Of a DNA stretch of 64,000 nucleotides, positions 1 to 64,000 are shown in pieces. Origin of the DNA: a virus; IMG/VR virus record IMGVR_UViG_3300028563_000011, positions 1 through 64,000 of that record. One strand, written 5' to 3'. The notes beneath the pieces are model-generated. The model was not told the origin of the DNA. It did not search any database and saw nothing but the letters and a program-made list of their open reading frames with translations. Positions within the stretch are counted from its first letter, which is position 1, and each line of letters starts with the position of its first letter. Made by a program: the position numbers and the translations under genes.

Positions 1-26
1 ACGGCTACTAGGGGGGGGGGGGAGGT

Positions 27-269
27 TTATACTGGGTATAAACCAATCAATTCCCCATCTTCACCTACCTGTCCACTTAGAAAGTGCTTCCCTTCAGCAC
101 AATCAATATAAAGTGATTGAAACCGATCTTTGAACCTTGAATCACTTTTGATTGTACGTTTTTCACCTTCAGGAATACAATCAAAGCCCCCATCACATTT
201 TACGGTTTGTCCCTCCTTACAGGTCGTAATATGTGCCCAAGGCACACCAAAGGTATCAGTCAGAGGCAT
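27..269 (-). CDS. hypothetical protein (Cys/His-containing)
   Basis: 80-aa ORF with GGAG upstream, co-oriented with neighbours. Confidence 0.6.
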   Translation of the reverse strand: MPLTDTFGVPWAHITTCKEGQTVKCDGGFDCIPEGEKRTIKSDSRFKDRFQSLYIDCAEGKHFLSGQVGEDGELIGLYPV

Positions 270-284
270 CTAATTCTCCAAATG

Positions 285-791
285 TTAGAGTTTACCCTTA
301 TGGACCAAGAAATCCAACATTCCCGACTGAACATACCCAGGGTAAGAACGCTCAATTGCAATGGGTATATTTCCTATGTTACATAGCATTTGTCTTAAAC
401 TAACCTCACCAAAGAAAGAGAGATAATCAGCTTCGCAGCGCGCTACCATCCTACCCAAAATCACTAATTGAACAGGATCAAGTATACTTGAAGAAACCCG
501 CCCTTCTAAGTGCTTACAGACCATAGCACAGTTCTCAACGTAAGAACTCGGAGCAGACTTTTTCAAGATAAAGTTGTTGAGGTCTTTTGCTACTGTACCC
601 CGCCTCTGTAATTCATATACAATTCCTAGAGTTAACCAATCGTTGAACTCTTCATTCTTGTCCTCTGCCTTAGTCTTACCCTGACCCAATAAAAATGACA
701 CTCGCGTTTTTACTTGCTTAAGCTCATCAGGCGAAAGCTTCGGGAGTAAGGCCAAAATTTCTTGAAATTTAGTAGTCATCACATATGACAT
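285..791 (-). CDS. hypothetical protein
   Basis: 168-aa ORF in leftward operon. Confidence 0.7.
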   Translation of the reverse strand: MSYVMTTKFQEILALLPKLSPDELKQVKTRVSFLLGQGKTKAEDKNEEFNDWLTLGIVYELQRRGTVAKDLNNFILKKSAPSSYVENCAMVCKHLEGRVSSSILDPVQLVILGRMVARCEADYLSFFGEVSLRQMLCNIGNIPIAIERSYPGYVQSGMLDFLVHKGKL

Positions 792-803
792 GTAAATAAA
801 GCA

Positions 804-1193
804 CTAAACCAAATTCTCCCTTTCAATACTTCCTGCTCGCGCAAAAACAACCAAACCAAAAATAATAGGTTCGGGGCCTACCTTCTCACGAAGAGCCCTC
901 CTACAATCCTCCATACTTTTACCAGTCGTATAAACATCATCAACAATAAGGTATGAATTTGCTGCAGGATCACAATATGATTTTAGAGCATCAGCAAATC
1001 GCACAGCATTGTCTATAGTACTTCTCGACTTACCTTTAGGTACAGGTATAACCTCTTTATATACAAACCTCCAATTTTGAGACATAAACGCAAGAGTTTT
1101 CCAAACCTCTTCTGTAAGGTAGTCACAATCAATCTTCCATCTGGATTTTTGTCCAGAACTCAAAGTAAAATCACCAAGACGAAATAAACCCAT
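804..1193 (-). CDS. orotate phosphoribosyltransferase-like (type I PRTase) protein
   Basis: FTLSSG.KS..ID N-terminal motif and PRPP-binding loop LIVDDVYTTGKS; start moved to ATG 1193 (GGAG upstream; the longer GTG start runs through a terminator). Confidence 0.8.
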   Translation of the reverse strand: MGLFRLGDFTLSSGQKSRWKIDCDYLTEEVWKTLAFMSQNWRFVYKEVIPVPKGKSRSTIDNAVRFADALKSYCDPAANSYLIVDDVYTTGKSMEDCRRALREKVGPEPIIFGLVVFARAGSIERENLV

Positions 1194-1205
1194 ACTTACT
1201 ACTCC

Positions 1206-1241
1206 AAAAAGGTAGAGGGGAGGGATCAATCCCTCCCCCTT
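1206..1241 (-). terminator. Rho-independent terminator after vWA gene
   Basis: minus strand GGGGAGGGA-TTGA-TCCCTCCCC followed by TTTTT. Confidence 0.7.
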
Positions 1242-1244
1242 CAC

Positions 1245-1865
1245 TTACTTATTAAAATCAGGCTTTTCTTCAGCAGAATAAGACATAGACTGACCACTAG
1301 CCCCAAAAGCCGCTCGTTTAAGAGCCATACTGCGGAAAGCAGTATCCAACTTTGCCTTACCAACACTCAGCGTAGCAGCGGAAGCGTTCCCGTAGGAAGC
1401 GGCTTGGACAGCATTATCAAAATCAGCCCCAAGGAAGATCACCTGCCAACCTTTAGTGCGACAGCTGTCCAACAATGCCTTAGCCTGAGTGTGAGTGTAC
1501 TCCCTGGAAGCATTTTCATGCCCATCAGTAATGATGATCAACACAACCTTATCGTATTGAACACCATTTAAACCAGCCTGAGCACGAGTAACCAACTTAC
1601 CGATAGCATCATTCAAAGGAGTATAGCCACGAGGCTTGACTTCTTGTTCAGTAACCGGCTTCCAAGTCGCAGGGATAATCCTATCCCGGACCACATCAAA
1701 GGTAGACTCACCACCCACACGCTCATCAAACAAAGCAAGGGTAACCCCCGTATCTACGTTCTTTTCAACAAGATCAGAAACGTAGCTATTGAGCGCGGAA
1801 AGAGTTTCCTTCCAACGATCACTCATAGAACCAGAACGGTCCAAGAGAATAAAGTCATGCTGCAT
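1245..1865 (-). CDS. von Willebrand factor A domain protein
   Basis: MIDAS LLDRSGSM, TPLNDAIG, ITDGHENAS motifs. Confidence 0.9.
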   Translation of the reverse strand: MQHDFILLDRSGSMSDRWKETLSALNSYVSDLVEKNVDTGVTLALFDERVGGESTFDVVRDRIIPATWKPVTEQEVKPRGYTPLNDAIGKLVTRAQAGLNGVQYDKVVLIIITDGHENASREYTHTQAKALLDSCRTKGWQVIFLGADFDNAVQAASYGNASAATLSVGKAKLDTAFRSMALKRAAFGASGQSMSYSAEEKPDFNK

Positions 1866-1907
1866 TGTAGTTCTCCAAAGTTGTGTATAATATCATACTA
1901 CTTGTAC

Positions 1908-2371
1908 TTAAATCCAAGTAGTAGGGACTTTATGACCAGGCCCAAAACATAACTCTTGATCTCCATTAGGCCAGATTATAGCTAAAGGCTTGTGGATCTT
2001 TAGAGCGTAACGAATTGTAGCCCAAGTCCCACTACCAATCATCTTTTCTTCATAGCCATAAGGACAAGCTAACACAAAGTCAGAAGAATCAACAATATTT
2101 TTGTTGCGTTCTAGTGGGGGTTTTACGGGTCAATTATGTCACCATCTTCAAAACCCCCAATAAATTCATGACAAGGTCTCAACCTTACCTTTAGTTTTAA
2201 CTCTTTAGCGATAACATGGAATTGAGTATCAGCCCCTTCTGCTGCACCATGTGTTACCCAATCTGGCTTTATTTCAACTAAAACTTGCTTTATACGAACA
2301 AGCTGGATAGGACTAGCTCCTTTACGAGTACCAGTAAACCCTACAACAACAGGTATTTCTACAGTTTCCAT
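1908..2371 (-). pseudogene. SLOG/DprA-like (YspA-like) protein interrupted by a 1-nt frameshift near 2127
   Basis: N-half GFTGTRKG...HGAAEGAD ends at 2123; shifted frame continues KPPLERNKNIVDSSDFVLACP...GSGTWATIRYA..IHKP to TAA at 1908-1910. Confidence 0.75.
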
Positions 2372-2376
2372 TTGTA

Positions 2377-2835
2377 CTACACTTTCACTTTTAACTTAAC
2401 ACCGGGGGGCTGGTACGCATTGTACATCTTGTTGAAGTGAAGCTCACAATACTTGGCGTTACATAGCACAGGTTCTCCACAGTAACATTCCAAGTCCCGA
2501 GGATCCCCTACAACAAAGTGACACTGTTGTGAAGTGAGAGAAGCTAAGGTCTTGCCTTTGTACGGAACAACAGGCTTAAGTTGCATCCGGGGTACTGATA
2601 CTTTATCCGCTATGTCTTGTAGACGCCTGATTTGGTTAACACTGTCTGGAGTTTTACCTTTCAATAAGATTTCTATCTTTTTACGTATAGCACTACTTGT
2701 TGCTTTATGTCCGTTCTTGTCTACCGGGAGTAAAGCTGCAATATGAGCATACCTTTTGCCTTCTTGGTACCATTTTAAGATTTGATCAAGAGACTCAGTA
2801 TTCCAGAGATGTTTGGTGAAGTTATCTTTACGCAT
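2377..2835 (-). CDS. gcrA: GcrA-family cell-cycle regulator homologue
   Basis: N-terminal W...L..W..G.....IA..L....T.SAI HTH-like region; C-terminal CHFVVGDP...YCGEP...YCELH...AY. Confidence 0.8.
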   Translation of the reverse strand: MRKDNFTKHLWNTESLDQILKWYQEGKRYAHIAALLPVDKNGHKATSSAIRKKIEILLKGKTPDSVNQIRRLQDIADKVSVPRMQLKPVVPYKGKTLASLTSQQCHFVVGDPRDLECYCGEPVLCNAKYCELHFNKMYNAYQPPGVKLKVKV

Positions 2836-2948
2836 TTTTATTCCTTAAAAGGGTGGAGGAGTTATTCTAACATACTCTTTTGAATAAAACCACCCGATCA
2901 ATTACTTCATCATAAAGATTATTTATGGTTTGTTGGATTAATAGAATA

Positions 2949-3338
2949 TTATTCTTCCCAAGGTGGTTTTATACAATTTGACTCATTTGACGTTATATCA
3001 GATGACGTTAACTCAACTCTTGGTTCTTCTTTTACCGTATTTGTGACTGGTTTGTCCTTAAATACCTTAAACCTATCAGGCATGATCAAAGTTGTATTAC
3101 AGTTGGGATTAACACATCTAAACCATTGAGAATAATAGTACGGTTGATTCAGATGTTTTTGAGTTATCTTAAGATGAGACTGTACTTCAGTTATTAAACC
3201 ACATCGCGGGCATAATTCACCGTAAGGATCAGTCTTAAGTGATTTATTAGTTTTAGTAAGATATTCAAGTGTTGCTTTAAGCAAGTCTTCAAAAGACTTA
3301 TATTTTAATCCTCTTAAATATCGTTTACTATGCTTCAT
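2949..3338 (-). CDS. hypothetical zinc-ribbon protein
   Basis: CPRC...C.NPNC motifs; AGGA upstream. Confidence 0.65.
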   Translation of the reverse strand: MKHSKRYLRGLKYKSFEDLLKATLEYLTKTNKSLKTDPYGELCPRCGLITEVQSHLKITQKHLNQPYYYSQWFRCVNPNCNTTLIMPDRFKVFKDKPVTNTVKEEPRVELTSSDITSNESNCIKPPWEE

Positions 3339-3401
3339 ACGTTGTTTTCCTTAGCCTTAAATACATCCATATCCTTACTTAACTTCATCAAAGCGGTGTT
3401 T

Positions 3402-3745
3402 CCATACCTTGGCTTAAGCACAGCCAAGGTATGGTGACTTCACCTGAAGGGAGCCACTGTCCATACAGATCCAACAACCCAGTAAAGGGTAAGCCCAGAA
3501 CATCGTAGGGGCTTTTACGTTGCCTTGAAGGTGCAGAGACTGATCACCGCCGATCTGCTAACGGTGGCTCCTTGGGTCGTATAGTACCGTTGCCCAAACT
3601 TGTGACAAACCGTGTCACTTTTAGTGCTCTATTACAAGCACAATTGTCTTTACAGCCGTCAACGCCACTATGTATTGGCGTTATGTAGGTTTATTCCCAG
3701 ACTACTTTTTAGTAGCTGGGCTTGGTAAATTTATTTTTACCAAGC
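3402..3745 (+). other. densely structured non-coding region (candidate ncRNA or ssDNA origin)
   Basis: 13-bp perfect inverted repeat 3402-3434, long-range stem ~3449-3460/3561-3573 enclosing nested hairpins, four to five further hairpins to 3745. Confidence 0.5.
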
Positions 3746-3760
3746 TGGCGAATTTTAGCG

Positions 3761-3791
3761 TTGACTTTGTTATATGGAAGCAGTATATAAC
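3761..3791 (+). promoter_or_regulatory. putative sigma70 promoter
   Basis: TTGACT-17 nt-TATATA; 10-bp inverted repeat (3720-3745) just upstream. Confidence 0.5.
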
Positions 3792-3794
3792 TTG

Positions 3795-3881
3795 TCAACG
3801 GGTGTGGGTTTCGCCTGCAACAGCTTTACCACACTCAGCCCAGGGGGGTTTTAATTAGCCTCGCCTGGGCACTTCTTTTTC
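3795..3881 (+). ncRNA. candidate ~85-nt small RNA
   Basis: follows promoter; hairpin GGGTGTGG/CCACACTC, then GCCCAGG/CCTGGGC hairpin and TTCTTTTT tail; no convincing ORF. Confidence 0.45.
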
Positions 3882-4069
3882 TATAGCCTACTTACATACG
3901 TTTCGTAAAGTTGTTTATTAGGCCCAAAACTGAGTCTAGGGTCTTCCCATAGAAGTGACGTTTGGGAGTGCTTGGGAGGGGAGCGCTAGGAGGGCCTAGG
4001 TCCCTCCATTTTACCTCCTCCACGAGCTCCTAAAGCCGAATTAGACCCTATCCCTAGAAAAGGGACCCC

Positions 4070-4148
4070 CACCATCAACTACCATGGAGCCCCCACCATG
4101 GAGTTCACCATCAAAATAGACCCCAAAATCACCATACGGTGTCACCGT
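4070..4148. repeat. six YACCRT direct repeats (iteron- or pac-like)
   Basis: CACCAT/TACCAT/CACCGT at 4070, 4080, 4094, 4106, 4130, 4143. Confidence 0.55.
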
Positions 4149-5045
4149 ACGGATATTGTGGTTTTTCATTGAGTTTTGGGGATATTGATCCCCCCTGGGG
4201 CTTTCCCCCTTCCAGGGCGGGTTCCGAGCTCCCCCCCCCCCCGGCCAAGCTGGAAGCCTCCGAACCTTCCGCCGTTCGGGGCGTTTTAAGTAATTCTACG
4301 AGCCGTTACTTCGATTACTTGGATTTACTTAAGAAGAGCCTTGTAAGAAAAACGGCCTCTACTGTAAAAATGCAAGGTTTCGATGTATTAAAGAATTTGA
4401 CTTTTTTCGACCGTTTTGGTAGAATGCCCCTGGGTTTGGAAGGCCGTAACGCCCCGAGCGCCCTCAGAGGCCGCCGCGCGGTAGCGCGGGTAGGCGAAGC
4501 TGCGAAGCGGGCTCCAAGCTAACCGCCAGCGAGGCCAACTGCCTCCGGTATAACGCTCCAGGACGCGCGCAAACGCGGCCACAGGATCACGCTAGGGCGC
4601 GCAGGCCGGGACCGTCATTCGCTGCAAGGTCAGGGTCAAGACCACGCGCGAAGCCTCGAACGGCGAGTAGCGCGAGTCAGCCCGGATTGCGCCCAGAAAA
4701 GTAGGGTGCATTCACCCACCGGCGAGGCGGGTTAAAACGGCTGGCGTCGGAACAACCCCAGATCCTTTGGAAGGCGCAAGCCGGCTAGGCCGAGCCCGTC
4801 TTCCGAGCACTTTTGCCCCAATGCAACCGAACGGATCCGCGTGGTACGGCGTAAAAACGCCGTTCTCGCTTGCTAAACGCGGCGTTGTCGGATAGTTAAA
4901 GGCGAAAAAGGCTCGGAAAGGCGTCAGCGCTACGCACGGAAATCGTCCTTCCAGATAAAAGCACAGGGCAGTCACCGCGCGGTCAGAGCGCGCGGCGTCA
5001 CAGGCCGACGCATACAAATTCGGATCGATCTCTCTCCTCCTATGA

Positions 5046-5091
5046 GCGGCGGGTGACGTTGAGGCTTCGAGCCTCGGGGTTTGCCTGCCGT
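5046..5091 (+). promoter_or_regulatory. early-arm RNA hairpin element, divergent copy 0
   Basis: GCGGCGGGTGA / GAGGC-TTCGA-GCCTC / GGGG / TTTGCCTGCCGT. Confidence 0.45.
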
Positions 5092-5179
5092 CGTTCAGCA
5101 TGAATTCCGCCTCCTCGTGGCGCTGAATGGGCAACGCGCAATACCGCGCGGCTGAGAGAATTTTATAGGAGAGAGAACT

Positions 5180-5728
5180 ATGATGACCCTCAATACCGAA
5201 GCCAACACCACCGACACCAACAAGTCCGAGGCGTCCTCCGTTGCCAAGGCACTGCTCGATGCAGTCAACGCCAAGGCGAAGAAGGCCAATCGGGCCGAAC
5301 GGCGCGCGGCGGCGAAGGCCATGGCGAAGGCTTCCAAGGAAGCGGCGCAGGTTGCTTCCGAGGTTGCTCCGGCTGCTCCGGCGCCGGTTCAGGAAGTCAA
5401 GTCCCCGGAAGTGCCGGTCCAACTCACGGCCAGCACGCGGGACTATGCTTCCATGCGCCGTTTCATAAAGAAGTACGGGCGCAGCGCGGTGGAAGGCGCC
5501 TTGCGTGAGGTTGCCAAGGAAGTCAGCGGCCGACGGATCTTTGCGCCGACGGACGTCATCACGCTTCTGAAGGCGGAAAATCCGCACGCTCGCGGCACCA
5601 AGAACTGGAAGCGTTGGAACAAGTACCGCAATGGGATGACCGTTGCGGAAGCGGTGAAGGCGGGCATCGAGCGCGCCAACATCCGTTACCTCAACAGCAT
5701 CAATTACATCGCGGTCAGCGGTGGCTGA
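5180..5728 (+). CDS. first early gene; Ala/Lys-rich N-terminus, basic C-terminal domain (possible DNA binding)
   Basis: ATAGGAGAGAGA RBS; C-terminal NP..RG....RW..Y..GMTVAEA...G domain. Confidence 0.85.
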   Translation: MMTLNTEANTTDTNKSEASSVAKALLDAVNAKAKKANRAERRAAAKAMAKASKEAAQVASEVAPAAPAPVQEVKSPEVPVQLTASTRDYASMRRFIKKYGRSAVEGALREVAKEVSGRRIFAPTDVITLLKAENPHARGTKNWKRWNKYRNGMTVAEAVKAGIERANIRYLNSINYIAVSGG

Positions 5729-5773
5729 GTGCAGCTAGGGCGGTCCCCGTAGGGACCGCCTTATGGTGTACTC
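5727..5773 (+). repeat. early-arm RNA hairpin element copy 1
   Basis: GAGTGCA-GCTAG-9-bp stem-TTATGG-TGTACTC. Confidence 0.85.
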
Positions 5774-5788
5774 CATAGGAGAGAGAAC

Positions 5789-5965
5789 ATGTTGTACTAC
5801 GAAGAGATTTACAACTTCCTGTATATGAGTAGCTACTCCGAAGCGGAGAAAGCACGAGCTCGGTGCGAGATCACGCATATGTCGGATCAAGACTGGAACG
5901 ATTGGGTCAGTTACCGTAACCAACGCCGACGGCAGGAAGCTCACCAATCCAAAGCATGTGTTTAG
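5789..5965 (+). CDS. 58-aa hypothetical protein (not in ORF track)
   Basis: ATAGGAGAGAGAAC-ATG; MLYYEEIYNFLYMSSYSEAEKAR...KACV. Confidence 0.8.
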   Translation: MLYYEEIYNFLYMSSYSEAEKARARCEITHMSDQDWNDWVSYRNQRRRQEAHQSKACV

Positions 5966-5980
5966 CTTTGGACGGTTTGA

Positions 5981-6023
5981 GGTAGCAGCTAGCGTAGCCT
6001 ACGGGCTACGTCAGGGTGCTACT
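5981..6023 (+). repeat. hairpin element copy 2
   Basis: GGTAGCA-GCTAG-CGTAGCC-TACG-GGCTACG-TCAGGG-TGCTACT. Confidence 0.9.
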
Positions 6024-6034
6024 GCACCACGACC

Positions 6035-6064
6035 GGACCTGAGTCAAGTCCCAAAACTGACTCA
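6035..6064 (+). promoter_or_regulatory. H-type pseudoknot in 5' leader
   Basis: S1 GGAC/GTCC, S2 TGAGTCA/TGACTCA, 1-nt loops L1 and L2, L3 CAAAAC. Confidence 0.55.
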
Positions 6065-6088
6065 ACTCATCTTATAGGAGAGAGAACC

Positions 6089-6349
6089 ATGAGCTTGCAA
6101 GAAACACGTCGTGAGACCGTCAAGGAACGGCTGGCCCGGTTGGAAGCCGAAAATGAACGGCTAAATGCCGCCATCCGCAAGAAGTCTTCTAGCAATCTTC
6201 GGCTGGCGTTGGGGAACAAGAGGAATATCTCCCTCTACGGTCTCCAGAAGTGGCCCGTGACGTTCTATCGGGATCAATGGGAAAAGATCCTAGACATGGC
6301 GGATGAAATCCGTGAGTTCATCAAGAACAATCAAGACAAACTCGCCTAA
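6089..6349 (+). CDS. small protein, N-terminal coiled coil plus possible PC4-like ssDNA-binding fold
   Basis: strong RBS; ISLYGL..WPVTFY.DQW..IL....EI..FI. Confidence 0.8.
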   Translation: MSLQETRRETVKERLARLEAENERLNAAIRKKSSSNLRLALGNKRNISLYGLQKWPVTFYRDQWEKILDMADEIREFIKNNQDKLA

Positions 6350-6362
6350 AGGGAGCTTCCTC

Positions 6363-6452
6363 ATGTTCTTCAGTTGGAAAGGCGCAACCGATGGGTTAGT
6401 GTTGAACCTTGTGATTGTGCTAGCAATCATGCTTGTTTTGCATTGGCTTTGA
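6363..6452 (+). CDS. 29-aa single-TM peptide (not in track)
   Basis: AAAGGGAG RBS; MFFSWKGATDGLVLNLVIVLAIMLVLHWL; stop abuts element 3. Confidence 0.55.
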   Translation: MFFSWKGATDGLVLNLVIVLAIMLVLHWL

Positions 6453-6456
6453 TCGG

Positions 6457-6502
6457 AGTGCAGCTAGGGCGGATCCTGGATGGATCCGCCTCAGGGTGCA
6501 TT
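6457..6502 (+). repeat. hairpin element copy 3
   Basis: AGTGCA-GCTAG-GGCGGATCC..GGATCCGCC-TCAGGG-TGCATT. Confidence 0.9.
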
Positions 6503-6552
6503 ACCGCACCAATACGGTGGAAATGGTTCCACCAAAGAGGAGAGTGAAGATC

Positions 6553-6837
6553 ATGACCGCAATGGACAACCTTCAGAGCCAAGGCTACCCGGACCAGGAC
6601 AACGTCTCCAACTTGGAGCAGGACCAGGCCCGTGTGGATGCCCTCCGTGAGGACTTCCTGGAAGCCGACGCCGAAGGTGATACGGCCCGTGCCGACCAGG
6701 ACGTGGCGGAAGCTGAGGCAATCATGGCCCAGGACCCTGCCGTCGATCCGGATGGGTCGGACGATGACGATAACGATGCTGACGACAACATCAGCACCGA
6801 TGACGGCGTCAGTGACGAAGTCGAGGGCGATCTCTAA
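6553..6837 (+). CDS. extremely acidic 94-aa protein
   Basis: GAGGAGAG RBS before ATG 6553; 32 D/E versus 3 R and no K. Confidence 0.8.
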   Translation: MTAMDNLQSQGYPDQDNVSNLEQDQARVDALREDFLEADAEGDTARADQDVAEAEAIMAQDPAVDPDGSDDDDNDADDNISTDDGVSDEVEGDL

Positions 6838-6845
6838 TCGCCTTT

Positions 6846-6894
6846 GAGTGTAGTCAGGGGGGTGCCTGAAAGGGCACCTCCTCAGAGTGCACTT
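6846..6894 (+). repeat. hairpin element copy 4
   Basis: GAGTGTA-GTCAG-stem-TCAGAG-TGCACTT. Confidence 0.85.
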
Positions 6895-6955
6895 TATTTT
6901 GAGAGATTTATGGTAGCATAAAGACCTAGATGAAAGGTTTTTATGGTACCACCGC

Positions 6956-7002
6956 GAGTGTAGCCAGGAAGGTGCCTTCGGGCACCTTCTCAGGGGGCAC
7001 TT
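6956..7002 (+). repeat. hairpin element copy 5
   Basis: GAGTGTA-GCCAG-GAAGGTGCC-TTCG-GGCACCTTC-TCAGGG-GGCACTT. Confidence 0.85.
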
Positions 7003-7035
7003 TGAAAACACCAAGCATAGGAGAGAGAATCAATC

Positions 7036-7227
7036 ATGGCTTCCAATGCCAAGTCCGACAAGAAGGATCGCCACAGCAAGAGCAAGCAAAACTTGCGGTA
7101 CATAAATGAACGGCGACACGCCAAGTCGCACGTCAAAAGGTTGAAGAAGCATTTGGAAACTCAACCTGACGACAAACTTGCGAAGATCGCTTTGGCAAAA
7201 TACAAGATCGAAGCTGGGGTCTCTTAA
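7036..7227 (+). CDS. highly basic 63-aa protein
   Basis: strong RBS, K/R/H-rich. Confidence 0.8.
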   Translation: MASNAKSDKKDRHSKSKQNLRYINERRHAKSHVKRLKKHLETQPDDKLAKIALAKYKIEAGVS

Positions 7228-7273
7228 GTCCAACTAGGGCGGTCCCTACGGGATCGTCTCAGGATGCACTTAA
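7224..7273 (+). repeat. hairpin element copy 6
   Basis: TTAAGTCCA-ACTAG-stem with TACG loop-TCAGGA-TGCACTTAA. Confidence 0.85.
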
Positions 7274-7294
7274 GCATCACATAGGAGAGAGACC

Positions 7295-7423
7295 ATGGGG
7301 CGTTTTGAAACGCCGGATCAAGATAACACCCAAGTCAAGGTTGGCTTGGCGGCAGGCATGTTTTATGGCTTCGCCATAGCCGGGGTTTTTCTGCTGCTGG
7401 CCTGGTTGGCCTCAGGAGGTTGA
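7295..7423 (+). CDS. 42-aa single-TM protein (not in track)
   Basis: ATAGGAGAGAGACC-ATG; hydrophobic C-terminal half. Confidence 0.75.
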   Translation: MGRFETPDQDNTQVKVGLAAGMFYGFAIAGVFLLLAWLASGG

Positions 7424-7428
7424 GCGTA

Positions 7429-7474
7429 AGTGCAGTGCAGCGCAGTCTTACCTTAGACTGCGTCACGGTGCACT
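7429..7474 (+). repeat. hairpin element copy 7
   Basis: AGTGCA-GTGCAG-CGCAGTCT..AGACTGCG-TCACGG-TGCACT. Confidence 0.9.
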
Positions 7475-7512
7475 CATACCGAGTGTCCCCAACCCGGAAA
7501 GTAGGAGAGAGG

Positions 7513-7830
7513 ATGACGAAAGAACATTCCCATACAAATGGGCATATGGGGCATTTTGACTTTGTGGAAATCAAGTCCACGGATGAAAGGCTTCATGGCC
7601 CATATCCAGTGATCCTTGATGTTGGATCCTTCATCTGGATCCCAGCGTCACAGGATATCACAGCCATCCCGGAAGTCCAGCTTGTCACAGACGGACGTAG
7701 CTCAGGCCTAGACGGTGATGGAAATTGCATCGCAAGCGTTCCTGCGGCGTGGTGTTCCTTCATCTCTGAAGCTCAGGCCATCGATCTGGCCGAAAGCCTA
7801 CAAAGGAAGGAGGAACCTGCCTCCGCCTAA
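7513..7830 (+). CDS. hypothetical protein
   Basis: GTAGGAGAGAGG RBS before ATG 7513. Confidence 0.75.
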   Translation: MTKEHSHTNGHMGHFDFVEIKSTDERLHGPYPVILDVGSFIWIPASQDITAIPEVQLVTDGRSSGLDGDGNCIASVPAAWCSFISEAQAIDLAESLQRKEEPASA

Positions 7831-7832
7831 CC

Positions 7833-7891
7833 GAGTGTGACGAAGCACAGTCTCCTTTTTTCACAGGGGGAGACTGTGTCACGATGCACTC
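7833..7891 (+). repeat. hairpin element copy 8
   Basis: GAGTGTG-ACGAAG-CACAGTCTCC..GGAGACTGTG-TCACGA-TGCACTC. Confidence 0.85.
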
Positions 7892-7921
7892 TTGTGGCAT
7901 CTTATAGGAGAGAGAACCCCA

Positions 7922-8185
7922 ATGAAAGAGATCAAAAGTCAGGAACATCTGGACAACATGGCTAGAAAAGGAACCCCAGCCCGTTACTGGGTTGGTCACG
8001 TTCCGGGCAAGGATGATTTTGGGATCCCCATCATCGACGTTTTCTACGATGGGAAGACCAGGGCTGGTCCCTGGGCCTTTATGACCCCGGCCGCCTTCGC
8101 GAACTATGGCGTTGGTCTTGGAACAGGGCGAGGCCAGAAATACGAGCGTCAGGCTGACGGTCGTTGGCTCAAAACGGAGGGTTAA
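7922..8185 (+). CDS. conserved-looking phage hypothetical protein
   Basis: RBS; FYDGKT..GPWA.M.......YG.GLG.GRGQKY. Confidence 0.85.
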   Translation: MKEIKSQEHLDNMARKGTPARYWVGHVPGKDDFGIPIIDVFYDGKTRAGPWAFMTPAAFANYGVGLGTGRGQKYERQADGRWLKTEG

Positions 8186-8190
8186 AACAA

Positions 8191-8508
8191 ATGATCTCTC
8201 CGATTACGGCGCGCCGTGCCTTGGCCTTTAAGGCTGCAACTGATGGTCAGTTGAAGTTAACCGAAGAAGAGAAGGCTCGGTGGGAGCCTTTCCTCCACCA
8301 CACTTGGCAAGCCATTGGTCCGGATGCAGAGCAATTTGTCAGCAAGGGCCGTGGGCGAATTGCGGAGATCATTGAGCTTTGCCTTGATGCTAACCGCATG
8401 ACCACCTTTTCGAACATCACCCCTGAAGAAGAGGGGGTGTTGTGCGGTCTATGGGTCAAGAAAGACCGTAAGACCATGCAATGGTTACGGAAGACGTTGA
8501 ACTACTAA
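8191..8508 (+). CDS. hypothetical protein
   Basis: GGAGG RBS, start ATG 8191. Confidence 0.75.
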   Translation: MISPITARRALAFKAATDGQLKLTEEEKARWEPFLHHTWQAIGPDAEQFVSKGRGRIAEIIELCLDANRMTTFSNITPEEEGVLCGLWVKKDRKTMQWLRKTLNY

Positions 8509-8557
8509 AAGTACAACTAGCGCAGTCTCTTAACTGAGACTGCGTCAGGGTGTACTT
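8509..8557 (+). repeat. hairpin element copy 9 (near-identical to copy 15)
   Basis: AAGTACA-ACTAG-CGCAGTCTC..GAGACTGCG-TCAGGG-TGTACTT. Confidence 0.9.
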
Positions 8558-8588
8558 GAGTGTACATCTGTACCATAGGAGAGAGAAC

Positions 8589-8852
8589 ATGCTAGGCGAT
8601 GAGGAAGAGTGTGGAGCACTTACCAAGAAAATGCGAACATGGCTGGTGTTGTACTTTATGGCCGTTTTCGCTTCTACAGGGTACTTCTACAAGTACGACT
8701 GTGCTGACCCATCAACTCCAAATGACACACCTCGTGGGCTTTGCGCAGGGCTTATGGCTTTGGCCCTGCCGATAACCGGCCCTATGTCCTTTTCCGTCCA
8801 ACTGTGGACAAATGGGTTGCCCTTCTCGTTAAGTATCAAACCCAAAGACTGA
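8589..8852 (+). CDS. two-TM membrane protein
   Basis: RBS before ATG 8589; two hydrophobic segments. Confidence 0.75.
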   Translation: MLGDEEECGALTKKMRTWLVLYFMAVFASTGYFYKYDCADPSTPNDTPRGLCAGLMALALPITGPMSFSVQLWTNGLPFSLSIKPKD

Positions 8853-8900
8853 AGTACAACTAGGGTGGTGTTGAAGAAAGCACCACCTCAGGGTGTACTT
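8852..8900 (+). repeat. hairpin element copy 10
   Basis: AAGTACA-ACTAG-stem-TCAGGG-TGTACTT. Confidence 0.9.
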
Positions 8901-8929
8901 AAGTACACTTCTACCATAGGAGAGAGAAC

Positions 8930-9187
8930 ATGAAAAAGCAGCAGACCCAGCTTAAGGCTGGAATGCGAGTCACTATCAGTGGCGGGATGGAAGAATTCCG
9001 CGGCAAACGTGGCGTTATCATCAACACCGAACGCCTCATTGGGGATGTCGGTGGCTTGATGTACCGTGTCAGGCTTGATGAGCCTGTTGAAATCCCCGGC
9101 TTGGGCAAGGTCGAAGATGACGTCTGGGCTGTTGATAGACTTCAACCCCTGAAAGAAGAAACCACAGCGGCCGTACGTCGGTACTGA
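8930..9187 (+). CDS. KOW/SH3-like small protein
   Basis: LKAGMRVTISGG..EFRGKRGVI...YRVRLD. Confidence 0.8.
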   Translation: MKKQQTQLKAGMRVTISGGMEEFRGKRGVIINTERLIGDVGGLMYRVRLDEPVEIPGLGKVEDDVWAVDRLQPLKEETTAAVRRY

Positions 9188-9213
9188 TCCAGCACAGAGG
9201 GTATCGAATAAGC

Positions 9214-9259
9214 ATTGCAAGCTCGGTGGTTACTTACGAGTAATCACCAGGGTTGCAAT
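9214..9259 (+). repeat. hairpin element copy 11 (GCTC/AGGG subtype)
   Basis: ATTGCAA-GCTC-stem with TACG loop-AGGG-TTGCAAT. Confidence 0.85.
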
Positions 9260-9286
9260 CCTGCGACCTCATAGGAGAGAGATCTT

Positions 9287-10762
9287 ATGTTAAAGACAAA
9301 GGTACCTGCAAAGAAGGTTCCTGCCGTTGAGGCCCACAATTGGTCTCAGTACGAAGGAGGCGTCAAGTTTGACGGCCAGCACATTGTGCTGCCTGCAAAC
9401 CCAGAAGAAATGCCTCTTGACGTGGCTGAAGACCACATCCGGCGCCTTCGTCAAGACCAAGAACAGAAATACCGGTTCTTCGAGAAAATCGATGCCTACC
9501 CGCACGATGCGGCCGTTGCCTTTCAACGGGCGATGGTGAATTTGTTCGGGTGGTCGTCGCCACAGTCCATGATGACTTGGTTCGGGAAGCGTCCGCCGGA
9601 AATGTTGCGTGTGAGTACCGGTCCCGGACCGAATGATTTCGTTCAGGTCCCTCAGGGCTCCTTCAAGGTCCCAAACATCGAGGACGATATCCAGGCTGCT
9701 ATCAATACCGATGAGAACTTCTTCTACATCACAGCGAGCATCAAGAAAAAGGATCAGCCCAAGATGGTTCGGCTGGTCGAAGAAACTCGACGGCTTGTCC
9801 GCGAGGAAAGCATCTATCGCGGGAAGGCCATCCAACTGCGGGTGGACGAAGACGGTGACCTGATGGTCAGGAAACCACCAGAGTTCATCGACGCGACCAA
9901 GTCAGTGCCGGTCATCTTGGATGATTTGGTAATGAATCAAGTGAAAGACAATCTCTTGGTTCCCATCAAATTCACCCAACAAGTCAAGGCTTTGGGGATC
10001 CCTCTGAAAAGGGGAGTCCTGCTCGAAGGCCAATACGGTACTGGCAAGACCCTCATCGCCAAGCTTGTGGCGAATGTGTGTTACGAGAACGGCTGGACCT
10101 ACATCCTGCTGGATCGTATCCAGGGTCTCCGTGCGGCGCTGGAATTCGCCAAAAGGTACTCGCCGGCAGTGGTCTTTGCTGAAGATATCGACCGTATCGC
10201 CGACGAACGTGACGATGATACCAATGACCTCATCAACACGATCGACGGGGTGGTGTCGAAAGACAGCGAGATCATGACGGTTCTCACCACCAACTTCGTG
10301 GAGAAACTGGACCCAGTAATCCTTCGCCCCGGTAGACTGGACGCGGTAATCTCTATCCGTGCTCCTCAAGCCGAAGCTGTGGAACGGCTGATCCGGTTCT
10401 ATGCCGGTGAGTTGCTTGACAAGGACGAAAATCTGGCATCACTCAAGGATGTCTTAAAGGGACAGATCCCTGCAACCATCCGTGAGGTGGTGGAACGGTC
10501 CAAGTTGGGCAGTATCGGACGTGGAGCTTCAACGCTGTCCGCCAACGACCTGCTGGTCTCGGCGGAGACCATGAAGAATCACATGGCTCTGTTGGCTCCG
10601 AAGCTGCCGCCACAAACGGCAGCTGAGAAGTTGTCTGAAGGGCTTCAGGAAGTCCTTCACATCGGCAATGGGTCCACCGACTACGAGGGTTTGGCTGAAG
10701 GCTTAGCCGACCAAATCAACAAGCGTGGGGGCATGATGATTATGTCTCCCAAGAAGAACTAA
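9287..10762 (+). CDS. AAA+ ATPase (proteasome/FtsH-like clade)
   Basis: Walker A GQYGTGKT, Walker B VVFAEDID, second region of homology LDPVILRPGRLD. Confidence 0.92.
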   Translation: MLKTKVPAKKVPAVEAHNWSQYEGGVKFDGQHIVLPANPEEMPLDVAEDHIRRLRQDQEQKYRFFEKIDAYPHDAAVAFQRAMVNLFGWSSPQSMMTWFGKRPPEMLRVSTGPGPNDFVQVPQGSFKVPNIEDDIQAAINTDENFFYITASIKKKDQPKMVRLVEETRRLVREESIYRGKAIQLRVDEDGDLMVRKPPEFIDATKSVPVILDDLVMNQVKDNLLVPIKFTQQVKALGIPLKRGVLLEGQYGTGKTLIAKLVANVCYENGWTYILLDRIQGLRAALEFAKRYSPAVVFAEDIDRIADERDDDTNDLINTIDGVVSKDSEIMTVLTTNFVEKLDPVILRPGRLDAVISIRAPQAEAVERLIRFYAGELLDKDENLASLKDVLKGQIPATIREVVERSKLGSIGRGASTLSANDLLVSAETMKNHMALLAPKLPPQTAAEKLSEGLQEVLHIGNGSTDYEGLAEGLADQINKRGGMMIMSPKKN

Positions 10763-10768
10763 AGCCTT

Positions 10769-10817
10769 TTGTAAGCTCGATGTCCCGTCAAAAGTCGGCG
10801 GGGCATCAGGGTTGCAA
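10769..10817 (+). repeat. hairpin element copy 12
   Basis: TTGTAA-GCTC-stem-AGGG-TTGCAA. Confidence 0.85.
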
Positions 10818-10892
10818 TCGTGCAGCCAATCAGGTCCACTGCAACTTTCTTAGGTCCTGAATCATCACCCAGATGAGAGGAGGAGAAGGGTC

Positions 10893-10970
10893 ATGACTAT
10901 TCATCACCACTGTGCTCTGTGTGCGTACGGGTACATCCTCGCCTTGATGGTGGGAACCCTCCCTTGGTAA
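10893..10970 (+). CDS. 25-aa His/Cys peptide (not in track)
   Basis: GAGGAGGAG RBS; MTIHHHCALCAYGYILALMVGTLPW. Confidence 0.5.
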   Translation: MTIHHHCALCAYGYILALMVGTLPW

Positions 10971-10983
10971 TGGAGACAAAAAC

Positions 10984-11223
10984 ATGTCTGCAATTCGCAG
11001 TCATTCGCAATCCCTTGCCAAAGCCGTGTCCTGGCGGTTGGTCGGCAGCGTTGATACTTTCGTTGTCGCTTTCGTCCTTACTGGCCATCCAGGAGCAGCC
11101 GGAGCAATTGCTTCGACTGAGGTTCTCACGAAGACTGTTCTGTACTACCTCCATGAGCGGGTCTGGCTGATCCGTCAATGGGGCGGAAGGAAGGTGCCCG
11201 ATGATCAAGAAAGTCATGACTAA
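10984..11223 (+). CDS. DUF2061-like membrane protein
   Basis: SLAKAVSWRLVGS.DTF....LYYLHERVW..I.WG. Confidence 0.85.
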   Translation: MSAIRSHSQSLAKAVSWRLVGSVDTFVVAFVLTGHPGAAGAIASTEVLTKTVLYYLHERVWLIRQWGGRKVPDDQESHD

Positions 11224-11389
11224 ACTGCACATCCATGTCAGCCACAAGGTTCTCCATGTCGGGGCGCACTGGACTGAGATGACGTATCTGATACTGGTGT
11301 TTGTGACCTCCCACGGTCCTTACACCTGGGCGGCGGGAACCTTGTTCGTCATCAAGGTGATTGCCGTGATCAAACACGAGGAGGTGTGA
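11201..11389 (+). CDS. small His-rich membrane protein
   Basis: ORF with RBS, two hydrophobic segments. Confidence 0.65.
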   Translation: MIKKVMTKLHIHVSHKVLHVGAHWTEMTYLILVFVTSHGPYTWAAGTLFVIKVIAVIKHEEV

Positions 11390-11392
11390 AAG

Positions 11393-11554
11393 ATGAAAGT
11401 CCCTCAATTGACAAAACATCAACACCGCGTCCTCGTCTTTGTGGGGTTATTCTTGTGCGTGGTAGTTTCGGTTAGTGAAGCCGGGTACTATACGCACTCT
11501 GCGATAATCCAGTTCCTCGTCAACGCTTTTTGGCTCCTTGAGCCAGAAGCCTAG
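11393..11554 (+). CDS. 53-aa membrane protein (not in track)
   Basis: GAGGAGG RBS; MKVPQLTKHQHRVLVFVGLFLCVVVS... Confidence 0.65.
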   Translation: MKVPQLTKHQHRVLVFVGLFLCVVVSVSEAGYYTHSAIIQFLVNAFWLLEPEA

Positions 11555-11566
11555 CAACATAGCACG

Positions 11567-11613
11567 ATTGCAAGCTCGAAGCCCAATCTTTGGTTGGGCT
11601 TCAGGGTTGCGAT
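11567..11613 (+). repeat. hairpin element copy 13
   Basis: ATTGCAA-GCTC-GAAGCCCAA..TTGGGCTTC-AGGG-TTGCGAT. Confidence 0.85.
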
Positions 11614-11646
11614 AATGCTGACACAACCCTTATAGGAGAGAGAACC

Positions 11647-11823
11647 ATGGAAATCTTTGGCAGAGAAATCGGGACTTCCGAGAAACCTACCATCAGCCTT
11701 GATCACGTGGATGAAGTCGTTTTCAAACACAAGGGAAACACTTTTGTTGTTTCCCTTGCAGAGTTCCGGGAATTTGGAAAGCTCAGTGTTCAAGCAAACA
11801 AAAACAAGATTTATGTAACGTAA
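11647..11823 (+). CDS. hypothetical protein
   Basis: RBS before ATG 11647. Confidence 0.75.
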   Translation: MEIFGREIGTSEKPTISLDHVDEVVFKHKGNTFVVSLAEFREFGKLSVQANKNKIYVT

Positions 11824-11870
11824 AGAGCTACTTGAGGAGGTCTGAATAAGACCTTCTCGGGGAGCACTTT
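11822..11870 (+). repeat. hairpin element copy 14
   Basis: AAAGAGCT-ACTT-stem-GGGG-AGCACTTT. Confidence 0.75.
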
Positions 11871-11892
11871 GCTCTTATAGGAGAGAGAAACC

Positions 11893-12138
11893 ATGATTGA
11901 TTTGTCAAAAGAGAGGAAACCAGTCCTCACCGAGGTTGAGGTCTTAGGGTTTGCTGCCAAGAACAAAACTACCGGACAGTGGTTGTCAATATCCAATCCA
12001 GATGGACCTTGGTCCACAATTTTGGTTATGGAAACCAAGCAAGAATTACTAAGCTTTGCCGCACAGTTGAAGCATTACGAGAAAGACGTGGAAATCGTTG
12101 AAGTATTGGCAAATATCCGAGCAGTCCCCACCAACTGA
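11893..12138 (+). CDS. hypothetical protein
   Basis: conserved RBS. Confidence 0.8.
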   Translation: MIDLSKERKPVLTEVEVLGFAAKNKTTGQWLSISNPDGPWSTILVMETKQELLSFAAQLKHYEKDVEIVEVLANIRAVPTN

Positions 12139-12183
12139 GTACAACTAGCGCAGTCTTCCTTTAGACTGCGTCAGGGTGTACTT
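12137..12183 (+). repeat. hairpin element copy 15
   Basis: GAGTACA-ACTAG-stem-TCAGGG-TGTACTT; 3' half identical to copy 9 through the ATG. Confidence 0.9.
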
Positions 12184-12214
12184 GAGTGTACATCTGTACC
12201 ATAGGAGAGAGAAC

Positions 12215-12352
12215 ATGATGGATGAAGACTGGCTTTACGCAACCCTTACACCTGAGGAACAACGTGAAGTCTATGAAGCTCAACTCAGGGCTTTGCCCTA
12301 TTGGGCTGCTGGAGTTCTGGTGTTCCTCCTCTTGATTTGGGGGGTGTCGTGA
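12215..12352 (+). CDS. 45-aa C-terminal TM protein (not in track)
   Basis: conserved RBS; GTGA overlap with the DoxX gene. Confidence 0.75.
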   Translation: MMDEDWLYATLTPEEQREVYEAQLRALPYWAAGVLVFLLLIWGVS

Positions 12353-12813
12353 ATGAAACGATCCACTTCTTGTTTTTGGGGTTCAACGCTCCAGAAGCGA
12401 TCCTCTCCATCAATCGGGTCGTCCTGGGGGTAGTGTTCACTATCACAGGCTTTCACAAGTGCTTCTATCCTCAACGGCATGAGGTATTTTGCCACACTTT
12501 GAAAGAGTGTGGTATACCCGATATTCCACTAGTGGACTGGTTTGTCTGCTCGGTGGAGCTCTTGGGGGGACTGGCTCTTGTGATAGGCCTCCTCGCTCCC
12601 TTAGCAGCCCTAGGGCTGCTCGGAATAGCAGTGGTAGCGGTTGTTACCAACGGGATCTATCGCATCCCCAACGACGAACCTGAGGACCTAGGAGACTGGG
12701 TTTTCTACTTCCTCTACCTCCCTGAGGTCCTATGGGTTGTGATGCTTCTTGTTGTGATTATTGGTGGGCCCGGTTGGTTCTCTTTGGACCACTACATCTC
12801 AACCCTAATCTAA
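12349..12813 (+). CDS. DoxX-family membrane protein
   Basis: RVVLGVVF...G.HK...VELLGG..L..GLL...AAL...GPG.FSLD. Confidence 0.9.
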   Translation: MNETIHFLFLGFNAPEAILSINRVVLGVVFTITGFHKCFYPQRHEVFCHTLKECGIPDIPLVDWFVCSVELLGGLALVIGLLAPLAALGLLGIAVVAVVTNGIYRIPNDEPEDLGDWVFYFLYLPEVLWVVMLLVVIIGGPGWFSLDHYISTLI

Positions 12814-12819
12814 AAGGCT

Positions 12820-12873
12820 TTGCAAGCTCGATACTCACTCTTGGAAAAGATAGCGTGAGTATCTGGGTTGCAA
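12820..12873 (+). repeat. hairpin element copy 16
   Basis: TTGCAA-GCTC-GATACTCAC..GTGAGTATC-TGGG-TTGCAA. Confidence 0.85.
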
Positions 12874-12900
12874 TCCTGCAACCTATAAGGAGAGAGAACC

Positions 12901-13110
12901 ATGTCGGTCACACACCAAACCCACATCCATACCCATGCTCCCAAGGCAAAGGTTATTGAGACTACTGCGACCTTCGACGGCACCTGTTATCAGGAAGACG
13001 GGGACAATCCCGTATTCACCACGGACCTGGGCGTTCACGACCGGGTGTTCGGCGGTACGGAGAATTTTCCGCGGCGTGTGCGGATCACGATCACCCCGAT
13101 CACCGACTAA
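12901..13110 (+). CDS. hypothetical protein
   Basis: conserved RBS. Confidence 0.8.
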   Translation: MSVTHQTHIHTHAPKAKVIETTATFDGTCYQEDGDNPVFTTDLGVHDRVFGGTENFPRRVRITITPITD

Positions 13111-13133
13111 GGCTTAGCCAAGACTTTCGGCCT

Positions 13134-13191
13134 GTAGCGTAGCGAAGCGTGGTCTTCTGAAAACCCAGGGGACCACGTCACGGTGCGCTAT
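13134..13191 (+). repeat. hairpin element copy 17
   Basis: GTAGCGTA-GCGAAG-stem-TCACGG-TGCGCTAT. Confidence 0.85.
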
Positions 13192-13216
13192 TGCACCCTT
13201 ATAGGAGAGAGATAAA

Positions 13217-13849
13217 ATGAGAGTCATCATTCATGATGAAGAGGGTAATGCTCACGCCTACGAGGTCAACTTGGACGGTCGGAAGGAAGCCTTGGCGGAA
13301 GCCTGGCGAATGTTCCGGAGTGAACTCGCCGGCGAAGACGTGACTCCTGACGGGGAGCAGCCGCCGGATTGGGCTGTGGCCCACCCCGTCATCAACCCCA
13401 AGCACTTGGGCACTTACGACCGGGTGTACGGAGGCAATCCTGAGCTTGTTCACATCAAAGACAAGCATCGCCGGGAATTGGGCAAGGGCTTCGCGATGGC
13501 CTTGGACAGCGTCATGCGTGAAAGGGCTGAAATGGACGCAACCGGGAAGGCTTTGTGTCCCGGTTGCTATATGATCGCGTTGTACGATGCGGCGGTCTAC
13601 TTGGCCCAAGATAACGGGCAGTCCTTGTCCGAATTGGGCCACACTATGGCATGGGCCTTCACGCAACTGGCTCAAGGGACCCTCAACCTCACGGAAGAGA
13701 TCCACGTGATGGTGGACCCGGAAGCTTCAGCCAGCCCCAATTGGCTAGTCAATCAGCCTCCTGCTGATGGCCAAGACCACGAAGAGCCCCATAGCGCTCA
13801 GGTCGCACCGTTGCTGGGCCTGGAAGGCCAGGAAGGAACATCCAACTAA
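13217..13849 (+). CDS. hypothetical protein (CPGC motif)
   Basis: conserved RBS, 210 aa. Confidence 0.85.
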   Translation: MRVIIHDEEGNAHAYEVNLDGRKEALAEAWRMFRSELAGEDVTPDGEQPPDWAVAHPVINPKHLGTYDRVYGGNPELVHIKDKHRRELGKGFAMALDSVMRERAEMDATGKALCPGCYMIALYDAAVYLAQDNGQSLSELGHTMAWAFTQLAQGTLNLTEEIHVMVDPEASASPNWLVNQPPADGQDHEEPHSAQVAPLLGLEGQEGTSN

Positions 13850-13854
13850 ACAAA

Positions 13855-13904
13855 AAGTGTAGTGCAGCGCAGTCTCTTAACTGAGACTGCGTCACGGTAC
13901 ACTT
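13855..13904 (+). repeat. hairpin element copy 18 (near-identical to copy 24)
   Basis: AAGTGTA-GTGCAG-stem-TCACGG-TACACTT. Confidence 0.9.
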
Positions 13905-13930
13905 GGGTACCACTTATAGGAGAGAAGATC

Positions 13931-14233
13931 ATGGTTGAAAATGAGAAAAAGTACTCAATGGAAGAAATTCATAAGATGCGCGATAAACTCGCCGTCCTTT
14001 TGAGCCCATACGACAAGGAGGACTTTCTCTTGCTCTTTCTGGGCTTGTTGAAGTTCTTGGCTGATCGCCTAGTGACACATTCCAAAGCCAAGAAATATGT
14101 TGAAAACGGAGAACCCATTTCCAAGGAGCATATGGCAGACGATTTGCTCCGTGGGGCGGGTCTTATCGGCAAGACCTTTACAGCCTACGTTGCTGAGTCA
14201 TTCAAGCAAGTGACTTCCTCAGCCATTAACTAA
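13931..14233 (+). CDS. hypothetical protein
   Basis: RBS before ATG 13931. Confidence 0.8.
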   Translation: MVENEKKYSMEEIHKMRDKLAVLLSPYDKEDFLLLFLGLLKFLADRLVTHSKAKKYVENGEPISKEHMADDLLRGAGLIGKTFTAYVAESFKQVTSSAIN

Positions 14234-14235
14234 CA

Positions 14236-14284
14236 AAGTACAACTAGGTGAGCCTGCCTTTTAGGGCTCACTCAGGGTGTACTT
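14236..14284 (+). repeat. hairpin element copy 19
   Basis: AAGTACA-ACTAG-GTGAGCC..GGCTCAC-TCAGGG-TGTACTT. Confidence 0.9.
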
Positions 14285-14314
14285 AAACAATGCACCGTAT
14301 AGGAGAGAGCAAAG

Positions 14315-14779
14315 ATGTCACAATCAAACCCAATAGACCCTTGGTTCGAACGTCCCTTGGACCACCGAGCGCCTAAGGGTGGGGAGGAAGGTGTCAATGG
14401 TCATCACTACAAAGGTGGGGAGTTCTTACCTTTCTACGTACCTAGGCCAGTGATGCCTCAAATTGAGCATCACGACCTGAACGCCTTGATCCGGTTTGTG
14501 AGGGAAAAGGGAGTATGGGCCCGTAGGAGGATCTATACTCCATTAGAACTCCACAACCATCAACGCATCAATTGGGACGCTAGCCGCTGGAAACCCCAGC
14601 TAGGACGCTTCCCGGTACTTGTGTCTGTGGATAAGTTCATCCTCGACGGGAATCATCGTTGGTACGGGCACCTGAAGGAAGGAACCCCAGTTCCAGTCGT
14701 CCAATTTGGTTTGGCGTTTGAGCCGGCCATAGCCCTCCTCTTCAAATTCCCTCGAACATCTTCAGGAGCTCGACAATGA
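14315..14779 (+). CDS. ParB/Srx-like domain protein
   Basis: PVLVS.D.FILDGNHRW motif. Confidence 0.75.
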   Translation: MSQSNPIDPWFERPLDHRAPKGGEEGVNGHHYKGGEFLPFYVPRPVMPQIEHHDLNALIRFVREKGVWARRRIYTPLELHNHQRINWDASRWKPQLGRFPVLVSVDKFILDGNHRWYGHLKEGTPVPVVQFGLAFEPAIALLFKFPRTSSGARQ

Positions 14780-15006
14780 GGAAAAGGAAAGCAAACTTGC
14801 TTCCAGACACACGTCCTCGTTGGGACGACCCTGACTTAAGATGTTCTTACGGGAAGTACAAAGAGGGAAAGTCTGCATTAGATGTACAACGAGGCTGTAA
14901 GCATCGTATGCACGACCTTTTACCTGAGTGGGACCCTTCACCTGAGTGGTATGCTGACCCATCCTATTTTTGGGGTTGTAGGAACAAAGGAGATCAAAGT
15001 GAATGA
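14776..15006 (+). CDS. hypothetical protein
   Basis: ATGA overlap and AGGAG RBS. Confidence 0.6.
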   Translation: MRKRKANLLPDTRPRWDDPDLRCSYGKYKEGKSALDVQRGCKHRMHDLLPEWDPSPEWYADPSYFWGCRNKGDQSE

Positions 15007-15256
15007 GCAAATCATAGCTAAACTAGGGTATTCCCCAGCTAAACAGCTTCCATCAGGAGAATGGGCCGGGGTGATGGATATGCTTTTCACTGTTGGCCTT
15101 TTTGTTGGAATAGACATGGTAGGTTGGCGTACTCGATATTGTTTCCCCAATCGTGCGGCTGCTGAAGCCGCTTTGAAAGCTTGGGATGGGGAAGGCTTTC
15201 CACCAGGTTATTGGATCAAACAAAAGCCGGAAGACATATCTAACCCCAATCTCTGA
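14999..15256 (+). CDS. hypothetical protein
   Basis: AAGGAG RBS before GTG 14999; GWRTRYCF...W.G.G.PPG.WIK. Confidence 0.7.
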   Translation: MNEQIIAKLGYSPAKQLPSGEWAGVMDMLFTVGLFVGIDMVGWRTRYCFPNRAAAEAALKAWDGEGFPPGYWIKQKPEDISNPNL

Positions 15257-15311
15257 TTGTAGACTGATGGGCTACTTTTCTCTTTTCAAGTTAGCCCATT
15301 GGCGTGCAATC
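15255..15311 (+). repeat. hairpin element copy 20 (divergent)
   Basis: GATTGTA..ATGGGCTA/TAGCCCAT..TGCAATC, alternative GCGTGCA/TGCACGT hairpin. Confidence 0.7.
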
Positions 15312-15336
15312 CCTGCACGTTATAGGAGAGAGAACA

Positions 15337-15876
15337 ATGATCAGTGCAACGTACTGTTGCGTTCCGGAAGGAATTCGTCCGATCTTTGACGTGGCACTAG
15401 AACTCACCTCAAAGCGATTGGGCATTGATGCCTACAATGCTACAATCAAGTTCCATCTGAGGCCCCCAGGCTTCACTTCAAAAGACACGCCTGAGGGTAT
15501 GTCAGAAGGTGGAGCCTTAGCGCCTTCTCTTTCGGAAGAGAATGCCAAGCGTGTGGAAAAGGGTCTGCCGCCGAAACTGTTTGACTTATCCATTACGGTT
15601 GATTCACCAACGCAAATGATGCTCGCTTTCGCGCATGAGATGATACACATCCGTCAGTGGTTAACGGGGGAACTAGCCATTAAGACTATGCGCAAAAGTT
15701 CCCCCAAAGAACTTCAGTACCTATACTACAATAGGGTTCCCATCAAGGATGAAATCCCTTATAAGGCCCGACCTTGGGAAACTGAAGCCCACAAGAAAAT
15801 GGATGAGTTGGCAGTTTGGTTGATGAGAGAATTGACCAAACACGAAGAGGAAATATTGGGTAAAGTGCGCCCTTAA
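15337..15876 (+). CDS. HExxH zinc metallopeptidase-like protein
   Basis: AHEMIHIRQW ... Y..RPWETEA. Confidence 0.8.
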   Translation: MISATYCCVPEGIRPIFDVALELTSKRLGIDAYNATIKFHLRPPGFTSKDTPEGMSEGGALAPSLSEENAKRVEKGLPPKLFDLSITVDSPTQMMLAFAHEMIHIRQWLTGELAIKTMRKSSPKELQYLYYNRVPIKDEIPYKARPWETEAHKKMDELAVWLMRELTKHEEEILGKVRP

Positions 15877-15880
15877 AAGC

Positions 15881-15926
15881 AAGTGTAACTAGCACAGCCC
15901 TATTAGGGCTGTGTCAGGGTACACTT
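15881..15926 (+). repeat. hairpin element copy 21
   Basis: AAGTGTA-ACTAG-CACAGCCCT..AGGGCTGTG-TCAGGG-TACACTT. Confidence 0.9.
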
Positions 15927-15955
15927 AAATGTACCATTTGAAAAGGAGAGAGAAC

Positions 15956-16294
15956 ATGGATATCGAAAACCTTACGCTCAAACAGATCCGAGAAATCGGG
16001 TCTTTGTTTCAAGCTACTCCATCCAATACGGAAGGAGCCTGGAAAATTGGGCGGAATTACCTCATTCGTACCGTCACAATGTTCCAAACGGGTAGGCTGG
16101 TTGCGGTTTACCCCCAAGAACTGGTCCTTGAGGACGCCGCTTGGATCCCCGATACTGGACAGTTTGCTCAGGCCGTCGAGAAATCTCAATTCAAGGAAGT
16201 CGAACCCTTCCCTGATAACCGACAGGTTATTGTTGGCCGAGGTTCAGTGATTGACGCCGTGGAAATCCAAATCCTTCCAAGGTCAATCAAATGA
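15956..16294 (+). CDS. putative Sm/LSm-like beta-barrel protein (DUF6948-like)
   Basis: IG.NYLIRTVT....GRLVAV...ELVLEDAAWI.D.G; ATGA-coupled to the SR/SW peptide. Confidence 0.75.
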   Translation: MDIENLTLKQIREIGSLFQATPSNTEGAWKIGRNYLIRTVTMFQTGRLVAVYPQELVLEDAAWIPDTGQFAQAVEKSQFKEVEPFPDNRQVIVGRGSVIDAVEIQILPRSIK

Positions 16295-16446
16295 GTACCA
16301 TTTCGATACTAGGGTCTAGGTCTTGGTCTTGGTCTTGGTCTGGGTCTAGGTCTGGGTCTTGGTCTGGGTCTTGGTCTGGGTCTAGGTCTAGGTCTAGGTC
16401 TAGGTCTGAGTCTAGGTCTTGGTCTTGGTCTGGGTCTACGAGTTAA
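16291..16446 (+). CDS. Ser-Arg/Ser-Trp dipeptide-repeat peptide 1 (51 aa, not in track)
   Basis: MSTISILG(SX)n from a TCT-NGG hexamer array; ATGA overlap. Confidence 0.7.
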   Translation: MSTISILGSRSWSWSWSGSRSGSWSGSWSGSRSRSRSRSESRSWSWSGSTS

Positions 16447-16448
16447 GC

Positions 16449-16496
16449 GATTGTTACTCACTACAGTCTATCACAAGACTGTAGTAGGAAGCAATC
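16449..16496 (+). repeat. hairpin element copy 22
   Basis: GATTGTT-ACTC-ACTACAGTCT..AGACTGTAGT-AGGA-AGCAATC. Confidence 0.75.
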
Positions 16497-16516
16497 AGAC
16501 AAGAAAAGAGAGATCA

Positions 16517-17164
16517 ATGGAGAAACTCTACCATGGGACGACCCTAACCCACTTACCTCAAATTATGGCAAAAGGAATAGTGCCTCGGGCCAAATCCAAG
16601 GTCAAAGGCAATTGGGAAGGTACCGTTAACAGCAACAGGAATGCGGTGTACCTAACAACTGCATATCCTTGGCACTTTGCAGCTGCTGCATCAAAGGATC
16701 AAATGGGTCTGGTTCTAGAGATCAAATCAGAAGAACTCTTACCCTTCAAACTTGCTCCTGATGAAGATTTCTTGGAGCAGCTAACCAGAAACATAGGACC
16801 ATCAGAGGCTGCGCCCAATCTTGCCCCTATTGATTGGGGTATGGTCAAAAGAACCAAGTTTTACCGCAAGGTCGCAAGGTTTAACCCCAACCTAGCCCCT
16901 ATTAGTTTGGCCAAGATGGGAACTGCGGCTTATTATGGTACCATCCCTTGGAGTGCTGTTTCACGCTATGTTATTATTGATTGGAGTAAGCTGCCTTGGC
17001 AACTAAAGCTTCAAGCAACTGATTCTCAAGTTAGCATCATCAATTACCAAGTCCTTTCAGAGAAGCACAATCAACGTGAAGGACTCAAAGTCGAAAATGT
17101 CGGAGGAAGTTATGCAAAAAGTTTGGGTAGTACGGACCATGGATTGGGAGGGAATTTGGATTAA
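16517..17164 (+). CDS. ADP-ribosyltransferase-fold protein
   Basis: LYHGT....I...GI.P, VYLT, A..AA, LVLEI motif series. Confidence 0.65.
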   Translation: MEKLYHGTTLTHLPQIMAKGIVPRAKSKVKGNWEGTVNSNRNAVYLTTAYPWHFAAAASKDQMGLVLEIKSEELLPFKLAPDEDFLEQLTRNIGPSEAAPNLAPIDWGMVKRTKFYRKVARFNPNLAPISLAKMGTAAYYGTIPWSAVSRYVIIDWSKLPWQLKLQATDSQVSIINYQVLSEKHNQREGLKVENVGGSYAKSLGSTDHGLGGNLD

Positions 17165-17270
17165 CGCTTCATTTCATAGGACTGAGGCTGGAGCCTACAA
17201 AAAGGCACCAAGTGTAGCAGAGCGTTATGAAGCCCCAACCTATGTAACAAATTATATTCTTGAAGAGTAG
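17112..17270 (+). CDS. small hypothetical protein
   Basis: GGAGG RBS before ATG 17112; KVWVV...D.EG......FH.T...A. Confidence 0.6.
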   Translation: MQKVWVVRTMDWEGIWINASFHRTEAGAYKKAPSVAERYEAPTYVTNYILEE

Positions 17271-17310
17271 AGTTCATCGCAGCAGGCTTTTTAGATAGGA
17301 GAGAGACATC

Positions 17311-18252
17311 ATGACAAGGATGAACTTCGATAAAACAAGGCGCTCAAAACTCCTGGCTCAAACTCGGGCTTCCTCCCCTGACCCCAGGTTTAATTATCTG
17401 GCAAAGGAACAAGAAGTTCTAGTGATGCCAACAAAGGAACCAGCCATGGGTTTAACCAACACCCTCAAACCGACGGTGATGGAAATCACCCCAGAGCTAG
17501 CCACAAAATGGCTCGAAGGGAATGTCCATAACCGCAAACTCCGCCAGAAGGAGGTTGACCGCCTTGCACGTGAAATGAAAGGTGGGCGTTGGGCTCTTAA
17601 TGGGGAGTCCATCATCTTCGCTAGCGATGGGACATTGCTAGATGGACAACACAGGCTCTGGGCTTGTGTTGAAAGTCAGGTAACTTTCCAGTCCGTTGTG
17701 GTATACGGAGCGGATGCCTCCTCATTTACCACGATTGACCAAGGGCGTCATCGTTCGCCGGCCAACCACCTGGAAGTGGCACGTGTCCAATCGAACTACA
17801 CAACAACTGTTGCTGCGGTTGCTTCCATTATTATCCGTTACCGCACCAACAATATCTTCTCTAACGAGAAGGTAAATCCTGCGGATCTTGTCGAACTGGT
17901 CAAAACGAACCCCGAAATCGTTGAATGGGTCAATAAGGCCAGAAAGGCTCCAAAAGGGCTCAAGGGAAGTGCGTCATCAATCGCTACTGTTCTTTACCTG
18001 GGCAGCCGGTATCTGCCAAATGAGGCTGAAGCCTTCCTACACCACTGGGTCACAGGTTCTGACTTAGCAACAGGATCTCCCATCCTAACGCTCCGTCAAC
18101 GGGTCCTGACCGCAAAACCCCCAGCTTCGCAATGGGAACGGCTCTTCTTGGTTGTAAGCGCGTGGAATGCTTACGCTGAGAAACGTCCTCTTTATAAGAT
18201 GGGCAGCTTGCGTGGGGATAAGTTTCCTGGCATTGTTGGTTACGAAAAATAA
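17311..18252 (+). CDS. ParB-N-like domain protein
   Basis: ITPELA..WL..N..NR.L......LA..M..G.W..NG..I.F..DG.LLDGQHRL.A. Confidence 0.85.
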   Translation: MTRMNFDKTRRSKLLAQTRASSPDPRFNYLAKEQEVLVMPTKEPAMGLTNTLKPTVMEITPELATKWLEGNVHNRKLRQKEVDRLAREMKGGRWALNGESIIFASDGTLLDGQHRLWACVESQVTFQSVVVYGADASSFTTIDQGRHRSPANHLEVARVQSNYTTTVAAVASIIIRYRTNNIFSNEKVNPADLVELVKTNPEIVEWVNKARKAPKGLKGSASSIATVLYLGSRYLPNEAEAFLHHWVTGSDLATGSPILTLRQRVLTAKPPASQWERLFLVVSAWNAYAEKRPLYKMGSLRGDKFPGIVGYEK

Positions 18253-18313
18253 GAGTGCAACTAGCACGGTCTTAGGGGGAAGAATATACTTAAGACCGTG
18301 TCAGGGGGCACTT
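18253..18313 (+). repeat. hairpin element copy 23
   Basis: GAGTGCA-ACTAG-CACGGTCTTA..TAAGACCGTG-TCAGGG-GGCACTT. Confidence 0.9.
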
Positions 18314-18338
18314 AAGCGCCATATAGGAGAGAGAACGG

Positions 18339-18599
18339 ATGAGAAAAGAACTTGAATACGTTCAAATACCACCCAATGAAGCACCAATTACAGAGCTCTG
18401 GGCTTGGTTGTCAATTGATGACAAAGGCAATGAAGGAATTGTTGCCTTTGAATTGTCCAATAAGACTTGGATGTCTGTTACGTCAAAGCGGCGTATAGCG
18501 GAAAAGATGCGGCCCTTTGTACAAGAAGTCGTAGAACGCTCTGGACTTCGGGTGCGGCTTGTAAAGTTCACCACCAAGGAAGTGGTCGAAGAAAACTAA
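18339..18599 (+). CDS. hypothetical protein
   Basis: conserved RBS. Confidence 0.8.
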   Translation: MRKELEYVQIPPNEAPITELWAWLSIDDKGNEGIVAFELSNKTWMSVTSKRRIAEKMRPFVQEVVERSGLRVRLVKFTTKEVVEEN

Positions 18600-18747
18600 T
18601 CTCTTTAGGAGAGAACCCACCAAGGCCGTATGTATACGTACAGATTGGCCAAGCTCGGTGGTCAAGGAAGCCCCTACGGGGGAACTTCCACTCTCCTATA
18701 CGGCGATGGCAGGCCGTCGTCCGAGATTAGTCTGCCCTTCCTTTTTC
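18595..18747 (+). ncRNA. candidate multi-stem pseudoknotted RNA
   Basis: P1 18595-18603/18723-18731, P2 18606-18613/18691-18698, C(UACG)G hairpin, loop GGCAG pairs with 3' CTGCC. Confidence 0.6.
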
Positions 18748-18748
18748 T

Positions 18749-18799
18749 GAGTATAGTGCAGCGCAGTCTCTTAAATTGAGACTGCGTCACGGTACACTT
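18749..18799 (+). repeat. hairpin element copy 24
   Basis: near-identical to copy 18 through the RBS. Confidence 0.9.
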
Positions 18800-18828
18800 G
18801 GGTACCACTTATAGGAGAGAAGATCAGC

Positions 18829-19122
18829 ATGAGTCTTGCAGATAAACTTGGGTTTGGCCCAAAGCGAGAGCTAACTGCTCTTGGCGATGGGATGTACCTA
18901 CTTAAAGTCACCCCACCAAGTTGGTCCCATTTTTCCCCCTCAACCATTCGTTTGACGGAAGATCAGGTCAAACGATATGAGCGGTGGCTTACCGACGATA
19001 CCCTCATACAAGATGCTTTCCCTGAGTTGAGTCTGGACCAACGGGAAATCCTCCTGTCCGGAATTGGACCGGGGGAGTTCAGCGAAGCTTTCAAAGACAA
19101 CGAAGAGGACCAAAATGGCTGA
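18829..19122 (+). CDS. conserved-looking phage hypothetical protein
   Basis: LIQDAFPELS.DQREIL.SGI.P.E motif. Confidence 0.85.
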   Translation: MSLADKLGFGPKRELTALGDGMYLLKVTPPSWSHFSPSTIRLTEDQVKRYERWLTDDTLIQDAFPELSLDQREILLSGIGPGEFSEAFKDNEEDQNG

Positions 19123-19300
19123 TATCCAAAAAGACCGTGACCACACCAAAGCTGCACCCGTCAAAAAGAAATGTGTAGGGGGTTGCACACACCCCTTCCA
19201 GGATGAGCGATACGGTAAAGGCGTTCGCCTTATGAACCCAATCGCTTCGGGCGGTTTCCCCAAATACCGCTGCACCGTCTGCAGCCGTGAACAAGACTAA
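19115..19300 (+). CDS. small zinc-binding protein
   Basis: C...C.H.FQD..YG.G.R..N...RCTVC. Confidence 0.75.
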   Translation: MADIQKDRDHTKAAPVKKKCVGGCTHPFQDERYGKGVRLMNPIASGGFPKYRCTVCSREQD

Positions 19301-19311
19301 GAGGAGGTACT

Positions 19312-19509
19312 GTGATGAACTTTCAAGCTCTTTCAATACTCATGAACGACCCAACAAAGTTGTCAATAAAACCAGGAGCAGATAACCCAGAAAAAGACAC
19401 TAGGCACTTTGGAGCCTACATTACCGTAACACTTGGACTTTCAAGTAAGACTTTCTTTATTGGTGTGGACACTAGCACTGGTAAAGATGTAATCGAGCAA
19501 GTTGAGTAA
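19312..19509 (+). CDS. hypothetical protein
   Basis: GAGGAGG RBS. Confidence 0.75.
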   Translation: MMNFQALSILMNDPTKLSIKPGADNPEKDTRHFGAYITVTLGLSSKTFFIGVDTSTGKDVIEQVE

Positions 19510-19559
19510 AGCACAGCTAGGTGAGCCTGCCTCTTTTAGGCTCACTCAGGGTGTACTTT
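19508..19559 (+). repeat. hairpin element copy 25
   Basis: AAAGCACA-GCTAG-GTGAGCCT..AGGCTCAC-TCAGGG-TGTACTTT. Confidence 0.9.
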
Positions 19560-19587
19560 TGCACCGTTTATAGGAGAGAGAAATGAC

Positions 19588-19956
19588 ATGGACCTATTTA
19601 AGATAGAATGTTTCGTGGAGGACAAGCGCCTAGCGCAAGTCCACCGCGCGCTATCGGGGTTAGTTTACGAACTCCAAACAACCCCTGTCACCAATGTGAC
19701 TCAGACCGAAGATGGTGCCTTAAAGGCCAAAAGCCATACAGGATCCTTTGGTGCGGTTCTAAAGAGCCTAAAATTGGGCCAAACCTTCACTTCTAAGGAG
19801 GTTAGAGACCGTTTGGTTGCTGAAGGATATTCGGATCAGCGCCATCACGGTGTCCTACACCAACTGACAAAGTCAGGAGTCATCAAACGTGTTGGAACGG
19901 GTAAGTACCAACTGACGCAACCCAACACCAAATCCAAGGCTCGGAGAAAAGCATGA
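19588..19956 (+). CDS. winged-helix DNA-binding protein
   Basis: FT..EV......L..L.KSG.IKRVG.GKY. Confidence 0.7.
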   Translation: MDLFKIECFVEDKRLAQVHRALSGLVYELQTTPVTNVTQTEDGALKAKSHTGSFGAVLKSLKLGQTFTSKEVRDRLVAEGYSDQRHHGVLHQLTKSGVIKRVGTGKYQLTQPNTKSKARRKA

Positions 19957-20213
19957 GCAAACCTACCACCAAGAAAGGTCCTTTGAAGCTCTACAAATCG
20001 TATATCTTCAAAGAAAAAGATCCTGTTATTGATCAACTGCGAACGGTTGTTCAAGACTCCAAGAAGAGCTACGGAGAGATCCATGCCCTGTCTGGGGTCA
20101 GCGTTTCGGCAATCAACGGTTGGTTCAACGGGGTTACAAAACGGCCCCAATTTGCTACCGTTAACGCCGTGGCTAGTGCTTTGGGCCAAGAGTTCAAACT
20201 TACCAAGAAGTGA
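19953..20213 (+). CDS. XRE-family HTH regulator
   Basis: SY.EI..LSGVS.SAI..WF.G.TKRPQF.TV.AVA.ALG. Confidence 0.85.
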   Translation: MSKPTTKKGPLKLYKSYIFKEKDPVIDQLRTVVQDSKKSYGEIHALSGVSVSAINGWFNGVTKRPQFATVNAVASALGQEFKLTKK

Positions 20214-20262
20214 TTGTAAAGTCAATAGGGCTGAGCAATTGGCCCTATTAGCGTTTCAATCA
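20211..20262 (+). repeat. hairpin element copy 26 (divergent, last)
   Basis: TGATTGTAA-AGTC-AATAGGGC..GCCCTATT-AGCG-TTTCAATCA. Confidence 0.65.
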
Positions 20263-20284
20263 AATCTCAAAGGAGAGAAATCAA

Positions 20285-20524
20285 ATGAGTATTATTTCAA
20301 TACTAAGGTCTTGGTCTAGGTCTAGGTCTAGGTCTTGGTCTTGGTCTTGGTCTGGGTCTAGGTCCAGGTCTAGGTCTAGGTCCAGGTCCAGGTCTTGGTC
20401 TAGGTCTTGGTCTTGGTCTGGGTCTAGGTCCAGGTCTTGGTCTTGGTCTTGGTCTGGGTCTAGGTCCAGGTCTTGGTCTTGGTCTTGGTCTGGGTCTAGA
20501 TCAAAACCTAAAGTCTTGGTCTAG
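20285..20524 (+). CDS. Ser-Arg/Ser-Trp dipeptide-repeat peptide 2
   Basis: AAGGAGAG RBS; MSIISILR(SX)n. Confidence 0.75.
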   Translation: MSIISILRSWSRSRSRSWSWSWSGSRSRSRSRSRSRSWSRSWSWSGSRSRSWSWSWSGSRSRSWSWSWSGSRSKPKVLV

Positions 20525-20536
20525 GTCTTAATTTCT

Positions 20537-20746
20537 ATGGTAGAAAGAGTAAAGATCAAACCAAAGATCGAACGGGTAAAGATATTTTGCCTGGAGATCA
20601 AAGCAAGAGTGGCCTTAACATATGACCCTTCCAAAAAGGGTACTGTCGTAACTGTTGGGCCAGAAGTTAGCGAAATCAAATGGGACGATAGAAGTGCTCA
20701 AGTCTATGTGACTAATCACTTCTTAACATCAGCAGGAACAGAATAA
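20537..20746 (+). CDS. small SH3-like hypothetical protein
   Basis: ORF in operon. Confidence 0.6.
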   Translation: MVERVKIKPKIERVKIFCLEIKARVALTYDPSKKGTVVTVGPEVSEIKWDDRSAQVYVTNHFLTSAGTE

Positions 20747-20944
20747 GTGCAAGCAACAACAGTAGGACTTGGACCCTTTTACCCAGCTATCCGAATTACA
20801 GGGGTTCTTTGGGTAAATAGATCCGTATCATTCGACAATGAGGATGCAGCGCACAACGCTGCAATCATAATACTAAACCGACTGCAATACCGCCAGACAG
20901 CCCAGCTAAAACAAGCTGGGTACGCAAAAGAACTGGAGTCTTAA
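20747..20944 (+). CDS. hypothetical protein
   Basis: abuts previous gene. Confidence 0.55.
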   Translation: MQATTVGLGPFYPAIRITGVLWVNRSVSFDNEDAAHNAAIIILNRLQYRQTAQLKQAGYAKELES

Positions 20945-20945
20945 C

Positions 20946-21320
20946 ATGGAATTGCCCAAGATCTTGAAGCGTAATTGGCAGATGAAAGGAGGGGTTCCTG
21001 TTTACGCGGACCAACCCCTTACTCTTTCCTCCTTTGAAAAGGAGTTTGGCGATAACCTTGATGAATGGGAGGATCAAGTCTTCAAAGATGCCGTCAAGTT
21101 CCGCCTACACCGCTTTAAGGAGGGTGGGGCTATTGACCGGGCTGAAGTTCAAGATTTCGAACAAGCTTTAGCTTTAGCTGGTGTGGAACTAAGAACACCA
21201 GGGCACCGAGTGCTTATCTATGCCGTAACAGAACCCGGTCGTTTCGTATGTTTAGAAAGGAAGCGTTGGGCTCACTTTCTAGACTTGTGGAACAAAAAGA
21301 AGGAAGGAACCTCCAAATGA
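20946..21320 (+). CDS. hypothetical protein
   Basis: GGAG RBS. Confidence 0.75.
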   Translation: MELPKILKRNWQMKGGVPVYADQPLTLSSFEKEFGDNLDEWEDQVFKDAVKFRLHRFKEGGAIDRAEVQDFEQALALAGVELRTPGHRVLIYAVTEPGRFVCLERKRWAHFLDLWNKKKEGTSK

Positions 21321-21640
21321 AACACTATGTCTTAGATGGCGAAAACCATATCCAAGAAGAAACTGATATAGTGTCTTGGGCTCTTTGGTTTGAGAACCTA
21401 TCCAATAGATCAGTTGGATACACCCAAATAAACAGTGTTGTCAATGTTAGCACTGTTTTCCTAGGAATTGATCATGGGCTAGACCTTAATGGCCTACCTC
21501 TGTTGTTTGAAACAATGGTTTTTGGATTGGACAACGATTACTGTACTCGGTACTTTTCTTGGGATGACGCCAAATTGGGCCACAAATTGATCGTAGCTAA
21601 AGTGCGAAAACAACTAAAGTACCGAAAGGTTGAAGCGTGA
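21317..21640 (+). CDS. conserved-looking phage hypothetical protein
   Basis: VSTVFLG.DH......P.LFETMVFG......RY..W..A..GH; ATGA overlap. Confidence 0.8.
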   Translation: MKHYVLDGENHIQEETDIVSWALWFENLSNRSVGYTQINSVVNVSTVFLGIDHGLDLNGLPLLFETMVFGLDNDYCTRYFSWDDAKLGHKLIVAKVRKQLKYRKVEA

Positions 21641-21855
21641 CAAAATTGTATATCATTGTAAAATACGCAGAGATGTACCTGGGAGGAAAGGCTCCAATTT
21701 CGGTTTCTATTGCCGATACTTACACAGTTAGGGAATTAGGGATACCTCGCGGTCCTTATACTTCAAAAGAAGAAGCTGAGTCATATTTACCAAAACTAAA
21801 TGACTATAATCCTACAGTTGGTTATGGGGTTGTGGAATTAAGTGGGTTGGAATGA
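21637..21855 (+). CDS. hypothetical protein
   Basis: GTGA overlap. Confidence 0.65.
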   Translation: MTKLYIIVKYAEMYLGGKAPISVSIADTYTVRELGIPRGPYTSKEEAESYLPKLNDYNPTVGYGVVELSGLE

Positions 21856-21930
21856 CAAAAAGATTGCGACCATACCCTGAACACAAACCACCTTTGCCAC
21901 TGTGGCTTTGGAATTGGATCATGTCAAAAT

Positions 21931-22143
21931 TTGGTATCACTTAAGAGGTCACCCAAATTGGTAAAAAGAGTAGTGTTATTCTGCAAAGATTATGAAGAGT
22001 ATTTGGCTGAACTACCGCCAAAATGTGGTTGTTTTGCTTGTATCAGCAAATGGCAACAAACACAAAAGGAACGGATCAAACGTGCAAACACAAGAAAAAC
22101 GTCAATTGGTGAAAGCCAAACCACGGAAAAAGAAGGGGAGTAA
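21931..22143 (+). CDS. hypothetical protein (Cys-rich; start uncertain)
   Basis: CGC..C motif. Confidence 0.45.
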   Translation: MVSLKRSPKLVKRVVLFCKDYEEYLAELPPKCGCFACISKWQQTQKERIKRANTRKTSIGESQTTEKEGE

Positions 22144-22222
22144 GCCAAGTTTCTTGGCTACGCTAAAGAAAGTCTTGGCCGAGTATCGAATACACATTAC
22201 AATCGAAAGGAAGAAACAATGA
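22082..22222 (+). CDS. small basic protein
   Basis: GTG start with AAGGA RBS; ATGA overlap with next gene. Confidence 0.5.
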   Translation: MQTQEKRQLVKAKPRKKKGSKPSFLATLKKVLAEYRIHITIERKKQ

Positions 22223-22443
22223 TAATACATCAACCTCCGTCTGGGTCTTGGTCTAGGTCTTGGTCTTGGTCTAGGTCCAGGTCTAGGTCTAGGTCCAGGT
22301 CTGGGTCTAGGTCCAGGTCTGAGTCTGAGTCTTGGTCTTGGTCTTGGTCTGGGTCTAGGTCTAGGTCTAGGTCTAGGTCCAGGTCTTGGGCTTGGTCTTG
22401 GTCTGAGTCTAGGTCTGAGTCTGAGTCTTGGTCTAGGTCTTAA
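22219..22443 (+). CDS. Ser-Arg/Ser-Trp/Ser-Glu dipeptide-repeat peptide 3
   Basis: AAGGAAG RBS, ATGA overlap, TCT-NGG/TCT-GAG hexamers. Confidence 0.7.
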   Translation: MIIHQPPSGSWSRSWSWSRSRSRSRSRSGSRSRSESESWSWSWSGSRSRSRSRSRSWAWSWSESRSESESWSRS

Positions 22444-22445
22444 AA

Positions 22446-22640
22446 ATGAGGTATTACGCTCAATGGTTAAACTTTCCAGAGTCAGGAAATCAAGAGTTTT
22501 GGTGTGTCTTTGACCGAATGCGCCTCACCAATCAAGGTGAAGTCAAACCAATATGTGCTTGTATTAGTCGTGCTGTTGCTTTTAACATCAGAGATACGTT
22601 AAACCACCAAGAGAATGAACGTGATAAACAGCAAGGGTAA
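22446..22640 (+). CDS. hypothetical protein
   Basis: ORF in operon. Confidence 0.6.
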   Translation: MRYYAQWLNFPESGNQEFWCVFDRMRLTNQGEVKPICACISRAVAFNIRDTLNHQENERDKQQG

Positions 22641-23112
22641 GGGTTCATCCTTTGAACGCAAAGTATGTACTACGTTATCCCTTTGGGTAACTGAAGGAAA
22701 ACAAAACGATTGTTTCTGGCGTAGTTCTATTTCAGGTGGCCGAGCTACCGTCGCTCATAATAAGGGGAAGACTAATCGTCAAGCTGGAGATATTTGTTCC
22801 GTTTCTCCAGAAGGACACATTCTAACAGAAAAGTTCTTTATTGAATGTAAACATTACCGAAAGCTTCAAATTGATAAGTTCATCTTATTAAAAGAAGGAA
22901 CCTTAGCCAAGTTTTGGGTTACATGTAATAACCAAGCTTTTAATCACAAGCGTTGGCCAATGCTTATCGTCAAAGAGAACGGGAAACCGGAATTGGTGAT
23001 AACATATCAAGACCACTTAACCAATTTTTGTAATGTAGGCCCCAGCCTTACCACAGGTTTGACAGAAATTCGTTTGTTTAGAGACTTACTACAATCCCAA
23101 CTAAGAAAGTGA
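22615..23112 (+). CDS. Holliday junction resolvase-like PD-(D/E)XK nuclease
   Basis: KG..FER.V...LS....WRS..SGG....GDI....FIECKHY. Confidence 0.85.
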   Translation: MNVINSKGKGSSFERKVCTTLSLWVTEGKQNDCFWRSSISGGRATVAHNKGKTNRQAGDICSVSPEGHILTEKFFIECKHYRKLQIDKFILLKEGTLAKFWVTCNNQAFNHKRWPMLIVKENGKPELVITYQDHLTNFCNVGPSLTTGLTEIRLFRDLLQSQLRK

Positions 23113-23118
23113 AAAACC

Positions 23119-23694
23119 ATGGACCTTCCTACAGGAAGTGTTTTCGCTCATATGTTTGACTCAAGCCCTGCAGAAATTAAGCAACCAATAAACTTACCCC
23201 CAGATATATCTGGAGTTAGCGGCAAAGCTTGGTCAGTTGACTTAGCAAGGGCAAGAGCCAAGCTTAAAGTTCATCCAAAGGATGATGCTACATTAACCCA
23301 TTGGGTCGTTGAAGCACCTTGGGCTCATCCAGTTTGGCATTCTTACTCAATTGTACTGCTTCATCTAAGACCATTAGTTGGTAAAACAACCCTTTTTTAT
23401 AAAGAGGGGGCCACCCATGAAATCTGGGTTTATGCTCAGAATCCTGATTCAAACAGAACAAAATTAATCCAAGGAGGCCCACTGAAGGACTATTGGCTTC
23501 ACCCTATGAATTTTGCTGCTCAGTTTATTGAACTAACTGATGAACTTGCGCTGGAACGTGTAAAAGGATCAGTACAACAAATCTGTGATGGAAAATTGAG
23601 TCCAGATACGGATTTTATCCAAGATTGGGCCAGGCTTTACGGTAATAATATGATGAAAGACCGCCCCAATCCTAAGTCTCCGATCATAAAGTAA
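23119..23694 (+). CDS. hypothetical protein
   Basis: APWAHP.W..Y...LSPDTDF. Confidence 0.8.
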   Translation: MDLPTGSVFAHMFDSSPAEIKQPINLPPDISGVSGKAWSVDLARARAKLKVHPKDDATLTHWVVEAPWAHPVWHSYSIVLLHLRPLVGKTTLFYKEGATHEIWVYAQNPDSNRTKLIQGGPLKDYWLHPMNFAAQFIELTDELALERVKGSVQQICDGKLSPDTDFIQDWARLYGNNMMKDRPNPKSPIIK

Positions 23695-23701
23695 AACCCT
23701 T

Positions 23702-24682
23702 ATGTCAATAGCTGTCTTCTCTGATCCGCATTGGACAGAAAATCCTAAGGATTTATACCGGCATAATTTTGTACCTTGGTTTGTAGCCAAGCTAAAAAAG
23801 CTAAAGGTAGGTCAAGTCCTCCTTTTAGGAGACTTAACTGAAGTCAAGGACAACCATAGTGCTTGGTTGGTCAACAAAGTTGTGGGCCACATTCATGACC
23901 TATCAAAAATATGCCCGGTAATTATCTTAAAAGGGAACCACGATTACGTAGTTCCTAGTAACCCCTACTTTGCATTTCTCAATGAACTTGAGAATGTTGA
24001 ATGGGTTAATGATCCCACCCGTTTAGATATCTTAGGGTACGATTGTTTGTTATTACCTCATACTAGAAATTATAAGAAGGATTGGGCAGGCGTTCCTGTG
24101 AACACAGAATGGATATTTGCCCATAATACATTTGAGGGGGCCAATAACGGCCATGGACATAAGTTATCAGGTATACCTCAAAGCGTTTTTCCCAAAGATG
24201 CAAGAGTTATTAGTGGGGATATTCACACTCCACAACAATCTGGTTGTGTGGATTATGTTGGGGCTCCGTATCGAATCAATTTTGGTGACAACTTCGAGCC
24301 AAGATTTCTTGAAGTCATTGATGATGATCTCATCGAACACCCTTGTCCAGGACCTAGAAAACAACTCCTGGAAATTTCTTCCGTTAAGGATCTAAATAAG
24401 TTCAAGGACCTAAGCAAAGGAGATATGCTTAAGGTCCGAGTGGGATTATCACAAGACCAACAAGACGATTGGCAAAAGATCAAAGACACCATCCGTAACT
24501 GGGGAGAAAAGCAGGGGTATGTTATGGAACATATTCAACCCATTTTTGAAGTCAAACGAGTCAAAAAGGAGCGGGATCAAGATCAAAAGTCAGATGAAGA
24601 GCTCGTGCGATCATACGCAAAGCGTACAGCCACTTCCGACTTGACTCTTAAAACAGGATTGAAACTACTCAAGGGAGAATGA
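23702..24682 (+). CDS. SbcD/Mre11-like metallophosphoesterase (recombination nuclease)
   Basis: SDPH, LLGDL, GNHD, FAH, SGDIH, YVGAP motifs. Confidence 0.92.
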   Translation: MSIAVFSDPHWTENPKDLYRHNFVPWFVAKLKKLKVGQVLLLGDLTEVKDNHSAWLVNKVVGHIHDLSKICPVIILKGNHDYVVPSNPYFAFLNELENVEWVNDPTRLDILGYDCLLLPHTRNYKKDWAGVPVNTEWIFAHNTFEGANNGHGHKLSGIPQSVFPKDARVISGDIHTPQQSGCVDYVGAPYRINFGDNFEPRFLEVIDDDLIEHPCPGPRKQLLEISSVKDLNKFKDLSKGDMLKVRVGLSQDQQDDWQKIKDTIRNWGEKQGYVMEHIQPIFEVKRVKKERDQDQKSDEELVRSYAKRTATSDLTLKTGLKLLKGE

Positions 24683-24688
24683 ATAGAC

Positions 24689-24916
24689 ATGAAGATGCGA
24701 GAATACGTAGATAGCATTCAAGGAAAAGGTTCTTGGGATCATATACATGAGTGTATAGCTAAAGGCGAAATGTTCGGGTGGTCTTTACCCCCGGTATACG
24801 TTGATGGGCATGAGGTCCATATTTTTCCAGGCTCAAACCAAGAGATCTTACTAGAAGACGTTCAATCAGCAATTAAGAAAGTCTTAGCAACCCTTAATAC
24901 TGAGAAAATAGATTAG
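24689..24916 (+). CDS. hypothetical protein between sbcD-like and sbcC-like genes
   Basis: GGGAG RBS. Confidence 0.65.
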   Translation: MKMREYVDSIQGKGSWDHIHECIAKGEMFGWSLPPVYVDGHEVHIFPGSNQEILLEDVQSAIKKVLATLNTEKID

Positions 24917-24929
24917 AGTTGACTCATAA

Positions 24930-26780
24930 ATGAATTTAGTCTTTGACACTATTGAAGTCAGTAACTTTAAGGCGTTCAATGGAACCCATTCTTTCCCTCT
25001 GCAAGAGCTAGGGATTGGGCTACATTTTGTTGTGGGGGAAAATCTCGATGAGCCTAAGCTAGGTTCAAATGGTTCAGCTAAGTCAACCCTTGTTTGTGAT
25101 GCTTTGTCCTGGGGACTTTACGGTAAGACCCCAAGTGGGTTAAAGAACACAGATATACTTCCCTGGAATGGGAACAAACCGGCTTCAGTTAAAACTACTG
25201 TATTAGTCAACAATAAGCGTAATATCATTCATCGAACAGCCAACCCTAATTTCCTCTCCTTGAATGGAGAGGAATGTAATCAGGTTACCATCAATAATCT
25301 TCTTCAGCTTTCATTTGAGATATTTTCTCAGGCTGTTTTATTAGGTCAAGGCCAACCATTATTCTTCGATTTAGCCCCTAAAGCTAAGATGGAATTATTT
25401 GCTGAGGTTTTGAACCTTAGTAGGTGGGACGATCGATCCGAATTTGCAGGCAAGGCCGTAACCGACCTAGCCCACCAGGAAGCCGCTGGACAGGCTAAAT
25501 TGGCCGCCCTAAGCACGGGTGCTTCCCAGCTAGAAAAACTCCTCAGCGAGGCTTTACGGGGCGCTGAGACCTGGTCCAAAGAACGGAGTACCCGACTGAG
25601 GGAACTCCGCGCCGCTCTTATGGGGGCTAGGAAGGAACAAGATAAACTCGAAACGGAACGTACTACCTTTGACTTGGAATACGATGGCGCTTGCACTGAG
25701 CTTAAAGCCTTAGAGAACCAATCAGATAAACAATCTAAGGTGTGGCAGGGTTTGGTTGAAGCTCGTAATAAAGCCATGATCCAAGTTGGGATTTTTACTA
25801 GTGAGATGCACCGTCTTAACCAAGAACTAGCAATATTAGGTTCTAGCAACGAGTGCCCTACCTGTGGGCAGTCCATAAAAGGGACCAACCTAGAGAAGCA
25901 CAAAGCTGAAATAACTAAAGAGTACAACAAAGTCTCTAAATCAGCTGATGATTGGCTGTCCGATGCTAATGAAGAACAAAAAGAAATTGATAGAGTAAGA
26001 GCTCAGCTTGATGCTAGCCTTAAACATAAGAAAGACTTCCAATTAAAGATTGACTTAGCCCGTGTAGCCAGGGACGATAAAGCTAGAGACTTTAACCGTA
26101 TAGCGGCTAAGGCTTCTTCTTTACAAGACCAAATAAAACAAATCGATGAAGAATCAAATCCATATCGAGTGCAAGTTCAACAACTCCGCAGTCAAATACA
26201 AGAAAGTGATTCAAAAATATCTCAACAAGAAGAACTCTTACAAGAGCTAAAGGCTACCATTGATCAAACCAAGCCTTGGATTAAAGGGTTTAAGGATATC
26301 CGTTTATACGTTATGGAAGAAGTCTTAAAAGAACTTGAGCTTACAACCAATTCTATGTTGGAAGAAATGGGCCTCCAAGATTGGATTGTTACTTATAATA
26401 TTGAGCGAGAGACAAAAGCTGGGACGACAAGTCGAGGCTTGAATGTAACCATCATGTCTCCCCGATCCAAGAATGACGTAAAGTGGGAATCATGGTCTGG
26501 AGGAGAAGGTCAACGCTTGAGGCTTGTTAGTGCGTTAGCTTTAGGCGAAGTCCTTTTGAGTTATGCTGGAGTCCAAACTTCACTAGAGATTTTGGATGAA
26601 CCAACCCAACATATGTCTGGGGTTGGGGTTATGGATATGTGTGAGTATTTAAGTAATAGGGCAACCGTACTAGGGAAACAAATAATTCTAATTGATCACG
26701 TTGCACGACAATCAACTTACTTCACAACAACCACCAAAGTGGTAAAAACCAAAGAAGGAGCTAGGATAGAATGGGAGTAG
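24930..26780 (+). CDS. SbcC/Rad50-like ATPase
   Basis: Walker A GSNGSAKST, zinc hook CPTC, signature WSGGE, Walker B LDEP. Confidence 0.95.
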   Translation: MNLVFDTIEVSNFKAFNGTHSFPLQELGIGLHFVVGENLDEPKLGSNGSAKSTLVCDALSWGLYGKTPSGLKNTDILPWNGNKPASVKTTVLVNNKRNIIHRTANPNFLSLNGEECNQVTINNLLQLSFEIFSQAVLLGQGQPLFFDLAPKAKMELFAEVLNLSRWDDRSEFAGKAVTDLAHQEAAGQAKLAALSTGASQLEKLLSEALRGAETWSKERSTRLRELRAALMGARKEQDKLETERTTFDLEYDGACTELKALENQSDKQSKVWQGLVEARNKAMIQVGIFTSEMHRLNQELAILGSSNECPTCGQSIKGTNLEKHKAEITKEYNKVSKSADDWLSDANEEQKEIDRVRAQLDASLKHKKDFQLKIDLARVARDDKARDFNRIAAKASSLQDQIKQIDEESNPYRVQVQQLRSQIQESDSKISQQEELLQELKATIDQTKPWIKGFKDIRLYVMEEVLKELELTTNSMLEEMGLQDWIVTYNIERETKAGTTSRGLNVTIMSPRSKNDVKWESWSGGEGQRLRLVSALALGEVLLSYAGVQTSLEILDEPTQHMSGVGVMDMCEYLSNRATVLGKQIILIDHVARQSTYFTTTTKVVKTKEGARIEWE

Positions 26781-26986
26781 TTAAAACTATAACTCACGAT
26801 AACTTCCCGAAGCAGGGAAGCTTTCTTGGATTAGAAGTAAAAGTCATATATCATTATGACACGTCAAAGTCGGATACCGGGATTGTTGTGCGGGACGACG
26901 CGGAAGATCCTTGGGTAGTGATCATATTACTCGACAATGGTCGATATGTATTATCAACTGAGTGTCAGTATAGCTTAATACAATAA
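26771..26986 (+). CDS. conserved-looking phage hypothetical protein
   Basis: FP.QG...G..V.V..HYD....G.VVRDD.E.P....I.LD.GRY.L.TECQY. Confidence 0.8.
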   Translation: MGVVKTITHDNFPKQGSFLGLEVKVIYHYDTSKSDTGIVVRDDAEDPWVVIILLDNGRYVLSTECQYSLIQ

Positions 26987-27018
26987 AAAGAAGGCCGGAG
27001 TGATCCGGCCTTAAGTTT
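26985..27018. terminator. convergent (likely bidirectional) terminator
   Basis: AAGGCCGGA-GTGA-TCCGGCCTT with an A-tract on the left (U-tract for minus-strand transcripts). Confidence 0.8.
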
Positions 27019-27053
27019 ACTCGGGAGGAACTACACACCCAACAAGGAAAGGC

Positions 27054-27443
27054 TTAGGAGGTCCCACCAGAAGTACCACCAGAAGTATCAGTTGGGGGAG
27101 GGACATTGGTATTCAATGCAGTATCAATCTTAGCCTTGTTCGCTTCAGCTGCGGTAAAAATTGCATCAACCTTGGCCTGAACAGCCGGAGGCAGAGAAGC
27201 TCCAGAAAGAGCGTCAGCAAGCTGCTGACGAATACCAGAGATTAACGTCGAAAGACTGTCAAGACGAGTTGTCTCTCCAGTAACATCTGCCAAAACGTCG
27301 TCAAGGGAAGCCATGATTTGAGTCTCCTTAGTTAGGACTTGCTGAATGAGGCCCTGAAGCTTGATGACCTCGGCTTTGACCTCTTCCAAACCGGGCCCTG
27401 GATTAGGGTAGTGATGGTGGTGATGGGTTATCCTATCAAACAT
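27054..27443 (-). CDS. coiled-coil hypothetical protein
   Basis: GAGG RBS; possible internal start MASLDD. Confidence 0.75.
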   Translation of the reverse strand: MFDRITHHHHHYPNPGPGLEEVKAEVIKLQGLIQQVLTKETQIMASLDDVLADVTGETTRLDSLSTLISGIRQQLADALSGASLPPAVQAKVDAIFTAAEANKAKIDTALNTNVPPPTDTSGGTSGGTS

Positions 27444-27447
27444 ACCC

Positions 27448-27678
27448 TCACTCGACCCTCTTAGGCTTGATGTGAATCACAAGCCACTCCCCTTCAGAAG
27501 CAACTCGTAACCCATCAAGCTTGTAGTTTACGCCCCCAACATTAACAACACCAACCATAGATAAGAGTCTGTGCATTTCCGCTGGTGGGAATGCTGGTGC
27601 TGACGTTTTTGCGAAGGCAAGAGATAAGGCGGCGAATGATAATGCCGTAGCCCATAAAAAAGTTCCACTATGCCTCAC
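27448..27678 (-). CDS. small secreted/membrane protein
   Basis: signal-peptide-like N-terminus. Confidence 0.6.
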   Translation of the reverse strand: MRHSGTFLWATALSFAALSLAFAKTSAPAFPPAEMHRLLSMVGVVNVGGVNYKLDGLRVASEGEWLVIHIKPKRVE

Positions 27679-28441
27679 TGATTTCTCCCACTGATTGAAC
27701 CGTCCACAAATCTGACACCAATGTAGGGTTCGTAATATACCTATACGGCATAAGGAAGTGCCCCTTAACGGTAGGTAAGCCCCACTTATCGCCGTAACTA
27801 TTACGAACCAGCACCATCTGTGCTATATCATCATACCCAACTGCTACAACGCAATGCCCGCCAAGAGGATCCCCCTCCGGCATTAATAGAAGGCCATTGG
27901 CTGCGATCTGATCCCCCTCAAACTGAGGGAAAACTTGGAACCCAAAGAGGAAAGGATGCCCGGCAAATAAACAAGAACGGATACCATCTAAACTTTGAGC
28001 GACGCGAGAATATCGACCTATTAGGTTTTGCTTAGCCGCGGCAAAAGCCTGCTCATCTGGCTTTTTGGTGATAGGTTGGTTTTCAGACCAATAATCATTA
28101 GGACAAGCCCCAAATTGAGCTACAGCTTTAATAGCATTACGGATTTGAGCTCCATCGTCAGCCTCAACGTCTCCTTCTAAGTTACGAGTTACCCAATACA
28201 TAAAGTATGGAGAAGGAAACCATTCATCATCATCTGCCGTGTTAGCTCTATCTAAGTGTTGGATAATTGAAGCCAAACTATAGAAAATACAAGCATTGGT
28301 TTCGCCCTGGTCTTGAACGTAGGGCATACGATCTAATAAATCAAACTTAGGTGGCAAACTTACATGAGGACGCACGAGACCAAAATGTTGGTCTCGTGTA
28401 TCGATTGCATCTCGCTTATAACCAAAGCGATGCTTCGTCAT
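27668..28441 (-). CDS. papain-like (C1) cysteine peptidase
   Basis: QDQG...AC, GGHCVVAVGY, RNSYG..WG...GHF. Confidence 0.92.
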   Translation of the reverse strand: MTKHRFGYKRDAIDTRDQHFGLVRPHVSLPPKFDLLDRMPYVQDQGETNACIFYSLASIIQHLDRANTADDDEWFPSPYFMYWVTRNLEGDVEADDGAQIRNAIKAVAQFGACPNDYWSENQPITKKPDEQAFAAAKQNLIGRYSRVAQSLDGIRSCLFAGHPFLFGFQVFPQFEGDQIAANGLLLMPEGDPLGGHCVVAVGYDDIAQMVLVRNSYGDKWGLPTVKGHFLMPYRYITNPTLVSDLWTVQSVGEISEA

Positions 28442-28447
28442 AGTAGA

Positions 28448-28807
28448 TTACCGAACAAAGTGTCCGTGGATGGCAACCCCATAAACTCTAGGAGCAGCCC
28501 CACCACGTCGAACCCCAGTTTTGGTAACACTAGCACAAATTGAAGAAGCAATACTAGAGGCCGTGTCCACGATTGGTCCAGCACCAGCTAGAGAAGCGAT
28601 GATGGAAGCAACAGTAGCCGCAGCCGGTTCAAACTTGCAAATAGACGTTGCAATGGCTTGAACCTGAGCAATTGTAGCATCCACACTCGGGGAGATTGAT
28701 GGAAGGGTGATCGTTGGTAACGTAACAGTCGTACCACCACCAGGGGTTGTAGCACACCCTGAAAGTAAGAGACCAGATAAAGCTGCAAGCATAACTAACT
28801 TACGCAT
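28448..28807 (-). CDS. lipoprotein (possible spanin-like lysis accessory)
   Basis: lipobox LLSGC; lies after holin-like gene. Confidence 0.7.
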   Translation of the reverse strand: MRKLVMLAALSGLLLSGCATTPGGGTTVTLPTITLPSISPSVDATIAQVQAIATSICKFEPAAATVASIIASLAGAGPIVDTASSIASSICASVTKTGVRRGGAAPRVYGVAIHGHFVR

Positions 28808-28821
28808 TTGATTCTCCTCTT

Positions 28822-29163
28822 TTAGGACTGTTTAGTCTGCTTGATTGGGGTACCCATATTTTGGGAGGTTGGGACATCGACATGAGGCCCCAAAGAATCG
28901 GCCAAGGTTTGGTTGTCTACCGTGTTTTTCAGAACCACGTTACGGATTGGACCATCTGGTCCTGTAAGTTCATCCGCACTTTTGATGATTGAAGTCGCTC
29001 GATTATTCCAGAAGCCATAGACAGCCCCCGCCACTCCAAGAACCAATGCTGCATATGGAGCAACGTCTTCGGTAGCTATCCAATGTTTAGCTACAGCAAA
29101 AGTCAGGAACATTAGGATCAAACGATCCAATCCTCCTGAAATTTGACTCCAGGATGGCATCAT
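28822..29163 (-). CDS. putative holin
   Basis: two TM segments, dual Met start, position in lysis module. Confidence 0.6.
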   Translation of the reverse strand: MMPSWSQISGGLDRLILMFLTFAVAKHWIATEDVAPYAALVLGVAGAVYGFWNNRATSIIKSADELTGPDGPIRNVVLKNTVDNQTLADSLGPHVDVPTSQNMGTPIKQTKQS

Positions 29164-29226
29164 TAGGAATTCTCCTAGATGTATAAGGAAGAGATGACGG
29201 GGTTGTAGTCTTCACGTTTACGGAAG

Positions 29227-29637
29227 TCAAGCCTTTTTGGTGTGTTTGTGACGGTAATAACCACTATGGTATCTACTGTGATACCCGTGGTTATGTACAA
29301 AGCGTAAACCCCATTCTTGTCCGCCAGGATTATAGGATATATGTACGTGCTTCCCTCCTGGTGCAGAATTATAATCAGTAGAATACCCTCCTGGCCATTG
29401 GTGGAGATGATTATAAATACAACCGGGGTTTCCAGAGATATCTACAGCCCGCCCAATGGGGTGATTTGAATGGTAGCCACGCCCAGCACGAGCAGAAACA
29501 ATAGTACTACCACAGTCTTGAATTATTTCTAAAGCTTTGGATATTAACTGTGGAGCAACAACCCCATGTAATGAATCTGCAAGTGTGACGTTAAGTGAAG
29601 AAAGCAAGAACACTAAACTACCAAGAACAATCCTCAT
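29227..29637 (-). CDS. secreted M15-like zinc peptidase
   Basis: signal peptide; SNH..GRAVD and HVHIS motifs. Confidence 0.7.
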   Translation of the reverse strand: MRIVLGSLVFLLSSLNVTLADSLHGVVAPQLISKALEIIQDCGSTIVSARAGRGYHSNHPIGRAVDISGNPGCIYNHLHQWPGGYSTDYNSAPGGKHVHISYNPGGQEWGLRFVHNHGYHSRYHSGYYRHKHTKKA

Positions 29638-29646
29638 AATCCCTCC

Positions 29647-30279
29647 TTATTTTACCCATTCAGCTTTGAGCTTCTCCAAACTACCACTATAATGGTTTAT
29701 ATCTAGTCCTTTAGCACAAGTAATCCCGGGGACGTTATGGGGTAACGGTCCAACCCCGTCTCCTGTATATTGCCAAAGCCATTGAGTGGGCCATTGTTTT
29801 GGACACACTGGTTTTGGCCCGTATTGTGACAACCATAAATCTATGTTCTTCCAGAAGGGATCAGTTTTTGTACCAAGTTGTTGCTTAATTAAAAAGCCAG
29901 AATAAAGCTTGGGCCAACGTCCGACTTTATCATGGACAAGTTGTAGCCACTTTTGTACGTCTGATAATGGAACCTTTGGGTCTTCATGATCCAAAGCTAA
30001 AAGTAAATCTGAAATATCTGTCCCTATATTGGTTAAAAACCAAGAAACTTGTTCCTCTATATCTCCTGGGCTCATGTAGTGGTAGCCCCCATAAAGTAAC
30101 CCCATATCTCTAGCAGGACCTCGACGCCAACCAAAGCTATGGTCTTGAACTCCCCTACCTTCAGTTACCTTATTGATTACTCCCCAAATGCCAAAAGCTT
30201 TAGCTCCAGCAAATTTGTCTTGGACATTCTCATAGTGAGAAAGATCTATAACACGAGGTACCACATTCGTACTAACCAA
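29647..30279 (-). CDS. endolysin, GH25 muramidase
   Basis: VIDLSHY, K.TEG, G.YHY, LALD.E, LWQYT, LD.N. Confidence 0.92.
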   Translation of the reverse strand: MVSTNVVPRVIDLSHYENVQDKFAGAKAFGIWGVINKVTEGRGVQDHSFGWRRGPARDMGLLYGGYHYMSPGDIEEQVSWFLTNIGTDISDLLLALDHEDPKVPLSDVQKWLQLVHDKVGRWPKLYSGFLIKQQLGTKTDPFWKNIDLWLSQYGPKPVCPKQWPTQWLWQYTGDGVGPLPHNVPGITCAKGLDINHYSGSLEKLKAEWVK

Positions 30280-30300
30280 GAGTTCCTCCCTTTAGCGTTC

Positions 30301-33294
30301 TCATACATTACTCATTCCGGCAGCGTTAACCCATACAAGAACCTTGCCTCCGGTCGTAGCATTTGCGTTGTCTATAGCTAGACAATCAGCCACATTACCG
30401 CGATCATAAAGATACGGAGTGAGCCCGTTAACAGTGCCGTCTATACCTAAATCAAGAGGGGCCTTAGTAGATACGTCTCTAACATTGTTACGGTTAGCCG
30501 CAATTGACCAATCAATGTAGCCTTCGGCCAACCACAAACAATTACGGCGGCCAACGAAAGAATTAACTCCCGAATCACCTGTGTCATTCGACCAGATCGT
30601 TACCGGCGTATTGAGCGGCACATGGCCGCCGTTGACCGGAGCTACAGGCGTAAGTTTGCAATCAACCGTGTCCTTAAACAGAGTAGCAGAACCACCGCCA
30701 GTGTGACTAATAGAGCCGAAAATCCAAATGTCACCATTGGCTTGAGTTAGTGTAGGCCCTGCCCCACCAGAATTAAGCTGACACAATACAGTGCCAGCAC
30801 CGTCGGACGTAAAGATATTGAGTTCGCCACTCCCTCTAATAATATCAAAACTATCGAGATTATTACGAGTAACATACATAGTCTTACTGTCATCTTCCGG
30901 GCAGATGCGGAAGAAAAACGATATAGCAGTTGAGTATGATGCTGATATAGGAGGCTCAAGCATATACGCTCTATTGCCGCCACCATCTACTTGACCTGGA
31001 GGGTCTTCAATACGATTTCCAGGATTTAATCTAATATTAACTGGGATAGTATTAGCCGCACCATATAAGATTGTAACCGTTCCAGTTGTACCACCTGGGT
31101 ATACCCCAACTGTAAGATTGTACACGGGCTGGTTAGAAAATGCTGTCAAACTACGCCAAATTTGCCCCGAAGCATCGATAGTAAACTGTTTATCCTCATT
31201 CCCAGTCAATATAACAAAGGAAGTAGGGGTACCAAAAGCCGCAACTTGACCTACAGGAGCGCCGAGTTGTTGTGCGTTATAGGAAGCATTAAGCGACAAA
31301 TAGATTGTCTGTGTAGGCGGTAAACACGGAAAACCACCAGGCTGCTTAGCACGAAGCCAACGAAGCACGAAATCAGCAATGACGCGATGACCCGAATCAT
31401 TAGGATGATCGTCGTCAACACGTAACGACCGAGGAATGCGGTCAAGAATACGATCAACTTGATCGGTTGGAGATAGGTTACCTGCTGCCTGAAGTAATAC
31501 AATCTGATTGAACCATTTACCTCTATAATTTATATCTAGCCATCGTTTAATTTGCTGTACTACAACCCAACCGGAGGTTCCGCGTTGCCCGGTATGCGGC
31601 AAAAAGTAGAGACAGTCATCTCCATGATCAACGGAAGTAAAAATAGAAGCCACATTGCTCTTAATAGCGGCAATAGACGGAAGCGAGCCTAGAATCGTAA
31701 TATCGTTAGTACCACCATTAAAAACATGCGAACTTGCTTTTTGTGGAGAACTTTCAGCATTGGTATTGGTCAATATCGCAGAGGTAAGCGACCCCCCTAC
31801 ACCACGATTAGTAACAGTACCGCCGGTAGTATTAGAACCGACTACTCCTGGCCATGCTGTAGCTGTGGTAGTCGGGCCTGGAATGCCAGCTACAATGCTG
31901 TCACCTTCGGCCACAAGATTTTTTGTCAACGTAACTGGCAATGGAACAACACCAATCAAAAGCGAATCATCCGCGTTTAGCCTAGCATTAAGTACGTTAA
32001 TCTGACTTTGCAAATCAGTTATTTCTTGTTCAAGCATTGGTAAGCTATTTAATGCAACCTGAAATTCTGGTAGATCAGATAAACTGATTACTTTTATTAC
32101 TTCAATATCAGTAACAGGATCGGTGCCAAAGGTTTGAACAAAAGGACGTGCGTAGACTGCTCCTGTGGGTGCAGTTGTCACTAAATTTAGTGCGCTCCGG
32201 GATATATCTTTGTACGATTCTGTACGTCCACTGGTGACAACAAGTTCATTAAGATCATTAAGGACTGTAGTATCATTAGGAGAGTTAAGCCTCGCTTTGG
32301 TGTTGTCATACCAAGCTACCGCCAAACGAACAGTATCATTAGCTGGGTCACTACTATTTGTACGCCGACGTACAACGTATCGAACACGATAAGAATAAGT
32401 GTCCTCTAATTCAAATAGAGAACGAGTAGCAACAATCCCAGACCCAGTAACTCGTATAACGTCCCCATCACTTGCCGTTATAACTGCGCTAAGAGGGGTT
32501 AAGCTATCAGGCTCTCCTCCAGTAAGAACTGAGACAAATAAATCTGGAGTATCTCCAGGGCGGAAAGGAACACTAAAGGCTTGGACCCCAGAAAGGTCCC
32601 CAGCACCAGCACCAATATTAGCCCTAGCTTGGGCTTGCTGTGGGACCGTTAGTGATTGTCCAGTATCAAATCGCACTGCCTTACTAGCAATTTCTCCACC
32701 AACAAAAGCTGTGCTGGCTATTTTAGTACTACTGTTCCCAGAACTTTGTGTGGGAGTAGTAGGATTACCGGTTAAAGCAGGTGAATCAATCGGTGCTTTA
32801 GCCCCAAGTTCAGTTTGAACATAAGCTGTTGTAGCGATTTGGGGGGTATTAGTTCCAGGTGTAGCTGTTGGAGCAGCAGGAGTACCAGTAAGAGTGGGGG
32901 AAGCTATATTTGCTTTTGCGGATAAAGCATCAGCAGATAACCACTTCCAACCAGCAGGTGAGACCGACCAAGCATAAACGCCAGTGTTACTGACTGAACC
33001 TCCTACAACAGGATCGGTATGGGTACCCCCATCTCCATAGACTTCAGCCTTTTCTCCCAAAAAAGTTCCAGTAATAGCGCTAAGATGAACCCAAGTGTCT
33101 TGTACAATTGAGTTACCATTTGCTTGCTCAAGATTAGACAATCTTGTAGCTAAAGCGCCAGCACCACCCAATTGAGTTGCCAAGTCAGAAATAGTTTGTC
33201 TAACCGGACCTGTGTTTCCATTCACACCCAAAACATGGGTAGTAGAGGAAACAAGTGGGGAATTGGGGGCTTGGATGGTATCGTCGTCTGCCAT
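30301..33294 (-). CDS. tail fibre/spike with SGNH hydrolase domain
   Basis: SP.LTG.P.APT repeats; EGDSI, G.GGS, GGTND, DDDHPN. Confidence 0.85.
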   Translation of the reverse strand: MADDDTIQAPNSPLVSSTTHVLGVNGNTGPVRQTISDLATQLGGAGALATRLSNLEQANGNSIVQDTWVHLSAITGTFLGEKAEVYGDGGTHTDPVVGGSVSNTGVYAWSVSPAGWKWLSADALSAKANIASPTLTGTPAAPTATPGTNTPQIATTAYVQTELGAKAPIDSPALTGNPTTPTQSSGNSSTKIASTAFVGGEIASKAVRFDTGQSLTVPQQAQARANIGAGAGDLSGVQAFSVPFRPGDTPDLFVSVLTGGEPDSLTPLSAVITASDGDVIRVTGSGIVATRSLFELEDTYSYRVRYVVRRRTNSSDPANDTVRLAVAWYDNTKARLNSPNDTTVLNDLNELVVTSGRTESYKDISRSALNLVTTAPTGAVYARPFVQTFGTDPVTDIEVIKVISLSDLPEFQVALNSLPMLEQEITDLQSQINVLNARLNADDSLLIGVVPLPVTLTKNLVAEGDSIVAGIPGPTTTATAWPGVVGSNTTGGTVTNRGVGGSLTSAILTNTNAESSPQKASSHVFNGGTNDITILGSLPSIAAIKSNVASIFTSVDHGDDCLYFLPHTGQRGTSGWVVVQQIKRWLDINYRGKWFNQIVLLQAAGNLSPTDQVDRILDRIPRSLRVDDDHPNDSGHRVIADFVLRWLRAKQPGGFPCLPPTQTIYLSLNASYNAQQLGAPVGQVAAFGTPTSFVILTGNEDKQFTIDASGQIWRSLTAFSNQPVYNLTVGVYPGGTTGTVTILYGAANTIPVNIRLNPGNRIEDPPGQVDGGGNRAYMLEPPISASYSTAISFFFRICPEDDSKTMYVTRNNLDSFDIIRGSGELNIFTSDGAGTVLCQLNSGGAGPTLTQANGDIWIFGSISHTGGGSATLFKDTVDCKLTPVAPVNGGHVPLNTPVTIWSNDTGDSGVNSFVGRRNCLWLAEGYIDWSIAANRNNVRDVSTKAPLDLGIDGTVNGLTPYLYDRGNVADCLAIDNANATTGGKVLVWVNAAGMSNV

Positions 33295-33312
33295 GACTCA
33301 CCTTATCTTAAC

Positions 33313-34872
33313 TTAGAAGACTTCCCAAACCTCAATAGTAGAATTTATAAGAACACTTGATGTTCCATTAGGAGTGTTTTGAGCAAATTGTGGAACAATA
33401 GTTCCAGTAGTACTGACTCTAATAAATCCTTCAATCTCAGTAAATACAGTTGTAGCCCCAGCTTGACCAGCCCCAGTAGCACCTAAGGCAGTTTGTCTCT
33501 TTGTTACTACAAGAGAACTCGCTCCATTATTTATGGACTTAATGTTATAAGTGATAGATACGGGCGTAGCTGTACCCCCCATTGAATATTGATGACCACC
33601 TGTAGCATCGGCTGTTACGTGTAACACAACTCTAAATTTATAATTGACTCCAGAAGCAAGATTAACCTGAAGATCAGTAATCGACGCTAAAGTAGCATTC
33701 GTCTTATCGAATTGAGCAGTTAGATAGTGCAGTCCGTTAGTACCTAATATTCCTTTAGTTATATCACTTGTTTTAAGAACATTGCCAATATTCATAACAT
33801 TGGAGTTAGTAGCTCCGTAGACATCAACACTAGGACCAATTACTATGTTATTACTACCACTTGTTAGACTAGCAGCAGCGCCAGGGCCTATAATAGTATT
33901 ACTGTTTCCAGTAACCAAGAGAGCACCAGCAGCTTGCCCAATACCAATATTATTAGCACCAGTAGCATTAACAAATGCATTAACGCCTATAGCAACATTG
34001 TTGTCAGCTAGATCGGAATTTAGGGCGTTAGCCCCTATCGCAATGTTATAATTACCATGCTTATTTTGGTAAAGAGCAGTCGAACCAAACCCTACATTGT
34101 AGTTTCCATCTATATTCGCAGCTAAACAACGGTCCCCTATAGCAACATTTGATAGACCAGTAGTATTAGCTAATAAACAAGCCCCACCGATAGATATGTT
34201 AACATTTCCGCTTGTATTAACCGGTAATGCCGAAGTGCCAATAGCAACATTGCTAGTACCGGTATTAGCGCCAGCAATTGCACCGTTACCGATAGCGACG
34301 TTACCAGCACCAGTATTGGCTCCGGCAAGAGCCGAAACTCCAATCGCTATATTATTATCCCCTGTATTAGCATTACCAGCAGCCGAACCAATTGCAGTAT
34401 TAGATGCCCCAGTTGTCCCACTTGTTAAAGTATTGGCACCAACCGCTGTGTTGTTAGTACCAGCTATGTTACTTCGTAAGGCATTCGTACCAACTGCTGT
34501 ATTACTTACTCCCGTACTATCTCGAAGAGCAAGAGCCCCTACAGCAGTAACTTGAACAGCGGTAGTGACGGATTGCATGGCACGATTGCCAATTGCAACA
34601 TTGTTACCAGCCGTAGTATTAGCAGCCCCAGCATTATACCCAACAAATACGTTTGAACCTCCAGTTGTATTTGCTAGACCAGCATTAACCCCTACCGCAG
34701 TATTGAAAGCCCCTGTATTATTTGCAGTGAGGGTTGAATAACCTACAGCTGTATTATTATTACCTGTGGTAAGGGAGCGGAGAGCTCCATAACCAAATAA
34801 TGTATTAAAACTGGAGACAACTGCTCCTATAAATCGACGTAAACGTGGGCGACTACCGGGGTTCAAAAACAT
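33313..34872 (-). CDS. beta-solenoid tail fibre protein (NTAxG..AL repeats)
   Basis: about 20 14-aa repeats; start placed at ATG 34872. Confidence 0.8.
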   Translation of the reverse strand: MFLNPGSRPRLRRFIGAVVSSFNTLFGYGALRSLTTGNNNTAVGYSTLTANNTGAFNTAVGVNAGLANTTGGSNVFVGYNAGAANTTAGNNVAIGNRAMQSVTTAVQVTAVGALALRDSTGVSNTAVGTNALRSNIAGTNNTAVGANTLTSGTTGASNTAIGSAAGNANTGDNNIAIGVSALAGANTGAGNVAIGNGAIAGANTGTSNVAIGTSALPVNTSGNVNISIGGACLLANTTGLSNVAIGDRCLAANIDGNYNVGFGSTALYQNKHGNYNIAIGANALNSDLADNNVAIGVNAFVNATGANNIGIGQAAGALLVTGNSNTIIGPGAAASLTSGSNNIVIGPSVDVYGATNSNVMNIGNVLKTSDITKGILGTNGLHYLTAQFDKTNATLASITDLQVNLASGVNYKFRVVLHVTADATGGHQYSMGGTATPVSITYNIKSINNGASSLVVTKRQTALGATGAGQAGATTVFTEIEGFIRVSTTGTIVPQFAQNTPNGTSSVLINSTIEVWEVF

Positions 34873-34876
34873 GGGC

Positions 34877-35314
34877 TTAGAAATCCCCAACAACAGCTGC
34901 AAGGTTAATAAAGGAATTAGTGGTTAACGCAGTTGCAAAAGTTGCTTGTAGTATATCTCCACTTTGGAGGAAGAAATATGGGTTTCCATCACTATCAATA
35001 GGTAAACCAGGCCATAAAGTGGGGGTCATAAGGTTCTTGGCTGGGGTCCCGTTAGCCCAGCCATCATTCACAGCAGTTGTAAAAACAACACCACCATAAA
35101 TAATACCACTCCTATTTATCGCAAGAGTGACATTGTGTGTAAGAGAACCATCATTATTGTTTTCCCAAAGACCAATTATCTTAGAACCATTAGCCCCACC
35201 AGTGTACAAAGTTTTATACGTGCCTGGGGCATCTGGTGTTGATATTGTTCCCAAAAACTGAACCAAAGCAAGTTTAGGAACTTGAACCAATACTGGTGAG
35301 GAAGAAGTAGCCAT
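34877..35314 (-). CDS. virion tail-associated protein
   Basis: TLYTGGANGSKI...LPID..G..Y..L..G motif; tail context. Confidence 0.7.
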   Translation of the reverse strand: MATSSSPVLVQVPKLALVQFLGTISTPDAPGTYKTLYTGGANGSKIIGLWENNNDGSLTHNVTLAINRSGIIYGGVVFTTAVNDGWANGTPAKNLMTPTLWPGLPIDSDGNPYFFLQSGDILQATFATALTTNSFINLAAVVGDF

Positions 35315-35799
35315 TATATGCCTCCAAAGTGAGTGAAGTTATATAGATAATTCACAGAATCCCAAGGCTTTGTATGGTAGCCGTTAATTATGACCCACCC
35401 ATCAACCCCATTACTCTTAAATCCAAGGATACCATCAGCGATCTTTATACTGATCGTAGTGTATATTTTATTTATTACATCGCTACCAGCCCTTGTGATA
35501 GAAATTTTAATTCCACTTGTGCAATTCCCTGATTCATCCCCCACCCAAAGCACTACGCCAGCCTCAACACTATTAGCAGCGGGTAAAGTAACCGTTCTTG
35601 AAGCTGTTAAAGAGGTGTAAGAAATCCAGTATTCTGAACCAGCAGTTATAGTATGATCAGCATCAGCAACAGTTGTGCGAGTGGCAAGCAAAGCATAAAG
35701 TTCAATGAAATTGTCATTTGCTTTTATGAAAGCAGTGCGTAGTGGATCACCGGTACCATCGTTGGCGACCGTACCGACACTAATGCTTTCTCTAGCCAT
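35314..35799 (-). CDS. tail fibre/baseplate-associated protein
   Basis: I.VGT.ANDGTGD.LR.AF.K.N.NF.ELY N-terminal motif. Confidence 0.8.
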   Translation of the reverse strand: MARESISVGTVANDGTGDPLRTAFIKANDNFIELYALLATRTTVADADHTITAGSEYWISYTSLTASRTVTLPAANSVEAGVVLWVGDESGNCTSGIKISITRAGSDVINKIYTTISIKIADGILGFKSNGVDGWVIINGYHTKPWDSVNYLYNFTHFGGI

Positions 35800-38700
35800 T
35801 AAAACGAATCCGCCTTGAGTATTGCATTATCTGCACTGAACACTGTAGTATCAGCTGTAGGCCCAAAGTGAATATAGAATGTTTTCGTATCCGAGTAAAG
35901 GCTAGACGTGCCACCAAAGCTTGTGGCTAAAACTTTAACTTCTATGGTATCACCCAACGCAAAACCAGTCAAAGTAACTTCTCCTGCCCCCGCAGGACCT
36001 GTTACCGTTGAGAATGTTGGACCACCGACATGTCGATACGCAACAGTATACGTAAATGGCGGAACACCAAATCCCGCAGCTATGAAAACTTCTGCGCTTC
36101 CCAATGCAATTGTTGTATTTATAACCGTTATAGAAGGAATACCAGGGGCCACATCCGGTACTGACGTTATATCCCCAATCCGCCCATCCCAAGCTGGTGG
36201 AACTTCTGCATCCGTTAACGAATCAATTTGAGGGGCATGAGGTAATAATGTCAGTAAACCACTATGAGTATCATTCCGTTCAATTGACTTAACTATAACT
36301 TCTAAGGCTGGGGAGGAGATCGAGTAAAATGAAGCCAAATCTCCAACTTCAGGTAAAGTCCCAGAACTTGTTATAACTAAGAGTTTGGTAGTACCATCCA
36401 TAGGAGCAATAGTATGTTCTATGGTTGAATTATCTGAACTCCGGAACCTACATTTGTAGGTTCCGCTCGCTACCATTGTAACAAATTCATCGATCTCTAC
36501 TGTATTATCTGAAACGGAACGGACTCGTCCACCAATCTGACGCCTATCAATTACTGGGTGTGCTAAATACCCAGCATCCCCCCGGCTGATCGTAAGATGT
36601 TCAATATCCTGATTAACTGTCCAACTACGCCTTCGGTAGATTGCCTCGTACTGACGACGCCTTGCTTCAATCCAAACTTCTGCAGGGTCTGTTTTACCAG
36701 GGATATTCAAATCCTCAGTGATTGCTACATCACCAAGATCAACTCCTGGGAAAGGAACGGTACGCCTTGATGCTATATAGTTATAGGTTTTATCCAAAAA
36801 TGGAACAACGTAAGCATCAGGATAGAATATTGGGGGATCGGCCTCCTTCAACCCCCAAGAATTCCTTGTAGAGATGTTATCAAAAAACTCCGTACGGGGC
36901 CTATCAATTATGATAGTACGTTTATCCAACCTTGCAGGCAATGCCCGTCCTGCACCACAAATATCTGCAAGAGTATCCTCACGAGTGACTGCATCCGTAA
37001 TAAAGGCATTATAGGTCAAACCTTTAGTGTTACAAAAGGTATGCCAATCCTCAAAAGCAGCAAGATCAAGCTCCGAGTCTTGATCTGGAAATACGTTTTG
37101 GGGGCCTTGTAAGAGTAGCCTAGCAATAGAAGCTGGGTTGGATGTTGCTTGAGTTACCCAAGAACTCCCATTCCAATCTGGGCAAAGTCTTCTAGCGAAG
37201 ATATTGAAAGTATCAAGAGTACCATTCAATTGAGCACTAGCTTTTATCCGTAAGGCCACATAAGCCATAGGCTTTTCGTAATTGAACGGGTATTCCGGTC
37301 GAAACCCACGAGACGTAACCCAAGTACACTTAGCTGTTGCGCGATTATTCCCTGAAACTGCGTCACTATCTGAATAAATAGAGTATTTTGTTAGTTTTAT
37401 CTCGTATTGTCCCCTAGGAACATCCCATTCAATCATTCGCCAAAATGGCGTAAGAGTTCCAGCACTAATTGTAAGGACACCATCCCTAGTCATCCCTGCG
37501 CCAATAACATCCAACCAAGTAGAAGACCCAATAGCACGATACTGGGCTTGGATGTCAATACTTATAGGATGGGGTCCGCCATTACTATCATAAAGAATCA
37601 TCCCTCCTGGAAAGAAAATCTCAACTTGAATATGAGTTATATCCCTAGCTGAAGCTCGAATTTGGGGTTGTTCTGATCCAGGAACAAACTGTGGAGAAAG
37701 TACTCCAGTTAATTGTGGAGGAGGCAAGTCAATTGAGAGGGATTCCTCAATAACCTGTTGGTGGTATAAGGTAAGAGGATCATCTGTGTCATAACCTTCA
37801 CGGTACTCAATTTCGTAGTCCGTGAATTCTGTTAAATCAGTTAGCCCTATCCTAGGGGCGTAATTCGAAAGATCAAGCGGACCATATCCTAACAAGAAAG
37901 CTACACGAATATAACGGTCATCCCCAACCGTTTCACTATACGGAAATGCCGCGTAAGGGGGAGCAAAACGCAACTCCCCAAACACGTTAGGTACTGGCAT
38001 TTCCGGTGTAGCTGTATTCTGTAAACCATCAATAGCATAAATCTGCCCAGCCGATAACGTAACTGGGGGCCTAATTGGCACAAGAGCATTAACGATTGCT
38101 CCACCACCTAAAGCTAAGGCTCCAGTACCAACTGCACTCAAAAAGTTAACAGCATTTGCCGAAAATAGTCCTGTGGCTGTTAAGGCTGGAGCAAGTTCTA
38201 ATTGTCCTATAGCCAAAGCAGCAACAGTAACAGCAATCAACAAAGCCGACCGCAATAAGTCATTGGCCCCAGGTATAACCCGTATAAACAGTTTGTCCCA
38301 AGCTTTGGGTTTAATTCTTGACCATTGCTTTTGAGGTACTACAACATTATCGAACAAGACCCGAACACGATTATACTGGGCCTCAGCGAGGCCAGGGAGG
38401 GCCAAGGAGACCGCATCCGCGATCGTGGAGCCAAGGGGGACCGTTAGGGAGAAACGCTCTCCCAGGTCTAAACTCGGGAGAATTAGAGCCTTCCCAGCTT
38501 CGAGGGGAACAGGCTCCACAGCTATCTCAGGTACGTAAAACCTATGACGTAAAAAACGACCAATTAAAGGCTTCCATCGGCCTTCATTGTACCGCTCAAC
38601 TCTCGAAGTAATGTCATGAGCTACATGTATAAATTCACCCCGACGCCGTACTAAGCCAATATGGGACTCAACTCGTCCTAACTTAAATGTTACTAAGTCA

Positions 38701-38948
38701 AAAGGTCGAACCTCAGTCTCATCAATATTATGCCAAGGCCAATATTCTGATGAGTCTAAACTTGCCAATGTGGCTTGCCTAAGCTCCTCTTCGCAAGCTT
38801 CTCCATAAAATCCAGGAAGGTTGATGCCCAGCTGCTCTTGGTAGACAAGAGAGATCAACCCCCAACAAGAAACTCCAGAGCGTTGGGCTCCACCCTCAGT
38901 AAAGGATAAGCCAAGATAATCACTACTCCAGTGCCGAATATTATTCAT
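35799..38948 (-). CDS. central tail tip/hub protein (TipJ-like) with N-terminal NlpC/P60 domain
   Basis: SCWGL...HIG....FIH (NlpC/P60) followed by J-like region and FN3-like C-terminus. Confidence 0.9.
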   Translation of the reverse strand: MNNIRHWSSDYLGLSFTEGGAQRSGVSCWGLISLVYQEQLGINLPGFYGEACEEELRQATLASLDSSEYWPWHNIDETEVRPFDLVTFKLGRVESHIGLVRRRGEFIHVAHDITSRVERYNEGRWKPLIGRFLRHRFYVPEIAVEPVPLEAGKALILPSLDLGERFSLTVPLGSTIADAVSLALPGLAEAQYNRVRVLFDNVVVPQKQWSRIKPKAWDKLFIRVIPGANDLLRSALLIAVTVAALAIGQLELAPALTATGLFSANAVNFLSAVGTGALALGGGAIVNALVPIRPPVTLSAGQIYAIDGLQNTATPEMPVPNVFGELRFAPPYAAFPYSETVGDDRYIRVAFLLGYGPLDLSNYAPRIGLTDLTEFTDYEIEYREGYDTDDPLTLYHQQVIEESLSIDLPPPQLTGVLSPQFVPGSEQPQIRASARDITHIQVEIFFPGGMILYDSNGGPHPISIDIQAQYRAIGSSTWLDVIGAGMTRDGVLTISAGTLTPFWRMIEWDVPRGQYEIKLTKYSIYSDSDAVSGNNRATAKCTWVTSRGFRPEYPFNYEKPMAYVALRIKASAQLNGTLDTFNIFARRLCPDWNGSSWVTQATSNPASIARLLLQGPQNVFPDQDSELDLAAFEDWHTFCNTKGLTYNAFITDAVTREDTLADICGAGRALPARLDKRTIIIDRPRTEFFDNISTRNSWGLKEADPPIFYPDAYVVPFLDKTYNYIASRRTVPFPGVDLGDVAITEDLNIPGKTDPAEVWIEARRRQYEAIYRRRSWTVNQDIEHLTISRGDAGYLAHPVIDRRQIGGRVRSVSDNTVEIDEFVTMVASGTYKCRFRSSDNSTIEHTIAPMDGTTKLLVITSSGTLPEVGDLASFYSISSPALEVIVKSIERNDTHSGLLTLLPHAPQIDSLTDAEVPPAWDGRIGDITSVPDVAPGIPSITVINTTIALGSAEVFIAAGFGVPPFTYTVAYRHVGGPTFSTVTGPAGAGEVTLTGFALGDTIEVKVLATSFGGTSSLYSDTKTFYIHFGPTADTTVFSADNAILKADSF

Positions 38949-39466
38949 CGATGTAGCCCAGGAGCCTTGTTGCGAGTTTGTCGCTCTCCAACCAAAGGCT
39001 CTAGACGATCTGCAGAATACGTACGGTTACCATAGCGAGAAACAGAAAGAGTAACTGTAGCCATCTCATAGTTACGATCAACAATCACAAGGTTTGGGAT
39101 GCTTAAAAACTGAGTGTCAGGCTGAGACCGTAATGCTAAGGCAATTGTTACTGTTGCCAACAGTGTCAAATTACGAACCAAAGGTTCAACATTCTCTACG
39201 ATATTATCAATGATAATATCGGTGGATTGAGAAAGATCTTCCGATTCTGTGGGGATAACTACATTTTGTAGTGCGTAGTTATACGTCAAACCATTAGAAA
39301 CAATACCGTAAGTCAATGGATCTGTAGCTAATAACCCAGGATAGTTTGTATAAAGTATAGGAGAACTTAAACTGCTATCTGCTATGGTTACTAATACAAC
39401 TAAGACATCGTCAATCTCTTCTGCAGTAAGAGCTTCCTTGATAAGAGTAGGAAGATCTAATGCCAT
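38945..39466 (-). CDS. DUF1833-like tail tip protein
   Basis: position and LVTI...IDNI...PGL motif. Confidence 0.75.
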   Translation of the reverse strand: MALDLPTLIKEALTAEEIDDVLVVLVTIADSSLSSPILYTNYPGLLATDPLTYGIVSNGLTYNYALQNVVIPTESEDLSQSTDIIIDNIVENVEPLVRNLTLLATVTIALALRSQPDTQFLSIPNLVIVDRNYEMATVTLSVSRYGNRTYSADRLEPLVGERQTRNKAPGLHR

Positions 39467-39471
39467 AAGAG

Positions 39472-39903
39472 TTAAGCCAACCTTTCAATCTGAAACTGAT
39501 GATCAACTAAAAATCCACTTTTAGGAGTTTTAACAGGAGTAGTTCCCCCAAACCGTACCAACCACCAAGACCCAAATACAATTGGGGTACCGCTTTGATC
39601 GGTTATAGTGTTACCATCCTGATCAGTCAAGGTTAAACCATCATAGAATAAATCAGGTAACCAGAAAGGTAAGACTCCATATCCAATTTCTTCATTCCAA
39701 AATCGCTCAAATCTAGCGTATTGATCTATTGTCAATGGCTGAACTTGAACGGTAAAAGGAGTAACAGCTGCAGAATTCAATAACCTTACCTTACCAGGAC
39801 CTGTATCAGTTTGACTCCGAATACGACCTTCTGCTTGTGAGAGCGTAAAGTTATCAAGGGCTGCAAGCTGCGGTAAATCAGAAGGCCATGTCGGTATGGT
39901 CAT
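39472..39903 (-). CDS. distal tail protein
   Basis: WP..LP...IRS.TD.GP.K.R...F..FW..E...G..PF. Confidence 0.8.
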   Translation of the reverse strand: MTIPTWPSDLPQLAALDNFTLSQAEGRIRSQTDTGPGKVRLLNSAAVTPFTVQVQPLTIDQYARFERFWNEEIGYGVLPFWLPDLFYDGLTLTDQDGNTITDQSGTPIVFGSWWLVRFGGTTPVKTPKSGFLVDHQFQIERLA

Positions 39904-42900
39904 GAGCCACGTAACCTAGGTTTTTGCTTTTGTCCCTGACTAGACAATAAACTGCGACTAGCTGGGGTTCCAGGTAAGAGAGCCGAGTTAACCATTTCAT
40001 TAATCACAATTCTGGCTTGCCGACCGCCCTTGCCATCTGACTCTTGTTGCACAGAAACACTAGCACCAGAGTGATTGTTTTCTACTGTAATTTGAGGTTG
40101 AAGGTAAATAGGTTGATTACCCCCGCCACTACCCCCATTCCAACTGTGACGAGGGTCATTACGTGTGATAACTTCTTCGTCATCCATAGCAATAATGGGG
40201 CGTTCTTTACCAACAATGCCACCACTATGAAAACGCGGAGCGTTAGTAAATTCTGAAGCGTGAACATAACGGGTTGCAGGTATATTCCCTACAATTCCAC
40301 CTGTATGCCCTTGACCTAAAGCAACCCACTCATTGCCAGTTAGCGTACCAGCACCCCCAGAACCTTGACCCCCAGAAAACTGAGCCAATGGATTATACCC
40401 AGTACCAATACCAAACATCCCTAAAGAACTACCCAAGATTTGTTTTATCAGTTGTTTACTAGCCATATCTATTAAAGTGTTCTGTAGGTTCTTAAAGGCA
40501 TCAGTTAAAGCAGTAATACCTTTTGTACCATTTGCAAGTTCAGTAAAGAACGTCGAAGCAAACGTTCCAGCTTGATCTGTTACAGCCTTTAACTCCGCGT
40601 TCAAACGCGTAGTTTGAGCTAAAGTATCGTCCATAAACTTAGACCAATCTCCTCCGTGAAGAGATTTTTGTAAATCAGCAACCTGCTTATCCGTATCGCT
40701 TAAGAACATCGTCTCACGAGTATATTTAGCGTCATCAGCAGCTTGAGATTCTCTAGTCGCTTGCTTTAATTGAGCTTCCAAATCCTTTTGAGCTTGTAAT
40801 GCAGTAATATGAGACTCATCCGCCTTGATGCGATGGGCCGCAGCTTCAGTCTCGACTTGTTGACGTGCTTGCAGTTCACCACGAAGCTTATCCTGCTGTT
40901 CAATAGATTTACCAACAAGAGTCAATTCCAATTGAGAAGTCTGAATACTTTGAGAACCCGACAGTAACCTAGATCTTGCTGCTTCAGCCAAGGTAAAGCG
41001 TTCTTGTGCTGTAGCTAAAGTGCCAGCTTGTGTTGATAGCTGTTTATAAATATCTAATGTCTTTTGATCTATTGTAGCATTAGCTCCATGAAGTACCAAG
41101 TATTGTTGTTCAAGTTTGGTCATCTCCTGTAGAGCAGCTTGCTGACCCTTAGCCTCAGGAGAAAGCGCGCCAATACCTTTCATTGCGACGTTAAAGTTTT
41201 GAGTTTCTTCTCTTAATTTAATGGTTAAATCTAAAGATTCTTTCATACTCTGGTCGTACCGCATAAACTTAGCTGGTAAAGAATTTAATTGATTGACCCA
41301 ATCTTCCTTAAACAAGCCTTGCAACATGGTTATAACAGCGGATTCATTTGTACCAATATCGCCAAGCTGTAAAACTTCAGCCTGAGACTTTAACTTTTGA
41401 AGTTCAGTTGTAACTTTCAATAACTGCATTGTTGATGCGTATTCATTAGACAAAGCAGCAATCTCAGAAGGAGCTAACTTTAGCTTACCTTCCTTCACTG
41501 CTCTCAATAACTCGTCTTGAATACGCAACTGAGTCGTTGCCTGCGTGCTCCGGCTTATATTATCAATTTCTGACTGCATTTCCTTTGTTTGATCTTTAAT
41601 ATGTTGTACTAATGGTTGTAATTGGAGAGATTGTTCTCCATAAACTTGGTTTAATTCTGTAGCTTTACGAGTAACAGCATCCTCGTCTTGTAGTAAAACT
41701 TTAAGAGCAGCACTTGCCTCCGCATAAGATTGCGTAGCGTGCTGCATACTATCCGCTTGAGCCCCGGCTTGATTTGGCTCATTCGGAGAAACTGCTCCTA
41801 AAATATCTGCAATTGTAAGCTTACTTGTAGCTATTGCAGAAGTTGGGGTTGTGGGTTGTTGAAGGGCTGGAAACGCCCGAGCAGGGCTTAAGGCTCCACG
41901 CTTTAAGCGAGCAGCTGCCGCAGTAAAGGCATCATTTTCTCCAGTAACAGCTTGATACGGCCCAGTTGTTTGCTCTTGTCCTGGAGATGGAATATTATAC
42001 AAGCGATCAGCTTGAGTGATAGGAGCGCCCATCAAACCAAAACGAAGAGCACTTGCAGTTGTACTTATAGTATCATTTAAAGCTTTTAAATAGGTTGAAA
42101 GCTTACCGAACCAAACCCTTATATTACTTGGTTGTTCAAGCCAAGGTTTGTTTAGTTGCTCAGTCCAGTAATCTGCACTATCTTTTATACGCTTGTCAAT
42201 TGCATCAAATTGTAAGGCTATGCCTTTGGCATAGTACATAGTATATTGATCACTGGAAGAAGGTTTAGACTTATCAGATTTATCTAATAAGTTTTGAAGA
42301 ACAATCGCACCATAAGCCTGTACTTGTTTATAAATATCCGGAGGTAAAATCATCTTAGCAAGGTCTAAAGCCGCCAACCGTTGACCTGCAGCAATAGCTT
42401 GATCCATCAAAGTAACAACAGCCTTAAATTTATCCTCCAAAGTTTGGGCTGTACTTAAAGCTGTAACTCCAGTATTTCCCTGGAAATACCCCATATTACT
42501 TAATTGAATGATACGGTTTCCTAACGGATCTCCTCCTATCCTTTGGGTTGTTAATTCATCCACCTTATGAAGAGCATCAATAACTGAATCAAGACTTAGC
42601 TTTGTACTGTCTGCAGCTTTTTGCAGTCCAATAAAGAATGGTAGGTCCAATTGAGCTTTGCTTGCTGCATCAATTTCTTTAGATGCGTTTACGACAGCAG
42701 CTTTAGCTAAAGTCCAAGCACTGACTACAACAAGAGTAGCTGCCCCCAAAGCTGTTGTAGCACGGGCTACAGTAACGACCGTAGCTGCCATAGCAGCAGC
42801 TGAAGCAACCGCTTGAGGGGAAGCAAAAGAAGCCATAGCCCCAGTAGAAGCAACTCCTAATAAAGCCCAAGCTTTGGATGACGCTTCAACAGCAGGTTGT

Positions 42901-43133
42901 GATTCTTTAATGCTTGAGTTTACTCTTTGATAGGTTGCATCCATGTCAGTCAAAGCTTTTGTTAAGTCTTTGACTGCTTTTGTTGAATCTTCCGTGGAAC
43001 CTGTAAACCCACCAAGGTCTCTTACGCCACTTTGGCTAAAAGAATTCAAAGAGGACTTAGCTTGCGCTAAGTCCCGGTCAAGAGAATCAAGGCGGGCTCG
43101 CACATCAACCGAAACGGAGCCAGCTTGTATCAT
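39900..43133 (-). CDS. tape measure protein
   Basis: 1077 aa, helical, AGSVSVDVRA N-terminus, H.GG.V..PRFHSGG C-terminus. Confidence 0.92.
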   Translation of the reverse strand: MIQAGSVSVDVRARLDSLDRDLAQAKSSLNSFSQSGVRDLGGFTGSTEDSTKAVKDLTKALTDMDATYQRVNSSIKESQPAVEASSKAWALLGVASTGAMASFASPQAVASAAAMAATVVTVARATTALGAATLVVVSAWTLAKAAVVNASKEIDAASKAQLDLPFFIGLQKAADSTKLSLDSVIDALHKVDELTTQRIGGDPLGNRIIQLSNMGYFQGNTGVTALSTAQTLEDKFKAVVTLMDQAIAAGQRLAALDLAKMILPPDIYKQVQAYGAIVLQNLLDKSDKSKPSSSDQYTMYYAKGIALQFDAIDKRIKDSADYWTEQLNKPWLEQPSNIRVWFGKLSTYLKALNDTISTTASALRFGLMGAPITQADRLYNIPSPGQEQTTGPYQAVTGENDAFTAAAARLKRGALSPARAFPALQQPTTPTSAIATSKLTIADILGAVSPNEPNQAGAQADSMQHATQSYAEASAALKVLLQDEDAVTRKATELNQVYGEQSLQLQPLVQHIKDQTKEMQSEIDNISRSTQATTQLRIQDELLRAVKEGKLKLAPSEIAALSNEYASTMQLLKVTTELQKLKSQAEVLQLGDIGTNESAVITMLQGLFKEDWVNQLNSLPAKFMRYDQSMKESLDLTIKLREETQNFNVAMKGIGALSPEAKGQQAALQEMTKLEQQYLVLHGANATIDQKTLDIYKQLSTQAGTLATAQERFTLAEAARSRLLSGSQSIQTSQLELTLVGKSIEQQDKLRGELQARQQVETEAAAHRIKADESHITALQAQKDLEAQLKQATRESQAADDAKYTRETMFLSDTDKQVADLQKSLHGGDWSKFMDDTLAQTTRLNAELKAVTDQAGTFASTFFTELANGTKGITALTDAFKNLQNTLIDMASKQLIKQILGSSLGMFGIGTGYNPLAQFSGGQGSGGAGTLTGNEWVALGQGHTGGIVGNIPATRYVHASEFTNAPRFHSGGIVGKERPIIAMDDEEVITRNDPRHSWNGGSGGGNQPIYLQPQITVENNHSGASVSVQQESDGKGGRQARIVINEMVNSALLPGTPASRSLLSSQGQKQKPRLRGS

Positions 43134-43437
43134 TGGACCTTTGCTCTTCTGGTCTTTGGTCTTTTACCTGAGAATAAAGTGTCAAAGACCTTTGTTGTCA
43201 AGATTAAAGGTTGACCCTTAGCATCTCGCGGTGGACCACTTGATTTGGGCTTACCATCACCAAAAATGGCGCGATACATATCTACGCGCCCTAGGTACCC
43301 AATCTCAATCGCATTCATATCGGAGTGAAGTGTTTGTTCTTCGGTCCACCCTAACCAACCAAGGGCTTTCCTTTCTAGCCAGCCACAATACTCCTCTATG
43401 GTCCACGCTACGACTGAGGGTCCTCGGAAGAGTTCTC
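43130..43437 (-). CDS. tail assembly chaperone C-terminal extension (-1 frame of upstream gene)
   Basis: open -1 frame ALGWLGWTEEQ...SDMNAI..G..GR overlapping the end of the TAC gene. Confidence 0.65.
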
Positions 43438-43788
43438 CTCACTCTTGTTAATTGGGCGACCACCATTTGCTAAAACATGGAGGTACTCAATACACCGAGC
43501 AAGAAGAGCTCCACTATCATCTGTCAAGCCTGACGACCAAACAAGCTCAGGGATATCTTTGTCTTTCAATAACCCTGGCCGACCTGATTGTGGGCCTAGT
43601 CCAAGAGTTATCACCCGCACAACGACGTCAAAATCCATCCTTGCTACAGCATCAATAGTCCCACGAATACCTCCGTTTAGTCGAGACAGCTGTTGCGCAG
43701 CATTAAGGGTTGGGCGTAGGACGTAATCTTGGCCGCCAAGAGTGATCTCCACATTCCCAATACCCAACCTACTCTTTTCATCGCTCAT
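43408..43788 (-). CDS. tail assembly chaperone
   Basis: V.ITLGG..Y.LRPTL.A; lies between tail tube and tape measure genes. Confidence 0.8.
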   Translation of the reverse strand: MSDEKSRLGIGNVEITLGGQDYVLRPTLNAAQQLSRLNGGIRGTIDAVARMDFDVVVRVITLGLGPQSGRPGLLKDKDIPELVWSSGLTDDSGALLARCIEYLHVLANGGRPINKSEENSSEDPQS

Positions 43789-43823
43789 TTTTGCTATTCC
43801 TTTAGTTGACCCTTTAGAGATTA

Positions 43824-44306
43824 TTAGGAGGCATACACCTTCACGACGTTGGAGTTTACCCCTAATGTTGCCGTAAGCTTCATGACGTTATTAGCCGTAT
43901 CAAGTTGCTCACGGGAATCCATCACAAGCGCAAGGAAGTACCGTAAGGAATTTGTTGTTCCTCCACTAGGCATATCATTGAACTCAACCTTGAAAGCATA
44001 GTTATACGGAGTTTCTTCCGCTGCTCTCAAAGCAATCTGACCTAGATCACTATAGTCAATGCCACATATGATAGCCATATCACCAGCATCTCGGTTACCC
44101 TTGAGCTTGTGAGTACGCTTGTCTTTGATGGCATCAAACTTGATGTTTGAAGATTGATCTCCAAACTGACCAAGGTTCTCTAACCAGTTAACTTCAACCC
44201 AAGATTGTCCAGAAAAGTCACCAGAGACAAAGTCTGAGTTCTTGGGGGAGATTACCCCACCAATGTATAGGCGTGCACCAGAGGTAGCGAAAATACCAGC
44301 AGTCAT
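43824..44306 (-). CDS. major tail tube protein
   Basis: W.EV...E.LG.FGD...R..KLKG.RDAG...D.GQ.AL.AA. Confidence 0.9.
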   Translation of the reverse strand: MTAGIFATSGARLYIGGVISPKNSDFVSGDFSGQSWVEVNWLENLGQFGDQSSNIKFDAIKDKRTHKLKGNRDAGDMAIICGIDYSDLGQIALRAAEETPYNYAFKVEFNDMPSGGTTNSLRYFLALVMDSREQLDTANNVMKLTATLGVNSNVVKVYAS

Positions 44307-44349
44307 GACACTTGTTCCTTTTCGTTTGCCTTCCGCCTACTGATCCAGC

Positions 44350-44790
44350 TTATACGCCCAACTTTGCTAACTGGATAGTTAGTGTTACGATCCGTCCTAC
44401 AACATTATCATCATCAACCGGGGCAACGATAGGACCAGTTGCCAGTATTAGTACAACGTTCCAACTTGGAATTGTTATACCCCCTCGTTGACGGTGAAAC
44501 AAGTCATGAACAAGATAAGATATAGTCTCAATATCTCGGTATTGTTGAGCCGTTGCATTATAACCATAAATTGAAATATCCCTAGTAAAAGTAGGCCGAC
44601 GATCGTTTACACCATCGGTCTCGCTTTGAGCAATATCTGGACTAACAAAAATAACGGGTCGAGGAGTATCAACTGGAGCCGGACGCCGAGAAAACACCGG
44701 AAAGGTATTCTCATAGTCCGGAAGCATAGCCGTTATGCTGCTATCTCCTAAAATAGCAGCAATCAATGGAGCAGCAAGGTCTGGACTCAT
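44350..44790 (-). CDS. tail terminator (DUF3168-like)
   Basis: position; V.DLFHRQ motif. Confidence 0.75.
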   Translation of the reverse strand: MSPDLAAPLIAAILGDSSITAMLPDYENTFPVFSRRPAPVDTPRPVIFVSPDIAQSETDGVNDRRPTFTRDISIYGYNATAQQYRDIETISYLVHDLFHRQRGGITIPSWNVVLILATGPIVAPVDDDNVVGRIVTLTIQLAKLGV

Positions 44791-45194
44791 GGACCAAACT
44801 CACGCCGTATTGCTGCAGCAATACGTTGCTCCATTTCAGGAGTTTTATTAGCAATTGCTGGCCGGAGATACGGCCTAGGCTCCATTTTTTCTGTACCGTA
44901 TTCAAGAAATAAACCATAATCTACAGTAACTGTTACGGTTCCAGTATAGGTATTAAAGTCATAAGAAGTTGAAATGTTATTAACTAATGTTCCAGTATCA
45001 GAAGCCGGGGGCTCTCCAGCCGCTGAAGCTCGATGGGTTACTCCACGGTGCCTATACGAGCGCCCATTTTTCTCAGTATTAAGTATTAAAGAAATAGCCT
45101 CAGCCCGAATGGCTTCAGTACCACGAATGACCTCAGGCATTACAGCCTTACGGATGCGGTCAGCTAAAGCTTTATCGTTAAAATCAACAGCCAT
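44787..45194 (-). CDS. HK97 gp10-like tail completion protein
   Basis: AS..GEPPASDTG.L...Y..FLEYGT.KM.PRPYLRPA. Confidence 0.9.
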   Translation of the reverse strand: MAVDFNDKALADRIRKAVMPEVIRGTEAIRAEAISLILNTEKNGRSYRHRGVTHRASAAGEPPASDTGTLVNNISTSYDFNTYTGTVTVTVDYGLFLEYGTEKMEPRPYLRPAIANKTPEMEQRIAAAIRREFGP

Positions 45195-45583
45195 TACGGT
45201 GGTAAATCCCCAATTTCGGTAGCTTGAACCGACATTGAAGCTCCAGCTGGGTCCACTTCTAGGACCTTACGGAACTGATGCCAACGGGGGGGAACCCCTA
45301 TATAAATGAAATCCCCCTGCTTTGGGATTGTCACCGGCTTAACTGAGCCTAAGAGAATCAGTATTCTGACATCTTGATCGGGAATACCAGTTTTGGCTAT
45401 ATACATAGCCGAAAAGTGTTCTCGAATACCTGTAAAGGTAAATGTCTGAGTTGTTCCAGGGACTGCATCCCCGTATGCATCTAAAGCGGAAGGAATTCGA
45501 CGACTAATGGTTCCAACTAGAAGCTTGCCCTGAAACTTCTGAGCTATTGTTGCCTTTAGAGAGCCTTCCAGAATAGAAGCCAT
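45194..45583 (-). CDS. head closure/head-tail joining protein
   Basis: position; D.RILIL...P..GD....DPA.A. Confidence 0.7.
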   Translation of the reverse strand: MASILEGSLKATIAQKFQGKLLVGTISRRIPSALDAYGDAVPGTTQTFTFTGIREHFSAMYIAKTGIPDQDVRILILLGSVKPVTIPKQGDFIYIGVPPRWHQFRKVLEVDPAGASMSVQATEIGDLPP

Positions 45584-45648
45584 AGAGCCGTTTTATCCCT
45601 TAGGGTGAGCCTATCTAGCTGGTAGCTCTCAAAACTCCTCAGCGGGGC

Positions 45649-46002
45649 TTATTCGGACCTACGAGCAACACGAGTAACCTTAGTCCGTACCCGTTCAACC
45701 TTTGCCGGGGGTATATCTTCTACGGACTCCCCTTGAGGCTCTTCTTTGGGTTCTTGTCTTGATTCATCATCTTTTGATTCGAGTATCTCAGTATCCTCAA
45801 CTACAGTATCAAGTATTGGTTGAGGTTCTTCTTGCGCAAAGTCGATCATGTACTGATCGAAAAGCTGACGTAACCGTCTAGCTGTAACTTTTGTCTTGTC
45901 GAACGGTTGACCGCGAGGGATGATCTTGCCACCTAAAACCAAAGGCTTAAAGGCTACAAAGTCACGACCGCGGTCAAATTCATCTCGGGTCTTTATTACC
46001 AT
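45649..46002 (-). CDS. hypothetical protein after major capsid gene
   Basis: GGAGG RBS; acidic tail. Confidence 0.75.
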   Translation of the reverse strand: MVIKTRDEFDRGRDFVAFKPLVLGGKIIPRGQPFDKTKVTARRLRQLFDQYMIDFAQEEPQPILDTVVEDTEILESKDDESRQEPKEEPQGESVEDIPPAKVERVRTKVTRVARRSE

Positions 46003-46029
46003 TGCTTACCCTCCGTTCAAGCTTTAACC

Positions 46030-47037
46030 TTAGAACGGATAGGCCGGAGACACCGCGTTCTTGAAGAAGATGCCAAGGTCCTGAGCAATAATCCGGATAT
46101 CCCAGGCCATACGAGACTGGAAGTAATCCGAATGCGCCCGGTTATCACGGCCACGTTCAATAACCCCACCAATTGCGTTTGTCACGCCAGGCATAAGCCC
46201 AGTCCAGGCAAACATAGCAATAGCGGTCGGGGAGTCCAAAGCCGGGTTGGGATCAATATACCCCAACCACATCGCGTTTTTATCCACGATATAGTTGAAG
46301 CTATCAGTTCCACCCTCAGCTGCGGAGTTGTAAATCGAACGTGCAACGAACACATTGTCAACTTCAAAGAGTGCAGCAAGGATATCCTCGTCGGCGATAC
46401 CGATCTGGGTATACTTGATACGATCAGCGATGTCAGCGTGCAGGCGTAAGATACGCTTGACGTTTGCGCCAAGAACAAGAGTATTCGGCATGAAGCCGGT
46501 CTTCTCGTTCATGACATCTTTGTAGTGGTCAATGGTCCCAAGCGGGTCCGATCCCACGTCGTTAAACTGGTGCATCTGGAGCGCGCCAGGGGCTGAAGCA
46601 ACACCAGCCACTTCCGTGGTCCACTTACCAGTCGCGAACATATTGGTCGCCCAGTAACGATCTTGCTTGATCATCATCTTCTGGGTGAGCAACGTAGTCG
46701 CATTCTCGTCAAGACGGATAGGATCATCGACGTTTGCACGCTGACGATCATCCACAATATGCTCCAAGGCGTACTCAACTGCCGAGTAGTTACCTTGGCT
46801 CAGCTTGTAACTAACTTGCTCAGGGCGACCGCCTAACGGACGAGGTTTAGCCTCATCACGCCAGAAGTAACCACGGTCGTAGACCACATACAAGTCAGTC
46901 TGCTTCAAGACTGGAATAACTGAAGCTGCTCGCTGAGCAACGAAACTCTTCCGATCCTGAACGTAGTTCACTGAGAAGTTTGTAAGGTACCTGTCTACGT
47001 GCAGTGTACCTTCAATGTTCTGGGCTTGGCCGGGCAT
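46030..47037 (-). CDS. major capsid protein
   Basis: 335 aa, HVD..LTN.S..Y N-terminus, G..PNTLVLG, follows scaffold and cement genes. Confidence 0.9.
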   Translation of the reverse strand: MPGQAQNIEGTLHVDRYLTNFSVNYVQDRKSFVAQRAASVIPVLKQTDLYVVYDRGYFWRDEAKPRPLGGRPEQVSYKLSQGNYSAVEYALEHIVDDRQRANVDDPIRLDENATTLLTQKMMIKQDRYWATNMFATGKWTTEVAGVASAPGALQMHQFNDVGSDPLGTIDHYKDVMNEKTGFMPNTLVLGANVKRILRLHADIADRIKYTQIGIADEDILAALFEVDNVFVARSIYNSAAEGGTDSFNYIVDKNAMWLGYIDPNPALDSPTAIAMFAWTGLMPGVTNAIGGVIERGRDNRAHSDYFQSRMAWDIRIIAQDLGIFFKNAVSPAYPF

Positions 47038-47078
47038 TTCAACTCACTCCTTCTTCTAAGCTTGTTTATGCGTTAAGT

Positions 47079-47432
47079 TTAGCGACCAAACGTAAACTCA
47101 ACGCGTTCACCAGAGGCAGCACTGTTGCGAGCAATGCCAAAAGCAACACCCCCAGCTAAGGTAATGGCTTTCCCTGAACCATCAGATTGCAACCGATCCC
47201 CAGCTGTCACCGCCGCACCGGCGATAGCCTTACCTTCTCCTAAAGTCTGAATGGTAACTGGTAGCGTGGTTGAACCGGGTTCAAAGATAACACCAGCAAC
47301 CGGGTCCCCATTGCCAGCTAAGGCAATAAGACCATCTGTACCTACCTTGGCAAGGTAGTGCATGTTATTAGAAAGGTCGGCACTCGCAAACGCGGCATAA
47401 GTACCGGCCCCAAACAACTTCATTGTAGCCAT
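47079..47432 (-). CDS. capsid cement/decoration protein (DUF2190-like)
   Basis: AGAAV.AGD.LQSD..GKAI...GIA...A..GE. Confidence 0.8.
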   Translation of the reverse strand: MATMKLFGAGTYAAFASADLSNNMHYLAKVGTDGLIALAGNGDPVAGVIFEPGSTTLPVTIQTLGEGKAIAGAAVTAGDRLQSDGSGKAITLAGGVAFGIARNSAASGERVEFTFGR

Positions 47433-47449
47433 AGTTCACTTCTCCTTTT

Positions 47450-47842
47450 TCACTTGAACAAGATCTCGATCTTGTCATTCAGAGCACCGTTACTTAACGC
47501 TATACCAAAAGCGTCACCAGTTGATAAGGGTATAGCGCGCCCTTCGCTATCCGACTGCAACCTACTACCCGCAGTAACTGAACCGCCAAGGATACACTTC
47601 TGTTTATCGGAGAACTCAACTGTTACTGGAAAATCCAGCGGACCAGCCCGGCTAATAATACCAAAAACCGGCTCTCCATAACCAGAAAGTACTATCCTTC
47701 CATCAACATCAATCTTGACTAGATAGTGCTTTTTCTCAGAGAGATCAACACCAGCCAAGGCAGCATAGCTAAAGGCAGTGACTTCATCCCTATCATAAAG
47801 GGAAATAAGTTCTTCACTTAAGAGTTGGGTAAGCGAAGCCAT
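47450..47842 (-). CDS. second capsid cement paralogue
   Basis: aligns by eye with 47079-47432. Confidence 0.75.
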   Translation of the reverse strand: MASLTQLLSEELISLYDRDEVTAFSYAALAGVDLSEKKHYLVKIDVDGRIVLSGYGEPVFGIISRAGPLDFPVTVEFSDKQKCILGGSVTAGSRLQSDSEGRAIPLSTGDAFGIALSNGALNDKIEILFK

Positions 47843-47864
47843 CTGCCTTTAACTCTTGTTTCCT

Positions 47865-48749
47865 TTAGTTGGCATTCCGATTTTGGTATGCCTCAAACTC
47901 ATCAGGGTAATCCGTACGTGCTTTGGTCATTGCCTCAGCACGCGAGATACCTTTGATTGACTTGTGGATGTCTTCCACCCGCTTTTCAAAAGCGTCAATC
48001 CCGGGCACGCCAGGCTTACGGCTCTTGCGGTTAAGATCATCAATACCAGACCCCTTACCGATTGTCTCAAAAGCACCCTTAGCCAGTTTCTCAGACTGGG
48101 TAAAGACAGCTTCGAAAGACTTGCGGACAGCCGGATCTAACCTGCCCATGGCCTTGAGCATAGCAGCCCGCTCTTCAACCGAACCAGGGACATGCTTGAA
48201 TTCATCGTCTGCACGCTTGCACAACTCAGCTTGCTCACGAGCATCACGTTCCTTAGCAATATCCTCATCAGCCTTCTTAAGGCGAGCATCCTGAGCCTTA
48301 AGAATAGCGAAATGGGCTTCACCAACCGCTGATTTCCGAATTTCTTGACCTTCGATCTTGAGAACTTCATCATCCTCAAGCCGCTTGTTCATTTCTTTCT
48401 TTCGGTCAGCTTCAGGCTTACCCATAAAAGTAGCAACATCATCAGCCGACTTACCGGCGCAATGATCCTTCTCGTCTTGGGTCATCTTAGCCAAGACTTT
48501 CAACTGCTCATTTTCCTCCAGAAGCTTTTCAATAAGCTTCTGGGTATCGTCCTCATCGTCGTCCGGTTCGCTATCGTCAGGCTCTTCGCCCTTAGCCTTC
48601 GCCTTCGCCTTCTTCAATGCAGCCTTAAGGACTTCCACACCTTGGTCCTCAAGCGGCTGATTGGCAGCTTCCACAGCCTTCTCAAGCTCAGTAGCAAGCT
48701 CTTCGACCTGCTCCTCAAGCTTGGAAATTTCGGTATCATTCGTAGCCAT
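47865..48749 (-). CDS. head scaffolding protein
   Basis: acidic coiled coil; C-terminal AEA..KA....P..FE.Y; many hydrophobic-x-K sites. Confidence 0.85.
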   Translation of the reverse strand: MATNDTEISKLEEQVEELATELEKAVEAANQPLEDQGVEVLKAALKKAKAKAKGEEPDDSEPDDDEDDTQKLIEKLLEENEQLKVLAKMTQDEKDHCAGKSADDVATFMGKPEADRKKEMNKRLEDDEVLKIEGQEIRKSAVGEAHFAILKAQDARLKKADEDIAKERDAREQAELCKRADDEFKHVPGSVEERAAMLKAMGRLDPAVRKSFEAVFTQSEKLAKGAFETIGKGSGIDDLNRKSRKPGVPGIDAFEKRVEDIHKSIKGISRAEAMTKARTDYPDEFEAYQNRNAN

Positions 48750-48819
48750 TGTTTCTTTCCTCTTCCTAAACGGTAGGTTAAAGGGATGGAGTGGCTGAGT
48801 GAGGACCTACCGCCCCACT

Positions 48820-51372
48820 TTACACTTTGAGTTCTTTTAATGTACCCCGCAAAGCTTGTAATCCTTGCATGACTTTGTCTTGTCCAGGAGCAGCTTTAGC
48901 GGCATCTGGAGGAACAGTAAAGCCCGAAGATCGCCCTACGGCAGAAAGTGGTACATGTTGTACTCCAGCTTTGCTCTGACGTTCACGAAGAGCAATAAGA
49001 GCTTCTGCCGCTTTTAAGACTTTCTGACGAGCAGCCTCACCAGAAATATCTTGAGTTTTTGCAACACGTTGAACTAAACCAGAAGCTTTGTCCTTAAGTT
49101 GACTACTTTCAGCGTATTTGATTATACCAGCCATAGCTTTAGGAGAAAGTTCTGGACCGGCATTGATTTTGTCTAAGACTGAGAAGACATGTGGAGAAGC
49201 AAACCAAGCCGCAGCAGCTAAAGCTAAAGTTGTTCCTGCTGCCAAAGCAGCTGCTCGACCAAAGCGTTTAATCCGCCCGATCTTTGCCGGTTCTTTAGCT
49301 ACTTCTGCTTTTGACGCGCCCGGACTTGAAGCAAAGCGCCCACCCTTACCATGATTTGGATTGAACTTATTTATACCTTCATTTGAGATTTTATCTAGAA
49401 TTTGGCTTACTAATGATAATCTATCCCTTACTGGATTGCCCTGAGTAATAGCTGGACGTTCCTTACCAATAGTATTAACTTGCTTTAATGAATACTTTTT
49501 ATTCACATCATCCACAATCCCTTTCAATATTTTAGCTGATTTTGCCTTTGATGCTCCAGTCTTTTTAGAAAACTCATTTACCATGTCAGTCATGGTAGAA
49601 GATATTTCTTCTTTAGACTTTGCACTAATGGCTTGCTTAAAAGCCCTCTTGAATTTACTTCTTAAGTATAAGGAGCGAATCTTCTTTGCAGCAATCGCTA
49701 CTCCTAATGCTGCAACTGCTGCCCCAACTGATGCTACGATTTGGGCTTGCTGTTGAACCTCTGGTCCGTACCTACCAGGTCCACTGGCCATATTTGGCAA
49801 CCCTAACCCAGAACTAAATCTACCCTTAGAATCATGATTTGGATTTCCAACAGTAGCTCCCATACGACTCAACGCAGAAGCAGCAGCTTGTTTCTCTCCT
49901 AAGGAGGTGTTAGGATGATGGTACAAATTTCTTGCTGCAGCAATACGTTCTTGTCTACCCTTGGTTAGTAGAATAGATTTTGTTAACTTATTTATATCTT
50001 CATTTTTTAATTCATCAAGAACTTGAATCAACATATCTACTTTATCTTTAAGCTGGGCTGGATCTACTGCTTTGTTTAGAGAAGCATTAGCTTCATGCTC
50101 CTTAATCGCTTTCATGTCTAAAGCAACAAGCCTAATACGTCCAATTGCCTCTCGAGAAGTTAACTTATCATTCCTAGCAATTTGTCGAGCTAGCACTTTT
50201 GCTCTAAACTTCATATTCTCTTTAGCAGCCGGACTCGATAAAATAGCTTTAAGTCCTTGTTTCATTGCTCGCATTGCACGAGCATTATGAAATTTTGCTC
50301 GTAACTTACGAGCCACATTATGTACAGAGGTTGCAACCAAGACTGCAACAGGAGCAGCTACAGCTGCGGCTGTTAATTTCTCTCCGGTAGACATTCTATT
50401 AAATTCAGCCTTAGCCCTAGCAGCCCCCCCGCTGGCTAAACCAGCTGCCGCAGAAGCAAAATGTCCTAAAGCATCATGGTAAGGATTCCCCCATTTTGTT
50501 AACTTATTTATAGGATCCATTGGCTTTTGCCAACGCGCAGGCTTGGTTGACTGCGGTTTTCTTTTCTCTGGACGCTCACGCGCTAGCTTTAGACTAGCCC
50601 AAGTAACATCAGGATGAGCCTTGGCTTTTGCATGATAAGCTTGAGCATCCGACCTACTAATAAATCGAGTTGTACGTACACGCTTGTCTCTCGTTAAAAC
50701 TGTAACCGAATGTGTGCCAGTCTTATCTCCTGAAGAAGCAACAAATTTACCTGTTTTAGGATCATGGTTAGGGTTACCAATCTTAGAAACGCTTATCTTA
50801 TTCTTATCTGTCAATGTCGTTGAAACAAACTTGGTCGCCCCCCTCATATGAGGCTCTTTGCTAGCCAATTCTTTAGCATGATCGTGATTTAGGGCAGTTA
50901 CCATCACTTGTCCTACAGGCTGCAGTCCGCCTAGGACATGCGGATGAGGAGCAAATCCCATCACGTAGTGTGATGTTCCTTGATGAGGCCCAGAACCAGG
51001 ACCGCCTTTCTTTAAAGATTGCATCCCCCTAAGAAATTTCTTGCCTCGCCTTCCCTTACCCCCCAAAGAAACTCGGCCACCTAAATACGTAGCAATATGA
51101 GTTGGACCCTCAATATTACCAGCGCCAGCACCTACACCACCATCCAAGTCCTTCTGAAACTTAAGCATGTTGTCTTTAAGTGTTTCAATTCTAGCTGCAA
51201 TTTTCTTTTTACGACCAACAAGAATATCATTCACCGAGTCTGAGTTAGAACCATCCTTCTCAATATCTGCTCGTTTCATAATCACCATCCGAGCATGTTC
51301 CTGGCAAGGGTTATCCACGGCCGAAATCTCTGTAATACGTAATTTGTGAAGGATGCGCTTCTTCTCAGTCAT
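48820..51372 (-). CDS. 850-aa basic head polyprotein: protease C-terminal fragment (EISAVDNP) plus repeated cargo modules
   Basis: four NPxH..xG.F motifs, three Ala-rich hydrophobic helices. Confidence 0.75.
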   Translation of the reverse strand: MTEKKRILHKLRITEISAVDNPCQEHARMVIMKRADIEKDGSNSDSVNDILVGRKKKIAARIETLKDNMLKFQKDLDGGVGAGAGNIEGPTHIATYLGGRVSLGGKGRRGKKFLRGMQSLKKGGPGSGPHQGTSHYVMGFAPHPHVLGGLQPVGQVMVTALNHDHAKELASKEPHMRGATKFVSTTLTDKNKISVSKIGNPNHDPKTGKFVASSGDKTGTHSVTVLTRDKRVRTTRFISRSDAQAYHAKAKAHPDVTWASLKLARERPEKRKPQSTKPARWQKPMDPINKLTKWGNPYHDALGHFASAAAGLASGGAARAKAEFNRMSTGEKLTAAAVAAPVAVLVATSVHNVARKLRAKFHNARAMRAMKQGLKAILSSPAAKENMKFRAKVLARQIARNDKLTSREAIGRIRLVALDMKAIKEHEANASLNKAVDPAQLKDKVDMLIQVLDELKNEDINKLTKSILLTKGRQERIAAARNLYHHPNTSLGEKQAAASALSRMGATVGNPNHDSKGRFSSGLGLPNMASGPGRYGPEVQQQAQIVASVGAAVAALGVAIAAKKIRSLYLRSKFKRAFKQAISAKSKEEISSTMTDMVNEFSKKTGASKAKSAKILKGIVDDVNKKYSLKQVNTIGKERPAITQGNPVRDRLSLVSQILDKISNEGINKFNPNHGKGGRFASSPGASKAEVAKEPAKIGRIKRFGRAAALAAGTTLALAAAAWFASPHVFSVLDKINAGPELSPKAMAGIIKYAESSQLKDKASGLVQRVAKTQDISGEAARQKVLKAAEALIALRERQSKAGVQHVPLSAVGRSSGFTVPPDAAKAAPGQDKVMQGLQALRGTLKELKV

Positions 51373-51373
51373 T

Positions 51374-51898
51374 TTACGTCCTGCTTTTGTAAGCGTTAAG
51401 CGCAGACTTAAGTTGCTTCAAATGAAGCAAAATAAGGTCAGCTTTTGTCTTAGCAATCTCTTCTTCACGCTTTTCAATTAAGTGATCTACGATACTACCT
51501 AAAACTTGTATAGCAACAGGAATTTTTAACGAAAAGTTCTTGGCAAAGTAGTTAACTCCTTGTCTAATAGCTTGCTGAGTTACACTTTGCCCAGCCATTT
51601 CAACAACAGCCCTTAAAACACTATTGGTACTCCAAGCAGCAGCCGCTGTACTTGCTCCAACAATAGGTAAAGCGATAGAAGCAATTGTAGCAACTGTTAG
51701 TGCTTTATCTACCCACTTTAGAATTGGGTGGTCTTCTGGTAAGGTAGAACTTTCACTCCCTGAACCTGAAGTAAATTCACCAGTCTTAGGGTCATGATTA
51801 GGATTACCCTCTTTAGCTAAAAATTTGACATCTGACCGAAGTTTGTTCAACTTCTCATTCAAATAATCAATACGAGTACGATTTCTAATCGATAACAT
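51374..51898 (-). CDS. putative head-packaged cargo protein
   Basis: leader, LAK, GNPNHDPKTGEFTSG, hydrophobic helix. Confidence 0.7.
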   Translation of the reverse strand: MLSIRNRTRIDYLNEKLNKLRSDVKFLAKEGNPNHDPKTGEFTSGSGSESSTLPEDHPILKWVDKALTVATIASIALPIVGASTAAAAWSTNSVLRAVVEMAGQSVTQQAIRQGVNYFAKNFSLKIPVAIQVLGSIVDHLIEKREEEIAKTKADLILLHLKQLKSALNAYKSRT

Positions 51899-51907
51899 TC
51901 AAAACCT

Positions 51908-52444
51908 TTAGACTCCCCAATCTTTTGCCTTCGATTGTAAGAATGTATTTAATTTGTCCATTTGATCTTTAGATAAATGCTTGGGAAGCTCATCCAAGAA
52001 CTTCTTACCATCAGCATCCGACTTGAAATTAAGTTTGGGTACTGCTTTAGTTAAAGCATTATATATTTTACCACCAGAATAAATCCCAACTCCTGCAGCT
52101 GTTAAGGCTGCACCTATTGGGTTAAGAACACCAGCAGACATTAACCAATATGCCACTGTACCCCCTAGCAAAGAACCACCCTTAACCGCTAATATAGCAG
52201 CAACAGTTTTTCTAAAAAGACCTGCTCCAGACCCCTTCTCTTCCTCAACCTTTGGTTTTTCCTTATCTTTTGAATCGGAAGAACTTCCGCCAGAACCTGA
52301 AGTAAATTCCCCAGTCTTAGGATCATGATTAGGGTTACCTTGATCTTCTTTAGCTAAAGATTCAATACCCATCTTGATCTTAAGAATACGATCACTGAGC
52401 TTAGAAACTCTTGAGCGGTCCCGCAAAGACAGCATCAACGTCAC
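51908..52444 (-). CDS. putative head-packaged cargo protein
   Basis: leader, LAK, GNPNHDPKTGEFTSG, Gly-rich TM hairpin. Confidence 0.7.
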   Translation of the reverse strand: MTLMLSLRDRSRVSKLSDRILKIKMGIESLAKEDQGNPNHDPKTGEFTSGSGGSSSDSKDKEKPKVEEEKGSGAGLFRKTVAAILAVKGGSLLGGTVAYWLMSAGVLNPIGAALTAAGVGIYSGGKIYNALTKAVPKLNFKSDADGKKFLDELPKHLSKDQMDKLNTFLQSKAKDWGV

Positions 52445-52489
52445 TCCTTACTTCTTGCCGTAGTACGCACCAAGAGCCATTTGTATACG

Positions 52490-53893
52490 TTAAGCCTTTG
52501 ATTTACCCTTAAATCTCTTATTGTCAGAATGGACAAAATCATGGATAAAGTCGGAAGCTTTAGCGTCTGCCCCCAAGGTCTTCAATAAAGTATCTATATC
52601 AAAATCAGAAACAGATTTATTCATTTCAATATCTTCAAAGTTTAATTTCTTTCCACCAATGCTAAATCCTTTATACACCCCATTCTCGTATTTAGACAAT
52701 AACTCAGGAGTAGAAGGCTTCATCGCAATCATCAACCCCGTTGTACGGGTATTGATACCCATAGCTTTAGCTATATCTGTCGTCAAGGGAAAAGCAAACA
52801 CGATAGAACCCTTACCATCCCCTACGTGCATTTCCTTTGCTAATCGGGAATTCTCCATAAAATCGGAAGAGGCTTCGAGCATAGATTGTTCTGGGATGTG
52901 TTCTGGAACACGTTCCCCTGAACTATCGCGATTGAGGTCGTAGTAGTCTTCCCCATCACGCTTGCATACAATGGCCCAGCCAAAGACAAGACCGAGGTTA
53001 GAGTCAACCTTGATAACATCAACATTTTGTCCTTCAGGGTTCTCTTCTAAATCCTCAAGATTATGAGTACCTTGACCCTCACACTTCGCACCTAAAGCAA
53101 CACACTGATCATGAATTGATTGTAACTGATCGTACTCTTGTTTTGTGTGCCTAGCACCAATCTTCTTCATTCCAGCATCGCCTACAATATCTTTGTAGCG
53201 ATCCATAGACAAACAATCTTCACCCTTGTTTTGAAGGTCAATAGCTCTCTCGGTTAATTCGTGTAATGATAAATCACCAGGTAATCCTTTTGGGGAGTCT
53301 TCCCGAGCGTACTCCAAAAGCCTAATAAATAATGGGACGTCAAGAGTAATAGAATGATCAGTCATATCTAACTTCTCAACAATTCCATCTGTTGCATTAG
53401 GAGTAATTTCTTCAAATGTTTCTGGTCCCAACTCAATTACTCCCTGATAAGGCTCAACCTCATCCAAATCTAAGCCTTTGGGGACCCCATTATAGGTCAA
53501 AGTAATATGAGGCTGAAATCCCGGCCAATCCCAAGAAGCCCCCTTATTACGAATGTCCTCATTACGGTAAGCCAAATCTGGGCTAGCAAACATCAAGACA
53601 ATAGCATCAGGACCTAAAGGCTCAACAACTCTAGGTCCTCCAGGCATGATAGTTAAAGTACCATCTACACGGAATGGGCTACCAGGATAAGTATTCTGGT
53701 TTGACCCCATTTTGATCCAATCAACCGGGGTCTTAGAATAAGCTATCGTAACGTGCATTTCTTCAGGGGGTACAACTTTGTCAAAGCCTTGGGACTTAGC
53801 CCAAGATATAATGTCTTGAGCATTCAAGACATTACGGTAAACATAAAGAGTACGAGGCTGAGCCTTCGTTATGTCTAACATAATCACTTCCAA
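52490..53893 (-). CDS. XkdF-like prohead serine protease fused to an N-terminal Acb1-like 2H phosphoesterase and other modules
   Basis: MHVTIAYS and PHITLTY (2H); KVD...GLVFGWA..EMH..GFSIGG (XkdF). Confidence 0.85.
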   Translation of the reverse strand: MEVIMLDITKAQPRTLYVYRNVLNAQDIISWAKSQGFDKVVPPEEMHVTIAYSKTPVDWIKMGSNQNTYPGSPFRVDGTLTIMPGGPRVVEPLGPDAIVLMFASPDLAYRNEDIRNKGASWDWPGFQPHITLTYNGVPKGLDLDEVEPYQGVIELGPETFEEITPNATDGIVEKLDMTDHSITLDVPLFIRLLEYAREDSPKGLPGDLSLHELTERAIDLQNKGEDCLSMDRYKDIVGDAGMKKIGARHTKQEYDQLQSIHDQCVALGAKCEGQGTHNLEDLEENPEGQNVDVIKVDSNLGLVFGWAIVCKRDGEDYYDLNRDSSGERVPEHIPEQSMLEASSDFMENSRLAKEMHVGDGKGSIVFAFPLTTDIAKAMGINTRTTGLMIAMKPSTPELLSKYENGVYKGFSIGGKKLNFEDIEMNKSVSDFDIDTLLKTLGADAKASDFIHDFVHSDNKRFKGKSKA

Positions 53894-54171
53894 CTATCAG
53901 GAAGCTGATCTTCAGCACCAAGGGCTTTTGCCCTTGCCTTGATATGAGCTTTCGTTTTACCGGGGTCCTTTGCGCGCCCTATTGCCTGAATTGCATTATG
54001 CAAGTCAGACACATTAGCAATCGGATAACCTCCCCCTCCCATAGCCTGACCTTTATCAGCCATCTTTTGTCGTTGCTTATCTGAAAATTCTCTTTTGTGT
54101 AAATTTGTCAGAAGTGGACGTAACTTCTCAATCCTATCACTAAGTTTACGTATTCGCTGGATAGGCAACAT
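53884..54171 (-). CDS. small head-associated protein (DUF6582-like)
   Basis: YPI.N..DL.NAIQA.GRAK......HI..RA..LG....LP..W. Confidence 0.7.
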   Translation of the reverse strand: MLPIQRIRKLSDRIEKLRPLLTNLHKREFSDKQRQKMADKGQAMGGGGYPIANVSDLHNAIQAIGRAKDPGKTKAHIKARAKALGAEDQLPDSWK

Positions 54172-54181
54172 TTCTTTCTCC

Positions 54182-55156
54182 TTAGAAACCGTACGTAACC
54201 GTGCAACGACAGTTAATTCTCTCAGCGGCTGAAGCGGAAGGGTCGCCTGGGTACATTAACTGTTCTCCGGAAGGAGTTTCAAATGGTGTATCTATACCTT
54301 GAACCGTTTGACCATCCATATCTTGATGGGAATGTCGAGTACGATTACCGGGGGTTGCGTTCCAAGTCTTGGAAACATCGTCGCCACTCATTCCGGCAGA
54401 GTCTAAAACTTGTTGCATAGCTTCTTGTCTGGCCAAAGATAAAATGGATAAGGACTCGGTCCTAGCTATAGTCTCAGCCCTATAATTCAACATTTGCTCG
54501 CGATAACGATCAACCATTCGATCAATTTGATCAGAGGTTAAAGAGTTACCCGTGTCAATAACGCCTTGAACTGTACCATCAAAGCGACGATCTCGTAATT
54601 GACGAGTTAAAGCGTCAGCAGAGCCTTGTTCTAACAGAGTTCTATAATTATCAACAGCTGAAAGCTGATAGGGAGTTAATCCAATAGAGTCAACAAGCTG
54701 TCTTGCTGTTTGTCTTACACCTTGACCTTGACTTAGCCCATTAGCCAAGATCTGGCGAGTATTTGCAGTTTGGTCAGCTGTAAAATTCTGTATAAAATCC
54801 AAACGCGAAGATCTCATCAAAGCAGAAGCCCGTTCATTTGTAGAATCAAATGAAACAGTTGGTTCTGCCTTAGCTAAAGTGGGAGTAATATGAGCCTTTT
54901 CGCCTAATTTATCTCTCAAGTACGAAACTTCTTCATTAGCTATATCGATAAATAACTGAGGTAAGATATTCCCCAAGCGAGTTATAGCGTTTTCAATTAA
55001 CTGATTGACTCTCTCAAACTTACCTTGATCCAAAAGGTTGTGTATAGCGTTATGAGTTTGTGGAGACTGAGCCTCATCTACAAATGCTAAAATTGTACGT
55101 TTGAATTTATTAGTGGCCCAACTGTGTAAATTTATAGTCCTAACCTGATCCGACAT
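54182..55156 (-). CDS. MuF-family minor head protein
   Basis: RAETIARTE, K.W....RTR.SH, YPGDP....E.INCRC. Confidence 0.92.
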   Translation of the reverse strand: MSDQVRTINLHSWATNKFKRTILAFVDEAQSPQTHNAIHNLLDQGKFERVNQLIENAITRLGNILPQLFIDIANEEVSYLRDKLGEKAHITPTLAKAEPTVSFDSTNERASALMRSSRLDFIQNFTADQTANTRQILANGLSQGQGVRQTARQLVDSIGLTPYQLSAVDNYRTLLEQGSADALTRQLRDRRFDGTVQGVIDTGNSLTSDQIDRMVDRYREQMLNYRAETIARTESLSILSLARQEAMQQVLDSAGMSGDDVSKTWNATPGNRTRHSHQDMDGQTVQGIDTPFETPSGEQLMYPGDPSASAAERINCRCTVTYGF

Positions 55157-55861
55157 TCAACCCCCAGCTTCTTTCGATAAATCTCCAAGCATTTTCTTTT
55201 CTTGCAAAGACTCAACATTCTTTTGTTGCTTTACACGATCTTTAAGAGCAGCGTCAAGTTCACTAATTTTAGCCCGAGTAACCGCTAAAGCATCGATAGC
55301 TTCTATAGTTGGCTCCTTACCCGCAGCCTTTTTTAGGTCTATGACTTCAAGCATCATAGCTAATTCACGGTTTGTTGCATCCAATTCAGCTTGCATAGCT
55401 GCTGTCATATTGGAATTAACTAATGTATGAATCACATCTAATTTATTTGTTGTAACTTTACCTTGAACTATTAAAGTGGTATTAGTAAGGATCGCTTGCT
55501 CAGCTAACCTAGCTTGTGCATCAAGCAAGTTCTTAGAAGATGTAGCGGCAACAGTTGCTACCTTTTTATTTTCTTCCAGTAATTTCTGGGCTGCAATAGC
55601 AGCTTGACGAGCTACTTCTTCTTGGTGTTCATAAAGAACTTTAGCGTCTTCTTTTTGAACGGCTGCAACAGCATCTAAACGCGCCCAATCTTCTTTGCGT
55701 TCGGCACTACGAATTGCTGCATCTTGAGCTTTCTCAGCAGCTTTAGCTTTGGCTAAAGATTTAGCCATAAGCCAAGGAGCGACAACACTTGTTAACATAA
55801 CAGGAACAGCAACAAGTAAAAGCGGGGCAACACTCTCAACTATTGTTGGATGATCCAACAT
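55157..55861 (-). CDS. N-terminal TM plus coiled-coil protein
   Basis: KLD.IH.LVNS.MT motif. Confidence 0.75.
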   Translation of the reverse strand: MLDHPTIVESVAPLLLVAVPVMLTSVVAPWLMAKSLAKAKAAEKAQDAAIRSAERKEDWARLDAVAAVQKEDAKVLYEHQEEVARQAAIAAQKLLEENKKVATVAATSSKNLLDAQARLAEQAILTNTTLIVQGKVTTNKLDVIHTLVNSNMTAAMQAELDATNRELAMMLEVIDLKKAAGKEPTIEAIDALAVTRAKISELDAALKDRVKQQKNVESLQEKKMLGDLSKEAGG

Positions 55862-55866
55862 TTAAC

Positions 55867-56016
55867 TTAAAATCGACCTAATAAGATTAAGATCAATACA
55901 ACAACTAAAACAAGACCTAAACCTCCACCGCCCCAAGCTGGTCCACCAGAGTAATAACCTCCCCCACCGAATACAACTAAGAGTACAATGATAAGTAAGA
56001 TTGTACCTATTGACAT
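55867..56016 (-). CDS. DUF3309-like small membrane protein (not in track)
   Basis: MSIGTILLIIVLLVVFGGGG...GGGGLGLVLVVVLILILLGRF; TAATG overlap. Confidence 0.8.
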   Translation of the reverse strand: MSIGTILLIIVLLVVFGGGGYYSGGPAWGGGGLGLVLVVVLILILLGRF

Positions 56017-56531
56017 TATACCCTCTCTAGGAGTTCTTTAGTCCAGCCTGACATGGAAGTAACCCTACCCTTCAATTCAGGGAGGTAGGTTTCCCAAGCT
56101 TTACGGTGGAGTATTGCCTCATCCCAAGAACCCGGTAAATCGAAATGGGCACGATTTGGATCTAAAGGCACCCCAGTTAGAACAACACTCTGGCACAATT
56201 TCAAACCAACAAGTGTTGCAATTAACCCGGAAGAGCCACCATTACAAGGGATACGTTGAACAGGAAATTTAGTCTTATGATGAATTGTAGCTCCACGAAA
56301 CACTGACGACCAAAACGATGTTACGTCTGGGTAGCCAGCTTTCTTACGAAGATCAATCCAATGTGGAAACAAATCAATATGATAAGACACCCAGTGATCA
56401 AAAGCATCTGGATAAGACACACCAGCACTATTAATGGCAATAATACAATCAAAACAATAAAGTCTTTTAGCTTCTGCAACCTCTTCCCAAACGCCACCTG
56501 CGCTGCCAATAACAAGGGCACAGTTAAGCAT
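56016..56531 (-). CDS. sugar-transferase-like Rossmann protein (Maf/DUF115-like)
   Basis: ALVIGSA...IAIN...GGSSGL.A....VVL.GVP. Confidence 0.6.
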   Translation of the reverse strand: MLNCALVIGSAGGVWEEVAEAKRLYCFDCIIAINSAGVSYPDAFDHWVSYHIDLFPHWIDLRKKAGYPDVTSFWSSVFRGATIHHKTKFPVQRIPCNGGSSGLIATLVGLKLCQSVVLTGVPLDPNRAHFDLPGSWDEAILHRKAWETYLPELKGRVTSMSGWTKELLERV

Positions 56532-56859
56532 CTTTCACTTTATCTTTAGCAGAAAACGCCATCAACGGCCACAACTGTCTAATAGCATCCTCGTAAGCAA
56601 ACTGCTGACCTAGAGCAAAATTATAGTTTTCCGAAGACATCGGAGCACTTTTACCAATAACAACAAACCCATTCTTCATAATCAACATACAAATTGAAAG
56701 TACCTCTAAAGAAGCTAGAGCCGTATTAGGAGCATACGGAATAATATCTTTACCATTGAGATCAAACTTATAAGCAATTTGATCTTCAATGTCCTTCAAA
56801 GCAATCCGCGGTGCCTTAGCAAACTTTGCGGATTGCTTATCCGTTTCGTAAATGCTCAC
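56524..56859 (-). CDS. Phage_gp49_66-family protein (Acb4-like nucleotide sponge candidate)
   Basis: PRI....I...I...L.IC.L...NGF.V.GKSA....NY...LG...A.E.AI.QLWPL. Confidence 0.8.
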   Translation of the reverse strand: MSIYETDKQSAKFAKAPRIALKDIEDQIAYKFDLNGKDIIPYAPNTALASLEVLSICMLIMKNGFVVIGKSAPMSSENYNFALGQQFAYEDAIRQLWPLMAFSAKDKVKDA

Positions 56860-56860
56860 C

Positions 56861-57031
56861 TTAACCTCGAACAGGAGGGCCGTACACCTGCCAACCCAAG
56901 AGAAGGAAGAGTATAAAAACTAAAACAGCGTTACCTGCAAATACGTAAGCTCCCACCACTCCTACATAGGAAAGCACCCCGAAGACAAACCAAATAAGCA
57001 TTAAAACCCAAAACATTAAACCACGGGCCAT
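56861..57031 (-). CDS. 56-aa two-TM protein (not in track)
   Basis: AGGAGG RBS; MARGLMFWVLMLIW...LLLGWQVYGPPVRG. Confidence 0.8.
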   Translation of the reverse strand: MARGLMFWVLMLIWFVFGVLSYVGVVGAYVFAGNAVLVFILFLLLGWQVYGPPVRG

Positions 57032-57043
57032 CACACCCTCCTA

Positions 57044-57310
57044 TTACTTATTGGGGAACGGTTTGCCATCAGAACTTACACCTGTTCCAGACTTGCCAAG
57101 TTCAGGTTGGATCTGCATACCCCCACCCTTGACTTCTGTCCCAGGTAAGTTGGGTTGGACCTGCATATGAACAACGTCAGGGCTTTCCGGGTGATCCGTA
57201 ACATGATCCCGAGGAACAGTGATTTCCGAACCATCACCTAAATGAATTGTACGTGTATGCTGATCTTCTTTAACCAGCATAACCTTTTGTCCCTTATAGT
57301 AAACAACCAT
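57044..57310 (-). CDS. hypothetical protein
   Basis: AAGGAGAG RBS. Confidence 0.75.
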   Translation of the reverse strand: MVVYYKGQKVMLVKEDQHTRTIHLGDGSEITVPRDHVTDHPESPDVVHMQVQPNLPGTEVKGGGMQIQPELGKSGTGVSSDGKPFPNK

Positions 57311-57405
57311 GGGTTTCTCTCCTTTGAAGAGATGCTACCGCCCAACAATCAATTTGATTTTGATTTGTATACTACGTTTCTCGACATTGGTAAAGCACTA
57401 AATTA

Positions 57406-58248
57406 TTACGACAATTGTTTCCACAAAGTCCCATCAACAAGCTCTTTTTCATTCCATTGCTGATACGCTAAAGCATGTACCCACTGAGTACGATCTGGAT
57501 AAAGCGGAGACTCAATCTTGGAGAAATCAGTTTCTCCTACCAAAGCAGCTGCCGACATTGGGTCTACAAAGACAGGACAACCCATCATAACAGCTTCCAC
57601 TGCTGCTATAGACCCATGCGTCACAAGAGCATGAGCTTCTCTTAATTGATCATCCAACGGAACTCTTGATTCTTTATCTCGAACTATAATTTCTCTTGTT
57701 GTGTATTTCCTTAACTCAGTAACTGTACGGCTGACCCAATTACGATCTGCAAATACATCCCAGTAATCAAACCCTGTATCAGCTACTAGAATATGCTTAC
57801 CCCAATGCCAAGGCCAAGGATAAGCCTGACTAACTCCCACACTTGTATTTACCTCATGAAGTTTTAAGGCTTTCCATCGATCATCAGGAACCGCGTTAAT
57901 AACTTGCATCTGATAGTCATTTAACGTCCAACGATAGTACCCGCCTGGAACTCCCAATTCGTGTCCAGTAGGCATCCATGTTGCAAACACACGTCTTAGG
58001 TATCCTCTATCCCAAAATATAAAGTTACGACCACGTAACTTCCATTCTGCAAAGTTCTGACGAAACTGAGGCGAAACCCCAACGATAGGTATTACCTCAT
58101 CTGGAAGAGTTTTGATCTTCTCATAGTCATGACGAATGATACTACCACCGCAAGCTATTATCTTTTTACCAATATCTTCAAATAGATGGAGCTTAAACTT
58201 TCTTAGGTTTGGCGGGATAAACAGACAAACTTGCTTTGGATCGATCAT
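57406..58248 (-). CDS. GT-B glycosyltransferase-like (KpsS/KpsC-like) protein
   Basis: DRGY; ALVTHGS.AAVEA...G.PVF; LAY.QW. Confidence 0.75.
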   Translation of the reverse strand: MIDPKQVCLFIPPNLRKFKLHLFEDIGKKIIACGGSIIRHDYEKIKTLPDEVIPIVGVSPQFRQNFAEWKLRGRNFIFWDRGYLRRVFATWMPTGHELGVPGGYYRWTLNDYQMQVINAVPDDRWKALKLHEVNTSVGVSQAYPWPWHWGKHILVADTGFDYWDVFADRNWVSRTVTELRKYTTREIIVRDKESRVPLDDQLREAHALVTHGSIAAVEAVMMGCPVFVDPMSAAALVGETDFSKIESPLYPDRTQWVHALAYQQWNEKELVDGTLWKQLS

Positions 58249-58423
58249 ATTTTAACCACTCTTCTTTTATTCGCTCTGGATCCACTTTCCACAGAGTACA
58301 AAGATCTCCGTGAACCATCTCTACTCCCCATGGACGTAATCGATCTATCATAGCTCGAATATCTTGACCGCACAAGCCTGGACAAAGTCTCAACAAATCA
58401 TACATGGAATAGACTTTAGACAT
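58193..58423 (-). CDS. hypothetical protein
   Basis: overlapping operon gene. Confidence 0.5.
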   Translation of the reverse strand: MSKVYSMYDLLRLCPGLCGQDIRAMIDRLRPWGVEMVHGDLCTLWKVDPERIKEEWLKYDRSKASLSVYPAKPKKV

Positions 58424-59129
58424 TCAAAACTGCACCACCGTATTTCCATAAGGTACTCTTGGAGATTGGTTCCCAAACCAAATGCTGGTTAGAATTAAAC
58501 CAAGCAAATTTCTCCCCTACATAGAATTTCCGCTTCTCAAATATTCGCTTCTCACAACCAAATACCATAAAAGGATAATCAGTAAAGTACAATAAGTGCG
58601 AAGGACCACCTAATACAAAAAAGTTCATCGTAGCACCAGCGTATAACGCCATACGCTCGTGAAGATGAATAGGTTTTACTGAGTAATCTTCAATAACCAA
58701 AGCCCCAATATCAGCCGCAAATCCACGCCATAATTTCTCATCTGAATTACGCCAAGGCTCTTGCTTACTCTTACGTAAAGTCACCGTAAAATCAACCTGT
58801 TTTGGAGGAAGCACTGTCTTAAGTCTAGGAAAGTTATAATCTGGCTTGTAGTTCTCTAAGAACTTACTAAAACTTGCCGTTCCTTTAATTTGACCTTCTT
58901 CCCCATTCACACACTCCCGACAAGGTAACCCAGCAAGGGCGGGACCAGGGAATAGTATACTCTTTGCTCGCCGCCTTACATCTTGTAAGCCCCACTCAAA
59001 CATAAGCATGGGGCTAATAGTTTTAGTTTGCAGGATGATTTCGGTAGCCCCTTGAGCCTTTACATGAACTAACCAAGTAAAGAAATCAAAACAAGGTTGG
59101 GCTTCTCGTAAATCATATTTAGCCAACAT
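58416..59129 (-). CDS. glycosyltransferase-like protein
   Basis: VTLR......RNS...W; RMALY..A.MN.FV..GP. Confidence 0.6.
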   Translation of the reverse strand: MLAKYDLREAQPCFDFFTWLVHVKAQGATEIILQTKTISPMLMFEWGLQDVRRRAKSILFPGPALAGLPCRECVNGEEGQIKGTASFSKFLENYKPDYNFPRLKTVLPPKQVDFTVTLRKSKQEPWRNSDEKLWRGFAADIGALVIEDYSVKPIHLHERMALYAGATMNFFVLGGPSHLLYFTDYPFMVFGCEKRIFEKRKFYVGEKFAWFNSNQHLVWEPISKSTLWKYGGAVLNV

Positions 59130-59130
59130 C

Positions 59131-59808
59131 TTATACCCAATTCTCCTTTACCCATTTCAAGTGAAGTAAATCCACAGGATTACGCTTACCTACAAAAGTC
59201 ACAATACGCGCATCCACTGGCAACTGATCATCTTTTGGCCATTCACGCTTACGATACACGTATATACCACTTTTGGGTCCAACAGGCCAACCTGGCGCTC
59301 CGGGTAATTTATGCCAAAGCCAACCTTGATCATCCGGCCACTCATAGCGCGGAATATACTCAACAGCCTCCAAAGAGAAATCATCCCAAACACCCGGGTG
59401 TTCCCCAACCCTTACCATAACCAAAGCCCCGTTATAGGGGCAAGGGTTAGATACATTGGCTCCTTGTAGGATAACAAAAGGCTCAGGTCTATCAAATAAA
59501 GGATCAAGAGGACCCGTTATCACAGAATCTAGATCAATACCAACAATTCTATCATCAAACTTATACTTCTTCTGCCATTCAGGTGAAAACATTTGTAGGC
59601 GTATAAAACACCCTTTACCCAACAAATAAAACGACTCCTCAGGAATAGTAAAGACATTATCTATCTCAGGGGATTTGAGAAAAGACTCATCAGTAAATAC
59701 TGAGAACTTATACGGCTGTGTAATGTGCTTCCTTAAGCTTCTTGCAAGAATATGGACGTACGCAGGAGAATATTTGACGCCCCAAAACCAAGTTATGATA
59801 TTAAGCAT
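59131..59808 (-). CDS. GT-A (GT8-like) glycosyltransferase
   Basis: WG.KY...YV..L; IDLD.VITG; YNG; DQ.W; IV.F.G...P. Confidence 0.85.
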   Translation of the reverse strand: MLNIITWFWGVKYSPAYVHILARSLRKHITQPYKFSVFTDESFLKSPEIDNVFTIPEESFYLLGKGCFIRLQMFSPEWQKKYKFDDRIVGIDLDSVITGPLDPLFDRPEPFVILQGANVSNPCPYNGALVMVRVGEHPGVWDDFSLEAVEYIPRYEWPDDQGWLWHKLPGAPGWPVGPKSGIYVYRKREWPKDDQLPVDARIVTFVGKRNPVDLLHLKWVKENWV

Positions 59809-60340
59809 GAGGAGGATCCATCAAAGCAACCCATTCTTTAACACCAGTATTCCAAGTCCGCTTTACCTCAAACCCGTACTTAGCGAATTCCTGATGCCAC
59901 CACTCACCAGGGTTTACGATCAAATGACTATTACGCCCATCTGAAAGCCAACGTCGCTTTGTAAACTTACAGGAAATAACAACAAATAAAAGTTTCTTGG
60001 TAGCTACAACTAAATCCAACATCACATCGTGTAAACATTCGGGTTCAATATGCTCCATAACATCAAGACAAGTTACAAGATCTGCTGTATTTGTCAAACG
60101 ATCCTTACCCTCAACAGCTGGGTCATATTCAAGTACAGTAAAGGGCAACGGTGGGCGAATACGCTTTATTTCTTTTGCTAGTTCTCCTTTACCACAGCCA
60201 TAGTCAAAGACTGTAACACAACGCTCAATTAGAGCAATACCTGTAACAAGGTAAGCCCACTTACCCGAATTACAGGCGTACTCTTGATCCTCAGCGTGCA
60301 GACGACGCTGCTCTTCTAGGTATTTCTGAGTGATTAACAT
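59801..60340 (-). CDS. class I SAM-dependent methyltransferase
   Basis: DYGCGKG, YDPA, D.VTC.DVMEHIEP, N.HLIV...WW. Confidence 0.9.
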   Translation of the reverse strand: MLITQKYLEEQRRLHAEDQEYACNSGKWAYLVTGIALIERCVTVFDYGCGKGELAKEIKRIRPPLPFTVLEYDPAVEGKDRLTNTADLVTCLDVMEHIEPECLHDVMLDLVVATKKLLFVVISCKFTKRRWLSDGRNSHLIVNPGEWWHQEFAKYGFEVKRTWNTGVKEWVALMDPPHA

Positions 60341-61053
60341 AATCCCGCCAATTCTTGTTTAGACATTTTGTGAACTGCTCCCCAATGGGTATCTACCCAA
60401 TCCAGGTGACCTAACTTACGAGGGTCCCGCCGTCCTGGGAATACAACAAGCCTTGCGTTCTCGGGTAAATCATCTCCAGAAGGCCAGTGTTTTTTCTTAA
60501 AGCCGTACACCCCTTGTTCAGGACCCCACTCACAAGCATTAGGGAGCATATGATGTAACCAAGCTTGATCATCAAAGATTGAGTGCTTTGGTACTTTGTG
60601 TAAAGCCTCTAACGAAAACTCATCCCAGACATCTTGATAATCTCCCGCCTTAAACATCCAAAAGGAACCATTGTATGGGTTAGGGTTTGTTGAATTAATA
60701 CCTTGTAATATAGCAAACTCTTCATACATATCAAACAAAGGATCAAGTTGACCTGTAACAATTGAGTCAATATCTAAATTAACAACCTTCTCCCCCTTCT
60801 TTATGCTGTGAGCTTCCAACCATTTCCAATCAAAAAGCCTCATCCTAACAATACATCCAGGCTCTTGTAGTAATTGCGGGTCGGCTATATTCCAACGGTA
60901 GCACCCTGGGAGAAGAATGTTATTATTTTGAGCGTCAGTCACAACGTGAAAAATGAAAGGCTGTTTTATGTTACGGACTAAAGCCTTACGCAACTTCATC
61001 AAGAAGTAAGGCTTGTACTTGTTCCCCCAAAACCAAGAGACAATATGAATCAT
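60334..61053 (-). CDS. GT-A glycosyltransferase (paralogue of 59131-59808)
   Basis: LDID, NPYNGS, DDQAWL, VVFPG. Confidence 0.85.
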   Translation of the reverse strand: MIHIVSWFWGNKYKPYFLMKLRKALVRNIKQPFIFHVVTDAQNNNILLPGCYRWNIADPQLLQEPGCIVRMRLFDWKWLEAHSIKKGEKVVNLDIDSIVTGQLDPLFDMYEEFAILQGINSTNPNPYNGSFWMFKAGDYQDVWDEFSLEALHKVPKHSIFDDQAWLHHMLPNACEWGPEQGVYGFKKKHWPSGDDLPENARLVVFPGRRDPRKLGHLDWVDTHWGAVHKMSKQELAGLC

Positions 61054-61193
61054 TCTATATCTCTTCTATTTCTACCATTTAACCACTCAGTATTTTCCCA
61101 CCATTTCATCCACTCACTACGGGCTATACGGGAGGGACGATTAACTTTAACCCCATTTATCAAAACCCAATCTGGATAAATTTCGATGATCAT
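61050..61193 (-). CDS. 47-aa hypothetical protein (not in track)
   Basis: ATGA overlaps at both ends. Confidence 0.6.
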   Translation of the reverse strand: MIIEIYPDWVLINGVKVNRPSRIARSEWMKWWENTEWLNGRNRRDIE

Positions 61194-61972
61194 GTCAGTA
61201 ACCCCAAGGCACTACGATACACCTGGTCGATACTAATCGCCTTCATCGCTTCTATACAGTGGCTGCATCGGCTAAGGGAGCCGCAGGGCTCTGTCCCGCC
61301 CGTTAAGTTGACATTGGTAGGGTAGCCCAAGATTTTTGGATCAGTGAAGCCCCCAAAGAGAACAACCGCCTTTACACCCAACGCCGCTGCACCGTGTGCT
61401 AACCCACCTTCAGGACCTATATATAACTTAGCCTGAGAAAGAGCGACTAAAGCCTGACGGAAGTTCTTAGTTACAATTGGCTTCACCCCAGGGAACATGG
61501 TTGTATTGTAGTGATTGGTATCATACATAAATTGACAAACAGTAAACCCTGCCCGTAACAACATCTTGGCTACTTGTTGATAACGCTCGTAAGGCCATTG
61601 TTTGTTAGGATAGACCGGTTTTACCCGAGGCTCTATCAGTACATACCTCGGCTTTATTTTTCTTGCTAATTCACATTCGGCTTTATTAAAGAAAATCTGA
61701 CCCGGTATTGCTCTAAAATTGGGGTCGTAAACCCAGTTAGCTCCCTGAGTGCTCTTACTAAAATAAATACGGTTATGTTTATAGTGCGCTATCCATTCTA
61801 AGTCAGGAGCTCCTTCACTACCAGGAGGCGCTATATTAGGGTTATTCCTATAAATCAGTTCACCAGTTTGAGCCCACAAGATAGTACGTCCGTCACCAAA
61901 AGCAATACGCTTACCACGATCACGTGCGCCTCTGGCCAAGCCTGTACCCAAAATTTCGTCACCGTAACCCAT
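61190..61972 (-). CDS. GT9-family (heptosyltransferase-like) glycosyltransferase
   Basis: MGYGD, NKQWP, LYIGPEGGLAHGAAALG...VVLFG, C..AM..I. Confidence 0.88.
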   Translation of the reverse strand: MGYGDEILGTGLARGARDRGKRIAFGDGRTILWAQTGELIYRNNPNIAPPGSEGAPDLEWIAHYKHNRIYFSKSTQGANWVYDPNFRAIPGQIFFNKAECELARKIKPRYVLIEPRVKPVYPNKQWPYERYQQVAKMLLRAGFTVCQFMYDTNHYNTTMFPGVKPIVTKNFRQALVALSQAKLYIGPEGGLAHGAAALGVKAVVLFGGFTDPKILGYPTNVNLTGGTEPCGSLSRCSHCIEAMKAISIDQVYRSALGLLT

Positions 61973-62158
61973 TTAGACAAAGTCTTTTTCATCAGCTACA
62001 AAAACTTTCACCTCAGTATTAAAAGTCTTGGTAGGGGTATTTTCTTCATCATCAAGCCCCCGAGCATACCACCACAAACTATTCTGTATCATAATTTTAA
62101 GATGTTCTGGTTTAAGTTCATAACTATCTGGTACTTGAATAGAGATTCTAAGGTTCAA
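61973..62158 (-). CDS. hypothetical protein
   Basis: AGGAGG RBS, TTG start. Confidence 0.5.
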   Translation of the reverse strand: MNLRISIQVPDSYELKPEHLKIMIQNSLWWYARGLDDEENTPTKTFNTEVKVFVADEKDFV

Positions 62159-62682
62159 GTCAACCTCCTAGGGTACATCAAAGCCACCCACTCATCCTTC
62201 TCAAATTTCCAGACGGCTTTAACACTAAATTGTCTGTCTACCCTAGCTCGCCACCACAACCCCGGTTTGACGATAAGATGTGCATTAGACCCATCGGAAA
62301 GTAACTTACCTGCTGGACGAGTTGAAATTACAGCAAAGAGCGCAACCTTAGTTAAGGAATGTAAATGCTCAAGTACATTATCTAGTAAATCAGGCTCAAT
62401 ATGTTCTAATACATCTGTACAAATAACTAAATCACAAGGCTCAGGAAGATTTGATTTTTCTTCTATGGCTGGGTCATATTCTTCAGCAGCAAGATAGTAC
62501 CAACTCAAAGCCTTAGCTAAAGCCCCAGCCCCACAGCCATAATCCAAAATTGATTGTGCCTTGAGATACCCCTTTAGATAAATGATAGGGGTGACCCAAC
62601 GATCACCCCGTTCACCGTACCCGCCTAGTAAGTGTAGGCGCTTTTGTTCTTCCAAATACTCGGAAGATATAAGATCAAGCAT
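62155..62682 (-). CDS. class I SAM-dependent methyltransferase (paralogue of 59801-60340)
   Basis: LDYGCG.G, DVLEHIEP, NAHLIV. Confidence 0.9.
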   Translation of the reverse strand: MLDLISSEYLEEQKRLHLLGGYGERGDRWVTPIIYLKGYLKAQSILDYGCGAGALAKALSWYYLAAEEYDPAIEEKSNLPEPCDLVICTDVLEHIEPDLLDNVLEHLHSLTKVALFAVISTRPAGKLLSDGSNAHLIVKPGLWWRARVDRQFSVKAVWKFEKDEWVALMYPRRLT

Positions 62683-62700
62683 CCTGCTTTAACCTATAAT

Positions 62701-63051
62701 TCAATACTTCACCCATTCCTGGGGTAACTTACAGTTCCTGGTAGCACTAGCAAACATAGGAGCAATATCCTCGTCCTTGTAACCAGCTAACCCACAACCG
62801 ATTCTAGTAACATTAAACTCTAAATCTTCATGTATAGCCGCGTACAACAAGAAATCTGCAACGTAGCACTTTATAGCCGCTAAAGACAACGGACGTAGCG
62901 TGCTATCTTTTGTAGGGATTGCATAAGCATTACCTGTACGTCCTACCCAAGCACCATAAACAGCCCCATGATGTTGTCGAGCATGTAAAGCCGCTCCCGC
63001 CCCGTGCCTACCTTTAAGGTTTGAACCAAACACAAATATAGAATTACTCAA
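62701..63051 (-). CDS. A1S_2505-like (macrodomain-like) phage protein
   Basis: IFVFGSN..G.HG.GAA..A...YAIPT...VTRIGCGLAG. Confidence 0.8.
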   Translation of the reverse strand: MSNSIFVFGSNLKGRHGAGAALHARQHHGAVYGAWVGRTGNAYAIPTKDSTLRPLSLAAIKCYVADFLLYAAIHEDLEFNVTRIGCGLAGYKDEDIAPMFASATRNCKLPQEWVKY

Positions 63052-63078
63052 TGTTTATAACCTCTATTTTAAGGTACT

Positions 63079-63555
63079 TCACTCAGTTTCATCTTTCTCA
63101 ATCCTTGCAGGTTGCGGACCGGATTCTTGATCCTGGTACTTACCTTTATAGGGCTGAATTGTGGGTTCATCTAATTGCTCGAATATTACTTGAGCAATTG
63201 GCGTACCCGCATCTAAGTAAATCCACTCTTTTGTTTCGTTGGATAACTCCAAGGTAAGAAAGCCTCTCCAAACAGGCTCACCAATTGTATTTTGTACAAA
63301 CAAACCCTTACGAGCCCAAGATGATTTATCATGAACACGCATTACTAAAAAGGATGGGATAAAGAACTGTTCTAAAGTCGCCCCTAATGTGTAAGAACGA
63401 GGAGCAAGATTAACCATAGCTCCTAAACGAATATCATAACCTGCTGAGGACAAACCGTAGCTCATCCCACTAGGATGTACCTTACGATCAGTAAAGGGTG
63501 AAATTAAACTGGACTCAAGACACAACTTACGTATTGACTGCGCGCTTAAGATCAT
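63079..63555 (-). CDS. dcd: dCTP deaminase / trimeric dUTPase family
   Basis: SYGLS.AGYDIRL, KSSWARKGL, EP.W.G.LTLE, PY.GKYQDQ. Confidence 0.88.
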   Translation of the reverse strand: MILSAQSIRKLCLESSLISPFTDRKVHPSGMSYGLSSAGYDIRLGAMVNLAPRSYTLGATLEQFFIPSFLVMRVHDKSSWARKGLFVQNTIGEPVWRGFLTLELSNETKEWIYLDAGTPIAQVIFEQLDEPTIQPYKGKYQDQESGPQPARIEKDETE

Positions 63556-63872
63556 AGCCCTTCTCTACCTTCTTTGATCAAAGACAACAACTTCCAAGAA
63601 GCTATACCTAATATTTGCGACCTTAAAGCCAAACCTTCATTCCAATCTTCATCTACAAAGTAATGGATCTTAGAACCACAATCATCATTTAGATCATAAG
63701 GGCAAAAGATTTGTACAAGTACTCCTCGTCTAACTTTAGCAAAAATTAAGTACACCTTTTTAATCTTGATACAATACTCAGAAATATCCATTATCTTTAA
63801 TGGTTTAACGGAAGGTTCTTTAGGGTCTCCAGAATCATACAATCCCATATCATACGTAGTAATATCTATCAT
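63552..63872 (-). CDS. hypothetical protein
   Basis: ATGA overlaps. Confidence 0.6.
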   Translation of the reverse strand: MIDITTYDMGLYDSGDPKEPSVKPLKIMDISEYCIKIKKVYLIFAKVRRGVLVQIFCPYDLNDDCGSKIHYFVDEDWNEGLALRSQILGIASWKLLSLIKEGREGL

Positions 63873-64000
63873 CGTCCCCTACCATAATCCCCAAACTCAA
63901 CTGGAACACGAAAGGTCTCAGGACCTTGACCCGCTGCATTGGCCTCTGCTAACATACGGTCAAACAATTCAGGTATTTCGGGCATAGGATGAAGTTCATC

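Follow-up and report, generated by a model that had tools for sequence, protein, structure and literature searches.

The early genes of an uncultured 110-kb phage (genome of 110.6 kb) are spaced by 26 two-tier RNA hairpins. Since the hairpins occupy the slot in which relatives of this phage carry self-cutting ribozymes, they most likely mark sites at which the early message is cut. We favor, with about even confidence, the reading that they are inter-cistronic processing signals on a long early sense transcript, which would be cut and then refolded at its new 5′ ends. Here 'window' refers to the whole 64-kb stretch of DNA that was analyzed.

Hairpins between early genes

The preliminary description had reported about 26 such hairpins in the early arm, directly after the stop codons of most early genes. 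RNAfold recovered 26, all on the + strand from 5727 to 20262, with all of the quoted cores and alternative hairpins present (Table 1). In each, a lower stem is followed by a purine·G mismatch and a covarying 2-bp helix, and a small loop separates this helix from an upper stem of free sequence; the median arm length is 21 nt. On the + strand at 5.7–20.3 kb, a hairpin is present in 24 of the 25 intergenic junctions of at least 60 nt, and one single junction holds two (hairpins 4 and 5). All 13 tight or overlapping junctions of the early arm are without one. The median distance from stop codon to hairpin is 2 nt and that from hairpin to start codon is 30 nt. The 3′ end of the hairpin lies just before a near-invariant ATAGGAGAGAGAAC RBS box. 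When the whole genome was searched, AGGAGAGAGA was restricted to 5167–19572.

Hairpins 9 and 15 are identical over 53 nt in their 3′ part and RBS box, and hairpins 18 and 24 across 50 nt; the genes beside each of these pairs are unrelated. Incidentally, the early arm has a higher G+C content than the remaining genome, and is rich in proteins without known family.

Table 1 Coordinates of the early-arm features. Bit scores are those of covariance model R1.
Feature	Position	Strand	Description	Bits	Alternative hairpin
Candidate early promoter	4397..4425	+	TTGACT, 17 nt, TAGAAT, TG extension; best sigma-70-like match upstream of arm
Anti-RBS stretch	5027..5041	+	TCTCTCTCCTCCTAT; leader; complementary to first RBS box
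HDV-like self-cleaving ribozyme candidate	5093..5165	+	Predicted cut 5′ of 5093; directly ahead of first RBS box
RBS box series, ~24 near-invariant	5165..20283	+	(C/T)ATAGGAGAGAGAAC, then 0–6 nt, then ATG; GGAGAGA core starts (all +) at 5168, 5778, 6077, 7020, 7284, 7504, 7907, 8578, 8919, 9274, 11635, 11880, 12204, 12889, 13204, 13919, 14302, 15325, 15945, 17298, 18326, 18814, 19573, 20272
Hairpin 1	5727..5773	+	Type A variant, 3′ core UUAUGG; dG −35 kcal/mol	46	UAUGG/CCAUA, weak
Hairpin 2	5982..6022	+	Type A	47.4	GGUGC/GCACC, 3 nt past upper stem
Hairpin 3	6455..6505	+	Type A	53.6	GGUGC/GCACC
Hairpin 4	6846..6894	+	Type A variant, GUCAG/UCAGAG; first of two in junction	54.6	No clear short one
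Hairpin 5	6956..7002	+	Type A variant, GCCAG/UCAGGG	50.7	Weak
Hairpin 6	7228..7265	+	Type A, short lower stem	40.2	GAUGC/GCAUC, z = −4.4
Hairpin 7	7429..7474	+	Type C, GUGCAG/UCACGG	53.2	7 cross pairs
Hairpin 8	7833..7891	+	Type C, ACGAAG/UCACGA	42.7	z = −3.4
Hairpin 9	8509..8557	+	Type A	63.4	8 cross pairs
Hairpin 10	8852..8900	+	Type A	56.5	8 cross pairs
Hairpin 11	9215..9258	+	Type B, UUGCAA-GCUC / AGGG-UUGCAA	No match	GGUUGCA/UGCGACC, z = −4.2
Hairpin 12	10769..10817	+	Type B		7 cross pairs
Hairpin 13	11567..11613	+	Type B		8 cross pairs
Hairpin 14	11820..11872	+	Odd copy, overlaps stop codon	No match	Small, extends to RBS flank
Hairpin 15	12137..12183	+	Type A, twin of copy 9	60.5
Hairpin 16	12821..12872	+	Type B, bulged upper stem		GGGUUGCA/UGCAACC, 9 cross pairs
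Hairpin 17	13139..13186	+	Type C, GCGAAG/UCACGG	46.4	GGUGC/GCACC
Hairpin 18	13857..13902	+	Type C	56.2	GGUAC/GUACC
Hairpin 19	14236..14284	+	Type A	55.5
Hairpin 20	15255..15311	+	Odd copy	No match	GCGUGCA/UGCACGU, 9 cross pairs
Hairpin 21	15881..15926	+	Type A	55.2
Hairpin 22	16449..16496	+	Odd copy		Absent
Hairpin 23	18253..18313	+	Type A, long upper stem	52
Hairpin 24	18751..18795	+	Type C, twin of copy 18	51.1
Hairpin 25	19511..19554	+	Type A	48.8
Hairpin 26	20211..20262	+	Odd copy, end of early arm		Absent

Sense strand and covariation

The hairpins had been described as mRNA structures of the + strand, and the folding energies agree. In a set of 39 copies (26 of this phage and 13 from two other phages), + RNA is more stable than its reverse complement in every copy (−26.4 vs −20.5 kcal/mol, Wilcoxon p = 5e-8), and 104 of the 721 pairs (14%) are G·U.

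Covariation is strong in an alignment of 27 copies from seven viral contigs. Paired cells amount to 96.8%, compared with 73% in shuffles and 28–48% in slid controls, and both sides have changed at 14 of the 17 pairs, a level reached by none of 500 shuffles. Both pairs of the 2-bp helix, for which covariation had been claimed, vary yet remain paired (CG/UG/UA and GC/AU). By contrast, A, G·U, and CA (five positions) at the foot of the upper stem are invariant in all 27 copies, and about seven further positions are nearly so. This invariance spans phages of 42% to about 65% G+C. Two additional contigs have covariance-model matches, which by eye give the same reading as the aligned copies.

The covariance model (R1), which had been suggested as a check, matches 18 copies when the whole 110.6-kb genome is searched, all on the + strand at 5725–19560. 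The remaining eight (four type B and four odd) have the shape in common, but not the core sequence. In type B copies, G-C stands in place of the G·U pair and loop letters are altered, while the shape and the alternative hairpin are kept; shape retention without the core letters in the type B and odd copies fits an enzyme that reads shape. The two-tier hairpins matched no Rfam family. As previously noted, U-tracts and promoter boxes are lacking: a U-tract was found at 0 of the 26 hairpins, and promoter-like sites within the early arm are not above chance (12 vs 15.4 expected).

Alternative downstream hairpin

A second hairpin, mutually exclusive with the first, had been proposed for about 20 copies of the window. 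In 33 of the 39 copies, about 20 of them in the window, the 3′ arm can form at least four pairs with bases farther downstream, whereas five or six copies have no alternative hairpin. The alternative hairpin and the main fold are mutually exclusive. Its mean z against dinucleotide shuffles is −2.6. Its pairing is copy-specific, because each copy's own downstream partner beats swapped partners (−7.7 vs −4.9 kcal/mol, p = 1e-6). The predicted alternative hairpin begins 1–4 nt past the upper stem, and neither of the two predicted states pairs the RBS box.

Ribozymes in the same slot

An HDV-like ribozyme candidate lies ahead of the first early gene of this phage; RF02682 matches it at 43.3 bits (gathering score 44; E = 7e-7 in a search of 401 nt) and RF00094 at 37.2 bits, both across the full model length. 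In a related phage (G003) and three metagenome contigs (L381, L332, and L309), type II hammerhead ribozymes lie between stop codon and RBS box. Their RF02276 matches score 40.7 and 39.8 bits (gathering score 37), with three more copies at 31–36 bits. These ribozyme-bearing relatives share the RBS box of this phage. The 85-aa product of 8930–9187, hairpin-flanked here, is 48% identical to that of a hammerhead-flanked gene of L381, and G001 and G003 share a 329-aa protein at 54% identity, with a hairpin upstream of it in the former and a hammerhead in the latter.

In the predicted fold, the anti-RBS stretch of the leader pairs with 5165–5178 across the HDV-like element, forming a duplex of −19.1 kcal/mol. 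This arrangement is also predicted for G001, G002, and G003. The element enclosed is HDV-like in this phage; G003 has a hammerhead at that place, G001 a hammerhead-like element, and G002 a two-tier hairpin. The layout, predicted in all four phages, would be senseless unless the element severed the RNA. As is established for their topology, hammerhead type II and HDV-like cuts leave the downstream RNA with a base-paired 5′ end, and the alternative hairpin would likewise give it a structured 5′ end.

Proposed cutting and refolding

The preliminary description had proposed one early transcript that is cut into segments with refolding 5′ hairpins. The ribozymes in the slot lend this strong comparative support; for the transcript, the cut, its exact position, and the enzyme, we infer the following course. 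The early arm would give one long sense transcript, probably starting at the sigma-70-like promoter, which an endonuclease would cut at each hairpin, within or beside the conserved internal-loop region. The stable upper stem would stay on the upstream mRNA to guard its 3′ end. The released 3′ arm of the lower stem would pair with the next few downstream bases, and the small hairpin, 1–4 nt past the upper stem, would give the downstream mRNA a structured 5′ end, with a strong RBS box of the standard kind following within a few bases.

Host RNase III would be the most likely enzyme, because the hairpin spans about two helical turns, is interrupted by small loops, and resembles a T7 site; the arrangement of lower stem, loop, and upper stem, with about 21 nt per arm, is like the folds of T7 R0.3 to R1.3. 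RNase III was not detected among the phage-encoded proteins. The invariance of A, G·U, and CA exceeds the known requirements of E. coli RNase III, a hint of either a reader with greater specificity or RNA catalysis. The lineage also uses ribozymes, which would be hard to explain if a host enzyme sufficed, and the copies without an alternative hairpin speak against the reading too.

Other readings of the hairpins

The hairpin could be a new small self-cleaving ribozyme, with catalysis by the loop around the invariant G·U, replacing the hammerhead or HDV-like element. We consider this unlikely, even though its slot is common with two established ribozyme classes, it has no Rfam match, and its five invariant and about seven near-invariant positions persist among contigs of differing G+C and, by eye, in the two further ones. 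Twister-sister, pistol, and hatchet were discovered by searching intergenic regions near ribozyme-associated genes (2017 Weinberg, PMC5737381). But the loops are tiny (1×1 to 2×2) and free in sequence, thus giving no hint of a pseudoknot or of any further tertiary contact; the G-C and changed loop letters of type B would not be easily tolerated by a catalytic core, and the two-turn length suits an RNase III substrate. Uncut spacers are rather improbable as well. These would block 3′ exonucleases and insulate the RBS from the sequence upstream, and they would switch to the alternative hairpin once the lower stem is opened by a ribosome halting at the neighboring stop codon, as a ribosome terminating a median of 2 nt away would unwind the 5′ arm. 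The RBS box is free in either predicted state, which suits a spacer but leaves a switch without output. Moreover, relatives fill the slot with true cutting elements, and the anti-RBS layout of G002 has a hairpin where other phages have a ribozyme.

Protein-recognized hairpins typically combine invariant loop bases with free stems, as the present ones do, so that operators for a phage-encoded RNA-binding protein (an early-gene translational repressor, an antiterminator, or a loop-reading phage nuclease) might be considered, and the many early proteins without known family could include such a factor. This is quite unlikely, because the motif is common to G000 and G001, yet none of the compared G000 early-arm ORFs (at least 80 aa) has a G001 homologue, and none of the ten early proteins scanned gave a match to a nuclease or RNA-binding family. 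Unless the protein is a nuclease, the alternative hairpin and the ribozyme equivalence would also be left unexplained. Very unlikely are U-less terminators, each with a gene-specific promoter, or sites of cassette recombination at the DNA level, comparable to integron attC. These readings could draw on the cassette-like bracketing of every gene or gene pair, on the twin copies beside unrelated genes, and on the higher G+C of the arm, which suggests exchange. Against these stand the lack of U-tracts and of promoter-like excess, the sole conserved box being at Shine-Dalgarno distance from ATG, the frequent G·U pairs with one invariant on the sense strand, and the ribozymes in the relatives' slot. 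Neither a T7-like RNA polymerase (searched without positive control) nor a tyrosine recombinase was detected in the genome.

Significance

The principle of cutting is known, as T7 RNase III sites and prophage hammerhead arrays have already been described (PMC3088659). The novelty claimed earlier is accordingly limited to the hairpin motif, its copy number, and the programmed refolding arm, which appear undescribed. In the cut-and-refold reading that we favor, cutting would yield single-gene messages with protected ends.

Two-tier hairpins between the early genes

The record, of which the window is the initial 64 kb, is 110,591 bp long, and its genes for a tape measure protein, a J-like tail fibre and SbcCD-like nucleases suggest a siphovirus. 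By megablast, the early arm matched none of 50,697 phage records, the SbcC-like protein had a best identity of at most 31% among cultured phages, and the 491-aa ATPase and the J-like tail protein retrieved nothing when used as seeds against viral contigs. About 38 small genes lie on the + strand of the early arm, where G+C is 0.48-0.58 (4000-20000) vs about 0.42 in the rest of the window. Ten early proteins were scanned against Pfam, and no informative family came up.

When every intergenic gap of the early arm was folded, 26 hairpins of one architecture were found, including all the examples quoted in the preliminary description, which had counted about as many. Among the junctions of at least 60 nt, 24 of 25 contain a hairpin, with two hairpins in one of them, and none of the 13 tight or overlapping junctions does. 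The hairpin follows the stop codon at a median distance of 2 nt and precedes the next start codon by a median of 30 nt. Each unit is closed by a box, (C/T)ATAGGAGAGAGAAC, that hardly varies and has the spacing to the ATG of a Shine-Dalgarno sequence; this RBS box is confined to the + strand and to the early arm.

At its base the hairpin has a lower stem of 5-8 bp, topped by a purine.G mismatch and then a 2-bp helix; a small loop leads on into the upper stem, which is free in sequence and has a median length of 10 bp. For further tests, the 26 copies were pooled with seven from G001 and six from G002, two related uncultured phages. Arm length has a median of 21 nt on both sides, and the 5′ arm measures 20-22 nt in 26 of the 39 copies. 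By their core letters, copies fall into type A (GURCA-RCUAG ... UCAGGG-UGYAC), type B (UUGCAA-GCUC ... AGGG-UUGCAA) and type C (GUGCAG or GCGAAG ... UCACGG), with four odd copies.

The sense RNA is more stable than its reverse complement in all 39 copies (-26.4 vs -20.5 kcal/mol, p = 5e-8), and G.U makes up 14% of pairs. Seven viral contigs supplied 27 copies of types A and C for an alignment, in which 96.8% of cells are paired, compared with 73% after shuffling and 28-48% after sliding. Both sides change at 14 of 17 pairs, which 0 of 500 shuffles reached. As these counts include paralogous copies from the same genome, one cell is not independent of another, a concern that is lessened, though not removed, by the copies from other phages and by the slid controls. 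Invariant in the alignment are an A before the upper stem, its G.U closing pair, and a CA after it. The preliminary description had placed the structure at the mRNA level and its core under covariation, and both claims are borne out by these results.

It had also suggested searches with a covariance model and against Rfam. The model, built from the 27-copy alignment, found 18 copies in the whole genome, all on the + strand at 5725-19560, two of them absent from the seed; it missed the type B and odd copies, which keep the shape with a different core. Against Rfam 15, the 26 hairpins match no family, with no gathering-score match across the 64-kb window and no overlap at E up to 5.

Two pairs of copies are near twins in different places, copies 9 and 15 being identical over 53 nt and copies 18 and 24 over 50 nt, and their neighbouring genes are unrelated. 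Together with the raised G+C of the arm, these twins suggest that the arm or its cassettes may derive from phages of higher G+C, and that the hairpin units may also promote cassette exchange by homology.

The arm has another structured element, a multi-stem RNA. The 157-nt stretch folded around it has an MFE of -60 kcal/mol (z = -5.2), and in the predicted fold an internal RBS-like box is paired with an anti-box. It has no Rfam match, and no copy was seen among the loci fetched. The peptides predicted from ORFs on the GGTCTN repeats would be made of Ser-Trp, Ser-Arg and Ser-Gly repeats.

Positions of the features in the window, the record and the related loci
Feature	Position	Strand	Remark
Direct repeat at record ends, 126 bp	window 9-134; genome 110466-110591		G run at its start
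Poly-C run	~4236-4250		
Leader	4430-5092	+	~660 nt, G+C ~0.6, no convincing ORF; between candidate promoter and HDV-like candidate
Anti-RBS stretch	5027-5041	+	complementary to RBS box; ~50 nt upstream of HDV-like candidate
Leader hairpin	5046-5092		immediately upstream of HDV-like candidate
HDV-like candidate	5093-5165	+	reaches first RBS box, directly before first early gene
Early arm	~5.2 to 20.3 kb	+	
Two-tier hairpins, 26 copies	5727-20262	+	
Gene of 85-aa product	8930-9187		between hairpins 10 and 11
Tandem GGTCTN hexamers	16291-16446; 20285-20524; ~22219-22443	+	
Long junction, 146 nt	17165-17310	+	sole long arm junction without two-tier hairpin; RBS box still at its end
Multi-stem RNA, ~135 nt	18596-18730	+	starts at stop codon of gene 18339-18599
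Anti-RBS layout in related phage G001	locus L127, near 11110		element hammerhead-like
Anti-RBS layout in related phage G002	locus L276, near 4195		element a two-tier hairpin
Anti-RBS layout in related phage G003	locus L275	reverse	element a hammerhead
tRNA-like element in G003	locus L275, ~6640-6735 of reversed locus	reverse	between hammerhead and RBS box

A copy-specific second pairing

For each copy, the sequence between the upper stem and the RBS box was folded. An alternative hairpin, in which the 3′ arm of the main hairpin pairs with the next downstream bases, forms in 33 of 39 copies (mean z = -2.6 vs dinucleotide shuffles); there it starts 1-4 nt past the upper stem, the fourth base being the commonest position. 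Arms pair better with their own downstream partner than with swapped partners taken from copies having a different arm (-7.7 vs -4.9 kcal/mol, p = 1e-6). By these shuffle scores and partner swaps, the second pairing is real and copy-specific, and is mutually exclusive with the lower stem, in agreement with what had been proposed earlier. Copies 1, 4, 5, 22 and 26 have no convincing alternative hairpin.

Hairpins or ribozymes in the same slot

Relatives were reached through the RBS box, all being other uncultured phages. G001 (111 kb) has replication genes in common with this phage at 25-55% identity and has seven two-tier hairpins, in which the invariant loop recurs and alternative hairpins are present too; among the early-arm ORFs compared (at least 80 aa), none has a homologue in it. 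G002, a 37-kb fragment, has six hairpins. More copies are on further contigs (L514, L491/L506, L496, L580 and L577) with other ribosome-binding sequences and G+C up to about 65%. DNA pattern scans of viral, metagenome and genome collections yielded chiefly chance singletons, from which real arrays were separated by copy count, folding or the covariance model; in these scans, named bacterial genomes gave no array-like match.

G003, another related phage, has the same RBS box, with type II hammerhead ribozymes (RF02276) between stop codon and box. Its five copies comprise two above the Rfam cut-off and three just below, and the metagenome contigs L381, L332 and L309 have hammerhead and box arrays like those of G003. 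The Rfam search that gave these five found no hammerhead in the window, either at the gathering score or at E up to 5, and CUGANGA is absent from the hairpin copies as printed.

The two kinds of arrays are connected by genes. The 85-aa early product is 48% identical to that of an L381 gene, which has a hammerhead on each side. A 329-aa protein is 54% identical between G001 and G003, and the element upstream of it is a hairpin in the former and a hammerhead in the latter. Homologous genes, as judged from these alignments, sit behind either device. Hammerheads are known to flank single genes in prophages, and long phage transcripts have been proposed to be processed into single-gene mRNAs (Perreault et al. 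2011, PMC3088659). The tRNA-like element of G003 shows a T arm and a CCA-bearing acceptor end. As a possible target of RNase P or RNase Z, it could represent punctuation of a third kind.

HDV-like candidate and leader

Directly before the first early gene is a full-length HDV-like match, with an Rfam RF02682 score of 43.3 bits against a gathering score of 44 (0.7 bits short). Ribozymes of this class have a nested fold of P1, P2, P3 and P4 with conserved letters in L3 and J4/2, and the conserved stretches CCUCCUCG, GGGCAAC and GGCU are present. The hairpin immediately before this candidate would become the 3′ end of a released leader.

In the predicted fold, the anti-RBS stretch pairs with the first RBS box across the candidate. 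This layout of anti-RBS stretch, cutting element and RBS box is predicted in four phages including this one. As modeled, it would be pointless unless the element separates leader and message by a cut, and the first early gene may need this cut to be translated. Leaders in the other phages are equally long, the leaders of the four phages have no primary sequence in common when compared, and the leader here could be a released structured RNA. The G001 leader element was considered as a true hammerhead. CUGAUGA, GAAA and the UC triplet are present, but stem II is poor and there is no Rfam match, and it appears only hammerhead-like.

Comparison with known systems

T7 sites R0.3, R0.5, R1, R1.1 and R1.3 were folded in the same way as the hairpins, at the positions that we take them to have from Dunn and Studier 1983. 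The shape of the hairpins matches the folds of R0.3 to R1.3. Like the hairpins, the RNase III signals of T7 and T3 are sense-strand structures between early genes, on a polycistronic transcript that is proposed here; in them an internal loop separates the lower stem from an upper stem of about 10 bp, the whole amounting to about two helical turns, and their loop-region sequence is conserved among copies. T7 and T3 signals receive a single cut on the 3′ side that leaves the hairpin on the upstream mRNA, and by analogy the same is predicted here. Three things differ. There are 26 copies in 15 kb here vs 5 in the T7 early region, the loop here has the invariant G.U closing pair between A and CA, and most copies have a copy-specific second hairpin, to which only R1.1 among the five folded T7 sites has anything comparable. 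We know of no description of a conserved copy-specific refolding arm for T7, and to our knowledge the copy number is the highest for elements of this kind.

Prophage type II hammerheads (PMC3088659; RF02276) occupy the same slot between stop codon and next RBS, and their arrays share the RBS box and, in places, homologous flanking genes. They would be expected to leave an upstream 3′ hairpin and a downstream 5′ hairpin, as would the two-tier hairpins, which differ in lacking the CUGANGA and GAAA cores and a three-stem junction. HDV-like ribozymes (RF02682, RF00094) have one candidate here, in an equivalent slot before the first early gene; its nested pseudoknot has no relation to the fold of the 26 hairpins.

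In Cluster K mycobacteriophages, Pope et al. 2011 reportedly described the SAS, a nearly invariant RBS-containing box before many genes, and an extended SAS with an imperfect inverted repeat just upstream in a subset. Sequences and hosts are different from those here. As far as we know, a two-tier architecture, a second pairing and ribozyme equivalence have not been reported for the SAS. The PeSL cassettes of T4-type phages, said to have been described by Arbiol et al. 2010, reportedly combine an early promoter with a terminator-type stem-loop, bracket small early genes and seem to favor cassette shuffling. The likeness is in repeated intergenic units, the twins here flanking unrelated genes; the difference is in the promoter, which is part of PeSL units and was not seen in the units here.

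The preliminary description knew of no precedent with such a copy number and a refolding arm. The motif, its copy number and its refolding arm do appear to lack a published description; the principle, by contrast, is already known from T7 RNase III sites and prophage hammerhead arrays.

Proposed processing of the early transcript

We infer a single long early transcript from the one promoter-like site upstream, since such sites are no commoner inside the arm than expected by chance. After a cut by a type II hammerhead or an HDV-like ribozyme, the downstream RNA has its 5′ end base-paired, as follows from the established topology of these ribozymes. A cut in or beside the loop of the two-tier hairpin would be followed by programmed refolding, giving an upstream mRNA with a stable hairpin at its 3′ end and a downstream mRNA that opens with a small hairpin a few bases ahead of a standard strong RBS. 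By analogy, hairpin cutting with refolding would most likely give the same products as the ribozyme cuts.

Host RNase III would be the first candidate for the cutting enzyme, because element size and the division into lower stem, loop and upper stem match the folded T7 sites. The tolerance of type B and odd copies for other core letters fits an enzyme that reads shape. No RNase III gene was detectable in the phage. E. coli RNase III is not known to require that A, G.U and CA stay invariant, as they do among phages that differ widely in G+C. This invariance, together with a slot common to two ribozyme classes, is why we keep an improbable reading, in which the hairpin itself is a very small self-cleaving ribozyme of a new class, with the refolding arm capping the new 5′ end, and is interchangeable in phages with type II hammerhead and HDV-like ribozymes for cutting early polycistronic mRNA. 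A three-way hammerhead-like junction formed by the hairpin, the alternative hairpin and a fourth complementary segment was tried, and was dropped because it fits copies 9, 10 and 15 only.

Other readings were weighed as well. Terminators lacking U-tracts and followed by gene-specific promoters are unlikely, since, as described before, no T run follows any copy and promoter-like sites in the arm do not exceed chance; moreover, 0 of 37 terminator-like sites in 2800-21500 coincide with the 26 hairpins, and the box is at Shine-Dalgarno spacing. The box does resemble TATAGGGAGA, and a T7-like promoter was rejected because the bases upstream are unconserved, the spacing to ATG is that of a Shine-Dalgarno sequence, and no T7-like polymerase was detected in a search run without a positive control. 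A recombination site acting at the DNA level is likewise unlikely, given a G.U pair invariant on the sense strand and 0 matches to the tyrosine recombinase family PF00589 in the genome (14 of 14 controls positive). Integron attC boxes are RYYYAAC/GTTRRRY, and the conserved letters of the hairpins are unlike them. It is possible that the hairpin is an uncut structural switch worked by terminating ribosomes, although the RBS is free whichever way the RNA folds, and such a switch would thus lack a visible output. It is also possible that a phage protein reads the loop; the motif is common to this phage and G001, yet the early-arm ORFs compared have no homologue there.

Implications

The motif could serve as a compact processing or insulating part for synthetic operons, since it is short and modular and comes in many natural variants. 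Self-cleavage, if it occurs, would make the hairpin a new class of ribozyme. With cutting by whichever agent, the array would be the densest gene-by-gene mRNA segmentation so far in a phage early region, and the hammerhead, the HDV-like ribozyme and the hairpin would be three unrelated devices swapped in one slot with the same product. The hairpin array would thereby offer a direct handle on the purpose of ribozyme arrays in phage operons. If they all cut, the three devices would converge on a guarded 3′ end upstream, a structured 5′ end downstream and a standard ribosome-binding box, a convergence that points to message stability and uniform translation, not regulation.
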